The translations under genes and the position numbers were made by a program. The notes under the pieces are model-generated. The model saw nothing but the letters and a program-made list of their open reading frames with translations. It had not been told where the DNA came from and did not search any database. From contig URRF01000001.1 of the NCBI GenBank assembly GCA_900550145.1, positions 19,886 to 83,885 on the forward strand: 64,000 nucleotides of DNA, written 5' to 3'. This document shows, piece after piece, positions 1-64,000 of this stretch (position 1 is the stretch's first letter; each line of letters opens with the position of its first letter). This DNA is from an uncultured Mollicutes bacterium (GTDB lineage: Bacteria; Bacillota_I; Bacilli_A; RF39; UBA660).

Positions 1-84
1 AAGATTTTGCAGAATTAGTTTCTAATAATTCACTTAAACAACTTAAATCTATTATTAAAAAAGGAATTAAATATATTTATAATT

Positions 85-564
85 ATGATAAAAGACAAAG
101 AAATAAAGATTCTGGGAATCTTCAATATGACGAGACTATGCCTTACTGATTCAAGTAGAGGAAACAGAATAGTTGTTATGGAAGCTATTACTGAAGAACA
201 AGAAGCTCGTATCGATAAATCTAAACAATATTTTGGTGCTATACGTCATACTAAAGAAGATGGGCAAATTATTGACGGAAAAGATATATATGTTTATGGC
301 GAAATTAATTTCGGTAGTGAAGAAGATTGTAATATACTTAATCGCTTTCATTTGTTAGATAATGATAATAGTTTTGTTTATTCTGGTTTTAATTATGATA
401 AAGGAACTATTGTTTTAAAAGAAAATAAAGTTAAATGGTATCAAACTACTAATAATATTAAATGGCTTCAATTTAATCATTGTTTAATAGGTAAACCTCA
501 ACGTATTATTATTTATAAAGTTGATAAAAAGAAATTAGCCAATGTTAGACGTTCTGTTATATAA
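85..564 (+). CDS. hypothetical protein (159 aa)
   Basis: Long ORF in the co-directional, tightly packed + strand block. Ordinary amino-acid composition, no motif I recognise. Confidence 0.55.
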   Translation: MIKDKEIKILGIFNMTRLCLTDSSRGNRIVVMEAITEEQEARIDKSKQYFGAIRHTKEDGQIIDGKDIYVYGEINFGSEEDCNILNRFHLLDNDNSFVYSGFNYDKGTIVLKENKVKWYQTTNNIKWLQFNHCLIGKPQRIIIYKVDKKKLANVRRSVI

Positions 565-772
565 TTACGCTGTAGAAGTTATTATTGATGAAATTACTGA
601 ATTTTATTATTGTACTGATAATATAAATAATGCAAAAGAAGTTTTTAATAATAAACTTAAAAATTTTAATGGATTTGGTCGTTTTATAAAAAATCATATA
701 ATCGTTAAATTATATGATTTTGATAAAGATTGTAATATTGAATATTATGATAGTAGAGAAGAAAGAAGTTAA
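542..772 (+). CDS. hypothetical small protein (76 aa)
   Basis: Short ORF overlapping its neighbours by 23 and 59 nt. Composition is plausible, but the start and its reality are uncertain. Confidence 0.3.
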   Translation: MLDVLLYNYAVEVIIDEITEFYYCTDNINNAKEVFNNKLKNFNGFGRFIKNHIIVKLYDFDKDCNIEYYDSREERS

Positions 773-1358
773 TCCTAATACTTATGAAGAAATTAATATT
801 ATTATTAAAATAGAATATCCTAATATTGAGTATAACGATTGGAAAAGAACAAAAGAGTTTAATATAGATAATGATGTTTGTAATATTCTTGATAAAATAT
901 TAGCTAATCTTAATTGTAAAAGAGTTTATGAAGGAAAAAGAGTTATTATGACTACTTATCCTGTTTATCAAATGTTTATTAATGAATATTATTATTATCT
1001 TATTAAAATAAATAATCAATTTGTTTATAATAAATATTTTGATAAACTTATTAATTGTCATATAGATAATATTTTATTTGAAATTACAGATAATGCTATG
1101 CAAACTATTGTTAAACAATATCCAAAATCTAAAAGAAAACTTCCAGAAAATAAATTTATTAAATATACTACTATTGATATTTTTACTGGAAAAGAAACAT
1201 ATATTTATGAAAATCTTAGAACATTAGAAAAAATTAATGTCGATAATCCTAATTTACTTGAAGAATTAAATGCTCCTAAGAAAAAGAAAGTTAAAAAGAA
1301 AAAAGAAGTTGGAGTTCCTATTAGTTCTATGACTTTTAGTTTTAAAAAAGAAAAATAA
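714..1358 (+). CDS. hypothetical protein (214 aa; alternative start at 747)
   Basis: Long ORF with a lysine-rich C-terminus (PKKKKVKKKKE). The first 11 codons are hydrophobic and overlap the previous ORF, so Met12 (nt 747) may be the true start. Confidence 0.5.
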   Translation: MILIKIVILNIMIVEKKEVNPNTYEEINIIIKIEYPNIEYNDWKRTKEFNIDNDVCNILDKILANLNCKRVYEGKRVIMTTYPVYQMFINEYYYYLIKINNQFVYNKYFDKLINCHIDNILFEITDNAMQTIVKQYPKSKRKLPENKFIKYTTIDIFTGKETYIYENLRTLEKINVDNPNLLEELNAPKKKKVKKKKEVGVPISSMTFSFKKEK

Positions 1359-1365
1359 GTTATTT

Positions 1366-2592
1366 ATGTTACCATTCGATTATAATAAAGGTCTTTATAG
1401 ACGTAATAATTTTGGACAACCTTGTGTATGGTATGCTCGTCCTTTAGATTATAATTCTATTGAAGTTTTTCATGGTATTATAGGTAAAACTATTACTAAA
1501 GATATTATTTATATTAATAGAGAGCCAAGAGAGGAAATTACTTCTCGTATTAATGCTAAACTAAAAGTTGGATATAAAAATCTATGGGATATAAAAGATA
1601 ATGTTCAACTCCCCGTAGAGGGAGAACTATTATCATATCTTGATAAATATCTTCCTTTTAATCGTACTACTGCTGACGGTACTCTTTTGCCTATGCTTGC
1701 TAAAGTTTATGATAATACTAATAATAAACTTTTTAAAAAAGTAAGTAAGTATATTGGACAATATAAAATTAATGGTCTTCGTTGTTTTATTAGTGCTTAT
1801 CGTGATAATAACGATTTATTTGATGGAATAAAACTTAAATTTCAAAGTCGAGAAGGTACTTATTGGAATAGTTTACGTACTCTCGAAGTTTATCTTTTAA
1901 GTATATTTCCTAAGAAACTAATTGACGCTATGATTGAAGAACATTATATTCTTGATGGAGAATTATATCTTCCGGGTCATAGTGTTAATGAAATTAATCA
2001 TTTTGTTAAAGATCCTACTTGTAAAGAAAATAAACTTATTCAATTTTGGTGTTATGATATTGCTATTGATGATGTTGCTCAATATAATAGATTAGATTAT
2101 CTTTATACTATTATTGGAAATTATTATAATATATTTACTTCAAAAGAAGATCATCTTAATAATACAAATAGACTTGTTGTAATTCCTCAATATAATATTT
2201 GTAATGAAAATGTTGCTTATGAACGTAGAAATAGATTTATTGATTTAGGTTTTGAAGGTTTAATTATGCGTAATCCTGAAGCGGAATATCAATATGGTAA
2301 ACGTAATCTTAGTATGATTAAATATAAGAAATCTACTGATGGTAAATTTACTATTATCGATATTTATCCAGAAGGTATTAAACGTAAAGATATTCCTTTA
2401 TTTTTACTTCGTAATGATATAAATAATGAAACTTTTGAAGTTCATCTTGGTGGTTCTTTTAGTTATCAAAAATATGTTTTAGATAATAAAGAATATTTTA
2501 TTGGAAAAGAAATGTTTGTTGAATATGGAGAAAGAAGTGGTGTAAATCAAGTTCCTTTTCATGTTAAGAAAACTTATATTATTGATAAATAA
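1366..2592 (+). CDS. ATP-dependent DNA ligase-like nucleotidyltransferase (408 aa)
   Basis: Ordered covalent-nucleotidyltransferase motifs: motif I-like KINGLR (nt 1765-1782; N replaces the usual D of KxDGxR), motif III-like ILDGELY, motif IV-like EGLIMR, motif V-like MIKYKK. A C-terminal OB-like region follows. Carries one copy of the GC-rich motif (VQLPVEG). Confidence 0.6.
   Translation: MLPFDYNKGLYRRNNFGQPCVWYARPLDYNSIEVFHGIIGKTITKDIIYINREPREEITSRINAKLKVGYKNLWDIKDNVQLPVEGELLSYLDKYLPFNRTTADGTLLPMLAKVYDNTNNKLFKKVSKYIGQYKINGLRCFISAYRDNNDLFDGIKLKFQSREGTYWNSLRTLEVYLLSIFPKKLIDAMIEEHYILDGELYLPGHSVNEINHFVKDPTCKENKLIQFWCYDIAIDDVAQYNRLDYLYTIIGNYYNIFTSKEDHLNNTNRLVVIPQYNICNENVAYERRNRFIDLGFEGLIMRNPEAEYQYGKRNLSMIKYKKSTDGKFTIIDIYPEGIKRKDIPLFLLRNDINNETFEVHLGGSFSYQKYVLDNKEYFIGKEMFVEYGERSGVNQVPFHVKKTYIIDK
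1603..1622 (-). repeat. GC-rich motif copy (GTTCAACTCCCCGTAGAGGG)
   Basis: Exact 10-mer CCCCGTAGAG at 1611-1620, inside the ligase-like gene. Sense reading VQLPVEG. Confidence 0.9.
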
Positions 2593-2595
2593 TTT

Positions 2596-2949
2596 ATGAG
2601 TATTTATAATTATGAAATAATTAATCCTGTTACAAATATTAAAAAACCATTTTATGATTTTAAACGTAAATTATTGTTTTTTCCTGTAAATGGAAGTAGT
2701 TATCGTTATTATGTTGAAGTTGCAAGAAATAACAAAGATACTTTTGTAAGAGAGTATTATGTTTTACTTAGTGATAGAAAATTTGATGATAATTGTAGAA
2801 TTTGTCATGTTGATAATTATGGAAGATGTCAAATTAATCCAAGAGGAGAAATTAAAGATTACGTTATTCAAGAAACTAAATATCGAGGAAATATTGAAAT
2901 AGAATATGTTGAAAGTGAAAAAGATTATGATGTCTTTGCTATTATTTAG
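2596..2949 (+). CDS. hypothetical protein (117 aa)
   Basis: ORF starts 4 nt after the ligase-like stop and is followed by an intrinsic terminator. No recognisable motif. Confidence 0.55.
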   Translation: MSIYNYEIINPVTNIKKPFYDFKRKLLFFPVNGSSYRYYVEVARNNKDTFVREYYVLLSDRKFDDNCRICHVDNYGRCQINPRGEIKDYVIQETKYRGNIEIEYVESEKDYDVFAII

Positions 2950-2961
2950 TGTATTAGTTAT

Positions 2962-2995
2962 AGTGGAAGTATTTGTAGTGCTTCCACTTTTTTTG
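2962..2995 (+). terminator. rho-independent terminator closing the first + strand operon
   Basis: 8-bp stem AGTGGAAG (2962-2969) / CTTCCACT (2981-2988) with an 11-nt loop, followed by a T7 run. Lies 13 nt after the stop at 2949. Confidence 0.7.
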
Positions 2996-3034
2996 TTATT
3001 ATAGCTTACTTTCTCGTATAAAATGCCAATAAAT

Positions 3035-3048
3035 AGCTGTTTTTAGCT
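3035..3048. promoter_or_regulatory. AGCT-N6-AGCT intergenic mini-palindrome, copy M1 (AGCTGTTTTTAGCT, followed by CTATATTGAATT)
   Basis: One of nine copies, all intergenic. M1 and M6 are near-identical over about 21 nt. Located in the 243-nt gap upstream of the 3193 operon. Confidence 0.45.
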
Positions 3049-3112
3049 CTATATTGAATTATGTTATACTAAGTGATAAATAGTTCAATGTAATATCTAA
3101 ATAGCTAAAAAT

Positions 3113-3126
3113 AGCTTTATATCGAG
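3113..3126. promoter_or_regulatory. AGCT-N6-AGCT mini-palindrome, copy M2 (AGCTAAAAATAGCT, followed by TTATATCG)
   Basis: 5-bp arms AGCTA/TAGCT around AAAA. Lies 78 nt from M1 in opposite core polarity and about 65 nt upstream of the ATG at 3193. Confidence 0.45.
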
Positions 3127-3192
3127 TCAAAATAATTAATATATTTCAGAAAAATATTATATATTTGTATTAAAAATAATAAAGTTACTTAT

Positions 3193-3444
3193 ATGAATAA
3201 TAAAGATTTTTCAGATTATATTAGAAGCATAGAAGCTCTTGATGAAAATATTGATAAAGCTGAGATGTATGCTAAAAGCATTTATCATCTTGAAGCCATT
3301 AGAAATAGTATCAATAATCCTGAAGGAAGTTTAGTTATGTGGAAAAATAATCTTGAATTAATTGCTGTTACTGAAATGCGAAACGCTGTTACAAATCTTA
3401 TTGGTACTTTAAAAACAGGATTAAGTTCGTTATTAAAAGAATAA
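3193..3444 (+). CDS. hypothetical protein (83 aa)
   Basis: First ORF after the large intergenic region. Helical, charged composition. Confidence 0.5.
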   Translation: MNNKDFSDYIRSIEALDENIDKAEMYAKSIYHLEAIRNSINNPEGSLVMWKNNLELIAVTEMRNAVTNLIGTLKTGLSSLLKE

Positions 3445-3454
3445 ATATTTTTAT

Positions 3455-4207
3455 ATGAAAGAATGTATTATTGGTATAGCAGGTTGTAAAAATTCTGGTA
3501 AAGATACTGTTGCAAGTATGATTAACTATATATTTGCAACAGGTATTACTCGTTCTAATTATGCGGATTATGTTATAAGGAGAAAAAGTATAAATATTTC
3601 TCATAAAGATAGAATTGTTCATTTTGCTGATAACATGAAAGATGTTATGAGTATTATTTTTAGTATTCCTCGTTTTGCTTTTGACAATAGAGTAAAAAAA
3701 GATAGCGAATATTGGGATTATTTTAATAATAAATTTGTTACTTTTGGAGAAGTATTAAGAGATAAAAATTATATTATATTTGATAATGTTATTGATAAAA
3801 ATTTAAATGATTTAATACAACATTGTTCTGCTAAAAAACAAAGTCTTTATATTAAACTTAGAGCACTTATGCAATATTTTGGTACTGATATTTGTCGTAA
3901 TCATATAGATAATAATATTTGGATAAATTCTACAATGTCTAAAGCTATAAATATTGCTATAAATAGAACATTATGTATTATACCAGATGTTAGATTTTCT
4001 AATGAAGCTAATGCTATTCGTAATAATAGTAAACTCTTCTACGGGGGATTGATTAAAATCAATCGTGATAATATTGATAAAGATGATCATAGTAGCGAAG
4101 ATATTTATTTTAATGCTGATTTTGAAATAGATAATAATGGAAATTTAATGCAATTATTTTATAAAGTTTTACATATATGTCAGAAAATAAAAGAGGTATT
4201 GCTTTAG
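3455..4207 (+). CDS. P-loop kinase, deoxynucleoside-monophosphate-kinase-like (250 aa)
   Basis: N-terminal Walker A IGIAGCKNSGKDTVA closely resembles the GxxxSGKDT N-terminus of phage dNMP kinases (T4 gp1 type). Sits in a nucleotide-metabolism neighbourhood (ThyX-like, dUTPase). Carries one GC-rich motif copy (LFYGG). Confidence 0.5.
   Translation: MKECIIGIAGCKNSGKDTVASMINYIFATGITRSNYADYVIRRKSINISHKDRIVHFADNMKDVMSIIFSIPRFAFDNRVKKDSEYWDYFNNKFVTFGEVLRDKNYIIFDNVIDKNLNDLIQHCSAKKQSLYIKLRALMQYFGTDICRNHIDNNIWINSTMSKAINIAINRTLCIIPDVRFSNEANAIRNNSKLFYGGLIKINRDNIDKDDHSSEDIYFNADFEIDNNGNLMQLFYKVLHICQKIKEVLL
4037..4051 (+). repeat. GC-rich motif copy, one mismatch (TTCTACGGGGGATTG)
   Basis: Inside the dNMP-kinase-like gene. 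Sense reading FYGGL. Confidence 0.8.
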
Positions 4208-4563
4208 TACACGAAATTTGTCCTATTTGTGATAAACCTATGAATGAACAAATACTTATGAATACTGTATTTAGTAAAAAATATGCTAAAGAAATAGAAA
4301 ATATGCATGGTAAAGCTATTGGATATAGTAAAACCGCCTGTGAAAATTGTACAGAATATAAAGATAAAGTTGTATTTTGTATTGCTATTGATGAAAATAA
4401 GAGTGAACCAAATAATCCTTATCGTATTGGTCAAATAAGTGGAATTAAAAAAGATTTTAAATTATTTACTGATAATCCTAATTTTATTCTTAAAACAAAT
4501 AATAACGTTTCTTTTTGTTTTATAGAAGAAAATTTTAGAAAACAAATAGGAATTTTTAAATAA
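4177..4563 (+). CDS. zinc-ribbon protein (128 aa)
   Basis: Two Cys pairs, CPICDKP and CENCTEY, about 45 aa apart. Overlaps the previous gene by 31 nt. Confidence 0.5.
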   Translation: MSENKRGIALVHEICPICDKPMNEQILMNTVFSKKYAKEIENMHGKAIGYSKTACENCTEYKDKVVFCIAIDENKSEPNNPYRIGQISGIKKDFKLFTDNPNFILKTNNNVSFCFIEENFRKQIGIFK

Positions 4564-4569
4564 ATTAAT

Positions 4570-5454
4570 ATGAAAATTGTTGAACCTTTTGTAGAACTTT
4601 GGAAACAAGGTGATGATGTTAAAGCTCATGTTGCTAAATGTGCAAGAGTTTGTTATGGTAAAGAAAGTGGTAATGATAATGTCACTATTAATACTTTACT
4701 TAAAAAACATCATTGGAGTATGTTTAGACATGAAAGCGTTTATGTTATAGGAGAATTTACAAGCAGACTTGTTATTGCTTTAGAAAGATATTCTAATAAT
4801 CCTTATATAAAATGGACTTATTATAATAATAAATTATATATTGTTACTAATGGTAATTTTTGTTTAGATTTAAAAGAATGTCAAGAAGTAAATGCTCATG
4901 CTCAAATTCTTCTTACTTATATTAATTATTATAGAGTATCTGAAGATACTTTCTTTAATGATGAAGTAGGTTATAATATGATGAGATATACTTTTTGTGT
5001 TATTACTCAAATTAGTACTTCAAGAGAACTTAATCGTGTTAGCCCTAATAATATTGCGGAAAGAAGTACAAGGTATGTTTATGAAGATGGAAGTGTTTGT
5101 AGTCCTCATTGGTTAAAAGATTATCTTATTTATAAAGATATTAATGGAAAATATTATGTATATAAAGATAATAAATTAGATGAAGATGTTAATCATAAAG
5201 TATATAGTTTTATAAAATCTTGTGATGATAGTTTTAAAAATTATGAATATCTTGTAAAAGCTGGATTACATAAACAAGATGCTCGTGGAGTTCTTCCTCT
5301 TGATACTGCTACAAAATGTATATATACTTATTCTATCGATGAATGGAGACATATTATAAAACTTAGAACAGATAAAGCTGCTCACCCTAATGCACAAATA
5401 ATTGCTAATATGATTAAAAAAGAACTTGAAGGATTAGGTTACGAATTTAATTAA
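4570..5454 (+). CDS. thyX: flavin-dependent thymidylate synthase (ThyX)-like protein, divergent signature (294 aa)
   Basis: ELNRVSPNNIAERSTRYV (nt 5026-5079) aligns residue-for-residue with the ThyX signature E-L-x-R-H-R-x7-S-x-R-Y-V, but RHR is replaced by RVS. The C-terminal DARGVLPL...WRHIIKLRTDKAAHPNAQ matches the ThyX ARxxLP...LR...AQxEI region. Confidence 0.55.
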   Translation: MKIVEPFVELWKQGDDVKAHVAKCARVCYGKESGNDNVTINTLLKKHHWSMFRHESVYVIGEFTSRLVIALERYSNNPYIKWTYYNNKLYIVTNGNFCLDLKECQEVNAHAQILLTYINYYRVSEDTFFNDEVGYNMMRYTFCVITQISTSRELNRVSPNNIAERSTRYVYEDGSVCSPHWLKDYLIYKDINGKYYVYKDNKLDEDVNHKVYSFIKSCDDSFKNYEYLVKAGLHKQDARGVLPLDTATKCIYTYSIDEWRHIIKLRTDKAAHPNAQIIANMIKKELEGLGYEFN

Positions 5455-5457
5455 ACT

Positions 5458-5781
5458 ATGGAATATAAAAATATTATTAATATTAAAATAAAAGATTTTC
5501 AATTAACTGAAAATAATACTTATAAATGTCTTAATAAACAATTTGTAGATACTGAACATTTATATGTTTTTGATTATAATAGAGGAAAAATATTTCATAT
5601 AGATGTTCCTATAAATACTCAAAATGAAGATATTCCTAATATTTTAGAAGAATATGGTCTTAAAGAATCTGAATGTAATTATATGATTACTGAATATCCT
5701 TGTAAAATAATAAATTTAACTTATGAAGATAAAATTGTTAGTAAAGAAAATAAAACACAAGATAATAAAGTTTCTATATAA
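5458..5781 (+). CDS. hypothetical protein (107 aa)
   Basis: ORF starting 4 nt after the ThyX-like stop. No recognisable motif. Confidence 0.5.
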   Translation: MEYKNIINIKIKDFQLTENNTYKCLNKQFVDTEHLYVFDYNRGKIFHIDVPINTQNEDIPNILEEYGLKESECNYMITEYPCKIINLTYEDKIVSKENKTQDNKVSI

Positions 5782-6511
5782 TTATTTTAAAAAGATTTAT
5801 ATTAGAAATATAAATATTGCTGATAATGAAATTCTTCAATATGCTCATAATGAACTTACTATTGCTGGACATAATAAAAATTCTAAATATTATAATGATA
5901 TAATAGAGGTTATTATTGATATAAATAAAAATAATAATATTAATTCATCTATTAAACATAATATTTCTATTATTAATAAATTATGCGATAAAGTTCCAAT
6001 TACTCCTTTAACTTTAAATGAAGATGAATTTGAACAAAGTATTGTTTCTAAAATACTATATATAAATAAAAGATATAATAAAATTTATAAATATCTTAAT
6101 AAAATGTGTTTTACTAATGCTTATTCTATATCTCCACAATATATTTTATCTACTAAAACAAAAAAACTTTTTCCTTTTAGTACAGATTTATCTTGGAAAA
6201 GTGATGTATTTGAAACTAAACAAGGAATTTTAACTGGTAGATATTTTAATACTTGTTACATAAAAGAATGTCAAATTAAATCTGGTTATTATATCCCTTT
6301 TAATACTATTAAATTAAAAGGTGTTAAAGTTGAAATCAAAGAGTTTATATATATAATGGCTATAGATTGTGAAAATGACGATTTAATTAGACTTTCTAAT
6401 TTATATGATATTGATTGGAAAAATTGTTTTTGTATGAAAGATATTCGTCTTGAAGATGTTACTCCTGAACTTGAAAAAAGAGCTTTTGAAGAAATTGAAA
6501 ATAATAAATAA
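5723..6511 (+). CDS. hypothetical protein, paralog A of the 7287-8015 product (262 aa)
   Basis: Shares collinear blocks with the 242-aa ORF: ITPLTLNEDEF vs LSPLTLKDDEF, and ILTGRYFNTCYIKE vs VVTGEYISTCEIRE. Overlaps the previous ORF by 59 nt. Confidence 0.55.
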   Translation: MKIKLLVKKIKHKIIKFLYNYFKKIYIRNINIADNEILQYAHNELTIAGHNKNSKYYNDIIEVIIDINKNNNINSSIKHNISIINKLCDKVPITPLTLNEDEFEQSIVSKILYINKRYNKIYKYLNKMCFTNAYSISPQYILSTKTKKLFPFSTDLSWKSDVFETKQGILTGRYFNTCYIKECQIKSGYYIPFNTIKLKGVKVEIKEFIYIMAIDCENDDLIRLSNLYDIDWKNCFCMKDIRLEDVTPELEKRAFEEIENNK

Positions 6512-6520
6512 TAAATAAAT

Positions 6521-7285
6521 ATGAGTAGTTTATATAATATATCTAATGATATTCTTAGTATATTTAACGAAGTTGAACAAGCAGAAGGTGAAATTACTGA
6601 TGAACAATATGATGAACTTTGTATTAAACAAGAAGAACTTAAAGAAAAACTTGATAGTTATGTAAAAGCTATTAAAGTTTGGCAAGTTGATGAACAAGCT
6701 CTTAAAGACGAAAAGAAACGATTTAATGATAGACAAAATGTTTATAAAAATCGTATTGAACGTCTTAAAAAAGCAATGCTTGAAGCTGTTATTAATTTTG
6801 GAGAAACAGGTAAAAATAATAAGTTTATTGAACTCCCTAACGTTAGAATATTTACCAAAAATACTCAAAGTGTTGAATTTAATGAACCTCGAATAAATAT
6901 ATTAATTAATAAATTTAGAGATTTAATTAGAGAACTTGTTCAACAAGGAATTTTATATACAGGAGAAGATGTTGATTTAATAGGTATATTAGATAGTATT
7001 AATGCTCAATGTATCGCTGAATATGGAGAAGATTTTTCTCCTTTTAGCATATCTGATTTAGAGTATTTAACTATTAATATTTCTTATAGTAATACTATTG
7101 GTGAATTATTAAGAAATAATCCTGATATTCTTAATCATATTGGAAAAGATATGTTTAATACTGAAATTACTAATGGAACATCTAAAGATGAAATTAAAAA
7201 TGTTATAAATGTTTGTTCAAAATTAGAACAAGATCAACCTACTGTCGCCATAATAGTAAATAATCAATCTATTCAATTTAAATAA
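6521..7285 (+). CDS. Gp157-like protein (254 aa)
   Basis: The N-terminal 90 aa (LYNISNDILSIFNEVEQAEGEITDEQYDEL...EKLDSYVKAIK...LKDEKKRFNDRQ...ERLKKAM) follow the pattern I associate with the Siphovirus Gp157 family. This is memory-based and not searched. Confidence 0.45.
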   Translation: MSSLYNISNDILSIFNEVEQAEGEITDEQYDELCIKQEELKEKLDSYVKAIKVWQVDEQALKDEKKRFNDRQNVYKNRIERLKKAMLEAVINFGETGKNNKFIELPNVRIFTKNTQSVEFNEPRINILINKFRDLIRELVQQGILYTGEDVDLIGILDSINAQCIAEYGEDFSPFSISDLEYLTINISYSNTIGELLRNNPDILNHIGKDMFNTEITNGTSKDEIKNVINVCSKLEQDQPTVAIIVNNQSIQFK

Positions 7286-7286
7286 T

Positions 7287-8015
7287 ATGTTGGGAGAATT
7301 ATATAAAATTAATAATAATGAAACTGGTTTTTCTTATGTGCTTAAACGAGAAGCTAATATAATATTAAATAAAATAGATAAAAATAATCCTACTTTTCAT
7401 TATCGAAAAGAATATTTTGATAATATTCTTAATATTTGTAAAGCCATAGATGAAATAAAACCAGAATCTGATGATGAAATAAAAGATATAATGGATACTA
7501 TTAATAAACTTTATACTACTGGTTTATTATCTCCTTTAACTTTAAAAGATGATGAATTTGCAACAGCAAGTAATTCTAATTATAAAAATAATATTCGTTA
7601 TCCTTTTATTTTAAAGAGTGTTGGCGATGGTAAAATAATAAATAATAACGCATATAAAGCTAAAATTTATAATATATATAGTCATGATATTATGGCTAAA
7701 GTATTTGAAAATGAACCAGATATTTGTTATAATCCTACTATTTTTATTAACAAAGGTGGAGTTGTTACAGGAGAATATATTTCTACATGTGAAATACGAG
7801 AAGATGTTGTAAATAAACATAATTATACTATTCAAAGCATTATTAATATTCCTTGTTCTCTTATTTTAGATAACGGTGATAGAATTATTACTGTTGACCA
7901 TCGTGAACCTAAACTTAAAGTTTTAAAAGATTTTTATGAAGTTTATTTTAAGTTTGATAAAAGTATTCATGATAGAAAATATGATATTCGTAAATATGCA
8001 AAAATGTTAGCGTAA
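7287..8015 (+). CDS. hypothetical protein, paralog B of the 5723-6511 product (242 aa)
   Basis: See paralog A. Tightly packed: starts 2 nt after the previous stop, and its last base is also the first base of the next gene's ATG. Confidence 0.55.
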   Translation: MLGELYKINNNETGFSYVLKREANIILNKIDKNNPTFHYRKEYFDNILNICKAIDEIKPESDDEIKDIMDTINKLYTTGLLSPLTLKDDEFATASNSNYKNNIRYPFILKSVGDGKIINNNAYKAKIYNIYSHDIMAKVFENEPDICYNPTIFINKGGVVTGEYISTCEIREDVVNKHNYTIQSIINIPCSLILDNGDRIITVDHREPKLKVLKDFYEVYFKFDKSIHDRKYDIRKYAKMLA

Positions 8016-9037
8016 TGAGTAGATATATTGTTAAAGGTGTTCCATTTAGAACTAAAGGTGCAGTCAATGTTGAAGACTGCACTACTTCTGAAGAAGTTAT
8101 TAAAAAAGCTGGTTTAGATTGGAGTGTTGATAAATGTTATATTTATGCAGCTATGTTATCTAATATTAAAGATAGTTTTAATGAAGGTGGTATAGATTAT
8201 GCTCCTATAGATAATACTTATGGTATTTATCGTACTGATAAAAATATTCCATTAGGAATAGTTAAAGGTAGATATACAACTGTTCAAAATATTGATGCTT
8301 TTAAATTCTTTGACAAAGCTATTGGCAAAAATAAAGCTATTTGGCAAACAGCTGGAGCTTTTGATCAAGGTCAAAGAATATTTGTTAGTGCTAAATTACC
8401 TAATAATATTTTTGTTAAAAACGATGTTGTAGATAATTATCTTGTATTTACTACTTCTCATGATGGTTCTACTGGAGTTAAAATATTACTAACGCCTATA
8501 AGAGTTGTATGCGAAAATACTCTTAATGCTGCAATTAGAAATGCTGAAAGTTATGTCAGTTTTAGACATACTAAATCTGTTCATAATAATATAGATATTG
8601 CTGATGAAATATTAGGTATTACTAAATCTAAGATTAATTTTCTTAATGAAGTATATAATCATATGTATAAAAGTACTATAAAAGATGAAGAAGTACAAAG
8701 TTTCTTTGGTAAAGTAGTTTTTACTGATGATGAATATAGTAGAATTTATCAAACTGGACACAATATTCAACAAGTTATTATGAGAGATTTTTCTGCAATA
8801 AATGACGCTGAAATTAGTATGAAAAAAGTTAATGTAGTTGCAGAAATGAATAATTATTATTATAATGGTATTGGTCAAAAAGAAATAATTAATACTAAAT
8901 GGGGTGCTTATAATGCAGTTACCGGCTATTATTCTAATATAGATAATAGTGATGGTCTTAAACGTATGGATTCTATTCTTTATGGCAGTAAAGCTAAAAA
9001 GATAGAACTTGCTGGTAATATATTAATGAATATGTAA
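8015..9037 (+). CDS. DUF932/DUF945-like phage-plasmid protein (340 aa)
   Basis: Central FTTSHDGSTGVKILLTPIRVVCENTL matches the SHDGS...P.RVVC.NTL core typical of DUF932 proteins. Confidence 0.6.
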   Translation: MSRYIVKGVPFRTKGAVNVEDCTTSEEVIKKAGLDWSVDKCYIYAAMLSNIKDSFNEGGIDYAPIDNTYGIYRTDKNIPLGIVKGRYTTVQNIDAFKFFDKAIGKNKAIWQTAGAFDQGQRIFVSAKLPNNIFVKNDVVDNYLVFTTSHDGSTGVKILLTPIRVVCENTLNAAIRNAESYVSFRHTKSVHNNIDIADEILGITKSKINFLNEVYNHMYKSTIKDEEVQSFFGKVVFTDDEYSRIYQTGHNIQQVIMRDFSAINDAEISMKKVNVVAEMNNYYYNGIGQKEIINTKWGAYNAVTGYYSNIDNSDGLKRMDSILYGSKAKKIELAGNILMNM

Positions 9038-9061
9038 CAATCTTTTAACAATAAAATTAAA

Positions 9062-9610
9062 ATGAGTAAAATACCTTATGTTTTAGCAGACGCTGTTTAT
9101 TATGCAGCAACAACTCCAGATGATGGAACTCTTTATGATACATTAGTTAAAATGTTTGATACTTTAGATCATGTTGGTGTTAATGTTTATCGTGAAGACG
9201 AAACCGTTAAACTTCCTGTTTATAGTAAACAAGGAGATGCTTGTATGGACGTTTATGTTCATAGTATAGAAGAAAAAGATGATCGTGTAATTTATCATAC
9301 AGGACTTCATTTTAAACTTCCTGAAGATTATGAAATGGAAATTCGTCCAAGAAGTAGTAATACTAAAACTATGGCTATAATGCAAAATAGTCCTGGTACT
9401 CTTGATGAAGGCTATACTGGTGAACTTATGATAGTTCATAGAGCCATTGACGCTCCATTTGTGCCTGTTATTGAATATAACGTTGGAGATAGAGTTGCTC
9501 AAATTCTTGTTCGGCATCGTGAACAAATTATTTGGGACGAAGTAGAAACTATTGAAGAGCTTGGCGAAACTGAACGTGGAGCTGGCGGATTTGGTAGTAC
9601 AGGTAAATAA
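9062..9610 (+). CDS. dut: dUTP pyrophosphatase (dUTPase)
   Basis: All five trimeric dUTPase motifs in order: GDACMDVY, RPRSS, TLDEGYTGEL, GDRVAQIL, ERGAGGFGSTG. Confidence 0.9.
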   Translation: MSKIPYVLADAVYYAATTPDDGTLYDTLVKMFDTLDHVGVNVYREDETVKLPVYSKQGDACMDVYVHSIEEKDDRVIYHTGLHFKLPEDYEMEIRPRSSNTKTMAIMQNSPGTLDEGYTGELMIVHRAIDAPFVPVIEYNVGDRVAQILVRHREQIIWDEVETIEELGETERGAGGFGSTGK

Positions 9611-9633
9611 CAAACTTTAATAATTAAACAATC

Positions 9634-9939
9634 ATGATTGCATTTGATATTTTTTATTGTGCTATAATACTATCTGTAATAGCTATTATAATATATCTTT
9701 ATATTAAACTTAAACAGCCCATTATTAATCTTATTAATACTATTAAATCTGTTTATGAACTTCTTGGTAAATTTGGTTTTATTAAACAAGATTTAGATAA
9801 TACAATTAAACAAATAAATGCTGCTCGTAGAGATATTGCTTCTATTAAAAGTAGAGTTAATGAAATTAATGACGCTGTTATTGTAAATAAAATTAATAAT
9901 AAGCAAAATGTTGCTAAAACTAAGAATAATAAACAATAA
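9634..9939 (+). CDS. small membrane-anchored coiled-coil protein (101 aa)
   Basis: N-terminal TM helix (FYCAIILSVIAIIIYLYI) followed by a heptad-like helical region. Same architecture as the 10131-10598 product. Confidence 0.5.
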   Translation: MIAFDIFYCAIILSVIAIIIYLYIKLKQPIINLINTIKSVYELLGKFGFIKQDLDNTIKQINAARRDIASIKSRVNEINDAVIVNKINNKQNVAKTKNNKQ

Positions 9940-9973
9940 TAAACAAATAATAAGCTATAAATGGTGATGATTT

Positions 9974-10095
9974 CTCTACGGGGGATTCCACGAAGCGTAG
10001 CGGAGTGGGTATTGCTTATAAAAATCAAATTGCTAATTTTGTATATTTTGATGTTGATGCTCGTCGCTTTGCTCCTCGCGATTCCCCGTAGAGGA
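9974..10095. repeat. 122-bp intergenic inverted-repeat element whose termini are the GC-rich motif (possible ncRNA or DNA cruciform)
   Basis: CTCTACGGGGGATT (9974-9987) pairs with GATTCCCCGTAGAG (10080-10093) for about 14 bp including G-T pairs. An inner 7-bp pairing joins CGAAGCG (9991-9997) to CGCTTTG (10054-10060). The centre is AT-rich. The arms are much more GC-rich than the rest of the genome. Confidence 0.6.
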
Positions 10096-10130
10096 GTTGT
10101 AACCAATCATAGCTATTAATCCGATTAATT

Positions 10131-10598
10131 ATGAATGTATTTTTGATTATATCGATTTCAACAATATTAGTTATATTAATATTGTTACTTAGATACTTGA
10201 TAGTATCTATTGAAGATCTTAAAGCTCAAATTGTTGCTTATAAAGAGCAAATTATTAAAGGTCAAGGTTATACTGATGATTTATTAAATGATATTTCTAA
10301 AGATGTTGAATATATTCGTACTAATGTAAATCATAAAGATATGTATAATACTTGTATTGAACTTATTAGAACTACACATAATACGTTACTTGATTATATA
10401 AATAAAGCTGGTAGACTTGGTGAAAGTACAACAAATCGTCTTATAAATATTACTAATGAAATTGGATTTACTCGTGGAGATATTAATAATATAAACGATA
10501 AAATTACAGGTATTGCTCTTATGGTTAATCGTATTGATGACAATACTACACCTAAAACGAAAATTAAAGCTAAAAATAGCTTTAAGAAATCAGAGTAA
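10131..10598 (+). CDS. membrane-anchored coiled-coil protein (155 aa)
   Basis: N-terminal TM helix (FLIISISTILVILILLL) plus a helical ectodomain. Last gene of the + block. Confidence 0.5.
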   Translation: MNVFLIISISTILVILILLLRYLIVSIEDLKAQIVAYKEQIIKGQGYTDDLLNDISKDVEYIRTNVNHKDMYNTCIELIRTTHNTLLDYINKAGRLGESTTNRLINITNEIGFTRGDINNINDKITGIALMVNRIDDNTTPKTKIKAKNSFKKSE

Positions 10599-10635
10599 TA
10601 TAATTATATTAAGTCGTAGATATATTGCGAAATTA

Positions 10636-10649
10636 AGCTAAAAATAGCT
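10636..10649. promoter_or_regulatory. AGCT-N6-AGCT mini-palindrome, copy M3 (AGCTAAAAATAGCT)
   Basis: Same 14-mer as M2. Lies between the last + gene and the convergent terminator. Confidence 0.35.
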
Positions 10650-10677
10650 ATTGTAACGCAAGTTAGCACCCATAGAA

Positions 10678-10718
10678 AAGCCCGTAGCAGACATTAGTTT
10701 GTTACGGGCTTATTTTTT
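10678..10718. terminator. bidirectional intrinsic terminator at the convergence of the + and - blocks
   Basis: Stem AAGCCCGTA (10678-10686) / TACGGGCTT (10703-10711) extends inward with G-T pairs to about 14 bp. A T6 run follows on the + strand and TTTCTAT on the - strand. Confidence 0.7.
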
Positions 10719-10736
10719 AAGACGTTTAACTACTGG

Positions 10737-11336
10737 TTAACGTTCAATAATAACTCTACCTTTAGAATCAAGTTTACAACCATTAGGAAATTTAAGTTCA
10801 TAAAGAGTTACAAATTCATCATAATTTCCTCTAAAAATAAAGTTATGATTAACAACATATATGGACTTTTTAGTTGTGGCAGCAAGAAGAGCAAGATTAT
10901 CATCTGCACAAGGGTGAGGTACAGCTGGACGAAGTAAAGCATTAAGTGCTTCATAAAATCTTTGTCTATGACAACCAGCCCAAGCTACAAATTCTTTTTC
11001 TGGTATTTCAACAAAATTACCATATAATTGAATATGCTTAAGTATATATCCTATAATCAAACCAGCGTATGAAGATTTATTTAGCCAATAAGGAAACATA
11101 TCTCCAATAGATTGCATACATACACAATAATTACCAAGTTTAACTTGTTTAGAAACAGAAATAAATTCTTTAGGAACAGATTCTTCTTTTAAAGATACAG
11201 TAATATGTCTATCGACATATTCAGGATCAATAGTAAATGGAGTAGCAATAATATTTTTTACTTTATTAGTACTTTTATCTGCAATAATTTCTTTAACTTT
11301 TTTATTAGCTTTAGTTTCAAAACTGAATTGAGGCAT
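10737..11336 (-). CDS. hypothetical protein, possible winged-helix DNA-binding protein (199 aa)
   Basis: Last gene of the minus block and visibly GC-richer than its neighbours. The segment EFVAWAGCHRQRFYEALNALLRP resembles a wHTH recognition region. Weak call. Confidence 0.4.
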   Translation of the reverse strand: MPQFSFETKANKKVKEIIADKSTNKVKNIIATPFTIDPEYVDRHITVSLKEESVPKEFISVSKQVKLGNYCVCMQSIGDMFPYWLNKSSYAGLIIGYILKHIQLYGNFVEIPEKEFVAWAGCHRQRFYEALNALLRPAVPHPCADDNLALLAATTKKSIYVVNHNFIFRGNYDEFVTLYELKFPNGCKLDSKGRVIIER

Positions 11337-11381
11337 AGTTTAATTATGTGTTAAATTATTATATAATAAATATAGCAAATA

Positions 11382-11443
11382 ATCTGCACCATAACGCATA
11401 TTTCATGTTAAAAAAACTGTTAAATGTGCGCCACGGTGCAGAT
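11382..11443 (-). other. imperfect long hairpin in the leader of the 199-aa gene
   Basis: ATCTGCACC (11382-11390) / GGTGCAGAT (11435-11443), plus inner CGCATATTT / AAATGTGCG pairing around an A7 loop. Confidence 0.4.
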
Positions 11444-11550
11444 TTAACATTTCTAACTATTTGATAATCAATGATTTACAAATATTCCCTATTAATAATA
11501 TATAGCTACTATACGCACTATTATATGCAATATACTCTTGGTCATGTGCA

Positions 11551-11585
11551 AATATAAAAATAGCTGGAGAATGAACTCCAGCTAT
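11551..11585 (-). terminator. rho-independent terminator after the 4539-aa gene
   Basis: Stem TAGCTGGAG (11561-11569) / CTCCAGCTA (11576-11584) with a 6-nt loop. On the minus strand it is followed by TTTTTATATTT. Lies 25 nt after the stop at 11610. Confidence 0.7.
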
Positions 11586-11609
11586 ATAATTACCATCAAT
11601 AATATTTAT

Positions 11610-14600
11610 TTAATCAGGATTAATTTGGTCAGCAATATATTTACTAATTTTCATATTTAATGCTTTCTCATTAATTCTATAATAACTATTATTTTTAGTC
11701 ATATTATTAAGTCTTTCAATAACTCTATAAAGAGGAATATTACGTTTAACAAGAACATCTATTTTATTTCTTCCTTTATAAATACCAGTACTATAAACAG
11801 GATCAAAATCTTCATCAAATAACCAACGAGCAGTATAATCCATAATCTTAATTAAATCACTTGGGCCATTATATGCAGCAATAGGACTCGACCAAAGAGT
11901 TTTACCTTCTGAATAAAGTCCCCACGGAGTGTACATTTGAGATTCAGAAAGAAGTCTATCTGCAAGATATAATCCTGTAGCAACAACATTACTTTCTTTT
12001 TCATCATCGTCATCTGTCATAGCATATATAGTAACTCCTAATAATAAAGCACTAAGAATACCATATAAATCACCAAGACAACGTTTAACAGCATTACGCT
12101 CCCACGGAGACATTAAGTTCCAATTAGTTTTAATATTGGTTATAGTATTTATTACAGCTTTAAAAGTATTTTGAACAGAAGCAACAGCTATACCAACATA
12201 TCCATCTCCTTGTTTTTTAGCGTCGCTAACAACATTTCTAAATTCTTTACTAAGAAAATCAACAAAAGCAACATAAGAACCTACTTCTATAGTATTAGTT
12301 TGCTCATTATAATATCCACGACGACGAAAACGTTTCATAACACCGGGATATAAATGTTTATGATATTGCATAACTAAACTACCCCACCAAGTAAATTCAA
12401 TAAGAGCAGCACCAAGTTTATCATAAACACCATGAATTTTCTTATTAAGATTAACAGTTTTATTTTTTATATCATTAATCATATCTGGAGTAATTTCTGC
12501 TCCAGCTTTTGGAACAATTTCTCCATTCTTTAATTCAAGTAGATCAATAATAGCAGGTTTAGTTTTCCATTCTTCTTTAGCTTTTTTAATAGCTTGATTT
12601 TTAGCATGAATATATTCTTGAATTATTTCTTTACTCGCATGTGCTCTAAGGAAATCTTCTATAATATTATGTTTAAAAGTATCATATTTAAATTGTTCAG
12701 TTTTATCTTGTTTAATAATACGTTTAAATTCTTTTAGTTCTTCAAGTAAATCTTTATCTTTAGAAATAATAGAAACCATAGTATCATATTCTAACTTCCA
12801 AATATATTCAGAAAAACTTCCACAACGTTTAACACCGTCTACATCATCAAATATTTTATTAGATTTAAGAACAGCAAATAAAACAGTGTTTTGCATAAAA
12901 TGTTCACCACCAGATTGTAAACTATACATTAAATTACGCATTCTACGAGCATATTCTCCAGCGGTTTCTCCACGAACTCTTTCTGTCATTGCGTCAAAAT
13001 CAACAACTTTAAAATATTTAGTTAATGCGACAGCAAAGTTATCACTTTTATCTTTATACATATCACCAATCATTCGTAAAGAATTATTCATATACATTCC
13101 TATAGCTTCTCTAATATCATTTTTACTAAGATTATCTCCAGCAAATGCTTCACCCATGATATTTGCAAAACCAGTACCAATATTAGATATACCTCCAGTC
13201 ACATTAAAAATCATATATTTAGCAGAAGTAATATTACGAGCTAAATCTGCATATTTATTTAATTTAGACTTTTCTTTAAATTGTTCAAAAATAAGACGAC
13301 GAGTAAAACCATAAACTTGTTTTAAAGTATTATCTTGACTAATTGTATGATAATTATCTTGAATATCAACACTTGTTCTTTTATTAATAACAGGTCTACC
13401 AGTAAATTTACTAATTTTGACAGCTTCAGTATTTTTTAAATCTTCTTGAAGTAAGTATAACCAATTTTTAGCTTTATTACGAGCATTTATAACAACTTGA
13501 TTAGAAATAGCTTCTGCAAATACACTACGATAATCTTTATCAAATAGTTGTTTATCTATTTCAAGATTATGCTTTTTAATTTCTTCATTTTTCTTTTTAG
13601 TATCTTGAAGATATTTACGATAATTTTCGTCTTTTTCTCCAATTCCTTTAGGACGAATTTCTTCTAATTCTTGATAACCTTTACCTTTTAGAAGTTTAAG
13701 CATATCATTTTCAACTTCATAATCATTAGCATAATCAACTTTAGCATTCCATCTATCTTCACTATCGTTTCTAAACTCTAAACCAGTAACTCCTAATAAT
13801 TGATTAACAACCCATTTTGTATCAGTAACAACTTTACGTCTACGAGGAATATAACCTTGTTCAACAAATGTATTATGTTTATTATGTTCAGCAAAAAAAT
13901 CCATAGTTTCTTGAAGTAAACTTTGCATTTCTTTTTCTTTAGGACTTAAAGTAACATAATTATTATAATGTCCATTATCTCTATTATAGTTATTACTATA
14001 TTTTTTATATTTTTTATTTACATATTCATCTTTAACTTGTTTTTCAGCATTTTCATTAGTAGGAACATAACTATAAGTACCTTTAAGAGAACCCTCTGGA
14101 TTAACTTTCATTTCAGTCCAAACACGAAGTGGTTCAAATTTATGTTTATATGGATTATAAACATGATTAACATCAAACCATTCTTTAAAATCACCATTAT
14201 TGCTTGCTTCATTCATAGCAGCATAATAGTATTCATTAGGAATAAAATCAACATTATTTTCTATAAGCTCTCTTGCAGCAGTTTTCTTTTTATTAATATA
14301 TTTATCATTTTTTGGTTCTATATATCCATAAATGTCATTATTAGGAGTATAATTACCGTTATCATCTAATATAATTTCTCCACTATTATCTAATTGACAG
14401 AAAATATTAATAAAAGTATCAAAATCTTTAGTACCTTTTAAATTACTTAAAGCCCAACTAAGTTCTGTATTAAAAGCAGTATTATTAGTTTTAAATTCAA
14501 CTTCTTGTTTAAATTTTTGACGAATCTCTTTTGGTTTACGTTTACCTTTAATATTTCGTAAAGCATTATATAAATTAGCAAGTTCTTCTCTTTCTTCTTC

Positions 14601-17600
14601 AGTAAGTTTAGTAAATATATCTTTAGCGTGAATACGTCCATCTCCACCAAATTCAACAGCTGTAATAGTTTTTCCTAATAATTCATTAATTCTACCTATA
14701 ATTTTAATTCTTCGAGGATTAACTTCTTTTTCATTTTCACTTGGATCACGAAGCATTCGATAAAAACTATCGTCAAATATAGGAAGATTATTAGGAATAT
14801 CTTTTATTAATATAGCTTCTCCAGCGTTACTATCATAACTAAAATCATATTTATGTTTAGTAAGTACTTTTATAGTAGCAATATCTTTATCGCTTAATTT
14901 TCGAGCATCGATATTACCAAATTCATCATAAGCATTAGCATCATCTATTATTTTCTTAATTTTAGCACTATTTAAATTATCTTCATCTTTAAGTATAGAA
15001 AATGCTTCATTAATTTTATCTTTAGCTTCTTTATTAATAACATAATAACTATTATTTTTAATCCATTCATAAGCACTTCTATATTCAATATTTTCTAATC
15101 GTTTATCTAAAGTTTGAGTAGGATTATTTTTCTCATAATGTTTAATAATAGCTAAATTCTTTTCAAGATTTTCTTTAAATTCATCAGTATCATTATAATC
15201 AAAATATTCTTTATCAAGAGCAGATTTAGCTTTAATAAAATTTTTTAATTTAATAGCACGTTCTCTTTCTTCAGGAGATTTAAGAGTTTCAGTATCTTTA
15301 TATTCAGAAGTAAGTTGATTAATTTTCTTATCGATTTCTCTTCTTCTATTACGCTCTTGAGTTGTTAAAGCACTATTTGGTTGATCATCAATAAATTTTT
15401 CATGAATATATTCCATATATTGACGATATTCTTCAGGAGCAGTTTCAAATATCTCTCTAATTAAAGCGTTCTTTTTAATATAATATTCTCGAACAACATG
15501 TTGTTCAACATTATCAGCATACCATTCATCACGCTTAAGTTTAGCAGCAATATATTCTTTACTATCTATACCATATCTATCAAGAGCATCTTTAACAGCG
15601 TCAACTAATTTATCTCTATCAGTAAGAAATTTAGCAGTATAAGGTCTAATAAGTTGTCCATTTGAATTAATAATATTTTCCCATCTAAAACTACCACTTT
15701 TATCTAATATATTATCAAATCTTTTAAGAAACTCATTTTTCTTACGAGGAGCATCTTGCATTGCAGCTTGATTCATAATCCTATTAACAATCTTAACAAT
15801 AACTTGTACTTGTTTATTGCTTAACATTGCAATATCTCCAATATTAGTTTCCCACCAACCAGAATCGCCAAAAGTATCTTTAAGATTAACAACGTTCATT
15901 CGTATATTAGGATTATTAGCAAATTCATTAGCAATATATTTATTAAACATATTATCAAATCCTTGTTTAATAATTGAAGAATTACGAATTTTATTTATAG
16001 AATCACGAATTTTTTGAATATATCTTTTAGTATCTTCGTCCATACCGTCAATAGGAAGACTCATAATATTTCCAAAAGTATCGCCAAATGTAATAGCTTC
16101 AAGTAATAATTTAACTATATTAGAAACTTCATCTGGATTACTTCTTAAAACTTCATATAAATCAGATTCTCCGATATTATATTCTTTATCGCCTATAACA
16201 TAATATTTCATTTGTTTATCGATCATATCAGCATAACTACTAATATAATCGCTAAGAATATGATATATATTTCTTCTATTATCTTTAATATCTTTAGAAC
16301 GATAAGAATTTATACCTTTTATATCTAATTTACGAAGTGCTTTAGCAGCAATATCATCACCTCGTTTTTCAGCTCTTCTAAGAGCAGCAATCATGGCAAC
16401 AGATGTTTCATCTACTTCAGTTATTCTATTAGCATTATCTATATAATCATCAGTTATATCAGTAGTAATAGCATATGCTTCATCATTAAAATTATCTCTA
16501 TTTTCTTGTTGTTGTTTTTCAAATTCTTCTCTAACACTTTCTTCAGTAATATGTTCAATTTTATAATATTTATGGGATTCAGTTTTAGAAGCTAATGCAC
16601 TTCTATAAGCATCACGTTCTTCAATTCTAACTTTTTGAACATTTTCTGTATTATTAGAAGAAACATTATTAATTAAATCTTTATGTAAATTAGATTTAAA
16701 AGCAGGAGACGGAGAATATCTTCTAATAGTAACAAGAATATTACCATTTTCAGTAGGAATATTTTGTGTAATAATATCAGTTTTTCCTACTTGTTCACTA
16801 ATATAAAAAGAATTAGAACGTACAACTCCATAATCACCTTTCTCCTCTACGGGGGATTGAATATAAGTCTCTACATCTTTAAATAGTTTATTAAGTTCAG
16901 CTTTTTGTATTTCAGTGCCGTTAACAGAAACATTCTGAAATTCATTAACATTATCAATAGCATTATTTTCCAAATTAAACTTATAACGAGGAATAATATG
17001 TTCTTTATATTTATCTTTTAATTTTACTTTATTATCCTTATCAATAAAATATTCTTTAGCTCCAATACTTTCAGCTTCAGCAATAACAGTGTTATAAAAA
17101 CTAATATCTCCATATTTGTTATTATTTGGATTAACGCTATAATCACCTGTTTCATTAGGCTCAAGTAAATTCATAGGAATAAGATAAACTCCGCTTTCAT
17201 GTTTGTCTATTTTATATAATGTACTAATTTTATTATCACCAGTACTTCTATTAACAACAATATAATCTTGAGGAGATTTAGTATTTTCAACATTAATTTC
17301 ATTAAGTAAAGTTTTAAATCTACCGTCAAAAGGAATAAATATTAGTCCATTACCTTTATTACAAATATTAAATTGAAAAGCAGTATTACTTATACCTTTA
17401 TTATTTTCAGGTTTACCGAGTTTAATAGATTTACAATATTCTTTATGACTGCGAATAAATTTATCAATAAATTCATTTGTAACTGCACTTGCAGGATTAG
17501 TATAATATCCAAATATTTCTCTAATAGCGGGAACAATACCTGTACCCATATCTTCTATATTTTTATATAAAGAATTATTAGTAATAATTTTATCAACAGC

Positions 17601-20600
17601 ACCTCTTTTAAATTTAAATCCGTCAACAACAAAAGCATATTTAATTAAATCAGCAATAGCAAGTCTAAATATAGGGGATTTATTAAAGAAACTTGTACCA
17701 AATTCAATATAAATATCGTCTATATTTTCAGCAGAATCTGTAAATTTAATGCTTTGATGAGTAAAACCTTTACGTTTAAGTTCAAATTGATTATTAAGAT
17801 TTACATTAAGATAATTAAAAATACCTAAATCTCCATCAATATGCGTTTGAATCCAAGATATTTTTTGAGCAGGAGTAAGAGTATTAAATTTACTAAGTTC
17901 TTCTTCAGTAGGATTAAATATATCTTTAATATCAAAATTAATTTTTTGAGTAGTTTCAAAACCAAATATACGAGAAATTTCAGCATTCCAATAATTAGTA
18001 TCGTTTTCAGTAGATTTAACAATAGCTTCATTATTATCATTTAACCAACCTTCTTTAGTAACAGTTAAAGGAGTATTAAGCATAGGAACTTGAGAATATA
18101 TCATATTCATCATATATTGTTTATATTCTCTATATTGTTTAGGAGTAAATACAACACCTAATTTAACTTGAACAGCATTAAGTACAGCATTATAAACATC
18201 ATTTTCAGTTGGGAACAATTGTTTATTAACGTCAACACTTGTTAATGTAGCATATTTAAAAAATGCAGCTAAAAATGGATAAACACTATTTTCAATATCA
18301 ATATCTCCTCTAACTAATTCATCTAAATCACTAACTTCATTTTTTTCAATTTTAATAAATTCCGGATAAAGTTTTTCGATAAGACGTTTACCTCCGCACA
18401 TTACAGTATTACCAACTTCATTATCAGTAAATCCATAAGCAATAACGTTATCTACAATAGTACGAGTTTCTCTAATAGTTTGTTTTGCACCAAAATTATC
18501 AGGATTACAACAACGAAGAACTTTTTCAAGATTTTTAGTAGTTTTATTAATCTTATCAAAAGCTAAACAAATAGCAATATCAAAAACAGCATTTTTAATA
18601 TCATTATCTTTTTGTGATAATTCAGAAATATTAGTTATTTTGGACGATTCTAAGCGTGATTTTAGCACTTTTGCATTTAACGTGAATTGTTGTTCCTGTA
18701 TAGGCTTTTGCGTTGAAATTTCAGCCCCAAATAGCTCTTTATACGCATTTCTAAATTGTTCGTTGGAGTTCAACGCTAACAATACCGATTCATAGTTAGA
18801 ATAGTCAGTAATATCAGTAGCACCAAGTTTAAAACCAGCTTTAGCAGCTATTCTCTTAACAGCTTTCTGAACAGTATTACCACCTCCTGTAAGATATAAA
18901 CTATTACTTTCATTATTAACTTCGTTAATAGTAGTAATAGCAGGTTGCATTAAAAACGCAATAGCAGTTCTATAATCCATACCTGTATCTATAAGAGTTT
19001 TAAATGTTCCAAAAGTAAATTCATTTTCATTAAAAATAGAACCTTCTTTAATAGCATCAAGAATATGTGCAGTAGTTTGAGAACTATAAACAGTAATTAA
19101 TTCTCCAACAACATTACGATTATTATAACTATTAGCTAATCTATAATGTTTAACTCTTGCAGTAGCAGCTTTATCGATTTCATTAGTTTTCTTACCATCT
19201 TTATCTAATAATATAACATCTCCTTTTTTAGTAGTCTCATTATATAACCCATATGCTTTAACTATCATTTCTGCGTCATAAATAAATTTACCATTAGCAT
19301 CTTTTTCAGTTAAATCATATTCAGCAATAATTTCATGACCTTTTCCTAAATATCCTTTAGCATAATTATTAACACTATTGAAAGTATCTCGTGTAACAGA
19401 AAACGCTTTAAGAGAAGCTCCACCCATAGCATTTTCCATAAAATCCATTTGGTCAAAAGGATTATAAACGCTACGACTAACAGAATCGGCTCCACGAGCT
19501 TTATCCATTTCTTTCATAGCAGATGAAAGTCTATCAAAATTACTTCGAGAATAATTCTCTTCCCTACTATTACTATCAGCCATAATAGCGATCATAGCAT
19601 CAAGAATATTATTGTTTCTAACAACACGAGGTAATTTATCAACTTCATCTAATTTAGAAAACTCATTAAAAGTCAATAGTCCAGCTTCTTTACCAATATT
19701 AGTGAGTTCTTTATAAAGACTATCTCTATTATCTTTTTCTGTACGAAGTTTTTTAACAACATCACGAAGACGTTTTTGAAGTACTTTATATTTATCTTCA
19801 TGAAAATCATCTTCAATATCAGAAGAAATTTTATTATTAATATTATCTTCTATATAATATTTATATTTAGCATAATCAGTTTTAAAATCATCAGCAGAAT
19901 ATTTCTTAATTCTTTTAATATTACCATTTTTATCTTTTACTACTTTAAGAGAATGACAAACGCCATAAACAGAGTCAACGTCAAAGTCAGAACCTGTTTG
20001 AGCAACCCATTCATCAGGTAACATAATAGTACTACCATAAACATCATCAAGAAAACCTACTACTTTAACGATACTAACAGATTGTTTACCTTCAGTAGGA
20101 ATACGATAAGCAAGTTGAATATCAAGACCTTCTTTTTGTATCATTTCAAGAGCTTCTGGAGTATTAGGAATAAGATTGCTCCAACGAGGAATCATAACTT
20201 CAGCATATGCTTCTTGTTTAACTTCATATTTATTTTTATCTTCATCAGATAATTTGTCATACTCGGTTTCTTCTATTTTAACTCCAGTTTCTTTATTAAC
20301 AATAACTTTTGGGTGATATTTAAGTTCTCTAAGTTTACCATTATTGTCTAAAACTTTCATTCCATGACCAACTTGGGTAACCTGTGCAGCATGCCAACCA
20401 GGAAATTTTTGTCTCGTAATACTACTATTAAATATAGCTTGTGCTATACTTTCAAGTTTACTACTAACGTTATTCATATAATTAGGCATAGCTGGATTAC
20501 CAAATTCATCAGGAGTTAAATATTCTATAAAATTAGAATCCATACCAAGACGCTGAGCTTCAATACGAGCTTTCTTATAAAAATCAGTAAAATCTAATGT

Positions 20601-23600
20601 TTGTTTATCACCATTAATATTAACTAATTTACCATTTTTATCTTCTTTCCAGCCCATATTAAAAAGAAGTTTTTTAAAATCTTCTTTAATATTAGCGCAA
20701 TAATTTTTAAAGAAAGTATCAATATAAGGTTTAACAGATTCATTAGCATTATCACAAATCTTTTTAGTAATTTGCACACCGGCTTTATTTTGAGCATCTT
20801 TCATGTGCTCTGGAACATCTTGTTGTTTATAAAGAAAACGATAATAATAATCTTCTATAGCATTTTCATTATTAGAAATAAGATCTTGTTCAAAATTAGG
20901 ATTAATATTTCCATCATTATCCCAAAATGTTAAAACGTTCTTTTTAGCAGCTTTACTTGTTTCATTAGTATTAACTTGCCCAATATCATATTTGTGCATG
21001 AAATTATAAAGCTCTTTAAGTTGAGTTCCTTCAAGAAGTTCAGGAATAAGAACAAATTCAGCATTTTTAATTTGACGAGGATAATGTACTCCAGTATAAC
21101 TATCATATTTATGGTCATAATAAAAATTCTTCTGTACTTGAATACGAGAATTAATTTTACTAATATCTATATCTTCAATTCTACGTTGACCACTTCTAAG
21201 TTCATAAAGTTGTTGAAATATATCTTCATATTCTTTAAAAGTGCCATCAGCATAACGTCTACGCATAAATTCTTCAATAGTAATAAAAGACTGTGCGTCA
21301 TTAGTTTTACTTGCTTCTCTATATCCATTAGCAATTTCAGCAGCTTTTTTAGTAGCAGCAACTTCACCAAGTTCATCTTTAAGATAATTAAATAATTCTT
21401 GTTGAATATTATTAGCTTGTTTACTTGGTCTTACAGTATTATTAATAGTAACAGCTCTAAAACCATTACGAGCATATTTTCCAGCAGAATGAATTATTGC
21501 ATAACCCTCTACGGGGGAATAAGCATTAGCGTATTTATCTATTGTAGTATTGCCAAATTTAATTTCTTGTTTAGAACCATTATATCCAATAGTTTCTTTA
21601 ATTTTAGCACTAAGAGTATCATTAATATCAAATCCAGCATAGGCTGTTCCACCAGCTTGTACTTCTTTAGCACGTTTAAGAAAATCTTTAGCGTCTTTAT
21701 AAAATTTAACATCACCTTCAAGAAAATCATCTAATTGCATATAAGCATTAGCAGCATTAAGAGCAAAATCAACTAAATCTTCATTACTTTTTTGTAGTTC
21801 TTGAAGAATATTTTGATATTGTTTACCATGAGCTACAATCTCTTTATTAAAAGATTTAATCCATTGTTCAACAATATTATCTATAATACTTTTTACTTCT
21901 TGAGTTTCATTAAAAACAATTTTACCATTTTCAATTCTAATAAGAGGACTATTAACATTTAAAGTAGCAGTATTTCCTTTAACTTGAATAAGTCCTCCGG
22001 CTTCGCCTACGGACGTTCCCCCGTAGAGAAGTAATGCACGTTCAAGCTCTTCACCTGCTTTATAATCCTCTGTATTAAATAGTTTTTGAAAGCTAAAGAA
22101 ATTTCCACTTAGTTTACCAGCTTTAGGGTTAAGTTTAGTCTTTTCTTTATCAAGCCATTTACCTTCAACAAGAATACATTCTCTACCTTTATCGTCATAA
22201 GTAGTTTTATTAAAATGTACTCTTTCAATTAATCCATTAGTGTCTTTACGAAGAACCCAATTACCTTTACTATCATTATCAAATAAATAAGTTAATTGAT
22301 TAATAAACATATTAAGTTCTCCTAAAACATTTTGTCTAAATCCAGCAAATATAGGAGTAGCTCGATTAATACGAACATCTATAGAACCATTTTCAATACC
22401 TTCTTGTTTAATAATATCTGCTATATCGGCATAAAAATCATCACTAAGTTTATTATCGTTAACTGAAGAAATACCCTCTATTTCTATATTATATAAAATA
22501 TTATTTATTTCACCTTCAATTTTATCTCCTTTAATCCAAACAATATCGGGACTATCTTTAGTTTTATAAATTATAGGAATAGAAATAGTACCATCTTCAT
22601 TTTCAATATAATAATATTTATTAAAATTAAGAGTAGATAATTCTCCTTTAATAGCATAATAAATATCTTTAGCAGACCAAATATTATTTTTATTAGTAGC
22701 AGCTTTATCTTTAACTTCTAAATATTTATCATAATTTTCATCTGTATTTTCTAAAGTATAATTATCTATTTCATTACGTCTTTTATTAGCGTATTTAGCG
22801 ATATCTGTAGCTAAAGCTGTAATTGTATTTTTAGCATCAAGTTTAGGTGCTTGGATAATAAAATTTTTAGGAGCGTCAGAAGGAGTACGGAAAAAATATC
22901 CAGCTTGAGAAGCATTTAAACTTGCTTTAGAAGCACCAATATTTTGTCCAGCAATAATAGGATTAAAGTAAGCAATCATAGAAGTAGCAAAATAATCTCC
23001 TTTGGACATTTTAGCATATAAAGCCGCTTTATCACTTTGCATATCTTTAATACCATTAAATAAACTTATTTGAATAAGTTTTTGAGCATTAGGATTAATA
23101 GAGACATTATCTCTATCATCTCTCATAAATAATCCTTCTTGAATATATTTACCATTAGCTCCTTTAATTCCCCAAAAGAAACTATTATATTTATATTGTT
23201 CTCCTTTATTAATTTCTTCTAATAGATTTCTTAGACCAGCTTGAGCATCTTTTTTATTAGCATAATTAATTTGTTTGAGAAGATTAGTAATATAACTATT
23301 ATTAATTACATCAGAAGATAAATTACCTTCAGCGTTAACACTATTTAATTCATTACGAACAGCAGAATAGTTAACAAGTTTTTGACATATATTAACTATT
23401 GGTTCATTAAGTCTATCGTAATTAATATTAGAAGAATCAAATAAAGGAACATCTTTAGTATATTTTTGACCAATTTCTTCAGAATATCTTACAGCTTCAT
23501 TATAAGCTTTTCTTTCATTATTATATTTATTATATGATTCATTATATTCTATAACAGTAGTTTCAACTTTTTGTAAAAGATCTGCTATATTATTTAATAG

Positions 23601-25229
23601 TCCAATCATATTAGACCTAACAGAATTACTCCCATTATAAATAAATCCAAGTATTTCATTACGAGTTACTTTAGGATAATATTTTTTAAGTACTTCATAA
23701 ATAGTTTCTTCTATTAACTTATTTAATTCTTTAGGAGTAACATCGTCATCTTTAAGTCTTACAGCAACAAGTCTATCAGAACCTTTATCTAAACGGGCAA
23801 CTAATTCTTTAACACGATTAATATCATTTTCTGTATATAAATCTCTCATAGTACTACGAGTTGTATTTAACATATTATAAATCATATAACTCATAGCGTC
23901 TAAAGATTTATTAGATTGCTCAAAAGTAATACCTGATTCAGTAATAATAGACATTGTTTTAATAATCTTAGGATTACTTAATTGACAAAATATTCTATTA
24001 GCAAATACAGGATCATTAATACAATCATCGGCAATTTTAATTAATCCGTAATCTTCAGCAATATCTGTTGCCATTCTTACAATACTATCTATAAAATCAT
24101 TAACAGAATTAAAATTACCTCTTGTGTATAATTCTCTAATAATAAAATTAGCACCCATAGTAGTTTTAAGACCAATTTCATTATTAGTATCATAATTATA
24201 AACTTTTGTACCAACTTCTGATGGAGAATCTAATTTATAAATAGTATTAAAATATAATTTTAAATCAGCAGCAATAGGTTTTTCAAAACTTGCCCAAAGT
24301 TTATCTTCCCAAGATTTAGTAGTTTCATCAACACTTTCAGCTCCTGGATTAGTATAATCTTCATCATCAGTAAAATTTTCATTAGTAAGTTTATCACTTT
24401 CTAATACATTTTCAAATTCACCAACAATATTAACAAGTTTACTACTTTCAAATGCTTTTGTAAACCAAAAATTAGGATTACGCTTAATTTGTTCAATATA
24501 ATTATTACGATTCTTTTGTGTTATGTCACCAAATTTATTAATTAAATTATATGCCTTATTATATTGTTGTCTTCTTGCTTCAGTATATTCTTTATATACT
24601 TCATCAAGTTTCTTTTTATTATTTTCTACATCATTATCATTCTTAATAAGTTGTTTTAATTCATTAATTTTCTTATTAATAGATATAGCTTTATTATATG
24701 CTTCTCTAAATTCTTTAATAGTATTATCTTCTGTTTCTTTATTTTGATTATAAACTTTTAAAGCAATATTATTAATATAATCTTTTTCAAGAACGTCAAT
24801 AGCTTTTTGAATTATTTTAACTCTATTAAGTTTAACATTATTATATTTACTTGCTTTACGCTCTTGCTCATAAAGAAGAGAAATAATAGTAGCAGTATCA
24901 TTAATAGCGATATTACGAGCTTTAACACTACTAAATCCCATTAATAAATCAGCTTGACGTTTAGCAGCAGCTGTTGTAACATCTTGATGTTTAAGTTCAT
25001 AATATTCTTTTAAAATTCGTCTAACAGTATTTTGTTTATTTTCTAAAATAGACTTAGTAGAATCAAATTTTTCATCTTTTTTACAAAACTCTAAAAAATC
25101 ATCACTTTGAATATATCCAGCAAGCACTTTAGCTTTCTGTTTAATACCGTCAGAACAATACTCTACGGTTTTCTTAAGGGTGTCATTAACATCTCCTTTA
25201 ATAACATAACCAAATTCAAAACATTCCAT
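11610..25229 (-). CDS. giant virion protein (4539 aa) containing a crAss-type RNA polymerase DxDxD motif
   Basis: Uninterrupted 13.6-kb ORF. DFDVD at aa 1748-1752 (nt 19974-19988) sits in the context QTGSDFDVDSVYG, like the metal-binding DxDxD loop of the two-barrel virion RNAP described for crAss-like phages (phi14:2 gp66 type). A hydrophobic segment lies near the C-terminus (LYGILSALLLGVTIYAM). Carries three GC-rich motif copies. Confidence 0.75.
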   Translation of the reverse strand: MECFEFGYVIKGDVNDTLKKTVEYCSDGIKQKAKVLAGYIQSDDFLEFCKKDEKFDSTKSILENKQNTVRRILKEYYELKHQDVTTAAAKRQADLLMGFSSVKARNIAINDTATIISLLYEQERKASKYNNVKLNRVKIIQKAIDVLEKDYINNIALKVYNQNKETEDNTIKEFREAYNKAISINKKINELKQLIKNDNDVENNKKKLDEVYKEYTEARRQQYNKAYNLINKFGDITQKNRNNYIEQIKRNPNFWFTKAFESSKLVNIVGEFENVLESDKLTNENFTDDEDYTNPGAESVDETTKSWEDKLWASFEKPIAADLKLYFNTIYKLDSPSEVGTKVYNYDTNNEIGLKTTMGANFIIRELYTRGNFNSVNDFIDSIVRMATDIAEDYGLIKIADDCINDPVFANRIFCQLSNPKIIKTMSIITESGITFEQSNKSLDAMSYMIYNMLNTTRSTMRDLYTENDINRVKELVARLDKGSDRLVAVRLKDDDVTPKELNKLIEETIYEVLKKYYPKVTRNEILGFIYNGSNSVRSNMIGLLNNIADLLQKVETTVIEYNESYNKYNNERKAYNEAVRYSEEIGQKYTKDVPLFDSSNINYDRLNEPIVNICQKLVNYSAVRNELNSVNAEGNLSSDVINNSYITNLLKQINYANKKDAQAGLRNLLEEINKGEQYKYNSFFWGIKGANGKYIQEGLFMRDDRDNVSINPNAQKLIQISLFNGIKDMQSDKAALYAKMSKGDYFATSMIAYFNPIIAGQNIGASKASLNASQAGYFFRTPSDAPKNFIIQAPKLDAKNTITALATDIAKYANKRRNEIDNYTLENTDENYDKYLEVKDKAATNKNNIWSAKDIYYAIKGELSTLNFNKYYYIENEDGTISIPIIYKTKDSPDIVWIKGDKIEGEINNILYNIEIEGISSVNDNKLSDDFYADIADIIKQEGIENGSIDVRINRATPIFAGFRQNVLGELNMFINQLTYLFDNDSKGNWVLRKDTNGLIERVHFNKTTYDDKGRECILVEGKWLDKEKTKLNPKAGKLSGNFFSFQKLFNTEDYKAGEELERALLLYGGTSVGEAGGLIQVKGNTATLNVNSPLIRIENGKIVFNETQEVKSIIDNIVEQWIKSFNKEIVAHGKQYQNILQELQKSNEDLVDFALNAANAYMQLDDFLEGDVKFYKDAKDFLKRAKEVQAGGTAYAGFDINDTLSAKIKETIGYNGSKQEIKFGNTTIDKYANAYSPVEGYAIIHSAGKYARNGFRAVTINNTVRPSKQANNIQQELFNYLKDELGEVAATKKAAEIANGYREASKTNDAQSFITIEEFMRRRYADGTFKEYEDIFQQLYELRSGQRRIEDIDISKINSRIQVQKNFYYDHKYDSYTGVHYPRQIKNAEFVLIPELLEGTQLKELYNFMHKYDIGQVNTNETSKAAKKNVLTFWDNDGNINPNFEQDLISNNENAIEDYYYRFLYKQQDVPEHMKDAQNKAGVQITKKICDNANESVKPYIDTFFKNYCANIKEDFKKLLFNMGWKEDKNGKLVNINGDKQTLDFTDFYKKARIEAQRLGMDSNFIEYLTPDEFGNPAMPNYMNNVSSKLESIAQAIFNSSITRQKFPGWHAAQVTQVGHGMKVLDNNGKLRELKYHPKVIVNKETGVKIEETEYDKLSDEDKNKYEVKQEAYAEVMIPRWSNLIPNTPEALEMIQKEGLDIQLAYRIPTEGKQSVSIVKVVGFLDDVYGSTIMLPDEWVAQTGSDFDVDSVYGVCHSLKVVKDKNGNIKRIKKYSADDFKTDYAKYKYYIEDNINNKISSDIEDDFHEDKYKVLQKRLRDVVKKLRTEKDNRDSLYKELTNIGKEAGLLTFNEFSKLDEVDKLPRVVRNNNILDAMIAIMADSNSREENYSRSNFDRLSSAMKEMDKARGADSVSRSVYNPFDQMDFMENAMGGASLKAFSVTRDTFNSVNNYAKGYLGKGHEIIAEYDLTEKDANGKFIYDAEMIVKAYGLYNETTKKGDVILLDKDGKKTNEIDKAATARVKHYRLANSYNNRNVVGELITVYSSQTTAHILDAIKEGSIFNENEFTFGTFKTLIDTGMDYRTAIAFLMQPAITTINEVNNESNSLYLTGGGNTVQKAVKRIAAKAGFKLGATDITDYSNYESVLLALNSNEQFRNAYKELFGAEISTQKPIQEQQFTLNAKVLKSRLESSKITNISELSQKDNDIKNAVFDIAICLAFDKINKTTKNLEKVLRCCNPDNFGAKQTIRETRTIVDNVIAYGFTDNEVGNTVMCGGKRLIEKLYPEFIKIEKNEVSDLDELVRGDIDIENSVYPFLAAFFKYATLTSVDVNKQLFPTENDVYNAVLNAVQVKLGVVFTPKQYREYKQYMMNMIYSQVPMLNTPLTVTKEGWLNDNNEAIVKSTENDTNYWNAEISRIFGFETTQKINFDIKDIFNPTEEELSKFNTLTPAQKISWIQTHIDGDLGIFNYLNVNLNNQFELKRKGFTHQSIKFTDSAENIDDIYIEFGTSFFNKSPIFRLAIADLIKYAFVVDGFKFKRGAVDKIITNNSLYKNIEDMGTGIVPAIREIFGYYTNPASAVTNEFIDKFIRSHKEYCKSIKLGKPENNKGISNTAFQFNICNKGNGLIFIPFDGRFKTLLNEINVENTKSPQDYIVVNRSTGDNKISTLYKIDKHESGVYLIPMNLLEPNETGDYSVNPNNNKYGDISFYNTVIAEAESIGAKEYFIDKDNKVKLKDKYKEHIIPRYKFNLENNAIDNVNEFQNVSVNGTEIQKAELNKLFKDVETYIQSPVEEKGDYGVVRSNSFYISEQVGKTDIITQNIPTENGNILVTIRRYSPSPAFKSNLHKDLINNVSSNNTENVQKVRIEERDAYRSALASKTESHKYYKIEHITEESVREEFEKQQQENRDNFNDEAYAITTDITDDYIDNANRITEVDETSVAMIAALRRAEKRGDDIAAKALRKLDIKGINSYRSKDIKDNRRNIYHILSDYISSYADMIDKQMKYYVIGDKEYNIGESDLYEVLRSNPDEVSNIVKLLLEAITFGDTFGNIMSLPIDGMDEDTKRYIQKIRDSINKIRNSSIIKQGFDNMFNKYIANEFANNPNIRMNVVNLKDTFGDSGWWETNIGDIAMLSNKQVQVIVKIVNRIMNQAAMQDAPRKKNEFLKRFDNILDKSGSFRWENIINSNGQLIRPYTAKFLTDRDKLVDAVKDALDRYGIDSKEYIAAKLKRDEWYADNVEQHVVREYYIKKNALIREIFETAPEEYRQYMEYIHEKFIDDQPNSALTTQERNRRREIDKKINQLTSEYKDTETLKSPEERERAIKLKNFIKAKSALDKEYFDYNDTDEFKENLEKNLAIIKHYEKNNPTQTLDKRLENIEYRSAYEWIKNNSYYVINKEAKDKINEAFSILKDEDNLNSAKIKKIIDDANAYDEFGNIDARKLSDKDIATIKVLTKHKYDFSYDSNAGEAILIKDIPNNLPIFDDSFYRMLRDPSENEKEVNPRRIKIIGRINELLGKTITAVEFGGDGRIHAKDIFTKLTEEEREELANLYNALRNIKGKRKPKEIRQKFKQEVEFKTNNTAFNTELSWALSNLKGTKDFDTFINIFCQLDNSGEIILDDNGNYTPNNDIYGYIEPKNDKYINKKKTAARELIENNVDFIPNEYYYAAMNEASNNGDFKEWFDVNHVYNPYKHKFEPLRVWTEMKVNPEGSLKGTYSYVPTNENAEKQVKDEYVNKKYKKYSNNYNRDNGHYNNYVTLSPKEKEMQSLLQETMDFFAEHNKHNTFVEQGYIPRRRKVVTDTKWVVNQLLGVTGLEFRNDSEDRWNAKVDYANDYEVENDMLKLLKGKGYQELEEIRPKGIGEKDENYRKYLQDTKKKNEEIKKHNLEIDKQLFDKDYRSVFAEAISNQVVINARNKAKNWLYLLQEDLKNTEAVKISKFTGRPVINKRTSVDIQDNYHTISQDNTLKQVYGFTRRLIFEQFKEKSKLNKYADLARNITSAKYMIFNVTGGISNIGTGFANIMGEAFAGDNLSKNDIREAIGMYMNNSLRMIGDMYKDKSDNFAVALTKYFKVVDFDAMTERVRGETAGEYARRMRNLMYSLQSGGEHFMQNTVLFAVLKSNKIFDDVDGVKRCGSFSEYIWKLEYDTMVSIISKDKDLLEELKEFKRIIKQDKTEQFKYDTFKHNIIEDFLRAHASKEIIQEYIHAKNQAIKKAKEEWKTKPAIIDLLELKNGEIVPKAGAEITPDMINDIKNKTVNLNKKIHGVYDKLGAALIEFTWWGSLVMQYHKHLYPGVMKRFRRRGYYNEQTNTIEVGSYVAFVDFLSKEFRNVVSDAKKQGDGYVGIAVASVQNTFKAVINTITNIKTNWNLMSPWERNAVKRCLGDLYGILSALLLGVTIYAMTDDDDEKESNVVATGLYLADRLLSESQMYTPWGLYSEGKTLWSSPIAAYNGPSDLIKIMDYTARWLFDEDFDPVYSTGIYKGRNKIDVLVKRNIPLYRVIERLNNMTKNNSYYRINEKALNMKISKYIADQINPD
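16845..16860 (+). repeat. GC-rich motif copy (CTCTACGGGGGATTGA)
   Basis: Exact 10-mer, inside the 4539-aa gene. Sense (minus) reading IQSPVEE. Confidence 0.9.
21507..21518 (+). repeat. GC-rich motif copy (CTCTACGGGGGA)
   Basis: Exact 10-mer, inside the 4539-aa gene. Sense reading YSPVEG. Confidence 0.9.
22017..22028 (-). repeat. GC-rich motif copy (TCCCCCGTAGAG) with a GC-rich flank
   Basis: Exact 10-mer, inside the 4539-aa gene. Sense reading LLLYGGTSVGEAGG. The adjacent CTACGG (22007-22012) can pair with CCGTAG (22021-22026). Confidence 0.9.
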
Positions 25230-25250
25230 AACATTAAGTTTAATAATATT

Positions 25251-25303
25251 AATAAATAAAAACCGTCAATTATGATAGCTGTTTTTAGCTTCATAATTGA
25301 CGG
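25251..25303 (-). terminator. strong hairpin/terminator between the 2178-aa and 4539-aa genes, enclosing AGCT motif copy M4
   Basis: Perfect 13-bp stem CCGTCAATTATGA (25263-25275) / TCATAATTGACGG (25291-25303). The loop is TAGCTGTTTTTAGCT. On the minus strand it is followed by TTTTTATTTATT. Confidence 0.65.
25277..25290. promoter_or_regulatory. AGCT-N6-AGCT mini-palindrome, copy M4 (AGCTGTTTTTAGCT)
   Basis: Read on the minus strand it is AGCTAAAAACAGCTATCATAAT, ending 48 nt upstream of the ATG at 25229. This parallels M6, which ends 42 nt upstream of the 1592-aa gene. Confidence 0.45.
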
Positions 25304-25324
25304 TAATATATAAGGCTTAACTAC

Positions 25325-28300
25325 TTATCTACATGCGTATTTAAGTTCGCCATTTCGCAGCATTTGAGCTATTAACGGCTTGTCCTGCTCCGAGTAGCTA
25401 TTGAGATAGTCTGCCATGTTATTAATTCGAGTAATATCCAGAGTTTCAGCAATGATATTACCGTCATTATTTTTAATAGCATTAATATTCTCTATATCAG
25501 AAGTAATTGACAATAGTTCATCAGAATTATCATTAATAGTGTTATAATCTTCATCTTCAACTATATCAGAATCATAACTATCTTCACCAAATTCATTATC
25601 TTCTTCGTTAATATCTTCTTCTATAATTTCAGATTCTTTAGTAATATCTTCACCAACATCTTTATCAGACAATACTTGATTATCTTTAATATCTTGTTTT
25701 ACATCATTTTCATTACTTATATTATTATCATTAATATTTAATATCTCATATTGACGAGCAAATATAGTATTGTTTTTAATACTATTATCTTTTATATTAA
25801 ATATTTTAAGTAATATATCAATAATCTTTTGAAAAATACTTTTCTTTTCATTATCTTCTGTAACAACAGCAACACCTTCTCCAGTATATTCAACTTGATT
25901 CAAATACTTAATAATACTACTTTGAGATAAACTTTCAACAAGCCATTCTTCAGCAAATACTCTACGTTGTTCATCTTCGGAAAGTTCAACATAACTATCT
26001 TTTTGTTTAGCTTTAATACGTTCAAAATAATCTTTAAAAGTAAAGCCATTATCTTCAATCCATTTCTTAATATTAACAGCTAAATTATAACGTTCGCTAT
26101 TTCTATCACCATAATCAATATCATGCTCAACAGCTTCAATGAATTTATTATAAGTTTCAAACAAATCGTCTATAATATTTTCTTTATCAAAAAGATTATG
26201 TTCATCGATATGTGCATGAAGTTGTTCATGAATAAGTAATCGAACTAATGTTGTAGGAGAAGAATTAGCTAAATTAGAACCAGCTTTAGTAAATATAACA
26301 GCTTTTTTATCTCTATTATATTTAGCGTTACCTGTTTTATCTTTTTTATCGTAATAATAAACGCCAGAAACAATAGGAATACCATAAACATTTTTACCAG
26401 TAAGTAAATCAATAGTTGATTTTGGAATAGCAGCTTTTTCAAGAAGACGTTCTGTAGAATTAGCTTTTTCAAGAGTAGCGGTTTGAATAGTATTAGCAAT
26501 TCCAATAATTGATTCTTCCTCTACGGGGGATTGAACTTGATCAGGTACAGCAAGAGTAGTAACATTAATATACATAGAAGTAGCTTTATCAACATCATTA
26601 AAGAAACCTCCATACTTATTAACTCCTTGATTTGTATTAAAAGCATTATTTTGAAGAACAAAATCTCCAAAATTATCATATACAATTTCGCTATTTCCAA
26701 GTTTAACTACAAATTTATTATCTTTTTTAAAGAAATAAGGATTATCTGTAGTATTACCATTACCGATATTATTAAGAGTAAAGAACGTTCTATTATAAAT
26801 AGTATTATTAGTTATTTCTGTAGCAATAATATTTATAAGTTTATCATTAACATTAATAAAACTTGTAGTTTTTGAATTATCACCTGCGGGATTATAAGTA
26901 ATCCCTGTACCCAATTCATTTGAATTACCAGCTTTAAACTTATGTATAATAACGTTAAATTTAGAAGTATTATGACCAATAGAAAGAATTATTTGATTAT
27001 TAGAACTAATAACATCATAACCGTAAAATATACTTGGGAATTTAGTATTAGCAGAATTAAACAATAAACCAAGTTTATCTCTAACTTCTTCAAAAGTATA
27101 TTTTTTATTTTGAAAACCAGTTAAAATATCAACAAGTTCTTTATGAAGATTTTCTTTAATTTTACCAGCAATTTTATTAGCACTTGTAAACATAGCTATA
27201 ATAGGCGTTTTGCCTCTACCTCCAATTAGGAAACCCATATTACCAGCAAGAAAAGGAGCAGTAATTTGTTGTTTCTCGCCTGTTAATTCATTAATAGCAA
27301 CTATACCATTTTTATCACTATCGATACCAATAATAGCATGTTGATCAGATTTAAAAGGTAATTCATTAACACCTTTTTCAGTATTTTCAATAATAACATC
27401 AGAAGTTTCTTTTACACCTTGATTTGTTCCTGTTTGCCCAGCATATTTAACAATAACTTTTTTGCCATTAGCAGTAAGAGTTCCAATTTTATGAGTATTT
27501 TTATAATTATTAAAAATATTTTCTTTCCATTGTTCATAACTATCTTTATATTCTTCAATAGTTTGAGCTAAAGGATTATAGAAAATAATATTTTTAAGAT
27601 TATAAATAATACGTTTAGCTTTATCTATATCGCTTATTAAAGCAGGATCAAGTTTAATTACTTCGTCTTTAATAGCTTTTTGAATAACTTCACTATTATA
27701 GATTCTTTCATATTCTTCTTTAGTTAAATCATATCCATAACCTAAATCATAAAGATTCTTCTTATGGAATAAATCCCATAATTCATTTTCATTATTAAAA
27801 ATAGCTTCAAATAACTCATCTGTATTAGCTTCAACTTGATTATTTATTTTACGAACGTGATAATTAATTCCACCTTTTGGGCCAAGTTTTATTCTATAAC
27901 CATTATTATCACTATCTGGAATAACATTAGAAATAAATCCAATTTCAATACCTTTACGCTTAATAGCAAAAGAAACAATTTCATGATTTCTGCTTTCTAT
28001 AGGAACAATTTCTAAATCATCTCCTACTTGTAAAGCATTAACAACTTGTTCATAATTAGGACTTCTATTAACACGAGAAGGAACAATGTGCATATAATTA
28101 TCAATAAATTCAACTCTTTTGCTTGCTTCATAAACGGCATTATAAAAATCTGTAGGATTATTAAGTAAAGTATTAAGACTACGCTTATGAGTAAATACAT
28201 AATTAGTATTATAAGAATTATTAATAAAATCTTTTATATTATATAATATATGATAAGCAGTTTGAACATCTAAATCTAACATTTGTTTATTAGCATCATC

Positions 28301-31300
28301 AGATAATATTTCAATAATATCTTTAAATAAAGATTCAAGATTAATAATAACTTTTTGATTTTTAGTAACAATATTTCCTTGATGATCTTTAGTTTTAATT
28401 TTATTTATAGTAATACCTTTATATTGAATATATGCTTCAATAAAATCTTTAATTATTTTATCAAATTCAGTATCTTCAATAGTAGTCGTAATAGCGTTAA
28501 CTTCGTCGTTATCATTAGATTTAATGGTTACTTTTTGTTTAGTAGCAAGAGCTTCAGCAAGACGTCTAAAAGTTTCAGTTTTACTATCTTTACGTCTTTC
28601 TAAAGCTCTAACTATTTGCTTCATTCCCATATTAACACCTCTTTGGGTAGCATGAGGTGCTACTTCTGGACTAACACCTTCTTCGATAAGTTGTTGAGTA
28701 ATAGTTTCTATAATATTTTTAACTTCTGGACTATCACTACTTTTATTTAAAGCATCTTCAAACATATTAGGAGAAGTTCTAAAAAGAAGAAAAGTTTTAC
28801 TACTTGCAATACCTACAGCTCTTTCATTAATACTTGGGTCAAAAGATTTAGCTAATTTAACAGCGTCATCTAAATCTTTATTAGTAATTTTATCTTCATC
28901 TTCAATAATTGCTTTAACAGCAATTTCGTTAGGATCAGTAGTTTGCTGATTAGTTTGAGTTTGAGAAACTCCACTTCGTGGAGTTTGTTCCCCCGTAGAG
29001 GAGTTATCAATATTAGATGGTTGATTATTACTAACTTCTGCAGCCACATTATTAATAACTTCTGCTTGTTCTTCAGTAACTTGTTTACCATTAACTACTA
29101 CTTTTTTAGCATCTTCTTCTTTTTGTTTTCTATTTTGTCTTTCCTCTTCTATTGTAGCTCTTATCGAATTACTAAAATCTTCAGTATTAAAATATCCTAT
29201 TTTAAGCATATCGAGAGATTCTTTTAATTTAGGAATTCTATTGCGAAGAATATCTTGCCATGCTTTATCTAAATCTTCTTGTTCTTTAATCCAATTTTCA
29301 ACTCGAGTCGCAGCTTCTGACATTCTTTTCATAGTAAGATAATCAACTTGTTGGGCAATAAGGCCAACTCTATCATTATAATCTTTTTGAGATTTAGGTT
29401 GAATATTTTCTAAATCAGCTTTTTTATCTTGAAGTGCAACTTGTTTATCAATTAAATCTTTAACATTATTAGGAGCTTCAGGAATATTTTTATCAGATTC
29501 GTTAATAAGATTTTCAACATTGTTTAATATAGTTTGAATATCACCAGAAAGTCTTTCGGCTTGATAATTTTTTCCAATACTTTGATTAAATATATCAATT
29601 ATAGATTGTTTATTAGATTCAGATAAAGGATTATTATCATTTAGAAATTTAAGAAGACCTCTTTTTCTATCATTATAAATTTTATTATATTGATTTTTAG
29701 CTTGTTCAGAAATATCTGGATTGTTGTTAACTTCTTCTTGAGCTTGATTAATTTCATTTAGTAATTTAGAAATATGTTTATCAATAGCTTGTCTTCTATA
29801 TTTATCAATAGAAGATATATCTACATTACTTTTATTTATTTCATCTTGTATAGTATTAATTCTATCTCCAAAAGATTCAATTTCTAATTGTTCTCTTGTA
29901 AATTCTCTTGCAGCAATTTTAGCAGTATATTCACTTTCTATTTCGCTATTATATAGTACGTTATATAGATTTTCAGCATATATATCTCTAACTTTATCCA
30001 TTTTAGCAAAAGCTTGATTAGTAAAATCTTCTTCAGATTTAGTAAGTTGAACTCCAGCTTCTCTAAAATATTCTTTAAATTCAGGACTTGTAACATATTC
30101 TTTTAATAAATCATAAGTGCCTGCTTCATAAGCGTTAATAGCTAAATTAGTAAAATAATCATCAATAACTTGTTGTTTTTTAATTTCAGCTTCTTCTGGA
30201 GTAAGTTTTCTATGAACATCAACTCCTTCATCTTGAAGTCTTTCTCCAGTAAGAGGATCTTCAACATAATCGTCTGGAGAAATATAATCGTTTAACATGG
30301 TAAGTTTATCAACAACATCTTTATTTAAAGCAGCACGGTCTTGAATTTCTTTATTCATTATTTTTTCTTCAGCAGTAAGAGTATTAAGAATATTAGCATC
30401 AGATTCTTTGCCTTTTAATTTTTTAGCTTTAATTTGTCGTTGAAGAGCAGAAAGTCCTTTACCAGCTCCTTGAAAAACCATACCCCCAACAGCACCCCAA
30501 AATGCTTGTTCCCATATTTTATCATCGGTAATATAACTTTCAATTGTACGAGGAATATAATTAGGATCTAAATACATTTTAGCAACTTCTTTACCTTTTT
30601 CAGTTTGAATACCTTGATATGCTTCTTCTAAACCTTCAGTAAGTTGTAAAGTACCAATAGTATTAAGAGGATGTTTAATAGCTTCTTTAAATTCATCTGT
30701 TCTATTTTTCCAAAAACTTGTTTTAGGAACAGTTGAGGTAGAAGTTTGTCCAGATACGTTTGTATCAGCTTTTTTACGAAGAGCTTCAATTGCTTGTTTA
30801 TTAGAACGTCTAATTCTTGAAGTAGGTAATTTTTTACCAATTTTACCAAATAACTGGCCAACACCTCTAAATTCTACAATATCTTGACCAAGCATAGCAT
30901 AATTATTAATAAAAGTTTTATCAGCAGATTCCCCAGCAATATATCTTGCTATTTGATCAATAGTTTTACCATTTAGTTCAGGATTTCTTGCAAAGAAGTC
31001 TTTCCATTGTTGGTCATTATATCCTTCAAGTTCTTGTTTAGTAAGTTCATAACTTTCTGTCCAAACACCTCTTGATTCCATATAATTTTCCATAGTACGA
31101 GAAAGAACAGCATTAGTAGTTAAATTATTAATATATTTAACAGAATTATCAAGACGAGCAACTGAAGGAGCTTTAATACCAACTCCTTTTATAGCTTTAT
31201 GTGTAAGTTTAGCTAAACCTCGCGTAGAAGCATTATATGCTCTTCTTACTTTACGAATTTTTCCTAATGTACCAATAGCTTTAGTGATACCAAGAGTAGG

Positions 31301-31861
31301 TAACATCATAGATAAAGTACTAAAAGCACTTACTCCATTATTAGCCCACCAACCAAAATCTCCAAATGCAAAAGTAGCATTTGGATCCTTTTGATAAATC
31401 TCAAATTCATCTCTAATAGTATTTTGAATACCTTCGATATATTCACTTACTGGATTAGTATAATCGTTATCTTCTGTAAAAGCTTGTTTTACAGCATCTA
31501 CTATATTACTAAGAGAAAGAAATGAACCAAGTACAGCTTCATTAGCAACACCTTGTATTATCATATTACCAAGTTGTTCAAATGCAGATTGATTTTCTGC
31601 ACGTTGACGTCTTAAACTTTCTTCAGAATCAATATTATTAACAGTAATATCTTGTTCTTCAAACTTTTCAATTTCACGAGAACTATATTGAGAAGTATAT
31701 CTAGTTTTATTAGCCATTCTATTAACGCCTTTAGCAAAATCATCACTCATTGTATTAGAAACAAGATAAGGGGACTCTTTAGCCCCCTTTTTAGTTTTAG
31801 GATTATATTTAGGATTTCTTGTTATTTCCCCATTATTTATAAAATCAATAACTTTACTCAT
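25325..31861 (-). CDS. very large virion protein (2178 aa) with a C-terminal zincin-like HExxH motif
   Basis: 6.5-kb ORF. HEQLH at aa 1878-1882 (nt 26216-26230) in the context LLIHEQLHAHIDEH. Long coiled-coil-like middle and an acidic D/E/N-rich tail. Carries two GC-rich motif copies. Confidence 0.7.
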   Translation of the reverse strand: MSKVIDFINNGEITRNPKYNPKTKKGAKESPYLVSNTMSDDFAKGVNRMANKTRYTSQYSSREIEKFEEQDITVNNIDSEESLRRQRAENQSAFEQLGNMIIQGVANEAVLGSFLSLSNIVDAVKQAFTEDNDYTNPVSEYIEGIQNTIRDEFEIYQKDPNATFAFGDFGWWANNGVSAFSTLSMMLPTLGITKAIGTLGKIRKVRRAYNASTRGLAKLTHKAIKGVGIKAPSVARLDNSVKYINNLTTNAVLSRTMENYMESRGVWTESYELTKQELEGYNDQQWKDFFARNPELNGKTIDQIARYIAGESADKTFINNYAMLGQDIVEFRGVGQLFGKIGKKLPTSRIRRSNKQAIEALRKKADTNVSGQTSTSTVPKTSFWKNRTDEFKEAIKHPLNTIGTLQLTEGLEEAYQGIQTEKGKEVAKMYLDPNYIPRTIESYITDDKIWEQAFWGAVGGMVFQGAGKGLSALQRQIKAKKLKGKESDANILNTLTAEEKIMNKEIQDRAALNKDVVDKLTMLNDYISPDDYVEDPLTGERLQDEGVDVHRKLTPEEAEIKKQQVIDDYFTNLAINAYEAGTYDLLKEYVTSPEFKEYFREAGVQLTKSEEDFTNQAFAKMDKVRDIYAENLYNVLYNSEIESEYTAKIAAREFTREQLEIESFGDRINTIQDEINKSNVDISSIDKYRRQAIDKHISKLLNEINQAQEEVNNNPDISEQAKNQYNKIYNDRKRGLLKFLNDNNPLSESNKQSIIDIFNQSIGKNYQAERLSGDIQTILNNVENLINESDKNIPEAPNNVKDLIDKQVALQDKKADLENIQPKSQKDYNDRVGLIAQQVDYLTMKRMSEAATRVENWIKEQEDLDKAWQDILRNRIPKLKESLDMLKIGYFNTEDFSNSIRATIEEERQNRKQKEEDAKKVVVNGKQVTEEQAEVINNVAAEVSNNQPSNIDNSSTGEQTPRSGVSQTQTNQQTTDPNEIAVKAIIEDEDKITNKDLDDAVKLAKSFDPSINERAVGIASSKTFLLFRTSPNMFEDALNKSSDSPEVKNIIETITQQLIEEGVSPEVAPHATQRGVNMGMKQIVRALERRKDSKTETFRRLAEALATKQKVTIKSNDNDEVNAITTTIEDTEFDKIIKDFIEAYIQYKGITINKIKTKDHQGNIVTKNQKVIINLESLFKDIIEILSDDANKQMLDLDVQTAYHILYNIKDFINNSYNTNYVFTHKRSLNTLLNNPTDFYNAVYEASKRVEFIDNYMHIVPSRVNRSPNYEQVVNALQVGDDLEIVPIESRNHEIVSFAIKRKGIEIGFISNVIPDSDNNGYRIKLGPKGGINYHVRKINNQVEANTDELFEAIFNNENELWDLFHKKNLYDLGYGYDLTKEEYERIYNSEVIQKAIKDEVIKLDPALISDIDKAKRIIYNLKNIIFYNPLAQTIEEYKDSYEQWKENIFNNYKNTHKIGTLTANGKKVIVKYAGQTGTNQGVKETSDVIIENTEKGVNELPFKSDQHAIIGIDSDKNGIVAINELTGEKQQITAPFLAGNMGFLIGGRGKTPIIAMFTSANKIAGKIKENLHKELVDILTGFQNKKYTFEEVRDKLGLLFNSANTKFPSIFYGYDVISSNNQIILSIGHNTSKFNVIIHKFKAGNSNELGTGITYNPAGDNSKTTSFINVNDKLINIIATEITNNTIYNRTFFTLNNIGNGNTTDNPYFFKKDNKFVVKLGNSEIVYDNFGDFVLQNNAFNTNQGVNKYGGFFNDVDKATSMYINVTTLAVPDQVQSPVEEESIIGIANTIQTATLEKANSTERLLEKAAIPKSTIDLLTGKNVYGIPIVSGVYYYDKKDKTGNAKYNRDKKAVIFTKAGSNLANSSPTTLVRLLIHEQLHAHIDEHNLFDKENIIDDLFETYNKFIEAVEHDIDYGDRNSERYNLAVNIKKWIEDNGFTFKDYFERIKAKQKDSYVELSEDEQRRVFAEEWLVESLSQSSIIKYLNQVEYTGEGVAVVTEDNEKKSIFQKIIDILLKIFNIKDNSIKNNTIFARQYEILNINDNNISNENDVKQDIKDNQVLSDKDVGEDITKESEIIEEDINEEDNEFGEDSYDSDIVEDEDYNTINDNSDELLSITSDIENINAIKNNDGNIIAETLDITRINNMADYLNSYSEQDKPLIAQMLRNGELKYACR
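26518..26536 (+). repeat. GC-rich motif copy (CCTCTACGGGGGATTGAAC)
   Basis: Exact 10-mer, inside the 2178-aa gene. Sense reading VQSPVEE. Confidence 0.9.
28967..29003 (-). repeat. GC-rich motif copy with an extended flank homologous to the left arm of the intergenic element
   Basis: Core TCCCCCGTAGAG at 28989-29000. CTTCGTGGA (28974-28982) is the reverse complement of 9987-9995. Local hairpin AACTCCAC / GTGGAGTT (28967-28985). Sense reading NSSTGEQTPRSG. Confidence 0.85.
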
Positions 31862-31864
31862 ATC

Positions 31865-34606
31865 TTATATGTTTAATTTACTTCCTAAATCTTTACTTAA
31901 AACACTATAATAACGTTCTAATAAATCAGGTCTTCCAATAGAATTTGTTATAGTTTTTGCAATTTCAAAAATACGCCCATTTAATCTTTCAACAGCATTT
32001 TCATTATATAGTTGTAAATTTCCTTGTGTGAAATTATTTTGAATATCTATATATTCATTCATTGCGTCATAAATATCTACAGCTACTTTTCTATCAATAT
32101 TAACTTCTATATTTCCATTTTTATAAGTAAATAAATTACCACCATTAGCTATTAATTGTTGAGCACCTAATGTAGGAGTATCACCACTTTCACTAAGATT
32201 AGCCGTCATTCCATAAGCGTCCATTTTAGCAACATGATCTGAAGCCTTAGTATATGGATTATTTTCAAATGCTTCTTGTGCTTCATCATTAACTAATCCG
32301 GGAATAAAATAAGTTTTTGGAATACCAGTTGGATTACCGTTACTATCTAATTTAGGATAGATTGTTATATTAGTACCACTACCAAAAAAAGGATTATGTG
32401 CAGAATTAAATACAGCTTTACCATTTCCAACAGCTGATATTATTTTATTACCTTCATCTTCTCTATTTTTAGTATTTGTAACTTCTTTAAAAGCACCATA
32501 ACCATCATCGTCTGTAGTAAACATTTTAGTATTTCCAAATCCATGAGACATAATTTGTCTTCTTAGTTCTTCTTTGTCTGTTTTAAGTCTAAGATTATAT
32601 TCATCATTAGTAATTTGATTAGTATTAAGTTGATGTAGAAGTAATTGTTGATAAGTTGTTTCACCGGGAAGAGATTGATGACCGATAGTAATTTCTTGAT
32701 AATTATCTATTACAGTATTTAATTTTTCTTGTTGTTTAATAAAATCGTTAGAATAATTAAGAAATTTTTTATCAGCAGCTTTTCTATATACATTATATAA
32801 ATATTTATGAGAATAATTACTTTCAAAATCGTAAATCTGACTTGTACTATTATATGGAGATGTTACATAGCTATTATCTTGTTGTGATTTAGGAATTATA
32901 GGATTATATTCAGAGTCTAATATTTGTACAGTAATATTATCTATATTTCCTTTAACAGCAGCATTAACAGTATTAGATAAAAGTAACATATTTTGATAAT
33001 ATTCTTTTGGCAATCTAATATAGTTAACACTTTTTCCATCAATTTCTTTTCTTCCTGTATTAAAACCTAAACCAAGAAAACCATTTTCATTATTAGAATT
33101 TAAAATTTGAATAGCTTGATTATATTCATCTATATTATTAAAACTAACATCATAATATTGACCTTTATCTCCAAATTCAGCTTGAATATCTTTTAATAGC
33201 TTTTGATCATACGGATTATCTTTGTTAAAACTACCTCCATTTTTCATTCTACTAACATAATCTACTAAATATTTATCATCTTCTTTTAAATCTTTAGTTA
33301 GATTATCATAATTCATTGTAATTTCATCATATTTTCTAATAAGTTCGCTAGTTTTAACTCTAAAATCTCTAAGTTGTTGTTCTGTAGCACCATTCTTTTT
33401 AATAGTTAAATATGCTCTTGTTAAAGTATTTTTCCAACCATCTGTACTAGCATTAGTCATATCAACATTAACATCTCTACCAACTGCATTTTTAAATAGA
33501 TTGTATAATTCATTCTGAATATTTTGTTTTTCACCCATTAATTCAGCAGTCATGTTATAATTAATAGTTATTGGTTTAGTATCACTTGTTCTATTTAATG
33601 ATTTTATATACTCATCGTCAAGTTCAGCATTCTTTTTAGCGGTTTCTGCTGCTTGTTCAGCAGCCTTATAAGTTTTTAATCCATTTCCATAAGTGGTTTT
33701 ACGAGTAGTATTATAATATTCAGCAGCATATAAAGCAGGAGATATTCTTTTATTTAAATATTGTTGAGGAGAAAGAGTTATACCATTATCGTCAGTAACA
33801 TCACTCACAATATTATATTTTCCTTTAGTAGCATTTATAGCTTTTTTATGTTTCCAAAGAGCAATATCGTAATCTTGTTGAAGACTTTCTTTAGCACCTG
33901 GAGTAGATTCAATAGCTGCTCTAATACCAGCTTCTATTTTACTTCTATCAAGTTTTTCAAAACTATGAGTAGTATCATCATAATATTCTCCATCAAATAC
34001 TTCGTTTGGATTAGTAGTAGGATTACCGTTTTTATCAAGCCAACGAACTTGATTATAACTACCAGATTCTCTTGCAGCCCATTGTAAACCTTTAGAAATT
34101 AAAGAAGATAAATCTACAACAGCGGTTGGAGAAATATTAGGATTCCATTTTGTTCCACTAATTACTTTTCCAGTTTTTTCATCTACAATATCTTTATAAT
34201 AATAAGGATTATTTTCTAAATAATATTCTTTATAATCTTCTGGAAGAGTCTTATCATTTATGATCTTATTTTTAAATTCTGTATAATCTTTTTGAGCTTG
34301 AAGTCTGCCAATCATTCCAGCGTCAGAAGCTAAATTACCAGCTTTAACTATTATATCATCTAATGCGGCAGCAGAATTTCCAAATATAGTATTATTATCT
34401 ATAGTTTGTTGTATTTCAGATATTTTTTGCTGTCTCCATTCATTTTCAGCTTCATTAAGTTCAAGTTTAGCCATTTCAGCTTGAAGATTAGAAGCAGTTT
34501 TAATAGCTTCTTTATGTCCTTGCTCTAAAGTATTAAAAGTATTTCCTAAAGTATTTAAATCTACTGTTGGAACATATTCTGTATTAATATAATTAAAACC
34601 TTTCAT
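31865..34606 (-). CDS. large virion-associated protein (913 aa)
   Basis: Long ORF starting 13 nt after the upstream stop and ending 3 nt before the next start. Part of the block of large genes between the tail genes and the RNAP gene. No motif recognised. Confidence 0.7.
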   Translation of the reverse strand: MKGFNYINTEYVPTVDLNTLGNTFNTLEQGHKEAIKTASNLQAEMAKLELNEAENEWRQQKISEIQQTIDNNTIFGNSAAALDDIIVKAGNLASDAGMIGRLQAQKDYTEFKNKIINDKTLPEDYKEYYLENNPYYYKDIVDEKTGKVISGTKWNPNISPTAVVDLSSLISKGLQWAARESGSYNQVRWLDKNGNPTTNPNEVFDGEYYDDTTHSFEKLDRSKIEAGIRAAIESTPGAKESLQQDYDIALWKHKKAINATKGKYNIVSDVTDDNGITLSPQQYLNKRISPALYAAEYYNTTRKTTYGNGLKTYKAAEQAAETAKKNAELDDEYIKSLNRTSDTKPITINYNMTAELMGEKQNIQNELYNLFKNAVGRDVNVDMTNASTDGWKNTLTRAYLTIKKNGATEQQLRDFRVKTSELIRKYDEITMNYDNLTKDLKEDDKYLVDYVSRMKNGGSFNKDNPYDQKLLKDIQAEFGDKGQYYDVSFNNIDEYNQAIQILNSNNENGFLGLGFNTGRKEIDGKSVNYIRLPKEYYQNMLLLSNTVNAAVKGNIDNITVQILDSEYNPIIPKSQQDNSYVTSPYNSTSQIYDFESNYSHKYLYNVYRKAADKKFLNYSNDFIKQQEKLNTVIDNYQEITIGHQSLPGETTYQQLLLHQLNTNQITNDEYNLRLKTDKEELRRQIMSHGFGNTKMFTTDDDGYGAFKEVTNTKNREDEGNKIISAVGNGKAVFNSAHNPFFGSGTNITIYPKLDSNGNPTGIPKTYFIPGLVNDEAQEAFENNPYTKASDHVAKMDAYGMTANLSESGDTPTLGAQQLIANGGNLFTYKNGNIEVNIDRKVAVDIYDAMNEYIDIQNNFTQGNLQLYNENAVERLNGRIFEIAKTITNSIGRPDLLERYYSVLSKDLGSKLNI

Positions 34607-34619
34607 ATTAATTATGTTT

Positions 34620-36824
34620 TTAACTGTTTTTATTTCCGTATGCTCTCAACCATGATTCTATCATGTCATTTGTTATACCTCTTACACCAAGAGCTTTTAA
34701 TATAATAGGATTAACGTTAGGATTTGCAGCAGCAATAGCTCTAATATTATTTTCAGTAGCTAATCTCTTTTCAAAATTACCAATACTATTTTGTACTCCA
34801 GCATTAATACTATTAATCAATCCTATAGTATTTTCAGATTGTTTTTCAATAATAGCATTTTCAAAAGCATTTTTCTTTTCTTTCCAAGTATTATAATTAG
34901 TAATGTTTTGATTAACAACAGCTTGTTGATTAAGTTTATCTTTATTAATTAATTCAGTTTCAGTATTTTCTTTATTAGTATAAATATTATTAAGTAATTT
35001 AATAGTATTTAATCTACTAAGTTGTTTTCTACCTAAAGCGACTCTTGAACTTGCAGTATTAGCATCAATTTGTCGTTCATACGCTTGCTGTTGATCTCTA
35101 ATAGCATCAAGTTGAGGATTAATATTAATATTTGTTTTAAGTTTAGAAGGAATTAAATTAACAGGAGCTTTAGTATATTTCATTTTATCTAATGCTTTCT
35201 TATTAGCATTAAATCCTATAATACTTCCAATAATATTTGAAGCAATACCAATACCATCGCTAATTAAAGAATTATAAGTTCGTTTATTCACAATATCTTG
35301 TTTATTATCATATTTACGCTTAGTATTTAAGTCAACACCTGTAGTAGGATTAAATCTACCATTAGTATCAAGAATATCATATTTGATTCTCTCTACGGGG
35401 GATTGATAATTAACAATTGGTTGATTAATTTTATTAGTCAATTCATCTTCAAGACCTAAAGTATAAAATGTAGGATCAAGTGTAATAGGAATTTCAGTCT
35501 TTTTAGTACCACCTGTTCTGAACTCTATTCGTTTCCCCGTAGAGGGAATCATTCTTAGACTTGTCTTACCATTGCTTGTAACTGTATAAACACCACCATT
35601 TTTAGCACGTTTACGAAGTTCAGGATATTTAGAATAAACTTTAGTTTTAATATCATCACGTCCATGAAGTCCTGCAAGTCTTAACGCGTCAACAGCATCA
35701 GCTTTTGTAGGAATTGGATAACTTCTATTTTTACCAGCAAAATCTTTTTTATCTACTTTAGGATAAGGTTTAGATTTAGAACCATAATCTTTAGAACGAC
35801 TTAAACCACCCATAAGTTTTTTATTTCTTTTTTTATAAAAATCATTAACTAAACTATCTCTATTAGCTAAACCAGCTTCTTTATATATTTTATTAATTTC
35901 TTCTCTAACTTCATCATCAGTACCTCTAAGAATAGCTTTTTGCATAGGAACATATTTTTTATCTTCAGGATTGAAATATTCTCTTGCAGTTCTACCACTT
36001 CCTCTATTATAAATTAAATTAGTAAGTAAAGCTTCTTTAGTTTCAGTAACATCACCTTCATCATTATAATATTTACGAATAAAATCTATTCTTCGTTTAG
36101 CACTTTGATTTGCACTTTTAATTCTTTTAAATCTTAAATCTCTTTCATCTTCTTCAGTAATATATTCTCTTCCTTTAGAATCTTTTTTAATTTTATCACT
36201 AATATTACCTCCTGTATATCTATCTACTCCCATTCCAAAATTATCTTTATCAAGACCTTTACCTTTAGGAGCATACCATCTTCGAGTATCTTTATCAAAA
36301 CCTATACTATCAGGATTTTCAGAATGATTAATTAATTTACCAATTTCAGTAGTATCATAATAAGGTGTATAATCTGGACTAATAATAGGATTTTCTAAAG
36401 TAGAAATATTATTTGCTAAACTTTGCATTTCTCTAATTTTTTCAAAACTATTTTTCTTAGTACCATATCTACTTTTATTTTTTCTATTTCTATTATTCTT
36501 AGTACCATCATCATTAATATTATTAACATCTTTATATCTTTCTTGAGCATTAAAAACTTTATTAGGATTATTTCCTTTCATAACTTTTTCAGCAGGAGAT
36601 TCACCATTAAGAAAAGGAACAGAACTAAACACTTTAACTTCAGTAGGAGATATGTGCATAACTTCTCCATCTTCAACTTCTAAACCAGTACGAGGATTCT
36701 TGCCAATATCAATACCACCTTGTTCATGTTTTCTACCTTTCATATAGTAATAATTCTTTTTATTAGGAATAGGTATAGCAACACCACCACGAACTATATT
36801 AGGTCTAAGTCTTTTATTACTCAT
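34620..36824 (-). CDS. large virion-associated protein (734 aa), possible lysozyme-like segment
   Basis: Long ORF. The segment HSENPDSIGFDKDTRRWYAPKGKGLDKDNFGMGVD...LIYNRGSG loosely resembles the E...D...Y..G..T(I/F)G.G pattern of phage lysozymes, which is weak. Carries an inverted pair of GC-rich motif copies 157 bp apart. Confidence 0.6.
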   Translation of the reverse strand: MSNKRLRPNIVRGGVAIPIPNKKNYYYMKGRKHEQGGIDIGKNPRTGLEVEDGEVMHISPTEVKVFSSVPFLNGESPAEKVMKGNNPNKVFNAQERYKDVNNINDDGTKNNRNRKNKSRYGTKKNSFEKIREMQSLANNISTLENPIISPDYTPYYDTTEIGKLINHSENPDSIGFDKDTRRWYAPKGKGLDKDNFGMGVDRYTGGNISDKIKKDSKGREYITEEDERDLRFKRIKSANQSAKRRIDFIRKYYNDEGDVTETKEALLTNLIYNRGSGRTAREYFNPEDKKYVPMQKAILRGTDDEVREEINKIYKEAGLANRDSLVNDFYKKRNKKLMGGLSRSKDYGSKSKPYPKVDKKDFAGKNRSYPIPTKADAVDALRLAGLHGRDDIKTKVYSKYPELRKRAKNGGVYTVTSNGKTSLRMIPSTGKRIEFRTGGTKKTEIPITLDPTFYTLGLEDELTNKINQPIVNYQSPVERIKYDILDTNGRFNPTTGVDLNTKRKYDNKQDIVNKRTYNSLISDGIGIASNIIGSIIGFNANKKALDKMKYTKAPVNLIPSKLKTNININPQLDAIRDQQQAYERQIDANTASSRVALGRKQLSRLNTIKLLNNIYTNKENTETELINKDKLNQQAVVNQNITNYNTWKEKKNAFENAIIEKQSENTIGLINSINAGVQNSIGNFEKRLATENNIRAIAAANPNVNPIILKALGVRGITNDMIESWLRAYGNKNS
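35391..35405 (+). repeat. GC-rich motif copy (CTCTACGGGGGATTG)
   Basis: Exact 10-mer, inside the 734-aa gene. Sense reading YQSPVER. Confidence 0.9.
35533..35547 (-). repeat. GC-rich motif copy (TTCCCCGTAGAGGGA)
   Basis: Exact 10-mer, inside the 734-aa gene. Sense reading IPSTGK. Inverted partner of the 35391 copy. Confidence 0.9.
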
Positions 36825-36926
36825 AATCTGTTATATTGTATATTTTGACGTTATATAAAGCCTTATAACGTTATCTTATGTTGAACTTGATTAATTATAT
36901 AAGAAAGCATATTAAAATCAATGTAG

Positions 36927-36940
36927 AGCTAATAACAGCT
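36927..36940. promoter_or_regulatory. AGCT-N6-AGCT variant, copy M5 (AGCTAATAACAGCT)
   Basis: Intergenic, about 100 nt upstream of the ATG at 36824. The central run is less homopolymeric than in the other copies. Confidence 0.3.
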
Positions 36941-36941
36941 A

Positions 36942-37577
36942 TTATTTACGCTTTTTCTTGCCTTTGCAGCCTCCCAATTTCATTTGAGTAAGCCTATCGG
37001 AATATTGATTATTATTAGGAACTTGTTGATTAATATTTTGAGTAACAGGTTGAGTAACAGAATAGCTATTAGGAGTAAGAGAAGTTTTTTGTTCATAATT
37101 AAAACCATCAGCTTTTTTAACCATTTTTGGAGTACTTGGAGAATTAATTAAATTAGTTGCTACAGAACCAATACCAGAAGCAATTCCTCCAACAGTATCA
37201 TTGAGATTATTACCACTAAACTGATTTGCGATAGTAGAACCGAAATTAGCTTTCTTTCTACCACCGCACGCATATTTCTTTTGATTATTAATTCTATCTG
37301 TATAATTAGTTTCTTTAATTTTCATTTTACCACCATTTTTTAAAATAACTTTCTTTTTATATTCGTCAACATAATCTTGATTAGCATAACTTTGAGTCAT
37401 AGCTTGTGCAGCAGCTAAACTATCTTGTCTATATTGTTCTTCTTGTTGCATTTTAAACGCTTTTTCTTCTGCTTTTTTTCTTTTAGCAGCACCAATAGCA
37501 GAACCTATAATACCACCAACAGCTCCTATAATACTACCTAAAAATGCTTTATTACGTTTAACAACTTTATTTTTCAT
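36942..37577 (-). CDS. small glycine-zipper/basic virion protein (211 aa)
   Basis: N-terminal GSIIGAVGGIIGSAIGAA glycine-zipper helix, a Q-rich middle and a basic C-terminus (GCKGKKKRK). Overlaps the upstream gene by 4 nt. Confidence 0.6.
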   Translation of the reverse strand: MKNKVVKRNKAFLGSIIGAVGGIIGSAIGAAKRKKAEEKAFKMQQEEQYRQDSLAAAQAMTQSYANQDYVDEYKKKVILKNGGKMKIKETNYTDRINNQKKYACGGRKKANFGSTIANQFSGNNLNDTVGGIASGIGSVATNLINSPSTPKMVKKADGFNYEQKTSLTPNSYSVTQPVTQNINQQVPNNNQYSDRLTQMKLGGCKGKKKRK

Positions 37578-40500
37578 AATCGACTTATTTTATAATTAAG
37601 AGATTCAAAATCAATACGTCTATTTTGCATAAGAAATTCAAATTCAATAATAAAATAATTACCATAAAGTCTACTCATAACTATAGCAGATTGATCTTCT
37701 TCATTACCAATCATGTTACGAAGATAACTAAAATTCCAATTACCTAAATCCCAATAAGGTTTTTTATAATTACCAAATATATTTTTATGTTCATTAGGAT
37801 CAACACTTTCGTTATCAACAGTAATATTTATATCATTAGTATTAACATTATCGTTATAAACTCTAAGCCATTGTCCAGCATAAGGAGTATCTAATTTCTT
37901 TACGGGGGAAGGAACATCACCATTTACAGATTCATCAATTTTATAAAGTTTATAAGTAATATATTCTAAAAATTTAATAATATCATATCCTTCATTAACA
38001 ATAAAAGATAATTTACACATATTATTATACCTTTCATTAGCAGAAGCATATCTATAATTATTATTATAAGTGCAATAATTATTTATATTTTCAGTAAAAT
38101 TATAAACAGCATCATAAATTGAATTATTACTTTTAAAACTATTAATAAAATAAACTTTATTTTTACTATTATAAGCATCTCTAAAATAATAACTATGTCT
38201 AGAAATAAAATTTTGAGTTTTATAATTATAACTAAGAACTAAATTACGTTTTTGAATAAAAGTACTATTATCTTCATTTTTTCTAAAAATATCATAATCG
38301 AACTTAATAAGTAAACGATTATTTCTAATATCATGAGCAAATCTTACATTATTAGGTTTAGCTTTAACAAGCCATTCTGCGATATCATTACTAATAATAA
38401 CTAATTGATTATTATCAAATCTATAAATATTATTATCGTCGTTATTATAAAATATATAACCAAATTGGTCAACAATAGCACTTCGTTTATCTTGAAGGCC
38501 TCCATAACCTAATTCAGAAGTAAATACTTCTTTATAAGCAACATCAAAAGCATCTGGTTGATGAAGTTGAATATTTTGGTCAATAGTTTTAAGTTCATTA
38601 TTTAAATCAAACATAAAAAGACTATGTTCAGTATGAGCTAAAACTAAATTACCAATTCCAACTAAATTAATAATAATACCTTTATTTTCAGTAATATTTT
38701 TATATGCTTCTAAACCAAATTTTCTCCAAGCATTTTCTCTTGATTCATCTTGAATAATATTACTTCTACGAATAGTTTTATTATAAATATCAATATATTT
38801 AATATCGTCTCTATAATTACTATAAGTTTTAGGATTAAATTGATCAGAACTACCTTGTCTATTTTCAAATAAATCGATAGAATTAGCTGGTGTAACCATA
38901 TAGCCTGTTCTATATTGAGTAGAATCTTTATCATTACCTAATTTAGTTACATAAGATTGAGGTTTAGGTTCATTTTTAAAACATTTACTTTCATGAAAAA
39001 CTGTATCAATAACAGGTATTTGTAAATAACACATAAATGGCCTATCATTTTCATAAGTTTTATTATGTTCCGGAGAAACAGTAGTAGGATAATATTGATA
39101 TTCAGTGTTTTGCATAGTTACAACACCATTTGTTTCATTAAATACTACTCCACTATCAGCATATATAATAGTACCACTATAACTATAAACACCGTTAAGA
39201 CCTGTACTAATAATTCCAGTATTATTTTTGTTATAAAAAACATCAGTAAATTTAATAAGAATTTTATTATTATTATTATATATATTAGGATTATCTTTAA
39301 CTAAAGAAACTCTATATAAATTAATATCATTATTTTTCTTTTCAGTAGCATTAACAAAAAGATCATATTTATTGTCAATAACTATACATGTACCTACACC
39401 AAGACGATTATCTTTTACAGAATTAGCAACAGCTAATTTATAATTAGGCATAGGATATAATTTTTCAAAATTATAATCTTGTAACTGAAGTTTATTCATA
39501 TCAGTAACAAATCCAAATGGAGCATTTCTTTGATAATAATTAATATTAGGAATATCATCATAATCAAAAACGTTTTTACCTTCAATTCTAAGAAAATCAA
39601 AATCTAATTCTAAAGTATCATCTATATCTAAACTATCACAATAAAAATTCATAGTATTAGAACTCATTGTATTTAATGAATCTTTTTTAACTACATTATC
39701 AGCATGATTATATATTCTTAAATTACCGTTTATAATTTCTAATTTGTTATAATTACCATTAATAGTTGTACTAGTATTTATTAATCCATCAATAATTATT
39801 CCAGAAATACTTCCTCCACCATTTTCAATTACACCATAAGCTAAATTTCCATCAGTTATTTTATTATTAACTATTTTAACGTTATATATAGTGCCTGAAT
39901 ATAGTTTTACAGTACTATGATTATTAACCCCTTTACTAATAGTAATGCTTATTAATTTATAATCAGTATAGTCAGTATCTTTTTTAGCAATAATAGTATC
40001 TGTATTTCTAAAATCGTTAATAGTAAGTAATCCTGTATATTTATTTCTTTTCTCAAATTTTTCATAAGAAATAAAATAACCTATATAACCATTAGGTATA
40101 ATAATATTATTAAAATAAGGACAATAAACTCTATGACTATTAACATCTATATTATTAAACGGAACTTTAAATAAACTATCTCCATTACTATTTATATAAT
40201 TATCAAAACCATATTCGTTAGTATTTATATAATTATTAAAAGTAAATATTTTATAAAATTCATAGTTTAAATTTTGATTTAGAAAATGTTTTACAGAATC
40301 AATTAATTTATTTTTAATATAATCATAATCTTCTCTTCTAATTTCATTTTGTATTTCTCTATTTAATTCTTTAGTAATAAAATTATAATCAGCATAATAT
40401 CTAATCATATGATCAGCAGGATTTTTATAATCATTTATAATATAACCTGAAGTTAACTGTGTTTTAATTATAATATCATTTATTTTAGCAGTTTTATCAA

Positions 40501-42352
40501 CACTACAATATATATAATCTAATCTATCTTGTTCAAATTCAATTTGAGGAACTGGAATAATAAATACTACTCCGTCTACTTTATTTCCTCCTTGATTAAC
40601 GTGTTGAGGAAAAGTATTATCTATTTTATAACCATTAGTAAAATTACCATATTTATCTACAAAATGAATAAAGAAATTATATACTTCTCCGGGAATTAAT
40701 GTAGTAGCAAGTTTTCTATTAATAAAATCTTTATCTGTTTTAATATAAGGAAAGCCTAATTGTAAAGCAATTTTCATATTATTAATTACTTTAATATTAG
40801 ACATATTATCATTAATAACTATTTTATATATTCCGCTTCTACTATAATCAGTACCTTTATAATTAATATTAATTATAGCAAAATACCCGTTTATTCTATT
40901 TGTATCTATTACATTATCTTCATTAGTTGTAGTTATATATAAATCAGAAGCTTTAATACTAACGATATTTATTTTATTATTTTTACTATCAAGAAAATCA
41001 ACTAAATCTGTATCATCGCAAGAAAAATATTCACTAAAAGGAATTTCTATAAGACCATTAATATGGTATATAGATTCATCAAATTGATAAGGATTAGGAT
41101 TTTCTTTATAAACAGTAACATCTCTACGAATATTACTATTTTCATTATAATTAGTATTAATTACATTTGTGTATAAACCAACAGTAATATTTTTTACAGA
41201 ATTAATAATTTCTTCTTCATTAATTTTATTTTCATTATATCCAGCAATATATAATCTATTTTTATAATTAATAATATTTTTAACATTAAAATAATTATAA
41301 TAAGTACTAATTAATTCTTGACTACCATATTCTTCACAATCTTTTAAATTAAGAGTATAATAATTAATAGTATTTTTAACAATATTAATATCAAATGTTT
41401 TATAAGATTTAATATAACTTTTACTTGCACAAATAATTCCTATTTGAAATATATTATAATTAATATCTAAATCTTTAATACCAATTTTAAAAGTTTCATT
41501 ACATATATCTGTTGTATCACTAATATAATCAGAAAAACCAACTCCATATCCGTCCCACGGTTGTCTGCCAATAAGTAAACTTGTTAATTGATCTATTTCG
41601 GTTGGTTTATTTGCTTTTTCTGGAAATGCATCTCTATTAAAAATATATCTAACTATATTATTTCTATTTATAGTATCTATATAAATAGGATAACCAATAG
41701 GATACCATTGAGTATAATCTGTTTTATTTATTTTATAACGAATAAAAAGATAATACCAACCTTTATAAGCATTACCTTTAACATATTCAACATTACTTAT
41801 ATTAGGAAGTTTAACTTCAGGAATAATACTTAATTTACTTTCGACTTGTTTTAAATCCCCATTATCTTCAGCACCAGCTTTATCTGGACTACCTAAATTA
41901 ATAGTTCTTAAAGGAACTAATTCGTTATTATCACAATCATATTCACTAAAAGCTATAATTAACTCATTTTCTACGTTATAAGTAAAAGTGCCAGTAAATT
42001 TACCACCATGATAAGATAATCCACTATACGCTAAATAAATATTTTCATCTTTATTAATAGTCTTTTCATTATATATAAATATATTTAATTTATTAATATT
42101 AGTTTCGACTTTATTATAATCTTGAGCAAATAAAACTATACCAGTATTAATAGGAATAACACCTCTAATAAGAAAATTATTATTATAAATTTTATATATA
42201 ACAGTTTGTATTAAAGCATTTGTTATTATAGAATTTTCATTAGTAATACAACTTTCATCATGACTAATCTTAATATTACGAGCATCAACTAAAGAAAGAT
42301 TATCGCAATCTTTAGGGTGTTTATTAAGATTAAGTTTAGGAACTATATTCAT
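37574..42352 (-). CDS. very large tail-associated protein (1592 aa)
   Basis: 4.8-kb N/Y/I-rich ORF (beta-rich composition) just upstream of the large-protein block. Its position matches the large distal-tail (muzzle-type) protein of crAss-like phages. This is by synteny only. One variant GC-rich motif copy. Confidence 0.6.
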   Translation of the reverse strand: MNIVPKLNLNKHPKDCDNLSLVDARNIKISHDESCITNENSIITNALIQTVIYKIYNNNFLIRGVIPINTGIVLFAQDYNKVETNINKLNIFIYNEKTINKDENIYLAYSGLSYHGGKFTGTFTYNVENELIIAFSEYDCDNNELVPLRTINLGSPDKAGAEDNGDLKQVESKLSIIPEVKLPNISNVEYVKGNAYKGWYYLFIRYKINKTDYTQWYPIGYPIYIDTINRNNIVRYIFNRDAFPEKANKPTEIDQLTSLLIGRQPWDGYGVGFSDYISDTTDICNETFKIGIKDLDINYNIFQIGIICASKSYIKSYKTFDINIVKNTINYYTLNLKDCEEYGSQELISTYYNYFNVKNIINYKNRLYIAGYNENKINEEEIINSVKNITVGLYTNVINTNYNENSNIRRDVTVYKENPNPYQFDESIYHINGLIEIPFSEYFSCDDTDLVDFLDSKNNKINIVSIKASDLYITTTNEDNVIDTNRINGYFAIININYKGTDYSRSGIYKIVINDNMSNIKVINNMKIALQLGFPYIKTDKDFINRKLATTLIPGEVYNFFIHFVDKYGNFTNGYKIDNTFPQHVNQGGNKVDGVVFIIPVPQIEFEQDRLDYIYCSVDKTAKINDIIIKTQLTSGYIINDYKNPADHMIRYYADYNFITKELNREIQNEIRREDYDYIKNKLIDSVKHFLNQNLNYEFYKIFTFNNYINTNEYGFDNYINSNGDSLFKVPFNNIDVNSHRVYCPYFNNIIIPNGYIGYFISYEKFEKRNKYTGLLTINDFRNTDTIIAKKDTDYTDYKLISITISKGVNNHSTVKLYSGTIYNVKIVNNKITDGNLAYGVIENGGGSISGIIIDGLINTSTTINGNYNKLEIINGNLRIYNHADNVVKKDSLNTMSSNTMNFYCDSLDIDDTLELDFDFLRIEGKNVFDYDDIPNINYYQRNAPFGFVTDMNKLQLQDYNFEKLYPMPNYKLAVANSVKDNRLGVGTCIVIDNKYDLFVNATEKKNNDINLYRVSLVKDNPNIYNNNNKILIKFTDVFYNKNNTGIISTGLNGVYSYSGTIIYADSGVVFNETNGVVTMQNTEYQYYPTTVSPEHNKTYENDRPFMCYLQIPVIDTVFHESKCFKNEPKPQSYVTKLGNDKDSTQYRTGYMVTPANSIDLFENRQGSSDQFNPKTYSNYRDDIKYIDIYNKTIRRSNIIQDESRENAWRKFGLEAYKNITENKGIIINLVGIGNLVLAHTEHSLFMFDLNNELKTIDQNIQLHQPDAFDVAYKEVFTSELGYGGLQDKRSAIVDQFGYIFYNNDDNNIYRFDNNQLVIISNDIAEWLVKAKPNNVRFAHDIRNNRLLIKFDYDIFRKNEDNSTFIQKRNLVLSYNYKTQNFISRHSYYFRDAYNSKNKVYFINSFKSNNSIYDAVYNFTENINNYCTYNNNYRYASANERYNNMCKLSFIVNEGYDIIKFLEYITYKLYKIDESVNGDVPSPVKKLDTPYAGQWLRVYNDNVNTNDINITVDNESVDPNEHKNIFGNYKKPYWDLGNWNFSYLRNMIGNEEDQSAIVMSRLYGNYFIIEFEFLMQNRRIDFESLNYKISRL
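37898..37909 (+). repeat. GC-rich motif copy, one mismatch (CTTTACGGGGGA)
   Basis: Inside the 1592-aa gene. Sense reading PSPVKK. Confidence 0.75.
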
Positions 42353-42393
42353 AATAACTTCTATATTGATTATAAAATATTATATATTTTGAT

Positions 42394-42407
42394 AGCTATT
42401 TTTAGCT
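42394..42407. promoter_or_regulatory. AGCT-N6-AGCT mini-palindrome, copy M6 (AGCTATTTTTAGCT, followed by CTATATTTAATC)
   Basis: Ends 42 nt upstream of the ATG at 42352 when read on the minus strand. Near-identical to M1 over about 21 nt. Confidence 0.45.
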
Positions 42408-42470
42408 CTATATTTAATCTTGATTTAATCTAATATAATTAATCACTTACTAACATAAAATTCAATATAA

Positions 42471-42484
42471 AGCTAATTTTAGCT
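42471..42484. promoter_or_regulatory. AGCT-N6-AGCT mini-palindrome, copy M7 (AGCTAATTTTAGCT)
   Basis: Lies 77 nt from M6. Read on the minus strand it is AGCTAAAATTAGCTTTATATTGAATTTT, and its 3-prime flank matches the M1 flank CTATATTGAATT. Confidence 0.4.
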
Positions 42485-42499
42485 ATTCTCGTTTATTTA

Positions 42500-43342
42500 T
42501 TATCCTTTTGGATTAAAAGTGAAATTAAAGAACGCATTGCGCCATTGTTTGTGAGCACTATCAATATCTTGTCCACGATTAATAACAGAACGTTTAGCTT
42601 CTTCTTTAAGTTGTAACCATATATAATAAGGATTAGTACCATATTGAGAAGCACCAAGATTAAATACAGGATGCTTATATCCACGACATAACATTTTATA
42701 CATGCAATAAAAACCAATAGCTTCTACAAGAATTGCATTATCTGGAATAACAGGAAATTCACAACCGTAAACTTTACTACGTTCAGTTTTGATAGTATCA
42801 TATTCAATAGTAATACAATCAGTATCAAAATCGAGTTCAATTTTATTACCATCTATTATAACAAAATTATGAGTACGATTAGTTGTTTTACCAACATAAT
42901 TATACTCATTCACTCTATATCTACCAGGCCATTCTTTATCATTAAGAGTTTCAGCAAGAAGATAATCTGGAACTTTTGACGGATTATCATTATGATAAAC
43001 ATCTGTTGTATTTACTGCGTTAGAACTGCTCGTTTCACTCGCAGGTTCCCCCGTAGAGGAGCAACCATTACAACCTCGTTCACTATTAGCTTCTTTTATT
43101 TCACAACCTTTACTATCATAAACTTTAATATTAGTATTAGCTATTGGACAAGCACTAATTGCTATTCTCTCCTTTACGGGGAGTTGAACTTTAGCTCTTT
43201 CAGTATTTAATATATTAAGTTGTCCCATAACTTCTAAAGTCCAAACTCCAACTCTTGGAATCCAATCACTATTATCGGGATTAAAATCATTATCTATCTT
43301 AGCAATAATTCTTTCTATATTAGTTGTATCTTGTTTAATCAT
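42500..43342 (-). CDS. tail/virion module protein (280 aa)
   Basis: ORF immediately upstream of the 1592-aa gene. Contains a locally GC-rich Cys/Ser-rich segment (ERGCNGCSSTGEPASETSSS) bracketed by an inverted pair of GC-rich motif copies. Confidence 0.6.
   Translation of the reverse strand: MIKQDTTNIERIIAKIDNDFNPDNSDWIPRVGVWTLEVMGQLNILNTERAKVQLPVKERIAISACPIANTNIKVYDSKGCEIKEANSERGCNGCSSTGEPASETSSSNAVNTTDVYHNDNPSKVPDYLLAETLNDKEWPGRYRVNEYNYVGKTTNRTHNFVIIDGNKIELDFDTDCITIEYDTIKTERSKVYGCEFPVIPDNAILVEAIGFYCMYKMLCRGYKHPVFNLGASQYGTNPYYIWLQLKEEAKRSVINRGQDIDSAHKQWRNAFFNFTFNPKG
43028..43070 (-). repeat. GC-rich motif copy with an extended flank resembling the right arm of the intergenic element
   Basis: Core TCCCCCGTAGAGGAG at 43047-43061. 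The blocks TGCTCGT, CTCGC and AACC flank it in the same order as at 10047-10105. Sense reading CSSTGEP. Confidence 0.8.
43171..43189 (+). repeat. GC-rich motif copy, one mismatch (CCTTTACGGGGAGTTGAAC)
   Basis: Inside the 280-aa gene. Sense reading VQLPVKE. Inverted partner of the 43047 copy. Confidence 0.75.
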
Positions 43343-44246
43343 ATCTCATAAAGTTTAAACATTTCTCTGGATACTTGTATAACAATATATTAAGTTTATA
43401 TCGTATATCTAATTGTAAATTATAAATATCTTCAATAGTATTACAAACATTATCCGCTATTTGTTTATAGCTCATACCTCTATACTTATTAGCAAGATAT
43501 TCAGTATGTTCATATTGAAGAAATTTATCTTTAATCATTTTAGAATCTTTAAAACGAATAAGATATTCACCTTCTTTATTTTTAAAAACTCTATAATCTA
43601 CACCATCATAAGGAATATTTCTAAACTTATACCAAGCTGCTTCATTTTCATCATAAAGTTTAATACCTTGAGCAAGTAATTCTTTTTTACGAGCAGCAGT
43701 AGCAGAATAATCAAGAACGGTTACAGTAGTACGATGTCTATTACTAAATTTCTTATATTTAATATAATAAGTGCCAATACCATAACCAAACTTATAACCT
43801 TTACCTTCAAGAATACATTTATGAACTTTAGCATAATACGCATTAATAATAGCTCTATATTTACTTGAAAGAATAGTACTACGTTTATTAGCAAGTTCTA
43901 TAAATTTATTATATTTATATTCTTGTCTTAAAGTATTACAATATTTAATAAGTTGAACAATAATAAATTTATTATCATCTTCATTAGCAACAGAAAATAA
44001 TTTAATAATTTTATTATAAAGTAATTCAGAAGTATTATATTCTTTATTTATCCATTCAGTTTTATAATCATCTAAATTAATATTATATACTTCAATAAGT
44101 AATTGTTTATTATTATTAAGATAATTATAAAGTTCTTCTTTATTAATTACAATTTCTTCTAATTCATTTTTATACTTAACAATATCTGTTTTAGCACTAT
44201 AAATAAATTGAAGATAATAATTTTTAAATTTTACATCAGGTATCAT
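43335..44246 (-). CDS. hypothetical virion-module protein (303 aa)
   Basis: K/Y/N-rich ORF overlapping the next gene by 8 nt. No motif recognised. Confidence 0.55.
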   Translation of the reverse strand: MIPDVKFKNYYLQFIYSAKTDIVKYKNELEEIVINKEELYNYLNNNKQLLIEVYNINLDDYKTEWINKEYNTSELLYNKIIKLFSVANEDDNKFIIVQLIKYCNTLRQEYKYNKFIELANKRSTILSSKYRAIINAYYAKVHKCILEGKGYKFGYGIGTYYIKYKKFSNRHRTTVTVLDYSATAARKKELLAQGIKLYDENEAAWYKFRNIPYDGVDYRVFKNKEGEYLIRFKDSKMIKDKFLQYEHTEYLANKYRGMSYKQIADNVCNTIEDIYNLQLDIRYKLNILLYKYPEKCLNFMRYD

Positions 44247-44259
44247 AATATCTTTATCA

Positions 44260-44967
44260 TTATGCTAAATTAACAGAAGAAATTTCAGCAGTATCACGTA
44301 TAACATTAGTATTCCATGTTTCAAGTATAAGTTTCTTAATAGAACTAATCATATCTTCTGGTAGAAGAAATTCATCGTCATCACTTATAGAATCAATATT
44401 AAAAGATTTATCATTAGTTTCTACTTCAATAATATGAGGATATTCAAATACAGATTCTATAACGATAGCTCCTAAGTTATTAAATTCAGAATCATTAATA
44501 CAATTTATATAAATATATTCGTTTATATAATCGTATGTAACACTTTGGCATAAACCGGGAAGACTACCATAATATTTAGAAACAGATTCTTTAACAAAAG
44601 GAATAACGATAGAATTTTTAACTCCAGCAGTACGAACAGAATGGAAAGGAAGATTATTAGTTAGTCTAACAGGACGAGGAACTTTAACTTTTGTTCTCTT
44701 AATTTTAGGAATAGGAAGATCTCCACTTTGATAAATATCTCCATCAGGAACATCAACAAGACTAATTTTAAATCTTTGTTGTAGAACTTTATCTGTATAA
44801 TTATGATTAGCATAACTATGACGTATAAGTTCATTACGAGCATGAATAATACCAAGTTTAATAGCACGTCTTACAGGAATACTATCTGCTTGTTTTACAG
44901 AATGAGCAATTTCAGAAATAAGTTGATTAATACTTGCCATACATTCATTATTTATATGATTATACAT
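44260..44967 (-). CDS. hypothetical virion-module protein (235 aa)
   Basis: ORF in the structural block. No motif recognised. Confidence 0.55.
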   Translation of the reverse strand: MYNHINNECMASINQLISEIAHSVKQADSIPVRRAIKLGIIHARNELIRHSYANHNYTDKVLQQRFKISLVDVPDGDIYQSGDLPIPKIKRTKVKVPRPVRLTNNLPFHSVRTAGVKNSIVIPFVKESVSKYYGSLPGLCQSVTYDYINEYIYINCINDSEFNNLGAIVIESVFEYPHIIEVETNDKSFNIDSISDDDEFLLPEDMISSIKKLILETWNTNVIRDTAEISSVNLA

Positions 44968-45050
44968 TTCAATATTATAACTGCGAGCAAATATAATATT
45001 AGTTGAAAAAGAACAAAGAAAAGTAATAAATTTTTTACATTAGGTATATA

Positions 45051-45092
45051 AACAACAAAAGCGGCAACATGTTTAGAAATACATATTGCCGC
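45051..45092 (-). terminator. rho-independent terminator after the 169-aa gene
   Basis: Stem GCGGCAACATGT (45061-45072) / ACATATTGCCGC (45081-45092) with one mismatch. On the minus strand it is followed by TTTTGTTGTT. Confidence 0.6.
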
Positions 45093-45113
45093 AACAACAA
45101 ATCTAATATAAAC

Positions 45114-45623
45114 TCAATTAGCTGTTTTAAAGTAATTCCAAGTTTTAGTACTACCAGAATCTTCATCTTTAAAATAAAAAGTAATAGCAGATTCAATAAT
45201 TTTATTATCTAACTCATTCTTATTAATATTACGGAACCATTCAGAATATAATCTAATATAATCATGATATTGAGCATTAATAGCAACATAAACGTCCCAT
45301 ACAGTAATACTACTATTTATATTACGAACATATTTATCAAATACATTTTTAGCACAATCATAATTATATATTTCTCCTTTACAAATTTTGCCATTATCGG
45401 CAGTATGATACATAGTACTTACTTGCCATTTTGCATATTCTTCATCAAAATGAGCACCTTTAATAGATTCATGAAGTTTTCTCATAGATTTCCAAAATAT
45501 TTTGTTATCCTGTTTTTCAACATAATCAAAAATATTATGTAAACTCATAACTCCATTATATAATTCTGTAGAAGAAACATTTGCTTCTTTATAACTATTT
45601 ATAATATCTTTATATTTAGACAT
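45114..45623 (-). CDS. hypothetical protein (169 aa)
   Basis: ORF with ordinary globular composition, followed by a terminator. Confidence 0.55.
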   Translation of the reverse strand: MSKYKDIINSYKEANVSSTELYNGVMSLHNIFDYVEKQDNKIFWKSMRKLHESIKGAHFDEEYAKWQVSTMYHTADNGKICKGEIYNYDCAKNVFDKYVRNINSSITVWDVYVAINAQYHDYIRLYSEWFRNINKNELDNKIIESAITFYFKDEDSGSTKTWNYFKTAN

Positions 45624-45629
45624 AAAATA

Positions 45630-46001
45630 TTAATTTAATAAGTTTTGTTTAAATGATTCAATATCGTTATAATCAAACACAAGTTGTTTATCAAAAGAAG
45701 GAATATTAATTTTAATAGTACCATTTCCAATTTCTATACCACTAAATACATTAGGATATTTTTTAACTTGAGCAACAACTAAATTATCAATACTTTCGCT
45801 TAAAATTCCTTCAATATCGACTTTACCGTCTTTATCTTCTATAGCTTTTAATAATCCATCTAATTTTCCTATATAATTGTTAGCCACACGTGATACATAA
45901 GGTTTTATAATAAAAGAAAAAGGATTATTATCTAATATTTCATTAAGTTTTCCACTTACAAAAGTAGATATTTTATCTACAATAACTTTTCTTTCTACCA
46001 T
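45630..46001 (-). CDS. hypothetical protein (123 aa)
   Basis: ORF separated by 6 nt from both neighbours. Confidence 0.5.
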   Translation of the reverse strand: MVERKVIVDKISTFVSGKLNEILDNNPFSFIIKPYVSRVANNYIGKLDGLLKAIEDKDGKVDIEGILSESIDNLVVAQVKKYPNVFSGIEIGNGTIKINIPSFDKQLVFDYNDIESFKQNLLN

Positions 46002-46007
46002 AATATA

Positions 46008-46511
46008 TTAATTTAAAGTTTTAATAAATTCTGCATAAGTAAGGTTTGGATTTAATCGAGCAGCTTCTTGAAATCTTTTAAAAATTTCAATATTTTTATT
46101 AGCTTCTTTAATAATTTCTTCTTTCTTTACTTTTATATTATTTAATTGTTTTTCTAATAATTCTTTTCCTTGTGGAGAAGCAGCAACTTTATCTTTAACA
46201 GAATTAATTAATTCTTCTTGAATCATAAGTTGAAGTTCTCTTTCAATAGAAATATAAGTTTCATCTTTAGCTAAAAGTTCTTTTTGATCATTTGTCATAG
46301 AAGCAATTTCATTATTAATAGAATCCCAAATATTTACCGCATTATTAATATTTTGTTGAGCAGGCTGTTTAGCTTGTATAAGTTGTTGTTTTATATTATT
46401 AAGTTTTTGAAGCTCCTGTTCAATAACAGAAATATATCCTTCAGGATTATTTTGAGCTATACTTAATAAAGGATCTGTTTGACCAAGATTAAATTGATAT
46501 TGAGGTGTCAT
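46008..46511 (-). CDS. coiled-coil protein (167 aa)
   Basis: Q/E/K/L-rich heptad-like sequence throughout. Confidence 0.5.
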   Translation of the reverse strand: MTPQYQFNLGQTDPLLSIAQNNPEGYISVIEQELQKLNNIKQQLIQAKQPAQQNINNAVNIWDSINNEIASMTNDQKELLAKDETYISIERELQLMIQEELINSVKDKVAASPQGKELLEKQLNNIKVKKEEIIKEANKNIEIFKRFQEAARLNPNLTYAEFIKTLN

Positions 46512-46535
46512 ATTAATTTGTTGTTTATTTTGTTA

Positions 46536-46571
46536 TATAAAATAAGAAGTAGGAGAATAGTCTCCTACTTC
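46536..46571 (-). terminator. rho-independent terminator after the 230-aa gene
   Basis: Perfect 11-bp stem GAAGTAGGAGA (46546-46556) / TCTCCTACTTC (46561-46571) with loop ATAG. On the minus strand it is followed by TTATTTTATA. Confidence 0.65.
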
Positions 46572-46586
46572 AATTAGAGTATTAAA

Positions 46587-47279
46587 TTATGCTGCTGGAG
46601 TAGGAGTTGTAGATTGTATATGACAAGGATTATAACTTGCATAACCTTCAACAACAGGAGTATTAGGAAGAACTACTTCACCACTTATCATACGACAAGT
46701 TCTACGCCACAAATTGAAATCAGCATGTTCAGCAACACGACGAATATCGCACTGAATCAAAGCATCTTGATAAGGGCGAGTAGCTTTTAAAACAGCAAGT
46801 TCTGTACGAAGTTCTCCAATTTCAGAAGACAATTCATCTTTGCTATCACGAGAATACTTATACAAATTAAATGCGTCTTCGTTATGTTTAGCATTAATAG
46901 CGTCAAAACCATTACGCATAGCAGAATAAATACTAAATAATTCAGCATTAAGAACATTTCTATCGTCTTGACGAGCTTTTTGAGCATCATATGCTTTCTG
47001 CCACATACCATTAACAAGTTCTACAAAATCAGCACATTGTTTACGTTCAAGATATTGCTCATTAGCAGCTATAGCAACTTCTCCAGCATTAGTACCACAA
47101 TTTCTGCCAAATATTCCAAGAGGATTACAACCGTTGTTAAGCAAGGAAACAGCAAGACCACCAATACCAAGTCCGAGAGCAGTTCCAGCCAATCCTTTAG
47201 AAGCATATTCCTTCTTTGTATGTTCTTTTTCGTCCATTTGAACATAACCTTTTACATTTTCTTTATCTACAAGAACCAT
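46587..47279 (-). CDS. membrane-associated protein (230 aa), GC-richer than its surroundings
   Basis: Gly-rich TM segment (GLAGTALGLGIGGLAVSLL) followed by a helical region. Flanked by its own upstream palindrome and downstream terminator. An alternative start at Met15 is possible. Confidence 0.55.
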   Translation of the reverse strand: MVLVDKENVKGYVQMDEKEHTKKEYASKGLAGTALGLGIGGLAVSLLNNGCNPLGIFGRNCGTNAGEVAIAANEQYLERKQCADFVELVNGMWQKAYDAQKARQDDRNVLNAELFSIYSAMRNGFDAINAKHNEDAFNLYKYSRDSKDELSSEIGELRTELAVLKATRPYQDALIQCDIRRVAEHADFNLWRRTCRMISGEVVLPNTPVVEGYASYNPCHIQSTTPTPAA

Positions 47280-47313
47280 AAGATTAATAATTAAATTAGT
47301 TAATAAATAAGTT

Positions 47314-47327
47314 TGTAATCGATTACA
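47314..47327. promoter_or_regulatory. perfect 14-bp palindrome TGTAATCGATTACA (candidate operator)
   Basis: Exact dyad 35-48 nt upstream of the ATG at 47279 and downstream of the HTH-like gene. Overlapped by a second dyad, TTTGTAAT...ATTACAAA. Confidence 0.4.
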
Positions 47328-47350
47328 TTACAAATAACAAAATTCATTTA

Positions 47351-47393
47351 CAAAAAAACGCATAATCACAATGCTATTTGTAACTATGCGTTT
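47351..47393 (-). terminator. rho-independent terminator after the HTH-like gene
   Basis: Stem AAACGCATA (47356-47364) / TATGCGTTT (47385-47393). On the minus strand the stem runs into TTTTTTTG. Confidence 0.6.
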
Positions 47394-47419
47394 TAAGGTA
47401 TAACTATATTCGTAATATA

Positions 47420-47752
47420 TTATAAGCCTTGTTTATCTTTATACTTTTTAATACGAGCTAAAGTAGCTTTATCAAAATCTTTCTTACTCCAATTAAGTTC
47501 TTTAAAACCGTATTCTTTATGACCACGAGGAATTAATCCTAATTTAATATAATTATCAAAAGTACTTGGACTACAATGTAAAATACGTTCACATGCTTCA
47601 CGTTTACTTATACGTTTAATACCTCTGTTTAACTTTGTTAGACTTGATATAATATCGTCTAATTCATCATCGCTATGATTACTATTACCAGCGTCGATAT
47701 TATTTATTGCTTCTTCAAGTACTTTTCTTAATATCTTTAATTTTACGTTCAT
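47420..47752 (-). CDS. small helix-turn-helix (excisionase/MerR-like) DNA-binding protein (about 110 aa)
   Basis: From Met38 of the listed 147-aa ORF. ISKREACERILHCSPSTFDNYIKLGLIPRG is a typical HTH followed by a wing. The upstream 37 codons are hydrophobic and overlap the previous gene, so they are unlikely to be translated. Confidence 0.5.
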   Translation of the reverse strand: MNVKLKILRKVLEEAINNIDAGNSNHSDDELDDIISSLTKLNRGIKRISKREACERILHCSPSTFDNYIKLGLIPRGHKEYGFKELNWSKKDFDKATLARIKKYKDKQGL

Positions 47753-48116
47753 TACGATTATTTTTAATATGAATATATGTAGATATACAAATAAATATCG
47801 CAGCAATAAAATGATAAACAATAAGTAATTGAATATCAGAAATAGGTATTCGATAATAAGCATCTAAATTAGCTATTAAAAGATTAATAATATTAGCAGT
47901 AATTATAAAACGATGCCATTTACAAAAACCAAAAACATAACTACAAACATATAAAAGAAAAGTAGTAGTTATAGAATTACCTATTATAAAATCTAATATA
48001 TAACTAATAATATAAATATCGCTAAAACAATATAATATATTATTAAACAACATACCTACCATTTGTATGATAGGTATGTACTTTATTAAAACTATAAATA
48101 GTCTTTTCATTAACAA
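47715..48116 (-). CDS. polytopic small membrane protein (133 aa), holin-like candidate
   Basis: Three to four hydrophobic helices and a basic C-terminus (KNNRNERKIKDIKK). Confidence 0.45.
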   Translation of the reverse strand: MLMKRLFIVLIKYIPIIQMVGMLFNNILYCFSDIYIISYILDFIIGNSITTTFLLYVCSYVFGFCKWHRFIITANIINLLIANLDAYYRIPISDIQLLIVYHFIAAIFICISTYIHIKNNRNERKIKDIKKST

Positions 48117-48215
48117 TTATTTCTTTTTACCTCCATTACCATATTGAGGTCTATTAATAGGAGGATTTGGTTTCTTAGGCCCAGCACTACCTGTACCTCT
48201 ATTAGGTCTACCCAT
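48117..48215 (-). CDS. possible 32-aa basic Gly/Pro-rich peptide (MGRPNRGTGSAGPKKPNPPINRPQYGNGGKKK)
   Basis: Hand-translated and not in the supplied ORF track. Its stop abuts the ATG of the next gene. Confidence 0.25.
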   Translation of the reverse strand: MGRPNRGTGSAGPKKPNPPINRPQYGNGGKKK

Positions 48216-48305
48216 AATAATATTAGATTAAGATAAAATACCAGCAGTTTTAAGATTAGCAATTAAAGAATTAACTGCTGTTTTAACATCTTCAATTGTA
48301 TCTCC

Positions 48306-48503
48306 TTAAATTTCAGTAACAGTAGCTGCTTGTTTAACAAGACCGAGTTTTTCTTCTGTAGCAGCTTCATAAGTAGGGATTTCTTGAGAAGATTGTTCAG
48401 CTAATTGAAGAATAATATTAACTAATACATCTTTTTGTTCTTTTGCAAGAGGAACAGCTTGCATAGCCCAATTAAGTTTTGCAGCAATTTCTTTTGTATT
48501 CAT
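48306..48503 (-). CDS. hypothetical small protein (65 aa)
   Basis: Short helical ORF between two membrane-protein genes. Confidence 0.45.
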   Translation of the reverse strand: MNTKEIAAKLNWAMQAVPLAKEQKDVLVNIILQLAEQSSQEIPTYEAATEEKLGLVKQAATVTEI

Positions 48504-48518
48504 AATTATATATTTAAT

Positions 48519-48839
48519 TTAAAGTTTATCAATATGTTTATAACCGACTCCAAGTTTATCAAGTATAGGTTTAAGTAACCAACTATAAAAAACAGGAGAA
48601 AAAATAGCAGAATTAAGCAAAGTTATATAATCTTTATAACCAGAAAATATATAAGCAGCAGTAATAAATATAATAGATATTGTAAGAACAATACGTTTAC
48701 TCCAAGTAGAAACTTTTTTATCTTTATTAATATAATCAATAAATTTAATTATAATATAAGTTAGTATAACAATAGAAAAAATATAAGAGAAATTAAAATG
48801 ATTAAGTATATCGCTAAAAACTATATTTGTAATATCCAT
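48519..48839 (-). CDS. small membrane protein (106 aa), holin-like candidate
   Basis: Three hydrophobic helices (FSYIFSIVILTYIII, IVLTISIIFITAAYIF, AIFSPVFYSWLL). Confidence 0.45.
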   Translation of the reverse strand: MDITNIVFSDILNHFNFSYIFSIVILTYIIIKFIDYINKDKKVSTWSKRIVLTISIIFITAAYIFSGYKDYITLLNSAIFSPVFYSWLLKPILDKLGVGYKHIDKL

Positions 48840-48950
48840 AATATTATTTTAATTAATATATTGTTTATTATTGCTATCAACAATATTTATATCAATATAA
48901 TTTTAAATATAATATCTTTATATTAAATAACAAAATTATAATTGTTTATT

Positions 48951-50057
48951 TTAATAGTTTCCTAAAAAGAAAAAATCTGACATAGTATTAACTAAACTTG
49001 TACTAAAAGTACGTCCATTTTTGATTATATTAATATAATCTTTATTATCATTACTTATTTCAAGATTAGCAAATGTAGAAAAAGATTGTTCAGACGATAT
49101 AGCGTCTATAGCAGAAGAATTAAGATTATTAATAGATTTAACAAATTTTGAATTACTAACCATTTCCGTATATTCAAAAACAGTAGGAATATACATTTTA
49201 CATAATGATTGGTTATATCCATTATATATTGAAGGAAATGTTACTCTAAAACGTGAAAAGGGCATAATTCTATCAATAAACACATATCTTGAAATGGACT
49301 TAAATATATTACTACCGTTATGTTCATTTATAGAACTTCTTGCTAAATCATTAATAATAGTTTGGTCAAAACTTTCAAGTTGTATATATATTCCATTATA
49401 ACCAATAATAGGAAAAGGTAAAAAACTTCTATATTCAGTATTAACAACTATACCTAATATCATAGAATTAAAATAAGTATTGTAATATTCTAAAGGAAGA
49501 ATTGTACCATCTTTTAGTAAATAATCTCCTGTTTTAAGATTATAATCCGTATGTAATTTACAAAAATGATTATCTGGATTACCAACAATTCTATAAGTTA
49601 ACCCTGGTCTATTATAAATATAATATTCAAAATCTTCATTAGGAATTAATTTATATTGATTACTTTCAGTATCTTGAACATATTTTAAACCATAAGTTGT
49701 AGCATTAGTAACTTGATTTCTATTAAATAAATATTGACCATGAAATTTAAATATTAATTTATCGGTATTAATTGTAGCATAAGTAGTATCTCCAATACCA
49801 AAACAATTTTTATCTTGTAAAAAATATAAATTAGTATTAGTTATAGTAGTATTTTGTACAGCTACTTCTTGAAGAATATTTTCTATAACCCCAGCAAATG
49901 GTATTTGAGGCTTACTTATAAGACGCCCTTTACAAAATAATGCTCCTTTAGGGAAATCATTAGCTGCAGTATTAACTACAGCTAATTCATCAGCCACAAG
50001 ATTTCTCTCGCTTAAAAAATTAGAAAAAGTTCTATAAACATTAAATCTTTTAGCCAT
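48951..50057 (-). CDS. hypothetical virion protein (368 aa)
   Basis: N/Y/F-rich, beta-type composition, downstream of the fibre-like genes. Confidence 0.55.
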   Translation of the reverse strand: MAKRFNVYRTFSNFLSERNLVADELAVVNTAANDFPKGALFCKGRLISKPQIPFAGVIENILQEVAVQNTTITNTNLYFLQDKNCFGIGDTTYATINTDKLIFKFHGQYLFNRNQVTNATTYGLKYVQDTESNQYKLIPNEDFEYYIYNRPGLTYRIVGNPDNHFCKLHTDYNLKTGDYLLKDGTILPLEYYNTYFNSMILGIVVNTEYRSFLPFPIIGYNGIYIQLESFDQTIINDLARSSINEHNGSNIFKSISRYVFIDRIMPFSRFRVTFPSIYNGYNQSLCKMYIPTVFEYTEMVSNSKFVKSINNLNSSAIDAISSEQSFSTFANLEISNDNKDYINIIKNGRTFSTSLVNTMSDFFFLGNY

Positions 50058-50081
50058 ATTACTATATTAATTAGAAAAAGT

Positions 50082-50129
50082 ATTATAATACTTTTTATGA
50101 TTTTTATTATAATACTTTTTATGATTTGT
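50082..50129. repeat. 2 x 24-bp tandem direct repeat (ATTATAATACTTTTTATGATTT[TT/GT])
   Basis: The units at 50082-50105 and 50106-50129 are identical at 23 of 24 positions. Intergenic, 25-70 nt upstream of the ATG at 50057. Each unit contains TATAAT on the + strand. Confidence 0.8.
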
Positions 50130-50143
50130 ATGTATATTATACT

Positions 50144-51700
50144 TTATACTTCATGCCAAGCAAATGCTTCAATTATAGCTTGTTCAACAACTTCACTTAT
50201 TTTAGCGTTAATACCTTCAATTTTAATACCATTATCACTTAAAGAAAGATAAGGTTCAGATGTTGGATCTATAATTAAATGAATATCTTTTCCTGTTACT
50301 TTAACACCATTAGTTCCTTGATAAACATCTATAAGACCGGTTACATCAAGATAAATAGCATCCTTACCAGCATCAGTATTAAAAGTAATAACAAGATAAG
50401 TACCCGGGTCATGAGATTCTGGATCTGTTACAAGCTCAACAGTATTAATCATACCGTCTTTAATAAATGCAGTAGCGTCAATACTTGCTATAATAGAAGA
50501 ATCAAAACCTTCAAGATTAATCTTCTTAGTTTTAGTATTATAAGTAAGATTAAGATGACCTTCTACATTAGTACCGTTTTTCTTAATAAAGTTTTGACCT
50601 GTAACATCTCTTAGAGCAGTTGTATCTTCAGCTTTAAGACCATTAGGCCCTAAACTAAGAGTAACATTTCCTTGAGTAGTATCAAGTTTAATACCAACAG
50701 TAGGTGTTTGTTCAGAACCACCTATTTCAATACCTTTATTAGCAGCAGCTACAACTCTTGTAACTTTACGTGTTAAATCATCACTTGTTGCTATAGAGTA
50801 TTTAGTAAGATTAGAAATACTATCCCAATTATTTCCAGAATGAGTAGCTCTAAATTTTAAAATATGAGTATTATTATCTCCACCACTTACAATAGCGTTA
50901 ATTAAATAAGTAGTTGTATTAATCGCAGATACTCTTACATAATATTGTCCATATTGAGTTTTAGCAATAAATATTTTTTTACTATCAACAGCTTCCTTAA
51001 AATCAGTATAAGGTGTGAGAATAGTGGCAATAATAGATATAGATTCGTTTGTAAGAGTTAAAATATCTCCAAGAAAATATATATTATCTAATCTTTCTAA
51101 ATCTTCAGCAACAGCTAATTTTTGTGGAGTAATAGATTCAACACCTAAAGATTCAAGCCAATCATTATTATCATGTTTAATAACATATTTTGTAATTATA
51201 GGATTACCGCTGGAATTACTATTAATAGTTATAATAAATTTACCTTCTTCAACTACAGATCCTTCATGATTTATAGATCCAACAGTATAATAATTATCAA
51301 CAACACATAATAGTAATTTATTGTTATTATAAGCATCTAAAAAATCATTATATTCTCCTAAAATATCTACAATTTCACTTTTAGCAGAATTTTCAGATAA
51401 AGTACTTAAATCAGAAATTGTATAGATAGGAGATTCTCCAGCATTACCATCAACGCGAATCCAAGAAGAAATAGAAGTATAAGCGTCGGGATTAATAAGC
51501 ATGAACAAAGCATTTTGTCCATTATAGTTAACAGGAACAACAAGACCTTTAAACAGCCAAACTTTACCATCACTATCAACCCATGTAGATTGTTGAGTTA
51601 ATTCTTCATAAGTAATATACGTTTGTCTTGCGTCAAGTGGTGCTTGTTTTTTTACTTCAAGACTCGCACTAAAATTAAATGTGCCTCTTTCTCTTGCCAT
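50144..51700 (-). CDS. tail fibre / receptor-binding-like protein (518 aa) with an internal domain duplication
   Basis: T/S/N/G-rich, beta-type composition. Two collinear repeats of about 110 aa (LSTLSENSAKSEIVDILGEYNDFLDAY... and ILTLTNESISIIATILTPYTDFKEAV...). Function assigned by composition and position only. Confidence 0.5.
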   Translation of the reverse strand: MARERGTFNFSASLEVKKQAPLDARQTYITYEELTQQSTWVDSDGKVWLFKGLVVPVNYNGQNALFMLINPDAYTSISSWIRVDGNAGESPIYTISDLSTLSENSAKSEIVDILGEYNDFLDAYNNNKLLLCVVDNYYTVGSINHEGSVVEEGKFIITINSNSSGNPIITKYVIKHDNNDWLESLGVESITPQKLAVAEDLERLDNIYFLGDILTLTNESISIIATILTPYTDFKEAVDSKKIFIAKTQYGQYYVRVSAINTTTYLINAIVSGGDNNTHILKFRATHSGNNWDSISNLTKYSIATSDDLTRKVTRVVAAANKGIEIGGSEQTPTVGIKLDTTQGNVTLSLGPNGLKAEDTTALRDVTGQNFIKKNGTNVEGHLNLTYNTKTKKINLEGFDSSIIASIDATAFIKDGMINTVELVTDPESHDPGTYLVITFNTDAGKDAIYLDVTGLIDVYQGTNGVKVTGKDIHLIIDPTSEPYLSLSDNGIKIEGINAKISEVVEQAIIEAFAWHEV

Positions 51701-51718
51701 ATTATTAACTCCTTTCTA

Positions 51719-52813
51719 TTATTTACTAAATGTAATATTAAATGTACTTTCTCCATTAAATCCAGCGTCATTACGAGTATAAACTGCATACTCAACTTGT
51801 TTACCTTGAACTTTAATATTTTCAGTTGTCTTAGTAAATTTATCTGTACCATAATTTTCGTATTTGCCAGACAAAGTATTAAGAAGTTCAACTTTAGTTA
51901 AAGTATATTTTACAGGAAGTTTAAAAGTATGTTTGTTAGGACCTTCAGCTTTAAATTTAACAGCACTAAGAGTATTAGAAGTAGTAAGTGCTAATTTAGC
52001 AAAAGCTTCATTATTATCTTTATTAGTAAAATAAGGATATACGCCATTAATAGTTACAGCAGCACTATCAACTGTTCCAGCAGGAAGAGGAGTTTGATAG
52101 TTATTACCTTTACTATCTAAAGGTTGAGGACCATGTTGATAAGCAGCTCTATATTTATACGTTATAGCTCCTTCAGGAATTTCTGTTGGAAATGTTTTAT
52201 TAGTAGGTGTATTATTAATATAAATAAACGAACCAGCAGAATCTAAAGCACCACCCCTATTTTGTTTTTTAACACCAGCTATTTTAATAGCTCCAGCGTT
52301 ATATATTGTATTAAAACTTGCTGCAACAGGAACTGAAGCTCCAGTTGTACCAACTTCTTGAATAGTAGGTGTAGTTGAAGTACTTTTTAAACTCAAAGAA
52401 GCAGTAGGAGCTTCAAACGTAGGATTAACAGTAGGAAATATAAGTTCATCAAAAAGTTGAGAAAAAGTTTTATTTTTAAGTTGAGCTACAGTAGTTCCAG
52501 CGGGTATACCACCAAGAGCATTAACAGTAGCTATATCATCAGATAAAGCGGATTTATATTTAAGTATTTCAGCTAAGTCGACAGTTTTACTTGAACCATC
52601 AATCATAGTAATTTTAAGAGTAGTTCCTTCAATACTAACAGCCTTTATACCACCAGAATAAGAAGTACCATTAACTAAAAGTTCATGAGTATCAGTAGTA
52701 AAATAAAGTTTATCTAAATGATCAACAGCAGGTTTATAACTTGCTTTAAGACCACTAAACAATATACCTGTAAATTCGGTAAGAATTTTAGTTTGCAAAT
52801 CGTTATATTTCAT
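51719..52813 (-). CDS. tail fibre / Ig-like structural protein (364 aa)
   Basis: T/S/A/G-rich, beta-type composition, adjacent to the 518-aa fibre-like gene. Confidence 0.5.
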   Translation of the reverse strand: MKYNDLQTKILTEFTGILFSGLKASYKPAVDHLDKLYFTTDTHELLVNGTSYSGGIKAVSIEGTTLKITMIDGSSKTVDLAEILKYKSALSDDIATVNALGGIPAGTTVAQLKNKTFSQLFDELIFPTVNPTFEAPTASLSLKSTSTTPTIQEVGTTGASVPVAASFNTIYNAGAIKIAGVKKQNRGGALDSAGSFIYINNTPTNKTFPTEIPEGAITYKYRAAYQHGPQPLDSKGNNYQTPLPAGTVDSAAVTINGVYPYFTNKDNNEAFAKLALTTSNTLSAVKFKAEGPNKHTFKLPVKYTLTKVELLNTLSGKYENYGTDKFTKTTENIKVQGKQVEYAVYTRNDAGFNGESTFNITFSK

Positions 52814-52844
52814 TACTTTTATATTTTAAATGATGATTAATAAT

Positions 52845-53432
52845 TTAATGCCAATTAATAATCTTTTTAATTATTGAAGTAACTGCTTTATTGGCAACAG
52901 CATTATTAGAAGTATCATCAAGAACAGCATCTACTTTTAAAAATATCTGTTCTTGTATAGAAGAAACTTGTTTCCATTTATAATATTTGTCAACTCGTAA
53001 AAAATATTGATATTTAGAAATTTTATCTTCTCCAAAATACATATACTCGATAGCAACACTTAATCCATCAATACCAGCAATAACAACATTAAGAATCGAA
53101 GTTCTTGTAACAATAATATTTTTACTTAAAACAGCATTTTTTAAATTTAAATAATCTCCTAAAACTATTTCAAGACCTTCAGGATTAGTATTAATATTTA
53201 TATCTTCAATATTACCCGGAATACGATAAAAACCATTAGTAAAAATAACGCTATACAATTTTTGCCAATATTCTTCATTAGTAATATCAGTACCATTTGG
53301 AACTTGTTTACGAGATATATAATTATAAGAATCATTAGTAACTAAGCAAAGTTTATCATAATCCTTTCTAATATCCCATACACCATCACAACTAATACTT
53401 ACTTTTCCTATATTCTTCTCATTAGTAATCAT
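52845..53432 (-). CDS. structural protein (195 aa) sharing the repeat domain of the 518-aa protein
   Basis: The segment LEIVLGDYLNLKNAVLSKNIIVTRTS...YFLRVDKYYKW resembles both repeats of the 518-aa product. Confidence 0.45.
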   Translation of the reverse strand: MITNEKNIGKVSISCDGVWDIRKDYDKLCLVTNDSYNYISRKQVPNGTDITNEEYWQKLYSVIFTNGFYRIPGNIEDININTNPEGLEIVLGDYLNLKNAVLSKNIIVTRTSILNVVIAGIDGLSVAIEYMYFGEDKISKYQYFLRVDKYYKWKQVSSIQEQIFLKVDAVLDDTSNNAVANKAVTSIIKKIINWH

Positions 53433-53433
53433 A

Positions 53434-53889
53434 TCATTTATCTTTAATAATTAAATTTTCATCTTTTAGTACAAATTCTTTAGTATCAGAATCTTCAATA
53501 ACTTGTAAATATCCGCTATCAACATTAACATCTACTTTAGGAATATTATTTTCACAACTTACTCTTGCTTTAAGATAATTATTATCCAAATAAACAAAAA
53601 CATCTTGTTGAACATAATCATCTCCAGTATAGAGTTTGTCAATTTGAGAAGTAATATATTTTATTAGTAAACCAGCTTCTTTATCTTTTTTTAATGCCTT
53701 ACAAGCTATTGCAGATTGAAAAGTATTCCAACAATCAATTATAATTTTATTATTACCTTTACAAGTAGCAGAACAATCATTAATTATTTCTCTACCTATA
53801 TTAGACATTAAAATAAGTAATTTATGATATATGCAAATATAATCTTGTGGAATAGTCAAATAAACATAATTAACTTTACTCATACACAA
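53434..53889 (-). CDS. hypothetical protein (151 aa)
   Basis: ORF packed 1 nt from the downstream gene. Cys-containing globular composition. Confidence 0.5.
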   Translation of the reverse strand: MCMSKVNYVYLTIPQDYICIYHKLLILMSNIGREIINDCSATCKGNNKIIIDCWNTFQSAIACKALKKDKEAGLLIKYITSQIDKLYTGDDYVQQDVFVYLDNNYLKARVSCENNIPKVDVNVDSGYLQVIEDSDTKEFVLKDENLIIKDK

Positions 53890-54095
53890 TTTATATTTAA
53901 ACTATTAATAATATTAGCAAGATTATTTAATTGTTCTTCGGTAAATAATTGACTATTTTCTATACAATGTATTAAAACAGGAATAATCATATTCTTTGTT
54001 TCACAACATTGATTTTGAACAAAACCAATATTCATCAAAGCAATACGATTAACTCTATTATTAATATCTCTTATAATTAAATAATTATCTGACAT
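53880..54095 (-). CDS. hypothetical small protein (71 aa)
   Basis: Short ORF overlapping both neighbours by about 10 nt, a pattern typical of translational coupling. Confidence 0.4.
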   Translation of the reverse strand: MSDNYLIIRDINNRVNRIALMNIGFVQNQCCETKNMIIPVLIHCIENSQLFTEEQLNNLANIINSLNINCV

Positions 54096-54645
54096 AAGTA
54101 TGACACTGTTTCATAACAATAGAAATATATCCGTCAATTTTTATATTAATTTTATTATTTATATTATATAATTTTTCTTCTTTAGAAAATTCATCATTAT
54201 ATATAATTTCAACAACATCTTCGCTTATTTCTGTTTTCCATTCAGGTTTTATATAACCGCATATTTTATATAAAAACATTAAATTATATAGCCTATAATA
54301 ATTAGATTCTACAATATAATGAATATTTTCAATAATATTTTCTTTATTATTATCTATATTATTAATTACAACAACAGAAGTAGTGTGACGAATAATAGAA
54401 TTAGCGAATGTTTTAAAAGAATTTTTAATAGCATAATCTCGTTTTTCTTCAGCATCGTTAAGAATATCTTTAGTGATATAATCTAAAAACGAATTTAATT
54501 TACGAAAACATTCAGTAACTTCTTTATTAATTTTAACGGCATTAGATTCCTTTTTAGTATCAATTACCTTAATTATAATAAGATAAATAAGAACAATAAC
54601 ACCGGGAGTTATTCCTAAACGTAAACTTTCTAACAATTCTCCCAT
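54085..54645 (-). CDS. membrane-anchored protein (186 aa)
   Basis: N-terminal TM helix (ITPGVIVLIYLIIIKVI). Confidence 0.5.
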   Translation of the reverse strand: MGELLESLRLGITPGVIVLIYLIIIKVIDTKKESNAVKINKEVTECFRKLNSFLDYITKDILNDAEEKRDYAIKNSFKTFANSIIRHTTSVVVINNIDNNKENIIENIHYIVESNYYRLYNLMFLYKICGYIKPEWKTEISEDVVEIIYNDEFSKEEKLYNINNKINIKIDGYISIVMKQCHTYVR

Positions 54646-54655
54646 ACTTTATAAG

Positions 54656-54697
54656 AAAACTATCGTTAAGCTATTTAATAGCAATAACGATAGTTTT
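54656..54697 (-). terminator. strong hairpin (attenuator/terminator) after the 291-aa gene
   Basis: Perfect 13-bp stem AAAACTATCGTTA (54656-54668) / TAACGATAGTTTT (54685-54697). The loop is AGCTATTTAATAGCAA, an AGCT-type near-palindrome. Confidence 0.55.
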
Positions 54698-54709
54698 TAT
54701 TTTAAAAGT

Positions 54710-55585
54710 TTAACCTGCAAGTGCTTTACAAACAGTTTCAAAAGCAGTAATTTGTGTAGCACCAGTTGGAAATACAACTTGTACAATTTGATTAACAACT
54801 TCATCTCTTGTCTTAACATCTCGAGGTTCAGCAAAAGACAGAGTAAAAATAGTAAATCCTTTATCAGCAGCTTCTGAAACTTCAAGAGGATTAAGAGGAT
54901 AATGAGGTCTCATTAATTCTCCAGCTTCTTGATATGTATATTCAAATCCAGCATCAGCGGCAGCTTTATTTGCTAAATCAATAACATATTGAGCATCTCC
55001 GTAAGCAGCTTTTCCTTTCTGAGTAGAAGTAGCAACAAGACCAGTGAGTAAATCAGCAGGAATTACTTCATAATCCATGCCTACAACTTGCCCATCAATA
55101 GTCAATGTTGCGTCAGAAACAGTAGCTACAACTTTAGAGCCAACAGTATTATTATTAATAGCTTTAGCCAAAGCCTCTGCAAGCTCATTAGCAGTCTTAT
55201 TTACATCTTTAATATAAACAGAAGCAGTCCATTTATTACGTTGATTAAATCCGACACCCTTTAGAGCAACAATAATTGAATATTCACCAATCGTAGTAGG
55301 AGCAGGAATAGTAAATACTTGTTTAAATACTTCACCTGCTTGATAAACTCCTTTTACATAAGAAAATTTATTTTTATGAATAGGAATTACAACATGACCT
55401 CCTTTATTAACAGGACGATTAACAATCAGCATGCAATCTTTAGTAATCTCTTCACCAGTAGCAGTAGGAGAAATAGTCTTATCAGATTTTCTAAAATAAA
55501 AACCAATTGCACCATCAACTACATCATTATTGCTCAAAGCAGTAGTAGGATAAGCAACGTTTTTACCTAAAAGAAATTGTCGCAT
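54710..55585 (-). CDS. probable abundant virion protein (291 aa)
   Basis: Noticeably GC-richer, A/G/V/T-rich sequence like the MCP candidate, followed by a strong hairpin. Role unknown. Confidence 0.55.
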   Translation of the reverse strand: MRQFLLGKNVAYPTTALSNNDVVDGAIGFYFRKSDKTISPTATGEEITKDCMLIVNRPVNKGGHVVIPIHKNKFSYVKGVYQAGEVFKQVFTIPAPTTIGEYSIIVALKGVGFNQRNKWTASVYIKDVNKTANELAEALAKAINNNTVGSKVVATVSDATLTIDGQVVGMDYEVIPADLLTGLVATSTQKGKAAYGDAQYVIDLANKAAADAGFEYTYQEAGELMRPHYPLNPLEVSEAADKGFTIFTLSFAEPRDVKTRDEVVNQIVQVVFPTGATQITAFETVCKALAG

Positions 55586-55620
55586 AACTCTATAACTATT
55601 TTAATAAATTAAGAAATCAT

Positions 55621-56325
55621 TTAATTTTTTTGTTGAGACATCGTTGGACTAATAGAAGCAATATACTTTTTAACAGCTAACTGAACTATTTCCTCATGAA
55701 GATATTCTGGTAAATCACAATCAACACCTTCATTTTTACCTTCAACATTATATTTAACAATCTTAGGATTGTCAATATAGCAAATCTTTATTCCACCAAT
55801 AACCTTTTTGTCATCACTCTCAGTCTGACCTGTCATAACTTTGATTACAGTAAGATAATTTTCAGCTACTTCTGTAAACATTGTTACAATAGGTTCATTA
55901 ATTGTAGGTCGAGTACAATAATCAGTTAAGGCATCAGAAAGTCTATCAGGTTCTATTAGTCTACAATGTACATCTTTTTTGCCGTCTTTGTAATCAATAT
56001 AAAAATCAGTATATAATAAAACATTATGGAAATCAACAATAAGTTCAAAAGGATTATTATTAAAATAATCGCTTTCTGTAATATTAGTATGATCAACTCT
56101 ATAAAGAGTTCTCAAAGCATTAATTGGAGTAATAGAAGCAGCTTGTGGTAATATTCCAACTTGAAGTGAATTAGCAACATTTTTACTAATTATATTTCTA
56201 ACAGTTTCATTAATTGCTGCATTCAGATATACGTCTATAGACTCTGGAAGAATACCTCTAACAAGTTGTAAACCCATTACTTGTCCAAACGTTCTAAACT
56301 TATTGTGCATTTCCTGTATAGTCAT
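55621..56325 (-). CDS. head/connector-module protein (234 aa)
   Basis: ORF in the capsid-proximal block. No motif recognised. Confidence 0.5.
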   Translation of the reverse strand: MTIQEMHNKFRTFGQVMGLQLVRGILPESIDVYLNAAINETVRNIISKNVANSLQVGILPQAASITPINALRTLYRVDHTNITESDYFNNNPFELIVDFHNVLLYTDFYIDYKDGKKDVHCRLIEPDRLSDALTDYCTRPTINEPIVTMFTEVAENYLTVIKVMTGQTESDDKKVIGGIKICYIDNPKIVKYNVEGKNEGVDCDLPEYLHEEIVQLAVKKYIASISPTMSQQKN

Positions 56326-56326
56326 A

Positions 56327-57511
56327 TCAAATAAGATTTAATTTATGATTATAAGCAGCTACCATAGAAGCATTTTTTGGATCTTTAAACCAAGCAATAG
56401 CTTCTCCAGTATTAGCACCTATTAATTCTCCATCAGTAGTAGTAATATTTTGACTATATTGAGAACGAACTAACTCTCCACGGGCAATAAGTTTTTCAAT
56501 AACAGCCATAAGTTTAATATCCTTATTATATACTATTTTGTTGAATTTAACAGGTTCATTAGAACTAAATTTATCCAAATCAATTTCCTTATCAAGTTGT
56601 GGTCTATTCAAATAGGTAAGAACAGGTAAAGAATTAAGAACACAATATTGAATATAAACAGCTTCAAATAAAACACTATCGGCTATACAAGCAACATAAT
56701 TAGATTTTGCTTTATTAACTTCAAGTCTATATTTGCGAAGTTTATCAGCTTCTTTCTTATCATCTTTAAAATAAAAACGTATAGAAGTATCAGAATTAAT
56801 AATAGATATATCTTTTGCTACACTATGATACAACAAACAGTGTCTATACATAAGATAATCTTCTACATTAATAGGATAACCAACTTTATGTTTTTGAGAT
56901 TCAAGAAGATTAAGAGCATTAACTTTAGCTTTAATAGCTGCTTTAATTTCAACATCTCCTCTACGTGGAGCTTTTTGATAAGTCTCTTCGATAGCCTCTT
57001 CTTTAGCTTTAAATTTATAATAATCTTTTTTATGATAATAATAAAAACTAATATCAAACGTTTTTCCTAATTCATCAACAGGAATACGAATATTATTAAG
57101 ATATTGTTTTACTCTTAACATAAAAGAAGGATCATTAGGAGAAAGACCAACAAGATTTGGAAAATATGCGTTGACTTCTTCTTGATTAGCTGAAATAACC
57201 TTAGACGAATTAAAACAACTTCCAATATAATCAATACGTTTAGGAAGTACTTTATCATTTACTTTACGATATAGCGAAGTATTTTTAACAAGCATAATCG
57301 TTATAGAACGAACATCAGTATAAGGTTGATTTTCACTTAAATCTTCTCTGTCAGCACCTTTTTCTATATCAATCTTAGAAGTAGTAGGTTGTTGAATAGT
57401 ATTAACTACCTCTACAGGAGATTGAACAGAATCTTCAACTGTCTGTTTATTTATTTCGGTATTTGGTTTATTAAATCCAAATGTCATACCACTGTCAGAA
57501 CTATTTTGCAT
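56327..57511 (-). CDS. capsid-module protein (394 aa)
   Basis: ORF directly downstream of the MCP candidate, with a disordered S/T/Q-rich N-terminus. Contains the decayed motif copy encoding VQSPVE. Confidence 0.55.
   Translation of the reverse strand: MQNSSDSGMTFGFNKPNTEINKQTVEDSVQSPVEVVNTIQQPTTSKIDIEKGADREDLSENQPYTDVRSITIMLVKNTSLYRKVNDKVLPKRIDYIGSCFNSSKVISANQEEVNAYFPNLVGLSPNDPSFMLRVKQYLNNIRIPVDELGKTFDISFYYYHKKDYYKFKAKEEAIEETYQKAPRRGDVEIKAAIKAKVNALNLLESQKHKVGYPINVEDYLMYRHCLLYHSVAKDISIINSDTSIRFYFKDDKKEADKLRKYRLEVNKAKSNYVACIADSVLFEAVYIQYCVLNSLPVLTYLNRPQLDKEIDLDKFSSNEPVKFNKIVYNKDIKLMAVIEKLIARGELVRSQYSQNITTTDGELIGANTGEAIAWFKDPKNASMVAAYNHKLNLI
57409..57427 (+). repeat. decayed GC-rich motif copy (CCTCTACAGGAGATTGAAC)
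   Basis: Matches the 26518-26536 copy at 17 of 19 positions. Both differences are G-to-A and are synonymous in the sense strand, so it still reads VQSPVE. Confidence 0.5.
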
Positions 57512-57535
57512 ACGAATTAAATTTATAAATTAAGA

Positions 57536-59014
57536 TTACAATTCACACTTAATAAGGAACATCTTGGTAGAATTATTAACTTGAAGACCAAGAGAAGACA
57601 TAATTTCATATCTACTCATGTCTATTTCAGTAGAAATATAATTACTATCAGGAACTCCCCAAGAAGCAGGAATATCACTCATACCTTTAAACACTTTAGC
57701 TTTATAGATTTGTCCTTTACGACGAACAATACGAACATTACGTTCTCCATCATAAGAACTGAAATCAATAAAACATGCTTGATGAGAAGTAATAGGAAGA
57801 CCTGTGCGAGGATGAATTTCACCATTCTGTTTAGCAGCTTCTGCAATAGTTCCTTTATCGAAGAAAGAACAATGTTTAACTGTAACAGTATGACCTTCAA
57901 CAGTTTTATATTTACGGAAATAAGCACCATATTCAAGACCACCGCTCATTGTACCAATTTCTTTATCTCCAAGAGGGGTCAAGAAACCGTTTTGTTTAGC
58001 GTCCATTTTCATAGCGTCATCGAAATCTTCAATAAAGCCTTTACCTCCCATAAGAACAATATCCATAGTTCCACTATCAGTATCTCGATCAAGTACGTCA
58101 CCAACAATACGTTTAATCTTATTAAGAGTTAAAAATTCTCCATAAGTATCATAATTAGATTCACGACAAATCTCAAGCATACCAGAAGTATGAGGAATAG
58201 GTTTACCATTATCACGATCTTTAAGAGCAATTTCTCCATTCATATTGCGGTTATATTCAGCAAGCCAAAGACGTTCTTCATTCATAACACGCATATGAAT
58301 ATGGAATTGACGCATCTCTTCATTAATCCAAAGACGATTAGTAGTGCCATTATTGTCTTTAAATTCATATTCAGTAACAGTATTTGCCAAATTACCAGCA
58401 ATTTCTTTAGAATAACGATGGAACTCAAGTTGAGAAGTCATTTTACCTGGCCCCATAGAATTGCTTCTATTACCTTTAGAATATGATTCAGAAACAGTAG
58501 GAGCAGCCAAACTCCAATATTTACCAACAGCAAGCAATTCGTCAGAAATATAAGCATTAGGATCTGGATTAGTCAGCTTAATAAGATAAGCATATCCATA
58601 AGGAGATTCTCCGCGATCTTTTTGAATACGAACTTGAGTACGACCATCAGGTCCAATTAAACCATATTGTTCAATAAACCAATGAGTACTTGTATGAATT
58701 TCAACTTCAGCACCACCAAGACCCGGTTTTTTATCAGCAGGAATATCACAGTGTGTAATAAAATCTGTAAATTTCATACGACCCATAGTATTCCAAGTCC
58801 ATTGAACAGTAGGAACATCAACTGTACCAGCTTGTCCTTGACCTTCAGTCATAAATGTCAAAGGAAAACGGTCATCGTCCATACCATAGTTATAAGTAAT
58901 AAATCCATTTATTTCAGCAGGTTTTTGTAGCTGAAGATAAGAGATACTATCTTCATTAGAATATCCTCTATCATCATACTTTCCCTGCGAAAGTACACGC
59001 ATTTTGTAAAACAT
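57536..59014 (-). CDS. major capsid protein candidate (492 aa)
   Basis: Position (portal, scaffold-like ORF, then this ORF), size and locally higher GC fit a crAss-like HK97-fold MCP. The fold cannot be verified by eye. Confidence 0.55.
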   Translation of the reverse strand: MFYKMRVLSQGKYDDRGYSNEDSISYLQLQKPAEINGFITYNYGMDDDRFPLTFMTEGQGQAGTVDVPTVQWTWNTMGRMKFTDFITHCDIPADKKPGLGGAEVEIHTSTHWFIEQYGLIGPDGRTQVRIQKDRGESPYGYAYLIKLTNPDPNAYISDELLAVGKYWSLAAPTVSESYSKGNRSNSMGPGKMTSQLEFHRYSKEIAGNLANTVTEYEFKDNNGTTNRLWINEEMRQFHIHMRVMNEERLWLAEYNRNMNGEIALKDRDNGKPIPHTSGMLEICRESNYDTYGEFLTLNKIKRIVGDVLDRDTDSGTMDIVLMGGKGFIEDFDDAMKMDAKQNGFLTPLGDKEIGTMSGGLEYGAYFRKYKTVEGHTVTVKHCSFFDKGTIAEAAKQNGEIHPRTGLPITSHQACFIDFSSYDGERNVRIVRRKGQIYKAKVFKGMSDIPASWGVPDSNYISTEIDMSRYEIMSSLGLQVNNSTKMFLIKCEL

Positions 59015-59038
59015 AACTAAATTCTTTTTAAAATAATA

Positions 59039-60343
59039 TTAATAACTAAAATTAATATCTTTCTTTTGATTATTATTAGTAGGCTTAGTTACTCTATAAG
59101 AAGTAGACTTTTCTTTAGCTTTAAAGCGAAGTTTATTTACAGTAGCTTTATTGATAGCCATATCTACAAGATTAGAATAATTTCCACCAACAAATTTAAG
59201 ATAAGCACGAAGAATTTCATCATCTCTACGACTTTCAGGAGTTTCTTGTAACAAATCTTTTACATAAGCAGATTGTCCATTTTCATCAACTCGATAAATA
59301 TAATTAAAAAAGTCTTCTGGAGAAGCAGATATTTTCTCACCATTACGACTAATAATAATATTTTCGGGAATTTGATAGCCGGCAATATTACGATTTTTAA
59401 TTACATCATGCACACCATTCCAATATTTTTCAGTGTCAGCAATCCGTTTATCTTCAACTTCTTTAGCTCGTTTTTCCATTTCTTCTTTATAAGCTCTATC
59501 AGATTCTTGTAAACCTTCAAGCTCTTCTTTTGCAATAGCGGCTAAAGTACCGTTAGATTTAAGATACGCAATATAGTTATCTACATTACCTTTTCTTCCT
59601 TGTTCACTCCAAGCAGTTCTAATAATATATTCTTGTTGTGCTTCATTAGCATCATCAATTGTAATTCCACTTCTATCAGGAATTTCTCCAAATCCTTCAA
59701 GAGAATTACCATTAGCAATATAATAATTTAGTACATCATTTAAAATAGGATAACGTTGATATAATGTGTTGATAGCAGTTTCGTAATGCTCTTCTTTAGC
59801 AGCTTCTATGACTGCATTCATATAAGATTTAATTCCATCTACTGTATTTTCAAATTCAACAGGTTTATCATTTTCATCTGTAACAGTAATTCCTATAGCA
59901 TTTTGAATACTTTGAATATTTAATTCTTCAGTATCATCATCAAGTTTATCAAGCCCTTCAAGAAAAGACTTAACATCTTTAGCTTCTTTAAATATATTTC
60001 CAGAAGTATCTACAAGATTACCTTTATCGTCTACAGTATAAGAATTATTTCCAATTTCTACAACATCTCCTTGCGATAATTCGGAATCATCATTGTTGGT
60101 ACTTTTATTGTCACCACCATCATTTCCTTTGTCATTACCTTTGTCATCATCATTATTATTTCCTTTGTCATTATTATTGTTACTATTATCTCCATTATTA
60201 ACATCATCAAGATTAGTAGTATCGTCATCTGGAGCTACAGTTTGATTAGTAATATTAGTAACATCATTTCTTGTGTTATTCACATCGCCAGAACCGTCAT
60301 TATTACCGGTTTGCACTTGGCTATCACCAAAACTAAAATCCAT
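59039..60343 (-). CDS. scaffold-like acidic coiled-coil protein (about 434 aa; listed ORF extends to 60388)
   Basis: Lies between the portal and MCP candidates. N/D/K/G low-complexity N-terminus (NNNDKGNNNDDDKGNDKGNDGGDNK) and a coiled-coil E/K-rich C-terminal half. Met16 (MDFSFGD) is the preferred start because the first 15 codons are hydrophobic. Confidence 0.45.
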   Translation of the reverse strand: MDFSFGDSQVQTGNNDGSGDVNNTRNDVTNITNQTVAPDDDTTNLDDVNNGDNSNNNNDKGNNNDDDKGNDKGNDGGDNKSTNNDDSELSQGDVVEIGNNSYTVDDKGNLVDTSGNIFKEAKDVKSFLEGLDKLDDDTEELNIQSIQNAIGITVTDENDKPVEFENTVDGIKSYMNAVIEAAKEEHYETAINTLYQRYPILNDVLNYYIANGNSLEGFGEIPDRSGITIDDANEAQQEYIIRTAWSEQGRKGNVDNYIAYLKSNGTLAAIAKEELEGLQESDRAYKEEMEKRAKEVEDKRIADTEKYWNGVHDVIKNRNIAGYQIPENIIISRNGEKISASPEDFFNYIYRVDENGQSAYVKDLLQETPESRRDDEILRAYLKFVGGNYSNLVDMAINKATVNKLRFKAKEKSTSYRVTKPTNNNQKKDINFSY

Positions 60344-60490
60344 AATAGTTATTATTTTGTTATAGTTTACTATCACGAATATAAGCACAAACTATATCAT
60401 AAACAATATTTATTTCAAAAACAAGAACAGTATAATCGTCAGTAACTACAATATTATTTATACTGCTTATGTTATATAAGCTATTTTTGA

Positions 60491-60504
60491 AGCTATTTTT
60501 AGCT
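60491..60504. promoter_or_regulatory. AGCT-N6-AGCT mini-palindrome, copy M8 (AGCTATTTTTAGCT), preceded by an extra AGCT at 60479
   Basis: Read on the minus strand it is AGCTAAAAATAGCTTCAAAAATAGCTTATATAAC, about 100-150 nt upstream of the scaffold-like gene start. Confidence 0.4.
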
Positions 60505-60559
60505 TGATTTTTATTTACATTGAACATTCGGTAACATTGAAAAAGAAAGCCTAAATTAT

Positions 60560-60573
60560 AGCTAAAAACAGCT
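60560..60573. promoter_or_regulatory. AGCT-N6-AGCT mini-palindrome, copy M9 (AGCTAAAAACAGCT)
   Basis: Lies 69 nt from M8 with opposite core polarity. It is the reverse complement of M1/M4. Confidence 0.4.
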
Positions 60574-60590
60574 ATTTATGAATATAATTT

Positions 60591-60632
60591 GCCCTATTTT
60601 GATATATCGTTTTTGATATATCAAAATAGGGC
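60591..60632 (-). other. perfect 18-bp hairpin downstream of the portal gene
   Basis: GCCCTATTTTGATATATC (60591-60608) / GATATATCAAAATAGGGC (60615-60632) with loop GTTTTT. Lies 28 nt after the portal stop. No clear U-run follows on the minus strand. Confidence 0.6.
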
Positions 60633-60659
60633 AACAACATAACTAACTATATCAATAAC

Positions 60660-63089
60660 TTACTTTTTACTCTTAGATTTACCTTTAAAATCATATCTAT
60701 TTTTATTCTCTTTAGCAATCTTATATTTAGTATCAATATCATGCATTTTAACTTGTCTATCACGTTCTTTATTGACCATATCTAATAAAGTCTTTTGTTT
60801 ATCTAAAGCTACTTTATCTTGTTCAACTCTTGAACGAGCTTCATTAAGTCTATCAATACCAGCTTCTTTATTAGCACTGCTAACTTCAGCATTATAACTT
60901 ATCATATTAGCGTCAGCACGAATAAGTTCAATTTGTTGATCAATATAACCTTCAAGTTCTTTAGTCTTTCTATCTTCTTCTCCTTTAGCTGCAATCTTTT
61001 TAAGTTCAAATTCTTGACGCATTTGTTCAGTTTGTTGTTCCATTTGTTTAAGTTGTTGTTCATGAGCGTCTTTTTCTTCTTGAAACTTCTTAATAAGTTT
61101 ACTAATAGCAGCAACATTATCTCCAGTAATAGCAGCAATTGCCATCATACTATCACCATTTTGAGAAGCATTAAACGCAAATTGTTTAAGTTGATTAAGT
61201 TTTTCTTGTTCTTTAGTAGAATTTTTAGCTTTAATAACGTAATCAGCATATATATGTTTATCTACATCAAGACTAATATACTTTAATTTATCGTCTGCTG
61301 AATCTCTATATGCGGTATCAAGACCATCAATCCATGCAAGTTTAGAATAATCCATATCTCGATTATAATCATAACTTCGAAAATTATCCATCATAAATTC
61401 TATAATAACACTACCCATACTACCTCTAATAATAGCTTCTTCAGTAGATGCTTTTCCAGCATAATTACTGATTTCACCATAACGTTGAGGCGTCATATCA
61501 ACTTGCATATTTGCAGTCTGTTGAATTTCATTAAGTAAAGTACTTAATTGAGCAATATAATCTCCAAAAGAAGCAGTAAGCATACGAACTTGTTGTGCTC
61601 TAAGCATACCTTGATCATTTTCATCATCAATATACAAAATACCATCAGCAAGCATTCGATAAATAGTTTCTTCAGGATATTTACCTAATAAAGATTTAGC
61701 TATCATAAGAATATTAAGTTTATTTTTAGCAATAACCATTTCTCTATGATAAGCTACAATATTATAAAATACTTGAAAAGGAGTAACTATATCTACAATA
61801 CTAAATTTTCCAAAACCCGGAAGAATTTCATTAATACCATTATAAGGTAATTTTCCATTACGATTATAAGCTATAGCTCTTGCTCCATAAGGATAAATTG
61901 CATCATGTCTTCCACCAATACGAACACTTTCATAAACTTGTGGTTCATACACATATTCTAATGAAATATCCCCCGTAGAGACATTAAGTACATAATCATC
62001 ATTCTCAACTCTACTATCTATTAAACCAGCTTCATTAACAAACGTTACAATAGCTCTTCTTACTTCACCTCTCCAAACTACATGCCAAACATCATACAAA
62101 TCCATATTATAATCTCTTTGCATATTAGGAGAACGTCTAAATAGTTCTCTATCAGCTATACTATATTTTTGACAAACATCTGGAAAATAACTTTCATAAG
62201 TTGAAAAAACTAAATCTTTAGTATTAGCTGGAGAATGTTTAGCATAATAAGTATTAAGAAAATCTCGTTGTTTATCGTCAAGATAATCATCAAATTCATC
62301 AATAATTTGTTGATAAGACATTTTACGTCTACAAGCAAACATGTCATCGTTTTCTCTAAAAGGACTATCTGTATTAATAGGATAAGCGTCTCTCGGAGAA
62401 ACATTTCGTTTAACTAATTTTGTACCAACAACATCAGCATAAGTATAACACTCACCAAAACTTACAAAATCAAAATATGCTCTTGCATAAAATATTTTAT
62501 CATCAGTAATATCTCGAATTACATTAAGAATCTCTTGAGCTTGTGCAGATATATCATCTACGTAATTCTCATTAAATTCTTTTGTAAAAGCTTCAACATC
62601 AATAGAATCTTGAGGATTAAATTGTTGAGGATCATTACCTCCATTAACCCATTCTTGATAACTTTGCTGAATACGAGCAGCAATACGTTGTTGAACAAGT
62701 AAAGATAATTCTTGCCTAAGTTTACGATTACGGGCAAGCATTACTTCTGGATTATTAGCTCCTACAATAAAATCATGAGGGTTCTTAATATATTCACTAA
62801 CATATCTTCTTATAATACCTTTCATTAAATCATAATTACGCATAGTAGCAGGAAAACGTTTAAATTTCTCTTGAGTAGCATTATAAGGATTTAATATCTT
62901 TTTATAAAATTCATCAGGAATATTACCATTAAGAATAGCATATTTTATTTCTATTTCTGAATTATCGCCTCTATTAGCAATACCTTGAGCTATAATCCAA
63001 TCACAACAATTAGCTGCCCAAGCAGCATCTTTTTTATCACTTGGAATACGTTGTAAAGGAAAATCAAATTCTTGTACATTACTTCTCAT
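60660..63089 (-). CDS. portal protein candidate (809 aa)
   Basis: Immediately downstream of the TerL-like ORF. Its size and long coiled-coil, K/E-rich C-terminal extension fit crAss-like portals. This is mainly by synteny. One GC-rich motif copy (VSTGD). Confidence 0.55.
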   Translation of the reverse strand: MRSNVQEFDFPLQRIPSDKKDAAWAANCCDWIIAQGIANRGDNSEIEIKYAILNGNIPDEFYKKILNPYNATQEKFKRFPATMRNYDLMKGIIRRYVSEYIKNPHDFIVGANNPEVMLARNRKLRQELSLLVQQRIAARIQQSYQEWVNGGNDPQQFNPQDSIDVEAFTKEFNENYVDDISAQAQEILNVIRDITDDKIFYARAYFDFVSFGECYTYADVVGTKLVKRNVSPRDAYPINTDSPFRENDDMFACRRKMSYQQIIDEFDDYLDDKQRDFLNTYYAKHSPANTKDLVFSTYESYFPDVCQKYSIADRELFRRSPNMQRDYNMDLYDVWHVVWRGEVRRAIVTFVNEAGLIDSRVENDDYVLNVSTGDISLEYVYEPQVYESVRIGGRHDAIYPYGARAIAYNRNGKLPYNGINEILPGFGKFSIVDIVTPFQVFYNIVAYHREMVIAKNKLNILMIAKSLLGKYPEETIYRMLADGILYIDDENDQGMLRAQQVRMLTASFGDYIAQLSTLLNEIQQTANMQVDMTPQRYGEISNYAGKASTEEAIIRGSMGSVIIEFMMDNFRSYDYNRDMDYSKLAWIDGLDTAYRDSADDKLKYISLDVDKHIYADYVIKAKNSTKEQEKLNQLKQFAFNASQNGDSMMAIAAITGDNVAAISKLIKKFQEEKDAHEQQLKQMEQQTEQMRQEFELKKIAAKGEEDRKTKELEGYIDQQIELIRADANMISYNAEVSSANKEAGIDRLNEARSRVEQDKVALDKQKTLLDMVNKERDRQVKMHDIDTKYKIAKENKNRYDFKGKSKSKK
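61969..61980 (-). repeat. GC-rich motif copy (TCCCCCGTAGAG)
   Basis: Exact 10-mer, inside the portal candidate. Sense reading VSTGDI. Confidence 0.9.
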
Positions 63090-63105
63090 ATAATTATATT
63101 ATTAA

Positions 63106-64000
63106 TTAAAACCACGGTCTTGATAATATATTACTATCATAATCATCAATATTTTCACTATTAAGTTGCTTTCGATTACTAAGTTCATCTTGCGCTTTAA
63201 GATTCATAGCTTTCCATTCAATTCCTCTAAGAAGCATAGAAGAAACACGGTCATAATTACCTTTAACACTCCATTTCTTTAATTCAAGAATAGTTTGATA
63301 ATCATATATTCTATGAAAATTTCTTAAAGTATTTCCAAATTCATCTTTACCAATTTCTTCATAAAGAAATTCTTTAGTAAGACGAATACAATCTAATTTA
63401 TGTTGTTCACCAGAAATGTTATAACCATAAGTAGTATTAATTTTTCCTTTAAAAGTAGGGTCAAAAACTTCTAATGGTTCGCAAGATAAATACTTTAAAG
63501 CATTCCATTTACGAAAATTAGAAACAGTTTCACCTCGGTTTACTTCGACATTAGTTGTCCCAATACAATTGTAATATTTAGCTAAAAGATAACATATTCT
63601 ATCGGCTTCTTCAAGAGTATCAGGGCGACCATAATAAGTACAAACAAGTTTTTGTTTAAAACCGTTAAGATAATGAGGATTTTGCCAAACCATAATACTA
63701 TTATGAGAATGTTTCATAGTAACCTCATCTTTATTTTTATTAACGCCTACAGGGTCATAATTAATACTATATAAACCAACAGGTATTTCTTTTATTAATG
63801 CTCCATCAGCTCTTTTAGTTTCAACATATTCTGGAGTAAACCAACGTCTAACACAACCATGAGGATCTTCATGCCCTCGTCTTGGAACGCCTACAATATA
63901 ATCGTAAGTTTTCTTATTTTCAGAATGTAATTTAGCATTACTTTTAAATATTACTTTATCTTTTTCGTCAATTTCAAGATTACCATCTACATAAAAATGT
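63106..64000 (-). CDS. terL: terminase large subunit candidate, C-terminal part (5-prime end outside the window)
   Basis: The frame stays open from the listed Met (63717) up to the window edge (hand translation ...FYVDGNLEIDEKDKVIFKSNAKLHSENKKTYDYIVGVPRRGHEDPHGCVRRWFTPEYVETKRADGALIKEIPVGLYSINYDPVGVNKNKDEVTMKHSH...). It is directly upstream of the portal candidate. Assigned by position. Confidence 0.5.
   Translation of the reverse strand, partial: HFYVDGNLEIDEKDKVIFKSNAKLHSENKKTYDYIVGVPRRGHEDPHGCVRRWFTPEYVETKRADGALIKEIPVGLYSINYDPVGVNKNKDEVTMKHSHNSIMVWQNPHYLNGFKQKLVCTYYGRPDTLEEADRICYLLAKYYNCIGTTNVEVNRGETVSNFRKWNALKYLSCEPLEVFDPTFKGKINTTYGYNISGEQHKLDCIRLTKEFLYEEIGKDEFGNTLRNFHRIYDYQTILELKKWSVKGNYDRVSSMLLRGIEWKAMNLKAQDELSNRKQLNSENIDDYDSNILSRPWF

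Follow-up and report, generated by a model that had tools for sequence, protein, structure and literature searches.

The window, by which the whole 64,000-nt stretch of DNA analysed here is meant, contains 12 exact and four one-mismatch copies of the motif CTCTACGGGG, found on both strands and in genes as well as between them. In the present phage, a crAss-like phage of the gut, the motif takes the form YYCTCTACGGGGGATTGAAC. All 12 exact copies listed by a first-pass annotation were confirmed in position and strand, and its three one-mismatch copies at 4037, 37898, and 43172 are present as well; a fourth, CTCTACGTGG at 56959, is probably a chance match. Two of its figures required correction, since the 13 coding copies fall into eight rather than nine open reading frames (ORFs), and the measured GC content is ~26% rather than ~30%. 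The copies, including a decayed one, are arranged as follows:

1611-1620, minus strand: core antisense to the DNA ligase gene (LPVE), followed 3′ by AGTTGAAC; orthologous sites at cr3_1 52316 and p-crAssphage 18157
4037-4046, plus strand: TTCTACGGGG, one mismatch, read in sense frame 0 of the dNMP kinase gene (FYGG), GATTGA flank kept
9974-10008, plus strand: intergenic long form; core 9974-9983, GC-rich hairpin 9988-10008 (CCAC GAAGCGTAGCGGA GTGG)
10059-10093, minus strand: intergenic long form; core 10084-10093, GC-rich segment 10059-10080 (CGCGAGGAGCAAAGCGACGAGC); right arm of an inverted pair
16845-16854, plus strand: core antisense to the 4539-aa virion RNA polymerase gene (SPVE) at relative position 0.61, flanked by GATTGAAT
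21507-21516, plus strand: core antisense to the 4539-aa gene (SPVE); orthologous site at cr3_1 34262
21992-22028, minus strand: long form in the 4539-aa gene, sense, relative position 0.24; core 22019-22028, hairpin 21992-22014 containing GGCGAAGCC
26519-26536, plus strand: CTCTACGGGGGATTGAAC, the full extended form, antisense to the 2178-aa RNA-polymerase-associated gene (VQSPVE), relative position 0.82
28968-29000, minus strand: long form in the 2178-aa gene, sense, relative position 0.44; core 28991-29000, hairpin ACTCCAC-GAA-GTGGAGT 28968-28984
35391-35400, plus strand: core antisense to the 734-aa gene (SPVE), flanked by GATTGATA
35535-35544, minus strand: sense core within the 734-aa gene (STGK); orthologous sites at cr3_1 20975 and p-crAssphage 51406
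37898-37907, plus strand: CTTTACGGGG, one mismatch, antisense to the 1592-aa gene (SPVK); orthologous site at cr3_1 19021
43026-43058, minus strand: long form in the 280-aa gene, sense; core 43049-43058, hairpin CTGCGAGT-GAA-ACGAGCAG 43026-43044; orthologous to cr3_1 14360 and p-crAssphage 58727
43172-43189, plus strand: CTTTACGGGGAGTTGAAC, one mismatch, antisense to the 280-aa gene (LPVK); closely paired with, and divergent from, the copy at 43049
57410-57427, plus strand: CTCTACAGGAGATTGAAC, decayed by two G-to-A changes, within the 394-aa gene; orthologous sites at p-crAssphage 83016 and cr3_1 89914
61971-61980, minus strand: core in the portal gene, sense (VSTGD); specific to the present lineage

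The two inverted long forms at 9974-10093 jointly fold into a 120-nt hairpin, the left arm of which (9974-10008) lies 157 nt upstream of an ORF at 10131-10598. Nothing suggests that a guide RNA is made from this element (9974-10095), as had been considered; it is simply an inverted pair of copies. The gap described between 43.2 and 61.9 kb is not empty, as the decayed copy sits at 57410-57427; in the 97%-identical relative L015 this site is intact (CTCTACGGGG). At 21507, the 99%-identical strain L019 reads CTCTATGGGG.

Dinucleotide shuffles lead one to expect 0.01 exact copies of CTCTACGGGG and 0.21 at up to one mismatch. Synonymous-codon shuffles of the window, in which every protein is kept, give 0.03, 0.8, and 6.0 copies at zero, one, and two mismatches, against 12, 16, and 24 observed. 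The over-representation asserted earlier is thus genuine, with an enrichment of at least 400-fold over both kinds of shuffle. The reading frames are also as originally described: seven copies are read antisense as (S/L)PV(E/K), four in sense as STG(E/D/K), and two in sense as (L/F)YGG. Since identical codons recur across non-homologous genes, on both strands and in three frames, and codon shuffles give practically no copies, a peptide motif is excluded, and the proposal that a nucleotide string is conserved is strongly supported. The suspected continuation of the consensus into the flanks is real; the 3′ extension, GATTGAAC, is absent from most sense copies because GAT TGA creates a stop codon in sense frame 2. 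CTCTACGGGG is a real, selected, cis-acting, strand-specific DNA signal.

This signal is common to the whole crAssphage family Intestiviridae, at ~30 copies per genome. In each of the seven Intestiviridae genomes checked, prototypical crAssphage included, no word is more over-represented than the family consensus, YYYTYTAYGGGGGR. Copy numbers, for which slightly different patterns were used from count to count, are 31 each in cr3_1, p-crAssphage, and cr107_1, 28-30 in crAss002, 27-29 in cr8_1, and 15-17 in cr271_1. The flanks around the conserved core are lineage-specific. Steigviridae and Suoliviridae lack the motif, and no description of it was found in the searchable literature. Many sites occupy exactly orthologous codons across genera and subfamilies in the genes for ligase, primase, DNA polymerase B, and the giant virion RNA polymerase. 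As would be expected of a conserved nucleotide string, the motif nucleotides are kept at orthologous sites across genera in which the surrounding protein is only 30-60% identical. In all five genomes compared, the 4539-aa gene bears a sense site at relative position 0.20-0.24, and the 2178-aa gene bears an antisense site at 0.76-0.85 and a sense site at 0.44-0.47. Within the species, 2.5% of core positions differ compared with 6.6% of flanking positions (P = 8e-6). Selection acts on the motif nucleotides.

Individual sites come and go between strains and lineages, being gained by point substitution and lost by decay. The portal site was created by substitutions within a variable tripeptide; it has the same length as homologues devoid of the motif and therefore arose by substitution, not insertion, which excludes an in-frame miniature mobile element (cf. 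Rickettsia palindromic elements). Such an element is one of several readings of the motif as a selfish or mutational by-product, the others being a recombination linker, a peptide motif, and an assembly artefact. Although a GC-rich island in an AT-rich genome that is translated in frame and forms inverted pairs invites these readings, they are largely refuted and extremely improbable. Identity breaks between strains do not cluster at motifs and lie no closer to them than chance (median 1524 nt vs 1227 nt), which speaks against the linker and leaves the recombination or gene-conversion signal suggested initially without support. An assembly artefact, likewise considered at the outset, is excluded by sites common to independent assemblies from different studies. 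The even spacing of the copies is, moreover, unexpected from insertion.

On a given strand, sites occur once per 5-7 kb, with a spacing CV of 0.31-0.48, whereas randomly placed sites would give ~0.9; the evenness reaches P <= 0.004 on 11 of the 14 strands. For the combined strands, the CV is 0.59-0.75, and 1.08 in the partial window. Evenness per strand probably explains the alternating orientation. According to a hand tally of site lists, opposite-strand copies are often 28-150 bp apart (~11 of 14 divergent) and same-strand copies never so close; the two orientations therefore act independently. On the minus strand of p-crAssphage, a period of 5-6 kb runs on across the gene-orientation switch at 29.3 kb, which points to a process treating both DNA strands alike, e.g., replication, rather than to mRNA. 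Relative to annotated genes, ~60% of copies are sense and ~40% antisense, the latter being equally conserved and evenly spaced. More than 70% reside within ORFs, essential genes included. Intergenic copies are enriched ~3-fold (~26% of copies in ~8% of sequence) and mostly directed at the downstream gene, 12-270 nt from its ATG.

Duplex sites for a genome-wide phage protein—a silencer of the stoperator or P1 C1-operator type, or an architectural IHF/HU-like virion protein—might enforce a carrier or plasmid-like state or organise the genome. An asymmetric, lineage-specific motif of 14-20 bp with ~30 genic and intergenic copies would suit this role, the stoperators of mycobacteriophage L5 being about as numerous. 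All these phages are annotated with IHF/HU-like proteins in the structural module, and the phage-plasmid lifestyle proposed for p-crAssphage would fit. Duplex binding is nevertheless unlikely: evenness is a property of each orientation and not of the combined set, tight opposite-strand pairs would be redundant for a duplex binder and vary in spacing between 18 and 120 bp, most copies lie inside ORFs, and stoperator orientation is tied to transcription whereas that of the motif is not.

A "self" signal of the Chi type, which a travelling helicase-nuclease would recognise on one strand and which would limit the degradation of phage DNA from breaks, would agree with strand specificity in both orientations, even spacing with a small maximum gap, and dispersed sites that are gained and lost between strains and lineages. 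It could be read by a phage RecD/Dda-like helicase with a PD-(D/E)XK exonuclease or by host AddAB, and annotation of these phages includes a Gam-like inhibitor, RecT, an exonuclease, and RecD-like helicases. Still, such a signal is improbable. Known Chi sites comprise only 5-8 nt, tight divergent pairs and the mini-hairpins described below would go unexplained, and host Chi in particular is unlikely because the motifs of crAss001 and crAss002 differ though both infect Bacteroides. Quite improbable, too, are site-specific single-strand nicks made at the motif by a phage nickase, as in T5, phiKMV-like phages, and phage tf. The long, strand-specific, dispersed consensus is similar in length to that of phiKMV nicks, and the phages encode DNA ligase and in many cases HNH nucleases. 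However, in the nicked phages known to us nicks are confined to one strand and unevenly spaced, in contrast to the even, two-stranded motif. The crAss001 and crAss002 genome papers make no mention of nicks, and the metagenomic contig ends checked do not coincide with motifs.

In 184 pooled copies, G7-G10 never vary, A5 is replaced only once by G and once by T, and positions 1, 3, 4, and 6 vary among pyrimidines only; T2 is invariant although C would pair better. A GCGAAGC-type mini-hairpin follows 9-16 nt downstream in ~1/3 of copies. Of the 15 genomic occurrences of such GNA-loop hairpins, 10 are located 9-16 nt 3′ of a same-strand core, and hairpin-bearing long forms are mostly sense. These mini-hairpins, the family-wide distribution, the orthologous conservation, and the per-strand evenness go beyond the first-pass annotation, whose list of possible functions is too open to be scored and whose interpretation is, overall, partly supported.

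At the RNA level, a stable C(UACG)G-type tetraloop hairpin might stabilise or process transcripts. The core ± 8 nt folds at -3 to -7.6 kcal/mol as motif-strand RNA, compared with -1.4 to -4.3 for the complement and ~-1 for random sequence. Variation in the 5′ arm is exclusively C to T, which keeps G-U pairs, and the -3/+3 flank covaries between lineages (T-A, A-T, C-G). Yet such an element is very unlikely, given that ~40% of copies are antisense to every annotated gene and nonetheless equally conserved, that the cr8_1 stem would consist of three consecutive G-U pairs (-3 kcal/mol), and that T2 is invariant while the loop varies (UACG, CACG, UAUG). Rfam yielded no match even at E <= 1, and neighbouring sense and antisense copies show no covariation in a hand comparison of site lists, which leaves long-range pairing unsupported. 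As DNA, the core hairpin is marginal (-0.2 to -2.2 kcal/mol), so that there is little support for the short forms being hairpin priming sites of the G4 or ssi type.

Tentatively, the motif may be a strand-specific initiation signal for a phage enzyme, used for primer synthesis or as an RNA polymerase promoter. We infer this role, along with the reading enzyme and the direction of synthesis. A5, G7-G10, and pyrimidine-only variation at positions 1, 3, 4, and 6 fit a purine start nucleotide and then a G-rich initial product. A phage-encoded enzyme would read the motif as the start of template-directed RNA synthesis from the invariant A (product ACGGGGG...); its product would most likely prime the discontinuous replication of both DNA strands. 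Candidates are the divergent DnaG-like primase of Intestiviridae and the giant RNA polymerase (RNAP), a homologue of which in the distant crAss-like phage phi14:2 favours single-stranded DNA. Sense intergenic long forms with a downstream GCGAAGC-type hairpin may serve as mRNA promoters too, the hairpin then lying in the 5′ leader. The Intestiviridae primase, which gives no Pfam hit, features a zinc motif (CSPFRxDxHPT) and a Toprim motif (DNDxTG); those of Steigviridae and Suoliviridae are canonical DnaG-type, a match between primase type and motif presence that spans three families only.

One sub-case of the initiation reading takes transcription as the purpose, so that the motif would be a promoter proper for the phage's own RNAP and antisense copies would yield antisense or regulatory transcripts. 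The ~20-nt length of the signal, its conserved start region between lineage-specific flanks, the enrichment and direction of intergenic copies, and the mostly sense orientation of the long forms, whose hairpin lies near the 5′ end, are consistent with it, as are a divergent pair between divergently transcribed genes in p-crAssphage (95745-/95866+) and the paucity of host-type bipartite promoters (1-6 per genome). A promoter proper is rather unlikely, however, as the ~40% antisense copies are evenly spaced and conserved at orthologous codons and the per-strand period ignores gene orientation. In favour of the initiation reading as a whole, the virion RNAP of phi14:2 accepts single-stranded DNA as a template and rejects double-stranded DNA; no promoters are known for it. 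The early transcripts of phi14:2 share no upstream motif, which weighs against the initiation reading as a whole, and its middle and late genes use host RNAP, which weighs against the promoter. The related two-barrel RNAPs of phage P23-45, again in favour of initiation, do use specific conserved promoter motifs.

Two comparisons with known systems count against initiation at the motif. Known primase sites are frequent and 3-5 nt long, whereas the present signal spans 14-20 nt and recurs once per 5-7 kb per strand; phage RNAP promoters are, to our knowledge, all oriented with their genes, whereas only ~60% of motif copies are sense. The primases of T7 and T4 follow a "cryptic nucleotide plus pppAC" logic that the T-A-C of the motif would mirror, an analogy that is loose because half of the p-crAssphage copies have C, not T, before the A and Churivirinae show TAT as often as TAC. 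In its architecture, the motif resembles the T7-group promoters, in which lineage-specific flanks likewise surround a conserved core.

The GC-rich decamer CTCTACGGGG (the core, positions 1–10) is present in 12 exact copies in the window, where dinucleotide shuffles predict 0.01, and in 16 copies when up to one mismatch is allowed (0.21 expected). In a codon control, synonymous codons were permuted among positions such that every protein and the codon usage of the genome were retained. These shuffles contained 0.03, 0.8 and 6.0 copies at 0, 1 and 2 mismatches, compared with 12, 16 and 24 observed; under both controls the shuffled counts at 0–1 mismatch thus fall far below those of the window, as the first-pass annotation had anticipated. 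A recount confirmed the coordinates and strands of all 12 exact copies, and the three one-mismatch copies of that annotation, at 4037, 37898 and 43172, are joined by a fourth, CTCTACGTGG at 56959. Its statements on reading frames proved right upon translation. The 13 coding copies are, however, distributed over eight ORFs rather than nine (ligase, dNMP kinase, the 4539-, 2178-, 734-, 1592- and 280-aa proteins, and portal), and the GC content of the window is ~26% instead of the ~30% assumed for the genome. Two copies, 9974 and 10084, are intergenic, and four of the seven GC-rich islands in the window are motif copies.

The window derives from a Crassvirales genome with 94–96% identity to human faecal contigs. 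The portal protein shares 64% identity with its counterpart in cr3_1 (Diorhovirus) and 56% with the one in the prototypical crAssphage, Carjivirus communis (p-crAssphage). A 16-mer scan of IMG/VR recovered almost only strains of the window species (91–99% identity) and one more distant relative, and revealed at least three additional copies past the window end. One exact copy of the 16-mer CTCTACGGGGGATTGA was found in each of two contigs without detectable DNA similarity to the window; both are probably due to chance.

L008 (IMGVR_UViG_3300031669_006974, 38% GC), 9400–9415: copy of CTCTACGGGGGATTGA at a distance of 41 nt from the end of the contig, with a terminator-like hairpin after it
L014 (43% GC), 2102–2117: copy of CTCTACGGGGGATTGA

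Among seven Intestiviridae genomes covering all three subfamilies, the motif is the top over-represented 9-/10-mer in six; in the seventh, cr107_1, it ranks near the top, behind trinucleotide-repeat words. The genomes carry 15–31 copies each, counts that shift slightly with the search pattern.

Motif copies and consensus in the other Intestiviridae genomes
cr3_1: 31 copies, GYTTC-CTYTACGGGG-GARC
p-crAssphage: 31 copies, TCCATC-CTCYACGGGG-RGTM
crAss002: 28–30 copies, CTC-CTYTAYGGGG-GAA
cr107_1: 31 copies, CTC-CTYTAYGGGG-GAA
cr271_1: 15–17 copies, ATCTC-TTCTACGGGG-GAGCT
cr8_1: 27–29 copies, ACATACC-TTTTACGGGG-SGGCTAGA

A pooled logo of 184 copies, obtained with a loose 17-nt search, shows T2, A5 and G7–G10 to be essentially invariant (the exceptions at A5 are one G and one T), whereas positions 1, 3, 4 and 6 vary between pyrimidines only and pyrimidines also occupy positions −1 and −2. 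Flanking sequence depends on the lineage (TCCATC..GGTC, GYTTC..GARC, ACATACC..SGGCTAGA, ATCTC..GAGCT and ..GATTGAAC). Across the family, the signal can thus be written as YYYTYTAYGGGGGR, bordered on either side by lineage-specific sequence, and a start region kept across relatives between such flanks is the architecture of T7-like promoters. A Chi-like attenuator for a tracking nuclease is considered improbable. Against a host Chi in particular speaks that the motif word is specific to the phage lineage rather than to the host, and that motifs differ between phages that share a host genus.

In the Steigviridae phage crAss001 (MH675552.1) the TACGGGG motif is absent. This genome has a word of its own, CTTCTGGAG, with 27 copies on both strands (75-fold over base composition), a per-strand CV of 0.45 and 0.54, and an orientation that alternates in 19/26 cases; judged by this pattern, it may represent an analogous Steigviridae system using a different word.

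crAss001 (L052+L053), 13791, minus strand: copy of CTTCTGGAG
crAss001 (L052+L053), 37942, plus strand: copy of CTTCTGGAG
crAss001 (L052+L053), 59147, plus strand: copy of CTTCTGGAG

No comparable dispersed GC-rich word was found in cr10_1 (Suoliviridae), and this kind of motif is hence not general across Crassvirales. The top recurrent 9-mer of cr10_1, TTACTTTGG / TACTTTGGA (17 copies), resembles the Bacteroidetes −7 promoter element TAnnTTTG. The same record (L058+L059) contains an annotated retron-type reverse transcriptase and a tmRNA. A replacement of host-type promoters by the motif was considered and discarded, as TTTG-N17-23-TAnnTTTG is scarce in every family and its counts do not tell the families apart.

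Projection by tblastx places many sites at the same codon across genera, within ±1 to 7 nt, and often between conserved protein blocks.

Window 1611, cr3_1 52316, p-crAssphage 18157: orthologous site in the ligase gene
Window 35535, cr3_1 20975, p-crAssphage 51406: orthologous site
Window 43049, cr3_1 14360, p-crAssphage 58727: orthologous site
cr3_1 61235, p-crAssphage 10170: orthologous site in the DNA polymerase B gene

The ~2000-aa RNA-polymerase-associated protein has a sense site at relative position 0.44–0.47 and an antisense site at 0.76–0.85 in 5/5 genomes, the RNA polymerase of >4000 aa a sense site at 0.20–0.24 in 5/5 genomes, and the primase gene a site at 0.67–0.72 in four genomes. 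At the portal site, the window has AAT GTC TCT ACG GGG GAT in place of the AAT CCT GAA ATA GGA GAT of relatives, which is of equal length; because a tripeptide is replaced without a change in length, this copy was made by substitution. On the strength of this alignment, a mobile in-frame insertion of the Rickettsia RPE, REP/REPIN or MITE type was rejected. A decayed copy with two G-to-A changes, CTCTACAGGAGATTGAAC, lies at 57410–57427 (plus strand) of the window, whereas the core is intact at the equivalent position of a 97%-identical strain (L015), which is orthologous to p-crAssphage 83016 and cr3_1 89914. Single sites are thus gained and lost within a species. Among strains of the window species, core positions 2–9 are almost invariant, and the core differs at 2.5% of aligned positions compared with 6.6% in the flanks (Fisher P = 8e-6).

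The comparison of orthologues and strains, together with the use of both strands and the near absence of copies after codon shuffling, upholds the initial view that the conserved object is a nucleotide string and not a peptide. Given orthologous codons, origin by substitution, decay and low core variation, the copies can represent neither a peptide motif nor a mobile insertion nor an assembly artefact. A peptide motif or protease site (xPVE) is specifically contradicted by identical codons, copies on both strands, a copy in the non-virion ligase and the lack of copies in codon shuffles. The first-pass annotation had also suggested a recombination signal. Recombination hot spots were dismissed, as 81 breaks in strain identity are no nearer to motifs than chance, and in the absence of such an association it is very remote that the motif represents a selfish element, a recombination linker, a peptide or an artefact. 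Invertible segments were likewise rejected, since flipping the stretches between copies would wreck giant essential ORFs; no recombinase gene was noticed in the annotation tables or in the window ORFs scanned.

About 74% of the copies reside inside ORFs, and the remaining ~26% fall in ~8% of the sequence, an approximately three-fold intergenic enrichment. Roughly 60% are in sense and 40% in antisense orientation. A true set of RNA polymerase promoters would fit both the conserved start region with its lineage-specific flanks and the intergenic copies, which mostly face the downstream gene. Promoters are not normally antisense, however, whereas antisense copies within genes are common and conserved, and this explanation is therefore rather unlikely.

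On each strand, the copies are evenly spaced: the per-strand gap CV is 0.31–0.48, compared with ~0.9 for random placement, and maximum gaps are small. Even spacing reaches P <= 0.004 on the plus strand of the window, crAss002 and cr271_1 and on both strands of cr3_1, p-crAssphage, cr8_1 and cr107_1. Orientation alternates in 12/14 cases in the window, 21/30 in cr3_1, 21/30 in p-crAssphage, 22 of 26–27 in crAss002 and cr8_1, and 26/30 in cr107_1, as would follow from the interleaving of two evenly spaced series. With both strands combined the CV rises to 0.59–0.75 (1.08 in the partial window), because opposite-strand copies often pair tightly. According to a hand tally of site lists, such copies are often 28–150 bp apart, ~11/14 of the pairs being divergent, while same-strand copies never form pairs as tight. 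In p-crAssphage, the 5–6 kb period of the minus-strand series continues unbroken across the switch in gene orientation at 29.3 kb. The two orientations thus behave as signals that are strand-specific and independent of each other, and the process by which they are read handles both DNA strands almost alike.

Many dispersed copies of one asymmetric site (15–31 per genome in seven genomes) are also what a stoperator-like or architectural site for a protein on double-stranded DNA would display, but per-strand evenness, redundant tight pairs and an orientation unlinked to transcription render such a site unlikely. Site-specific nicks have little probability, given that motif sites occupy both strands whereas the breaks of T5, phiKMV-like phages and tf are confined to one. 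Contig ends, taken as a proxy for nicks or physical ends, were not seen at motifs in the contigs checked. An identical ~55-nt sequence with a motif copy stands at both ends of the cr8_1 record, and an inverted copy follows 70 nt in; the terminal overlap of the assembly thus falls at a tight motif pair.

cr8_1 (L054), 43–52, plus strand: motif copy at the record start
cr8_1 (L054), 113–122, minus strand: inverted motif copy
cr8_1 (L055), 42656–42665: motif copy at the record end

Alignment of the window copies yields the consensus YYCTCTACGGGGGATTGAAC. The extension GATTGAAC is found in 6/8 antisense copies but in one sense copy only, because in the commonest sense frame (xxC TCT ACG GGG) it would read GAT TGA and thereby introduce a stop. 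Five window copies (9974+, 10084−, 22019−, 28991− and 43049−) are long forms, in which a GC-rich mini-hairpin, its loop being GAA or GNA, starts 4–6 nt past the core, e.g., GGCGAAGCC or ACTCCAC-GAA-GTGGAGT. Two inverted long forms make up the stretch 9974–10093 (joint fold −57.7 kcal/mol, z = −5.9), so that the separate element originally postulated at 9974–10095 is merely such a pair. It lies within a plus-strand gene block, 157 nt upstream of ORF 10131–10598. The true convergence of the plus- and minus-strand gene blocks, ~600 nt to the right of the pair, is marked by two canonical intrinsic terminators.

10678–10711, both strands: bidirectional terminator, 15-bp stem then T run
11560–11585, minus strand: terminator, 15-bp stem then T run

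Upstream of the pair, ORF 7287–8015 (plus strand) weakly resembles the Thoeris inhibitor Tad3 in Pfam (E = 3.9e-5, below the curated cut-off), and ORF 8015–9037 (plus strand) encodes an unambiguous DUF932 protein (E = 5e-47) and corresponds to the 'phage/plasmid-related' gene of crAss phages.

Five genomes together contain 15 GCGAAGC heptamers, of which 10 follow a core of their own strand, 9–16 nt to its 3′ side. As DNA, d(GCGAAGC) forms a classic mini-hairpin of unusual stability, and the promoter hairpins of the N4 virion RNA polymerase belong to this class too. GNA-triloop hairpins of the types GCGAAGC, GCGTAGC and GCAAAGC are present in the long forms, and in only about a third of all copies. 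In p-crAssphage and crAss002, GCGAAGC is embedded in (AGCGN)3-4 repeats; these tandem pentamers, e.g., AGCGG AGCGA AGCGA AGCGG, make up the long-form extensions, and their 5-nt period could reflect a protein-binding array.

p-crAssphage (L046), 28077–28215: (AGCGN)3-4 long-form extension
p-crAssphage (L046), 44953 region: (AGCGN)3-4 long-form extension
p-crAssphage (L047), 43667 region: (AGCGN)3-4 long-form extension
p-crAssphage (L047), 45866 region: (AGCGN)3-4 long-form extension
crAss002 (L049), 36212 region: (AGCGN)3-4 long-form extension

The core itself can fold into a C(UACG)G-type hairpin, exemplified by GUUCCUC-UACG-GGGGAAC in cr3_1, though this structure is less well defined than that of the long forms. 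Variation in the 5′ arm is always C to T, which retains G-T/G-U pairs, and the −3/+3 flank is compensatory between lineages (T-A, A-T, C-G). A role for this hairpin is possible but unproven, because the DNA fold is marginal (−0.2 to −2.2 kcal/mol), the cr8_1 hairpin would need three wobble pairs in a row, and T2 is invariant although C at this position would pair better. A function as an RNA hairpin would agree with the pairing preserved in the 5′ arm and with the stronger RNA fold of the motif strand (−3 to −7.6 kcal/mol, compared with −1.4 to −4.3 for the complement and about −1 for random sequence). It is nevertheless quite improbable. Rfam returns no match at motif sites at E <= 1; with none at the gathering threshold either, a known RNA family was ruled out. 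Long-range RNA pairing of neighbouring sense and antisense copies was rejected because variants (CTCT/CTTT in cr3_1, T/C at position 4 in p-crAssphage) lack covariation in a hand comparison of site lists. A tRNA-like or attachment-site origin of GTTCAATCCCCCGTAGAGG was dismissed as well, there being no 5′ T-stem partner and no tRNA-like ARAGORN match at any motif site. The one tRNA detected by ARAGORN in the window is unrelated to the motif: a 92-nt tRNA-Asn(GTT) at 46348–46439 (plus strand), long enough for an intron, which lies within a minus-strand gene block and overlaps ORF 46008–46511 (minus strand).

Any explanation has to account for a 14–20-nt asymmetric signal with a conserved centre, lineage-dependent flanks and an invariant purine followed by a G run, for the equal use and regular occupation of both strands irrespective of gene direction, for the tolerance of individual gains and losses, and for intergenic copies that for the most part point to the next gene, often with a downstream hairpin. 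Tentatively favoured over its rivals is a role of the motif in initiation by a phage polymerase, with A5 as the start, a reading that sequence patterns make possible rather than probable. The most likely use of such a signal would be primer synthesis for discontinuous replication on either strand, and sense long forms may double as promoters with a protective 5′ hairpin. Candidate readers would be a DnaG-like primase of divergent type, or else the giant virion RNA polymerase with single-stranded DNA as its template. In phi14:2, a distant crAss-like phage, the virion RNA polymerase transcribes DNA that is single-stranded but none that is double-stranded, and a search for its promoter motif found none; in phage P23-45, related polymerases with two barrels use promoter motifs that are conserved. 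The Intestiviridae primase is divergent DnaG-like by its motifs, and the Steigviridae and Suoliviridae, which lack the TACGGGG motif, have canonical DnaG primases. A profile built from six Intestiviridae primases found no PDB or Pfam relative; on these grounds a RepB′-like (ssi-reading) primase was discarded. T7 and T4 primases obey a rule of a cryptic nucleotide plus pppAC, which the 'T then AC' of the motif resembles by analogy. The TAC rule holds only loosely, since CAC occurs as well in p-crAssphage and TAT in the Churivirinae. A point against initiation is that known primase sites are all much shorter and more frequent than this signal.

A full-text literature search for the motif sequence returned unrelated primers only (subscription-only papers and figure logos being beyond its reach), and no description of the motif was found in literature on crAss promoters, motifs and hairpins, including the phi14:2, P23-45, crAss001, crAss002 and Carjivirus papers. 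For the start of transcription and replication in crAss-like phages, the motif offers a conserved 14–20-nt cis-signal whose known coordinates in the cultured crAss002 and in Carjivirus communis make the question of initiation directly testable. On the arrangement of sites, Intestiviridae, the most abundant human gut phage family, could perhaps mark both strands every 5–7 kb with a polymerase-read start code, hard-wiring lagging-strand priming and possibly replication-coupled transcription, a proposal to be held with reserve. If true, this would be a mode of replication or transcription control without a described counterpart, operating even inside essential genes. As a sequence signature, the motif also sharply distinguishes Intestiviridae and their sub-lineages in metagenomes, and it explains rare-codon islands as well as the odd tetrapeptides (SPVE, STGE) conserved among their proteins. 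Synonymous recoding of Intestiviridae genomes calls for caution, as it could destroy function.

The motif resembles phage promoters, primase/ssi sites, stoperators and Chi, yet fails at least one testable defining feature of each. The promoters of the T7 group (T7, T3, K11, SP6) are ~20 nt long, number tens per genome, and combine a conserved start region (a pyrimidine-rich stretch, TA and a G-rich start) with a lineage-specific flank; some T7 promoters lie within coding sequence, T7 late transcripts begin with a hairpin, and T7 promoters also prime replication at the origin. The motif shares the length, the copy number, the conserved start region and the lineage-dependent flank. All T7-group promoters are co-directional with genes, however, whereas ~40% of motif copies are antisense and each strand is evenly populated, and T7 polymerase has no relationship to the RNA polymerase of crAss phages, a giant enzyme of the two-barrel type. 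Primase sites (5′-GTC for T7 gp4, 5′-GTT/GCT for T4 gp61) measure 3–5 nt and recur every few hundred bases. Primase and ssi signals are strand-specific and needed on both strands, and their products start with pppAC beside a cryptic template nucleotide; the ssi signals of the G4 origin and of RSF1010 (ssiA/ssiB) are element-specific and hairpin-bearing, lie on opposite strands and number 1–2 per replicon. Similarly, the motif is strand-specific, occurs on both strands at a fragment-bounding density, and its T-A-C-GGGG is compatible with pppAC. In contrast to these sites, it spans 14–20 nt, occurs once per 5–7 kb per strand, and has a core hairpin that is weak as DNA. The stoperators of L5/Cluster A phages and the C1 operators of P1 are asymmetric 13–17 bp sites with ~20–35 copies, some in ORFs, read by one protein, but stoperators are oriented with transcription and reside mainly in short intergenic gaps, while the motif is found in both orientations, >70% in ORFs, and evenly spaced per strand. 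Chi and DUS/USS are short over-represented words kept by selection for a DNA-tracking process, which occur within genes in preferred frames and turn over at a steady density, DUS also as inverted pairs. These words are cellular, 5–12 nt long and unevenly spaced, whereas the motif is tied to the phage lineage rather than to the host. Finally, the early promoters of N4, three in number and located at one genome end, and the phiX174 origin carry the same class of stable mini-hairpin. N4 and the crAss-like phages both package an RNA polymerase in the virion, and long forms of the motif contain GNA-triloop hairpins; unlike in N4, the hairpin is present in about a third of ~30 copies spread over both strands, and is situated on the motif strand downstream of the core.

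Follow-up and report, generated by a model that had tools for sequence, protein, structure and literature searches.

The window (the whole stretch of DNA analysed here, 64,000 nt) carries at 9974-10093 an imperfect palindrome of 120 nt that begins 35 nt past the stop codon of one gene and ends 37 nt ahead of the start of the next, co-oriented gene (10131-10598), with no terminator between the two. Its ends read CTCTACGGGG and CCCCGTAGAG, and two GC-rich arms (55-60% GC) flank a spacer of 20% GC within DNA of 15-25% GC, which bears out the preliminary description of arms that stand out from their surroundings. Further along, the terminator scan calls a real bidirectional intrinsic terminator at a convergent junction (10678-10711), and a RepL-like gene on the minus strand (10737-11336) lies 640 nt from the element; its product is 27% identical (E = 9e-19) to a p-crAssphage RepL-family protein (PF05732, 31.8 bits). 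Cumulative GC skew peaks near the element, at 10948, as at a terminus-like junction, while in p-crAssphage ZA and cr110_1 the minima fall at the other junction.

Structure of the element

The arm sequences quoted in the preliminary description occur at the coordinates given there, and the palindrome is genuine and structured. Its termini (9974-9983, CTCTACGGGG, and 10084-10093, CCCCGTAGAG, the latter being CTCTACGGGG on the minus strand) form a perfect 10-bp inverted repeat. The terminal stem of about 14 bp proposed earlier exists on the plus strand, where G.U pairs (GAUU/GAUU) extend these 10 bp to 14, and the proposed 7-bp inner stem, CGAAGCG/CGCTTTG, is present in the minimum-free-energy fold. 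Folded as plus-strand RNA, 9965-10105 gives a single long stem-loop of -52.3 kcal/mol (z = -5.2; none of 200 shuffles was as good), which spans 9967-10100, while the minus strand reaches -37.0 kcal/mol (z = -3.7).

Each arm is made of two boxes. In the left arm, box 1 (9974-9983, plus strand; lineage form CTCTACGGGGGATT at 9974-9987) is followed by a box 2 of the form CCAC-GAAGCGTAGCGGA-GTGG (9988-10008, plus strand), and in the right arm a box 2 reading GCGAGGAGCAAAGCGACGAGC on the minus strand (10059-10079; CGAGGAGCGAAGCGACGAGC in relatives) precedes the inverted box 1. Either arm can form a 4-bp stem with a 13-nt loop of its own. The AT-rich spacer between them (10009-10058) is unique sequence that differs between element families, and indeed the entire interior is unique within the window, in which recurrence is limited to the terminal 10-14 nt. 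No target-site duplication is present in the flanks (…GATTT | GAGTT…), and a single-copy element of this kind is not a multi-copy MITE of the Correia or ERIC type.

The earlier suggestion of a structured RNA, cruciform or origin-like site may still hold, but not in the form of a known RNA: the whole window has no Rfam match at gathering score (the best permissive hit, to U4, has 14 bits and E = 0.47), and ARAGORN calls no tRNA or tmRNA at the element. It is not an intrinsic terminator either, as the scan does not call it, no T-run follows 10100 and the true terminator lies 580 nt downstream.

A two-part signal dispersed through the window

The ends of the element are copies of a dispersed motif, as had been noticed. 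With up to 3 mismatches allowed, a 16-mer search of the window returns 10 matches where 0.04 are expected, and exact copies of CTACGGGG number 13, of which the two in the element are the only non-coding ones; the other 11 lie in long ORFs. Some intragenic copies do share extra sequence with the arms, and this proves to be a definable second box and not the loose similarity first described. The signal thus has two parts: box 1, CTCTACGGGG with lineage-specific flanks, and box 2, a purine-rich segment of the GAGCG(A/T)AGCG type that starts 4-8 nt after box 1 and can form GCGNAGC-type mini-hairpins. Most copies are the box 1 tag alone, without a palindrome, while in extended units the tag (complement CCCCGTAGAG) stands 4-8 nt from a small hairpin.

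Box 1 is mostly intragenic, on either strand, and is read in three frame and orientation combinations. It runs antisense in a ligase ORF (1611-1620, minus strand; QLPVEG) and sense, as TTCTACGGGG, in a dNMP kinase ORF (4037-4046, plus strand; FYGG). Antisense copies on the plus strand follow in the 4539-aa virion RNA polymerase ORF (16845-16854; QSPVEE), in the giant ORF (21507-21516; YSPVEG), both at positions kept in the family B phage L008, and in a 2178-aa ORF (26519-26528; QSPVEE). Another antisense copy (35391-35400, plus strand) forms an inverted pair with a sense copy 144 nt away (35535-35544, minus strand; PSTGK), and the portal ORF holds a sense copy (61971-61980, minus strand; VSTGD). 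Degenerate copies reading CTTTACGGGG lie on the plus strand at 37898-37907 and at 43172-43181, the latter as inverted partner of the copy at 43049, 123 nt apart, and a weak candidate with one mismatch, CTCTACGTGG, lies at 56959-56968 on the same strand.

Three extended units sit on the minus strand, sense to their genes. The one in the giant ORF (21992-22028) joins box 1 to the mini-hairpin GGCGAAGCC, encodes LLYGGTSVGEAGG and has its LYGG site kept in p-crAssphage. A second (28965-29000), with an ACTCCAC-GAA-GTGGAGT hairpin, lies in a linker of the 2178-aa RNAP-associated protein whose orthologous linker has a unit in cr110_1, p-crAssphage and crAss002. The third, box 1 with GCGAGTGAAACGAGC, falls in a tail-tubular-protein ORF (43026-43058; SSTGEPASETSS), and its sense copy is kept in cr110_1 and p-crAssphage. 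All intragenic extended units are sense-oriented.

The preliminary description saw in the element a candidate master copy or template for the intragenic copies, and this idea has to be given up. The interior is found nowhere else in the window, and the intragenic copies occupy orthologous positions in other genera. cr3_1 and crAss002 carry about 27-29 motif copies, and cr3_1 has only a single unit at the equivalent junction, and the two arms are different unit types, each of which occurs singly in other genomes. Self-comparison of the window gives no long repeat pair of the reverse transcriptase type (repeats of about 100 nt that differ at adenines), which speaks equally against a DGR.

Distribution across crAss-like phages

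Both boxes are dispersed in Intestiviridae crAss-like phages, namely the window, cr3_1, cr110_1, p-crAssphage and crAss002, and each lineage has its own consensus for the box 1 flanks. Counting both strands, there are 28 copies in cr110_1, 29 in cr3_1, about 27 in crAss002, and 17 plus 13 variant copies in p-crAssphage ZA. Roughly 85% of copies lie inside protein-coding genes (about two thirds in cr110_1). The first 50 kb of crAss001, scanned for TACGGGG, contain no motif copies; crAss001 has an over-represented word of its own, TCCAGAAG.

Elements with identical termini and differing interiors fall into 8 clusters from viral and gut metagenome contigs, and where the surroundings were examined, the element is mostly found where the replication module ends, beside the giant RNAP gene. 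In p-crAssphage, large palindromes of the same build (-96.6 and -76 kcal/mol) stand at each of the junctions between its two gene blocks, and both RepL paralogues have such a palindrome within 160-420 nt. In cr110_1 a hairpin and the RepL-like gene are about 700 nt apart, and the hairpin of this phage at the equivalent site folds better on the antisense strand. In cr3_1, extended units directly follow stop codons, one of them with a T-run. Several intergenic units, all sense-oriented, precede gene starts by 25-130 nt. The box 2 of the left arm is the unit type found at 5965 in p-crAssphage ZA (CCACGGAGCGTAGCGTAGTGG), and that of the right arm recurs nearly unchanged inside a gene at 47845 in crAss002 (CGAGGAGCGAAGCGACGAGG); both places are non-orthologous to the element, and near-identical box 2 segments of 19-21 nt recur at non-orthologous positions of different subfamilies.

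A covariance model built from families A and B recovered only elements with the same termini and no new homologues, and a dUTPase protein query for distant syntenic loci returned only near-identical contigs. The earlier proposal to look for the arms in host genomes led to no host source: the scan, which covered only the paired pattern, found it only by chance in GC-rich taxa and on one Rikenellaceae MAG contig, and in no Bacteroides, so a host-derived or CRISPR-related repeat is rejected. We found no prior description of the dispersed signal in the full-text literature, within a coverage that was not exhaustive, and it seems to have gone undescribed until now.

Selection, spacing and covariation

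What selection maintains in the box 1 copies is the nucleotide sequence itself. Their codons are the rarest ones (CCC makes up 4.4% of Pro codons, GGG 2.8% of Gly, CTC 1.3% of Leu and TAC 3.9% of Tyr), and at orthologous sites both the copies and these codons are kept across genera whose capsids are only about 70% identical. In one alignment position the motif reads SPVED in cr110_1 and TPRGG in p-crAssphage, and copies are gained and lost without indels, as in PVED versus DEVD or FLRGV versus FLNGE. Rare codons together with the lack of indels imply that the nucleotides are the object of selection.

The copies are also evenly spaced. With the motif defined by a regular expression in four complete genomes, choices on which the result depends, the coefficient of variation (CV) of locus spacing is 0.42-0.52 against 0.81 simulated (P = 0.0002, 0.0006 and 0.005), and per strand it is 0.35-0.65 against 0.9 (P <= 0.013 in 7 of 8 tests), with one copy per strand roughly every 6-7 kb. 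Orientation switches between neighbouring copies in 73 of 102 cases (P = 8e-6); inverted partners lie within 250 nt of 40-50% of the copies, and direct partners of none. Even spacing and alternation might in part be a by-product, for example if a phage that has a RecT system is selected to avoid direct repeats close together. The inverted pairs are not recoding or intragenic invertons, as inversion in silico gives stop codons in 6 of the 7 intragenic pairs. Automatic assignment of local gene orientation around pairs proved unreliable near the convergent junction.

Conservation and covariation in relatives had been named as checks on the palindrome, and the element is indeed conserved, with compensatory and wobble-compatible changes. 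Over 37 consensus pairs in families A and B, 97% of cells are paired and 8 pairs have changed on both sides, against 4.1 +/- 1.3 in shuffled and 0-3 in slid controls, in a comparison that rests essentially on these two lineages. CGAAGCG/CGCTTTG, for instance, becomes CGGAGCG/CGCTTCG in relatives, a change compatible with wobble pairing on the plus strand only.

Interpretation

The element consists of two inverted copies of a two-part GC-rich signal, one per strand, and this doublet is BIME-like in that two different unit types pair across a spacer in a hairpin kept by compensatory changes. Our preferred reading, which we hold tentatively and at somewhat less than an even chance, is that the signal is cis-acting and strand-specific at the DNA level and that the doublet places it bidirectionally. 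Because box 1 is conserved equally whether it runs with or against transcription, and is evenly distributed per strand, it is most likely read on DNA, a single strand at a time. A candidate reader would be a phage-lineage-specific factor acting on unwound or single-stranded DNA, whether in replication, in recombination or end-processing, or in the transcription bubble. The doublet would then be a spot at the end of the replication-gene module that presents the signal in both directions simultaneously, and with its easily melted spacer at the centre it could be extruded as a hairpin or cruciform. Mini-hairpins of the d(GCGAAGC) type are unusually stable as DNA.

A more specific proposal, which we consider unlikely as it stands, is that the word serves as a 'self tag' of Intestiviridae, among them the most abundant phage of the human gut: 10-14 GC-rich nucleotides written into genes through rare codons and kept evenly on each strand, which a phage-specific factor would read when the DNA is unwound or single-stranded, as a viral counterpart of uptake and Chi sequences. 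In one concrete version, tag and hairpin would together be an entry or initiation site for a virion RNA polymerase that prefers single-stranded DNA, or for a primase, and the tag would be needed every few kb because the genomes are circularly permuted, so that any part may enter or be processed first.

The most serious competitor to a DNA signal is an RNA stem-loop within the polycistronic message of the middle (replication) genes, acting as an RNase III-type processing site, as a protector of the 3' end of the upstream message or as an attenuator for the gene at 10131-10598. RNase III sites of T7 and REP/BIME elements in E. coli operons act as such intercistronic hairpins, and the position between two co-oriented genes without an intervening terminator suits this role. 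So does the fold: the sense strand gains its advantage (-52.3 versus -37.0 kcal/mol) through 9 G.U pairs and has no A.C mismatch, the changes in relatives are wobble-compatible on that strand alone, and in all 5 independent clusters with unambiguous flanking genes the sense strand folds better, by 2.5-21 kcal/mol. The cr3_1 units placed right after stop codons, one with its T-run, look the same way, while the uniform sense orientation of intragenic extended units would fit an RNA-level role but equally fits coding constraints on a purine-rich insert. However, random 132-nt windows of the genome also favour the sense strand (80% of them, by 4.3 +/- 5.3 kcal/mol), which weakens the asymmetry as proof of an RNA, and the element's advantage of 15 kcal/mol places it no further out than the 3-4% tail of these windows. 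An RNA hairpin could do without invariant boxes of 10-20 nt common to subfamilies, it leaves unexplained the antisense box 1 copies, the even spacing per strand and the palindromes between divergent gene blocks in p-crAssphage and cr110_1, and it sits badly with the cr110_1 hairpin at the equivalent site, which folds better antisense, and with the missing U-tract. We regard this explanation as possible but, on balance, unlikely. That the locus is instead a gene for a small membrane protein is scarcely credible. The minus-strand ORF covering it (9753-10106, 117 aa) had been judged spurious and looks so, but it is not the only one, a 52-aa plus-strand ORF (9961-10119) having been overlooked. The latter has an ATG start, a hydrophobic centre and a core conserved in close relatives; yet 5 of 8 variants have a 1-nt indel that gives it another C-terminus and carries the frame on into the following gene. 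Of 8 substitutions relative to MT835806, read by eye, 6 are non-synonymous; PHROG gives no match, and families B-D have no homologous ORF. The peptide 'LRGI' appears on both strands simply because both contain the motif.

Three further explanations draw on the dispersal of the signal or on its neighbours. The units might be selfish, small mobile or gene-converting repeats like REPs and REPINs, MITEs or mitochondrial GC clusters, in permissive spots, with a doublet that does nothing for the phage. Near-identical box 2 segments at non-orthologous sites, the lineage-specific flank consensus, which suggests concerted evolution, and the use of variable linkers and intergenic gaps all agree with this, and the complement of the motif contains GTAG, which is the tag of one REP superfamily (PMC3733652). 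But selfish insertions would not be expected to be evenly spaced per strand, to be held with their rare codons at orthologous sites across genera or to come and go without indels; the 120-nt element itself is single-copy without a target-site duplication, and a transposase is annotated in none of the 4 complete relatives. We consider this improbable. A RepL-dependent replication origin, in which the AT-rich spacer would unwind and the GC-rich arms would bind the neighbouring initiator, is quite improbable, despite the RepL-like gene 640 nt away, the palindromes near both p-crAssphage paralogues, the hairpin near the cr110_1 gene and a layout that resembles the inverted ssiA/ssiB pair of RSF1010 oriV. 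The element lies near the maximum of cumulative GC skew, not the minimum, some 30 evenly dispersed copies are unlike the iterons of an origin, and tblastn finds no RepL-like gene in cr3_1, crAss002 or the loci of families B, C and D, although motif, palindrome or both are there. The abundance of the motif in such genomes also rules out RepL binding sites as a general explanation. Still more doubtful, and in our view very improbable, is a hairpin promoter for the virion RNA polymerase as in coliphage N4, in which the enzyme would recognise box 1 together with a short hairpin (3-nt purine loop) on DNA that is extruded or single-stranded. The crAss-like enzyme does transcribe single-stranded DNA and its early-promoter motif is not known; according to a review, it drives early and middle (replication) genes (PMC10136315). 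Some units have 7-bp stems with a GAA loop (28991; 44005 in cr3_1), several sense-oriented units lie 25-130 nt upstream of gene starts, and the N4 P2 hairpin GAAGC-GGA-GCTTC shares the 10-mer GAAGCGGAGC with box 2 (PMC13492108). Yet most copies are hairpin-less and fall within late genes, on either strand, the two arms of the doublet would direct transcription at one another, and the T7-like N4 enzyme is unrelated to the two-barrel crAss enzyme, so that the sequence overlap may be chance.

A strand-specific DNA signal would bear on matters that are still open in crAss-like phages, among them replication, the start sites of the virion RNA polymerase and DNA packaging (PMC10136315). Among the phages of the human gut, crAssphage and its relatives dominate, and a conserved word that runs counter to codon preference and is evenly spaced on both strands is a direct handle on one such process. 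The tag imposes the peptides SPVE, LYGG and SSTG on proteins, makes GC-rich islands that could be mistaken for insertions, ncRNAs or recombination scars, and could bias primer and probe design in crAssphage assays of faecal pollution.

Comparison with known systems

The REP/BIME elements of enterobacteria and the REPINs of Pseudomonas are, like the units here, short and GC-rich, with a conserved tag beside a small hairpin in both orientations, and BIMEs likewise invert two different unit types into a larger stem-loop within operons; the GTAG in the complement of box 1 adds to the likeness. A REP/BIME unit is an imperfect palindrome of 20-40 nt with a GTAG or CGTC tag at one end; the extended units here have a tag near a small hairpin, most copies are the tag only, and the core motif is not itself palindromic. 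REP/BIME units are also extragenic, whereas long ORFs contain 11 of the 13 exact copies in the window. Even spacing per strand and conservation at orthologous sites across genera, in a phage genome, further set our signal apart, and an annotation check found no RAYT/Y1 transposase in cr110_1, p-crAssphage ZA, cr3_1 or crAss002. The stoperators of cluster A mycobacteriophages offer a phage parallel, with some 25-35 copies of an asymmetric 13-14-bp site across the genome, also inside genes, but they follow the orientation of transcription and are bound by a known repressor, whereas orientation alternates here.

Single-strand initiation signals (G4-type ssi, ssiA/ssiB of RSF1010 oriV, ssoA of rolling-circle plasmids) share the layout of strand-specific hairpins with a conserved single-stranded flank, and in RSF1010 ssiA and ssiB lie inverted to each other, one on each strand, next to replication genes. 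The likeness is one of layout; the units here are genome-wide and mostly hairpin-less. Box 2 variants contain TAGCGT or TAGCGA, like the CS-6 of ssoA. N4-type promoters have a 5-7-bp stem and a 3-nt loop upstream of early genes and are read by a T7-like virion polymerase. Some units have such hairpins (28991; 44005 in cr3_1), the arms of the element have the 4-bp stem and 13-nt loop described above, and the crAss polymerase belongs to a different family.

Chi sites of RecBCD and AddAB are, like box 1, over-represented, orientation-dependent and strand-specific signals within coding sequence at kb-scale intervals. They have 5-8 conserved bases against at least 10 here, and our motif occurs in both orientations throughout both gene blocks with no replichore skew. 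Unlike Chi, the signal is not host-determined, because it is missing from the first 50 kb of crAss001 and present in about 27 copies in crAss002, two phages with the same host genus (Bacteroides). Box 2 contains AGCGG and GAAGCGG, which serve as Chi in B. subtilis and S. aureus, probably by chance. DNA uptake sequences (USS in Haemophilus, DUS in Neisseria) share with our signal a 9-12-nt core, lineage dialects, equal use of the strands, a mostly intragenic and evenly spaced placement in several frames and inverted pairs that form intergenic stem-loops. They number about 1500-2000 copies, against some 30 per genome here, and since a phage has no competence machinery, the reader of the tag and the process that favours it must differ from those of USS and DUS.

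Results

A 120-nt imperfect palindrome (9974-10093) lies in the 191-nt gap between two small membrane-protein genes (9634-9939 and 10131-10598), its two GC-rich arms (55-60% GC) set around an AT-rich spacer (20%). The preliminary description had reported an inverted-repeat element of 122 bp here, and the sequences that it quoted are present exactly as given. As it proposed, the arm termini, CTCTACGGGG (9974-9983) and CCCCGTAGAG (10084-10093), form an inverted repeat, perfect over 10 bp, and recur as a dispersed motif, which we call box 1: there are 13 exact copies of CTACGGGG in the window, and motif matches number 10 observed versus 0.04 expected. When both strands were folded, the + strand formed a single extended stem-loop at -52.3 kcal/mol (z = -5.2; none of 200 shuffled sequences did as well), and the - strand reached -37.0 kcal/mol; folded as DNA, the + strand gave -18.2 kcal/mol (z = -2.4). 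The arms are two different types of extended unit, that is, box 1 followed by a second segment, box 2. The left-arm box 2 (CCACGAAGCGTAGCGGAGTGG) matches p-crAssphage 5965 and the right-arm box 2 (CGAGGAGCAAAGCGACGAGC) matches crAss002 47845, both in non-orthologous places. The element is thus an inverted doublet of two unit types, as in enterobacterial BIME. Its spacer reads TAATTTTG at 10034-10041, which fits the Bacteroides -7 promoter consensus, TAnnTTTG, and is a candidate promoter, inside the loop, for the gene at 10131-10598.

MT835806, which is 93.6% identical across this region, keeps the element, as do nine IMG/VR contigs and many gut-metagenome contigs, giving 14 distinct variants (the window type is family A below). 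In relatives the inner stem CGAAGCG/CGCTTTG becomes CGGAGCG/CGCTTCG, with pairing preserved via G.U on the + strand. Pattern scans found seven further clusters that share the termini and differ in the interior, of which the three examined first are families B, C and D. Family B (loci L003, L008 and L010) can be aligned over both arms to the type found in the window. The element closes the replication module in families B and C, with the giant RNA polymerase gene adjacent, and is found among small genes in family D (L006). The covariation analysis suggested by the preliminary description, run on the A and B alignment, found 37 consensus pairs with 97.3% of cells paired, and 8 pairs changed on both sides; shuffles gave 4.1 +/- 1.3 such pairs, with none of 500 reaching 8, and slid controls gave 0-3. 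The hairpin is conserved, and covariation supports selection for pairing rather than proving it because the events come from two lineages only. Among Bacteroidales-labelled genomes the paired pattern had a single match, in the Rikenellaceae MAG contig JAWXTL010000069.1 (827-935), whose interior is GC-rich, unlike the phage elements, and whose two strands fold at -52/-53 kcal/mol; it may be a phage contig or a chance match.

The window belongs to a crAss-like phage and is AT-rich (26.6% GC). On the identity of its capsid protein to those of cr3_1 (74%), cr110_1 (72%) and p-crAssphage (70%), it is assigned to Crassvirales, Intestiviridae, Crudevirinae. Replication genes occupy the + strand up to 10598, and transcription and structural genes the - strand from 10737; the cumulative GC-skew maximum adjoins the element. 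The element was rejected as terminator of the + module, the canonical bidirectional terminator being at 10678-10711. Beyond it on the - strand lie a RepL-family homologue (10737-11336; 27% identity, E = 9e-19 to a p-crAssphage RepL-like protein), whose cr110_1 counterpart is annotated 'transcription regulator', and a virion RNA polymerase homologue in a single 4539-aa ORF (11610-25229), which contains three motif copies; its orthologues in cr110_1, p-crAssphage and crAss002 contain 3-5 each. RepL-family paralogues number three in cr110_1 and two in p-crAssphage.

Elsewhere in the window, two paralogous + strand proteins match the Tad3 family of Type I Thoeris inhibitors (PF25185), at 5723-6511 (45.2 bits, above the 27-bit cut-off) and 7287-8015 (23.8 bits, below it), and are possible anti-defence genes within the replication module. 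Three AT-rich intergenic blocks of ~90 nt, 70-74% alike (3029-3117, +; 42394-42487, -; 60490-60579, -), all face the same way relative to the gene that follows (ORF starts at 3455, 42352 and 60388), and may be a common promoter or leader. ARAGORN called a 92-nt tRNA-Asn (GTT) at 46348-46439 (+), inside a - strand gene block and overlapping ORF 46008-46511; its unusual length may reflect an intron or a false call.

Box 1 is a genome-wide signal shared across the family. It takes the form TCCTCTACGGGGGGTC in cr110_1 (Delmidovirus; 28 copies), CTCTACGGGG with a CTCCACGGGG variant in p-crAssphage ZA (Carjivirus; 17 and 13 copies), TTCCTYTACGGGGGARC in cr3_1 (Diorhovirus; 29 copies) and CTTTA[C/T]GGGGGAA in crAss002 (Churivirinae; about 27 copies), its flank consensus differing lineage by lineage. 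A subset of copies has box 2, 4-8 nt downstream, which has either the core GAGCG(A/T)AGCG or a short GC stem capped by a GAA/GAAA loop, and an identical 20-mer, AGCGGAGCGAAGCGGAGCGG, is common to unrelated genes at p-crAssphage 45084 and crAss002 86212. The first 50 kb of crAss001 (Steigviridae; MH675552 1-50000) have 0 copies. This stretch has a strongly over-represented word of its own, TCCAGAAG, often as CTCCAGAAGGAG, with 20 copies on both strands against a roughly estimated 1 expected, and other Crassvirales families may likewise have their own dispersed words.

Selection on box 1 targets nucleotides, not peptides or insertions. The 11 window copies within ORFs encode different peptides by orientation (five antisense, ...QSPVE...; six sense, ...LYGG... 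and ...SSTGE...), and they are built from the rarest codons of the genome (CCC, 4.4% of Pro; GGG, 2.8% of Gly; CTC, 1.3% of Leu; TAC, 3.9% of Tyr; GAG, 7.1% of Glu; TCC, 2.0% of Ser). Orthologue alignments show copies gained or lost with no indel, as in LPVED versus LDEVD and FLRGV versus FLNGE. In the tail-tubular gene a sense copy is retained at one site in all three genera, and at another aligned site the antisense copy reads SPVED in cr110_1 and TPRGG in p-crAssphage; in the giant gene the positions of three copies are unchanged between the window and the family B phage L008. A multi-copy MITE was rejected, since the window has a single 120-nt element, repetition is confined to the terminal 10-14 nt, and there is no target-site duplication; the window also has no retroelement-type long repeat pair.

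In complete genomes, the spacing between motif loci is more regular than chance predicts (CV 0.46, 0.42 and 0.52 versus 0.81 simulated; P = 0.0002, 0.0006 and 0.005), and spacing is also even on each strand (mean 4.7-7.8 kb; CV 0.35-0.65 versus about 0.9; P <= 0.013 in 7 of 8 tests). Orientation alternates: of 102 pairs of adjacent copies, 73 switch (P = 8e-6), an excess that largely persists for pairs separated by over 500 nt. An inverted partner lies within 250 nt of 40-50% of copies, a direct partner of none. Recoding invertons were rejected: in silico inversion of intragenic pairs produced stop codons in 6 of 7. About a third of cr110_1 copies are intergenic, versus ~93% coding in the window genome. 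In p-crAssphage ZA, inverted motif and box 2 units build two very large palindromes of the element's design, 28208-28314 and 96486-96615 (within 28150-28380 and 96430-96680; + strand folds of -96.6 and -76 kcal/mol). There is one near each junction of the two gene blocks, each adjoins a RepL gene, and the second coincides with the cumulative GC-skew minimum. The cr110_1 record opens (1-70) with roughly eight CTTGCTGCT units in tandem. Next to them, at the divergent junction and GC-skew minimum, lies a pair of motif copies in inverted orientation (106/263).

Discussion

The analysis establishes the anatomy of the element and the family to which it belongs, selection at the level of nucleotides, regular spacing with alternating orientation, and conservation of the hairpin. 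Beyond that, we tentatively favour, as somewhat short of probable, a reading in which box 1 is a strand-specific signal on DNA. An Intestiviridae-specific factor would read it on unwound DNA, one strand at a time, and the doublet would display the signal both ways around an easily melted spacer. Equal conservation in both orientations relative to transcription, a separate even series on each strand, and palindromes between divergent gene blocks all point to the DNA level. An intercistronic RNA stem-loop is possible though doubtful. The doublet does lie between co-transcribed genes, and extended intragenic units are all sense in the window, p-crAssphage and crAss002, although coding constraints on the purine-rich segment could also explain that bias. 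For the element, folding is 15 kcal/mol more favourable on the sense than on the antisense strand, and 5 of 5 clusters with clear gene orientation lean the same way; however, this asymmetry is partly composition and suggestive only, because random 132-nt windows favour sense too (by 4.3 +/- 5.3 kcal/mol; 80% of them, with 3.8% at >= 13 kcal/mol). Neither an Rfam family at threshold nor a tRNA or tmRNA was found at the element in the scans of these kinds that the preliminary description had proposed.

A RepL origin is rather improbable: tblastn found no RepL-like gene in cr3_1, crAss002 or the family B, C and D loci, though these carry the motif, so the link to RepL is not general. A hairpin promoter for the virion RNA polymerase, as an enzyme preferring ssDNA, seems quite improbable, and the 10-mer that the N4 P2 hairpin GAAGCGGAGCTTC has in common with box 2 (PMC13492108) is a lead only. 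That the element encodes a small protein is extremely improbable. The preliminary description overlooked a 52-aa + strand frame in naming the 117-aa - strand frame as the sole ORF, and its judgement against coding holds: of 8 close variants, 5 have a 1-nt indel that alters the C-terminal end of the 52-aa frame, substitutions are mostly non-synonymous, the ORFs have no PHROG match, and other element families lack such an ORF. A selfish REP-like repeat is unlikely as well.

We found no published description of the motif in the literature searched, including a 2023 review. Descriptively, its closest matches are bacterial uptake sequences and REP/BIME. Uptake sequences share its even spacing, use of both strands, intragenic copies, inverted pairs and dialects, and REP/BIME share the tag-and-hairpin build of its extended units, though most copies are the tag alone, and its heterologous inverted doublets. 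Membership in either class fails on defining features, since the phage has no competence system, its copies are not extragenic and no RAYT gene is annotated in cr110_1, p-crAssphage ZA, cr3_1 or crAss002. The family that carries this genomic signal is a very prominent one among phages.

Follow-up and report, generated by a model that had tools for sequence, protein, structure and literature searches.

The core motif and its copies in the window

The window, a 64-kb stretch of DNA, derives from an Intestiviridae crAss-like phage with 26% GC. The 10-mer CCCCGTAGAG is present in it in 12 exact copies, versus 0.18 expected. The constant part of the signal is a 12-nt core, CCCCGTAGAGGA, elaborated with lineage-specific extensions, and each phage genome holds 15–31 copies that are mostly intragenic. 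A search of the literature returned no published description of this signal.

Two core copies delimit an intergenic element. The left one (9974–9983, minus strand) reads CTCTACGGGG on the plus strand; the right one, CCCCGTAGAGGAG (10084–10096, plus strand), lies 35 nt upstream of an open reading frame at 10131–10598. Plus-strand copies also run antisense through the gene for the virion RNA polymerase (22019–22028, encoding L-Y-G-G, aa 1068–1071) and, in both cases as CCCCGTAGAGGAG encoding S-S-T-G, through those for a zincin-fused virion protein (28991–29003, aa 954–957) and for the ring protein (43049–43061, aa 95–98, in a predicted disordered loop).

The remaining copies consist of the core only. 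Those in the sense orientation are found in the genes for DNA ligase (1611–1620, plus strand, aa 82), for the RNA polymerase (16845–16854 and 21507–21516, both minus strand and read as SPVE, the latter forming an inverted pair with 22019), for the zincin-fused protein (26519–26528, minus strand, SPVE), for a 734-aa protein (35391–35400, minus strand) and, with one mismatch in a GTAAAG form, for a P22 gp10-like protein (37898–37907, minus strand) and the ring protein (43172–43181, minus strand, paired in inverted orientation with 43049). Antisense copies are located in the genes for a dNMP kinase (4037–4046, minus strand, one mismatch), for the 734-aa protein (35535–35544, plus strand, PSTG, the inverted partner of 35391) and for an 809-aa protein (61971–61980, plus strand, VSTG). 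Within the genes of the window the core word is translated in three different frames.

Conservation of the core in crAss-like phages

Comparison with related phages shows a core that is old, vertically inherited and fixed in position, both in the intergenic DNA and in the genes of Intestiviridae crAss-like phages. Many crAss-like phages of the gut, among them the prototypical crAssphage, keep the signal at the same places, even intragenically. Orthologous sites hold the same rare codons in phages whose proteins are 21–97% identical. Of 30 loci with a usable alignment, 29 encode the LYG of the RNA polymerase as CTC TAC GGG, at local identities of 23–97%; the expectation from codon usage is 1.4e-5 for the polymerase core codons at 22019, and 1e-5 to 8e-4 for conserved core codons overall. 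In the linker of the zincin-fused protein, the (S/P)STG site at 28991 is retained in about 40 lineages, and the copy at 26519 falls in an alignment column shared by cr3_1, ctbg_1 and Carjivirus. STG is 96–99% conserved among 115 ring proteins, within a hypervariable stretch, and the core of the Carjivirus ligase is found at aa 80, that of the window ligase at aa 82.

The genome of Carjivirus communis contains 31 copies of CCCCGTRGAG, the most over-represented 10-mers of that genome, of which 11 are intergenic, versus an intergenic share of 6.3% of the genome (P=2e-6). Lineage dialects of the core shift jointly across sites, with GCCCGTAGAGGGA found at 3 of 3 sites and CCCTGTAGAGG at 2 of 2.

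These data bear on chance or convergence at the protein level, according to which selection acts on the tripeptides STG, LYG and PVE, and the GC-rich flanks reflect compositional noise. Phage L420 could be cited in its favour, where the ring protein still reads SSTG with a DNA core one base off, as could the two of three flank alignments within the window that fall short of significance (see below). The same change is, however, present at both L420 sites, a single DNA word is maintained in three frames by way of very rare codons, its 12 copies compare with 0.18 expected, and it is also enriched in intergenic DNA. Convergence is already contradicted by the codon and intergenic data and is highly improbable; the sequence-only reading was correct in proposing a signal at the level of DNA and not the convergent evolution of a 10-mer.

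Architecture of the flanking cassettes

The core may be joined by an optional cassette of 20–30 nt, situated 5–8 nt from its CCCC end. The flanks share a grammar of box, stem, T-N-C loop, stem and box, followed by a spacer of 5–8 nt and the core. The mini-hairpin units, one to three per cassette and of the form GCGNAGC or GCGNNAGC, are on the strand complementary to the core, often embedded in a longer covarying stem; among 18 cassette-bearing copies tallied, this is the coding strand in 14. The heptamers and octamers seen in the set are GCGAAGC, GCGTAGC, GCGGAGC, CGAAAG and GCGTTAGC, and the cassette sequences conform to the mini-hairpin DNA motif of Hirao (GCGNAGC or GCGNNAGC), which is defined by two G-C pairs and a sheared G-A pair (PMC13037366). 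At least ten distinct stems occupy the same position, and about ten stems lack any G-U pair. The loops are always T-N(1-2)-C, corresponding to GAA, GTA, GCA, GAAA or GTTA on the other strand. Of 220 sites, 8 have a hairpin of at least 5 bp with a loop of this kind, versus 0.5 expected. In Carjivirus, 9 of 11 occurrences of GCGN(1-2)AGC, and 9 of 10 heptamers, are at a distance of 14–26 nt from a core and invariably on the strand opposite to it. The same holds for both GCGNAGC heptamers of the window, which are close to a core and on the strand opposite to it (GCGTAGC at 9995, plus strand; GCGAAGC at 22000, minus strand), and near-variants are found in the cassettes at 28991 (ACGAAGT) and 10084 (GCAAAGC). 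Nearest-neighbour folding gives a significant z-score for only 1 of 10 cassette segments; according to a review, the standard nearest-neighbour parameters miss the stability of mini-hairpins (PMC13037366). When translated in frame, GCGNAGC yields peptides rich in A, E, R and S, which would fit acidic linkers.

Within the intergenic element, the left-arm cassette (9984–10008, plus strand) has a stem of CCAC (9988–9991) and GTGG (10005–10008) around GAAGCGTAGCGGA, with GCGTAGC at 9995–10001 on the plus strand, the coding strand of the flanking genes. By way of the relative L127, this flank is 20/21 identical to that of the intergenic copy at 6023 of Carjivirus communis. The right-arm cassette, GCTCGTCGCTTTGCTCCTCGCGATT (10059–10083, plus strand), has GCAAAGC on its complement, which is GCGAAGC in the close relative L127, and is 18/19 identical to an intragenic cassette of the L020 phage group. 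The corresponding L127 flank matches an intragenic flank of this distant group over 19/19 nt (CTCGTCGCTTCGCTCCTCG), where the protein is 26% identical.

The polymerase cassette (21995–22018, plus strand) is composed of CTCC-GGC-TTC-GCC-TACGG and a spacer and encodes TSVGEAGG; the coding (minus) strand reads GGCGAAGCC, with GCGAAGC at 22000–22006. That of the zincin-fused protein (28966–28990, plus strand) comprises AAACTCCAC-TTC-GTGGAGTTT and the spacer GTTC and encodes QTPRSGV, with CCAC-GAA-GTGG on the coding strand, a 9-bp hairpin and a DNA fold z of -3.8. The ring (tail tubular) protein cassette (43028–43048, plus strand; GCTCG-TTTCA-CTCGC-AGGTTC, encoding EPASETS) is degenerate and without a stem, and its folding z-score is not significant. 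These flanks are exceptional in composition: windows of 30 nt with at least 60% GC form only five clusters in the 64 kb, and four of them correspond to the two intergenic arms and the flanks of 22019 and 43049. The flank of 28991 is lower, at 43% GC.

All literal observations of the sequence-only reading were reproduced: CTTCGTGGA at 28974–28982 is the reverse complement of 9987–9995, with ACTCC preceding both; TGCTCGT, CTCGC, TTCCCC(C)GTAGAGGAG and AACC are collinear at 43028–43070 and 10057–10105; the flank GGCTTCGCCTACGGACG is present at 21999–22015; and the peptides TPRSG, GCNGCSSTGEPASE and YGGTSVGEAGG are encoded. Its claim that the flanks match one or the other intergenic arm held only in part within the window. 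Smith-Waterman alignment of 40-nt flanks, with the core excluded and 2000 shuffles, supported 28991 against the left arm (P=0.002) but not 43049 against the right arm (P=0.06) or 22019 against the left (P=0.08), and the relatedness of flanks and arms becomes convincing only with other phages, through the L127/L020 and Carjivirus identities. The flanks do represent short structured DNA that is read through in frame. The data show that the intragenic signal sits in frame within variable, disordered stretches, and that flanks and intergenic arms are parts of one modular cis-acting DNA signal.

Probable gain, loss or exchange of cassettes

The cassette is the changeable part of the signal, and its presence or absence at orthologous core sites is read here as gain, loss or exchange. 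In the polymerase, LYGG-TSVGEA-GGLI of the window corresponds to LYGG-VD-GGLI in 47%-identical relatives; this cassette is a lineage-specific in-frame gain of net +12 nt. At the zincin-protein site, a cassette is present in four lineage groups and absent in the rest, within a linker that cannot be aligned, and different lineages have four different cassette forms at this one orthologous position, which points to selection for a hairpin rather than the spread of one mobile element. The 5' arm of the window hairpin, AACTCCAC, already exists in 44%-identical relatives, the inverted copy alone being new, so that this hairpin looks home-made, probably by local inverted duplication. The ring-protein flank has no stem and shows no indel relative to 60%-identical orthologues. 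Residues 88–123 of the ring protein are modelled with pLDDT <50 and without secondary structure and are hypervariable in 115 homologues, placing motif and cassette in a predicted disordered loop.

Cassettes are strictly conserved inside the species clade. Identical cassettes recur at non-orthologous sites, with identical 19–21 nt stretches in different genera, and in one crAssphage strain the cassette of the ring protein stands at a different site, from which it follows that cassettes are copied between sites. The changes seen are insertion in frame, what looks like a local inverted duplication, and cassettes common to more than one site.

The sequence-only reading had explained such segments as short structured DNA inserted or copied in frame into genes. 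Taken further, this would be a selfish short palindromic element without function for the phage, in the manner of Rickettsia palindromic elements or yeast mitochondrial GC clusters. The shared cassettes, the swap in one strain, the +12 nt gain and the location of cassettes in disordered, variable protein segments agree with part of this account. The ancient, fixed cores are not insertions, however, and the ring-protein site shows no indel. Cassettes are found only beside a pre-existing ancient core, unrelated stems at the same site imply selection on structure, and the DNA between paired cores is conserved coding sequence with no insert. Moreover, at 20–30 nt and with no terminal repeats, target duplications or associated transposase, cassettes are unlike Rickettsia elements of 100–150 bp, and a mobile palindrome of that type is not supported. 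A selfish element is accordingly an improbable explanation.

A possible single-stranded DNA initiation signal

We tentatively favour a modular signal of core and cassette that may act as an initiation site on single-stranded DNA, for priming or for the virion RNA polymerase, and give this function somewhat less than an even chance. The signal would be read on single-stranded DNA, where the hairpin would mark or open the site and the core would be the sequence recognized by the reader. Initiation could be either of primer synthesis during replication or of transcription by the injected giant virion RNA polymerase. Natural contexts of mini-hairpins include the primase origins of G4, St-1 and alpha3, ssiA of a broad-host-range plasmid and the N4 virion polymerase promoter (PMC13037366; PMC4496689). 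The crAss-like polymerase gp66 is active on single-stranded DNA but not on M13 double-stranded DNA, and has weak activity on native phage DNA; the same study detected no motif for early promoters (bioRxiv 10.1101/2020.03.07.982082).

The two cassette-bearing inverted pairs of Carjivirus mark the extremes of its GC skew, minimum and maximum, and both have a repL gene downstream. The origin of this phage is predicted directly upstream of the first repL, where long-read coverage is highest (PMC10983915), and one cassette pair is within that region. The intergenic pair of the window is likewise at the skew maximum, about 650 nt from a RepL-like gene. By tblastn, a RepL homologue was found in only 9 phage records and was not detected in cr3_1, a phage rich in motif copies. 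The cassette strand corresponds to the presumed lagging-strand template. The direction of genes is confounded with GC skew and with the presumed direction of replication, however, and the strand bias could reflect transcription or coding tolerance. Against initiation, the majority of core copies have no hairpin, so that the core must work without one; if cassettes were promoters, those in late genes would give rise to antisense transcripts. To our knowledge, the primases and RNA polymerases that use such hairpins belong to other protein families.

An RNA element would account for some of the same features, and we consider it rather unlikely. The mRNA would carry UCCUCUACGGGG and, beyond a spacer, a hairpin whose loop is GNA or GNRA, comparable to a boxA-like core and a boxB-like hairpin, with a role at the 3' end, in stability or processing, or in nut-like antitermination; sense and antisense cores of one transcript could also pair. 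Consistent with this, the strand with the mini-hairpin is mostly the coding one (14 of 18 cassette copies), many intergenic copies sit 15–55 nt past a stop codon, and close inverted pairs form long intergenic hairpins (Carjivirus 22902/22929, cr11_1 11882/11923). The orientation of copies alternates, antisense generally preceding sense within a gene, and in 6/6 intragenic Carjivirus pairs the A/G variation would produce A-U, G-C or G-U at the mRNA level and never A-C (not significant, P about 0.2). The hairpins are not followed by a U-tract, however, and a scan of 9600–10800 flags only the terminator at 10678–10711 and not the 9974–10096 element, which is thus no intrinsic terminator. Stems down to 2 bp and an exact GCGNAGC are hallmarks of DNA, not RNA, stability (PMC13037366), and the consistent lack of G-U pairs among the stems points the same way. 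Translating ribosomes would unwind long-range pairs within open reading frames, core-only copies in both orientations are left unexplained, and no Rfam family matches.

A further reading is a tag in duplex DNA, its core bound anywhere by a phage-encoded sequence-specific protein, with hairpins accessory or incidental. Such a tag, akin to dispersed initiator boxes or to the uptake sequences known from Neisseria and Haemophilus DNA, could serve genome organization, packaging, self/non-self discrimination or recombination. An asymmetric site of 12–22 bp in both orientations, about one per 3–4 kb, would be in keeping with it, as would intergenic inverted pairs, conserved intragenic positions, permissive reading frames and dialects that change in concert, as expected of co-evolution with a protein; the motif is not found in the first 50 kb of crAss001, which belongs to another family. 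This explanation is nonetheless doubtful: it does not account for a strand-specific mini-hairpin cassette at a fixed distance or for four cassette forms at one orthologous site, it does not predict alternating orientation, and no candidate binding protein was found.

More speculatively, and with a rather low probability, core and GCGNAGC cassette could be the recognition code so far missing for the crAss-like virion RNA polymerase, or else for the phage primase. They would then form a family-wide, hairpin-assisted start signal on single-stranded DNA, used at origin and promoter regions as well as at many internal sites. Its retention within genes would cost these phages, the most abundant of the human gut, rare codons and unusual peptide segments.

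Comparison with known systems

REP/BIME elements with RAYT transposases are likewise scattered, imperfect palindromes that contain GTAG and often follow genes as inverted pairs. In REPs, GTAG is directly 5' of the palindrome, whereas the GTAG of the present signal belongs to the core and follows the hairpin of that strand by about 15 nt on the 3' side; REPs also occur only outside genes, while many copies here are intragenic, and a RAYT or Y1 transposase gene was not seen in annotated relatives. A MITE does not match either, as the DNA between the paired ring-gene cores encodes residues invariant in all orthologues and pair polarity is not uniform, and neither does an intragenic inverton, given that 3/3 simulated inversions introduce 1–4 stop codons.

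Rickettsia palindromic elements and yeast mitochondrial GC clusters are likewise GC-rich hairpin DNA carried in frame in tolerant segments of an AT-rich genome, with presence/absence polymorphism at some sites, and the ring-protein cassette shares their disordered or surface location. They differ in that the cassettes described here are always on an ancient core, have stems that vary by lineage at one site and give no sign of autonomous spread. The Rickettsia elements are near-identical copies, whereas similarity within the window is significant for 1 of 3 copies.

A lambda-type nut site is built alike: its linear box is conserved and is separated by a spacer from a short hairpin whose loop resembles GNRA, all in the direction of transcription. 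It acts in RNA, however, with one or two per operon near promoters, and never in coding sequence in both orientations.

Neisseria DUS and Pasteurellaceae USS are words of 10–12 nt, over-represented hundreds- to thousands-fold. They occur in both orientations, form inverted pairs between genes, use permissive frames and conserved positions when intragenic, and have lineage dialects. The core, as an over-represented 9–12-mer in both orientations with intergenic inverted pairs and dialects, agrees with DUS in these sequence features. Unlike them, it is carried by a phage and not by a competent bacterium, at a density about tenfold lower and with an adjacent hairpin module; no candidate for a DUS-like cognate receptor was found, and uptake is not applicable to a phage.

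The N4 promoter has a GC-rich heptamer centring an inverted repeat, with a 5–7 bp stem, a 3-nt loop and a sheared G:A pair, and its template-strand hairpin is about 11 nt upstream of the early-gene start (PMC4496689). Part of the set has this hairpin shape (window 28991, Carjivirus 28078, 93668 and 95866, L019, L027), with stems of 4–9 bp and loops of GAA, GTA or GCA; the stems of other cassettes are only 2–3 bp. N4-type promoter geometry fits only four cassette copies (window 10084, Carjivirus 28078 and 95866, L027 719), the other 14 being antisense, within or after genes. The 4539-aa polymerase of the window is of the crAss two-barrel type and not a T7-like single-subunit virion enzyme. Compared more broadly with the mini-hairpin initiation sites of G4, St-1, alpha3, ssiA and N4, the signal differs in that its conserved partner is a 12-nt core that is mostly free of hairpins, and in its 15–31 copies per genome, mostly intragenic and in both orientations. 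It has the heptamer or octamer of these sites, in which C-G closes a G...A loop and which often lies within a covarying stem of 4–9 bp; it is likewise strand-specific and adjoins conserved sequence, and some copies are in a predicted origin region or just upstream of genes. As in N4, the phage injects a giant polymerase, and a homologous crAss-like enzyme is active on single-stranded DNA in vitro.

The core as a fixed DNA signal

The window has a GC content of 26%, and its capsid region is ~75% identical to that of Carjivirus communis and other Crudevirinae. Annotated relatives were used to identify the genes bearing its three intragenic cassette-associated cores: a giant virion RNA polymerase gene (11610–25229, minus strand; copy at 22019), a polymerase-associated protein fused to a zincin protease (25325–31861, minus strand; copy at 28991) and a "tail tubular" protein matching Pfam CrAss_Ring_1, hereafter the ring protein (42500–43342, minus strand; copy at 43049). 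The 10-mer CCCCGTAGAG of the 12-nt core occurs in the window in 12 exact copies, with 4 more carrying one mismatch, versus 0.18 expected.

Nearly all sense copies in the window are read as (S/L)-P-V-(E/K) and the antisense copies as x-S-T-G or L-Y-G-G, while the frame that would give TAG has 0 uses. The codons involved are very rare in this genome (CTC 1.3% of Leu, TAC 3.7% of Tyr, GGG 3.0% of Gly, ACG 2.8% of Thr, CCC 4.3% of Pro), so that any one tripeptide spelling would be expected at a frequency of 1e-5 to 8e-4. The polymerase LYG site is spelled CTC TAC GGG in 29 of 30 usably aligned loci (local identity 23–97%), and about 40 lineages, with identities down to 21%, have CTCTACGGG(G), read as (S/P)STG, in the zincin-protein linker. 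The sense PVE copy at 26519 occupies one alignment column common to the window, cr3_1, ctbg_1 and Carjivirus, and the ligase copy lies at aa 82 in the window versus aa 80 in Carjivirus. Among 115 ring-protein homologues, S-T-G is 96–99% conserved versus 21–55% for neighbouring residues. The core is an old, positionally fixed signal at the DNA level; chance, or convergence of the encoded peptides, is a highly improbable account.

Virion-cargo and tail genes contain one copy per 2–6 kb. No exact copy lies within 43200–61900, where the late region encodes capsid, portal and terminase; the sole match (56959) has one mismatch, is out of phase and may be due to chance.

The core in other phages

In Carjivirus communis CCCCGTRGAG occurs 31 times, within a 20–22 nt consensus (G/T)AC(C/T)CCCCGTRGAGGATGGA, and these are the most over-represented 10-mers of the genome. 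Eleven of the 31 cores are intergenic, though intergenic DNA makes up 6.3% of the genome (P = 2e-6). The core has the form GTAGAG at 16 sites and GTGGAG at 15. Since this A/G position switches among strains at one same site, the idea that two RepL proteins read the two variants was rejected. The surroundings of the Carjivirus core permit CTCC...GGAG pairing across it.

Two lineages with ring-protein identity of about 60–68% have dialects in which the core is changed at all of the lineage's sites: to GCCCGTAGAGGGA at 3/3 sites of L421 (10285, 14958 and 16933) and to CCCTGTAGAGG at 2/2 sites of L420 (4670 and 12172). That all sites change in concert is suggestive of a reader protein evolving along with the core, with mutational bias as another possible cause in the CG-to-TG case, and the dialects could be used to find that protein. 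The analysis yielded no candidate reader. Presence of the motif did not track detectable RepL homologues: tblastn found RepL-like genes in only nine phage records, cr3_1 not among them, a pattern that may reflect the fast divergence of these proteins.

crAss001 (Steigviridae) lacks the motif in its first 50 kb. The most over-represented 10-mers there, CCTTCTGGAG / TCCAGAAGGA with 7 copies in the 50 kb, may represent either a counterpart signal or a coding repeat with no relation to it.

Grammar of the cassette

Across phages, the GC-rich cassette beside some cores follows a common grammar on the motif strand, namely GCTNC, a stem, a T-N(1-2)-C loop, the second stem arm and TNCGC, with a spacer of 5–8 nt between this last box and the core. 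The stems vary by site and lineage yet stay complementary (GAGTGC, GGCAC, GAGC, GGAC, GGAAC, GGTTGC, GCAGC, GCGGC, GGC, ACTCCAC, or GC alone). Read on the other strand, the cassette centre is GCGAAGC, GCGTAGC, GCGGAGC, CGAAAG or GCGTTAGC, and some cassettes consist of three overlapping heptamers, e.g. GCGTAGCGAAGCGGAGC. As judged from its sequence, the cassette conforms to the definition of "mini-hairpin DNA", GCGNAGC / GCGNNAGC (PMC13037366).

In Carjivirus, 9 of 11 GCGN(1-2)AGC occurrences have a core 14–26 nt away on the other strand, in a genome of which only 2.8% lies within such a distance of a core; both GCGNAGC heptamers of the window (2/2) are likewise near a core on the opposite strand. 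Hairpins of at least 5 bp with a T..C loop, 10–24 nt from the core, are present at 8 of 220 non-redundant sites versus 0.5 expected. With standard parameters the folding z-score is significant in 1 of 10 cassette segments, and folding energies are unremarkable; the case for the hairpin rests instead on covariation and motif co-location. Taken together, the analysis shows a DNA word that acts in cis, is kept by strong purifying selection and can be joined by a strand-specific mini-hairpin module. Structure-selected DNA is written in frame into proteins, with differing hairpin forms at one orthologous site.

A tRNA 3'-half or integrase attachment site was rejected: the TTCAATC prefix of sense copies looks like a T-loop, but the cassette loops are of 3 nt. 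The only tRNA call by ARAGORN, a 92-nt tRNA-Asn at 46348–46439, is almost certainly a false positive, being AT-rich, inside an ORF on the other strand (46008–46511) and lacking an Rfam tRNA match.

Origin of the intragenic flanks

The sequence-only reading held that the flanks of the three intragenic copies match the arms of the intergenic element at 9974–10096 (cores at 9974, minus, and 10084, plus), a pattern that would fit structured DNA inserted or copied in frame into genes. All of its literal details are correct. The flanks are GC-rich as described: of five places in the 64 kb where 30-nt windows reach at least 60% GC, four are the arms and the flanks of 22019 and 43049. The flank of 28991 is a 9-bp hairpin. 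When 40-nt flanks without the core were aligned to the arms and scored against 2000 shuffles, the 28991 flank matched the left arm (P = 0.002), while 43049 against the right arm (P = 0.06) and 22019 against the left (P = 0.08) fell short; flanks of other copies gave P = 0.05 to 1.0. Within the window, a match to an arm is therefore statistically true of one case only. All three window cases fit the grammar: 22019 as CTCC-GGC-TTC-GCC-TACGG, 28991 as ACTCCAC-TTC-GTGGAGT, and 43049 (GCTCG-TTTCA-CTCGC) as a stemless remnant, whose two boxes in common with the right arm are the likeness first seen.

Comparison with orthologues gives a different picture of insertion at each of the three sites. No phage outside the window's species-level clade has the polymerase cassette, and within that clade it is strictly conserved; the window has LYGG-TSVGEA-GGLI versus LYGG-VD-GGLI in 47%-identical relatives, and GGCGAAGCC arises from this net in-frame gain of 12 nt. 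At the zincin-protein site most lineages have no cassette and four groups have different ones: CCAC-GAA-GTGG in the window clade, GAGCGAAGCGACGA in the L020/L486 group, GCAGC-GAA-GCTGC in L491 and GCGGAGCGAAGCGAAGC in Carjivirus. Because AACTCCAC is already present here in 44%-identical relatives, the window hairpin looks like a local inverted duplication. The ring-protein site shows no indel relative to 60%-identical orthologues; in Carjivirus it carries a true hairpin, GGAC-GAAA-GTCC. In an AlphaFold model of the ring protein (58-sequence alignment of database homologues, mean pLDDT 71), motif and cassette fall within residues 88–123, predicted with pLDDT <50 and no secondary structure, in agreement with the expected surface or disordered location. 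A sequence search for a solved structure of this protein returned no match.

Cassettes are also copied between sites. The intragenic cassette of the L020 group equals the right arm of L127, a close relative of the window phage, over 19/19 nt; 20/21 nt agree between the Carjivirus 6023 flank and the L127 left arm; and in one crAssphage strain (L255) the ring-protein cassette is found at the Carjivirus 95866 site. There (4581 in L255, 47266 in L129) this strain has GGAC-TTTC-GTCC, identical to the ring-protein form, versus GAGC-TTC-GCTC in other strains, five differences that leave the stem paired. A selfish in-frame palindrome could also spread in this way, but is quite improbable. Compared feature by feature, the signal does not qualify as a Rickettsia palindromic element, nor as a MITE, REP/BIME element, inverton or intrinsic terminator. 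The DNA between paired cores is conserved coding DNA, which argues against a MITE, and simulated inversion between pairs yields stop codons, which argues against invertible coding segments. A host-derived REP-like element was rejected after a box-plus-core scan of bacterial and archaeal genomes, in which the matches listed were mainly chance occurrences in GC-rich taxa, with only one MAG from Bacteroidales among them.

Orientation, location and proposed function

Successive cores alternate in orientation in 12/14 cases in the window (P = 0.013), 21/30 in Carjivirus (P = 0.02) and 11/12 in cr3_1, tests that are not independent because the three share sites. Within genes, the antisense copy usually lies ahead of the sense copy.

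The mini-hairpin is on the coding strand of the surrounding genes in 14 of 18 cassette copies, including all intragenic ones; the other four, at window 10084, Carjivirus 28078 and 95866, and 719 in record L027, lie upstream of gene starts. An RNA-level 3'-end or nut-like element might be placed on the coding strand in this way, but we consider it unlikely. Rfam, searched for a known RNA family, was empty at gathering thresholds and gave only chance-level matches at relaxed thresholds on 9900–10200.

The cassette-bearing inverted pairs of Carjivirus, at 28.1 kb and 95.8 kb, coincide with the cumulative GC-skew maximum and minimum, and both are upstream of a repL gene. An origin of replication has been predicted directly upstream of the first repL, with the highest long-read coverage nearby and no mention of a motif or hairpin (PMC10983915). 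In the window, the skew maximum falls on the intergenic pair, and a gene for a 199-aa RepL-like protein (10737–11336, minus strand; 28% identity to Carjivirus gp43, E = 2e-18) lies about 650 nt away from this pair.

This protein is nearer to gp43 than to gp88, and the cr110_1 annotation is 'transcription regulator'. Its gene follows that of the polymerase on the late-gene strand; the one of Carjivirus is the last forward-strand gene. The intergenic element is bordered by small ORFs (9634–9939 and 10131–10598), both with a hydrophobic, membrane-like N-terminus and, in Pfam, no convincing match (one sub-threshold match, for the 155-aa ORF). Between the convergent genes 10131–10598 (plus) and 10737–11336 (minus) lies a bidirectional intrinsic terminator (10678–10711) followed by a T-run. 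Its arms are core-like (AAGCCCGTAGCAGAC and, on the other strand, AAGCCCGTAACAAAC), with CCCGTA common to arms and core, and motif copies that once formed an inverted pair may have decayed into this terminator.

Few viruses of the human gut are as abundant as the prototypical crAssphage and its relatives. To our knowledge, the way in which their injected giant RNA polymerase finds start sites is not known, and their origins of replication are predicted only. We tentatively favour a role in which the signal would act as a single-strand initiation signal, for priming or virion-polymerase entry. Three lines lead to this preference. The natural settings that a review gives for mini-hairpins are start sites on single-stranded DNA, namely the G4, St-1 and alpha3 primase origins, ssiA and the N4 virion polymerase promoter (PMC13037366). 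The crAss-like virion polymerase gp66 transcribes ssDNA, native phage DNA weakly and M13 dsDNA not at all, and no early-promoter motif was found for it (bioRxiv 10.1101/2020.03.07.982082). Some cassettes, moreover, stand at predicted origin or promoter-like positions. Against initiation, hairpins are absent from most core copies, intragenic cassettes would start antisense synthesis, and effects of transcription and coding tolerance cannot be separated from the strand bias.

Comparison with known systems

The motif was undescribed in the full-text literature searched (motif strings, crAss repeats, promoters and origins), which is not proof of absence; the motif strings returned unrelated primers only. 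The genomic-distribution features of uptake sequences are present in the crAss-like signal too. A duplex recognition tag resembling them could dispense with the hairpin, and would leave the strand-specific module to be explained; we give it a minor share of the probability. The N4 virion polymerase promoter is a GC-rich heptamer with a sheared G:A loop and variable stem bases (PMC4496689), a hairpin geometry found in a minority of copies only, and the polymerase family differs. In dozens of genes from different genera, a 12-nt word shapes which codons are used at fixed positions, and in some cases it carries a classic initiation-type DNA mini-hairpin. Core and mini-hairpin provide a concrete cis element that is testable for polymerase start and replication origin. 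In our view the signal, which belongs to a very prominent group of viruses, is a variant of kinds already known, one for which the literature searched has no description.
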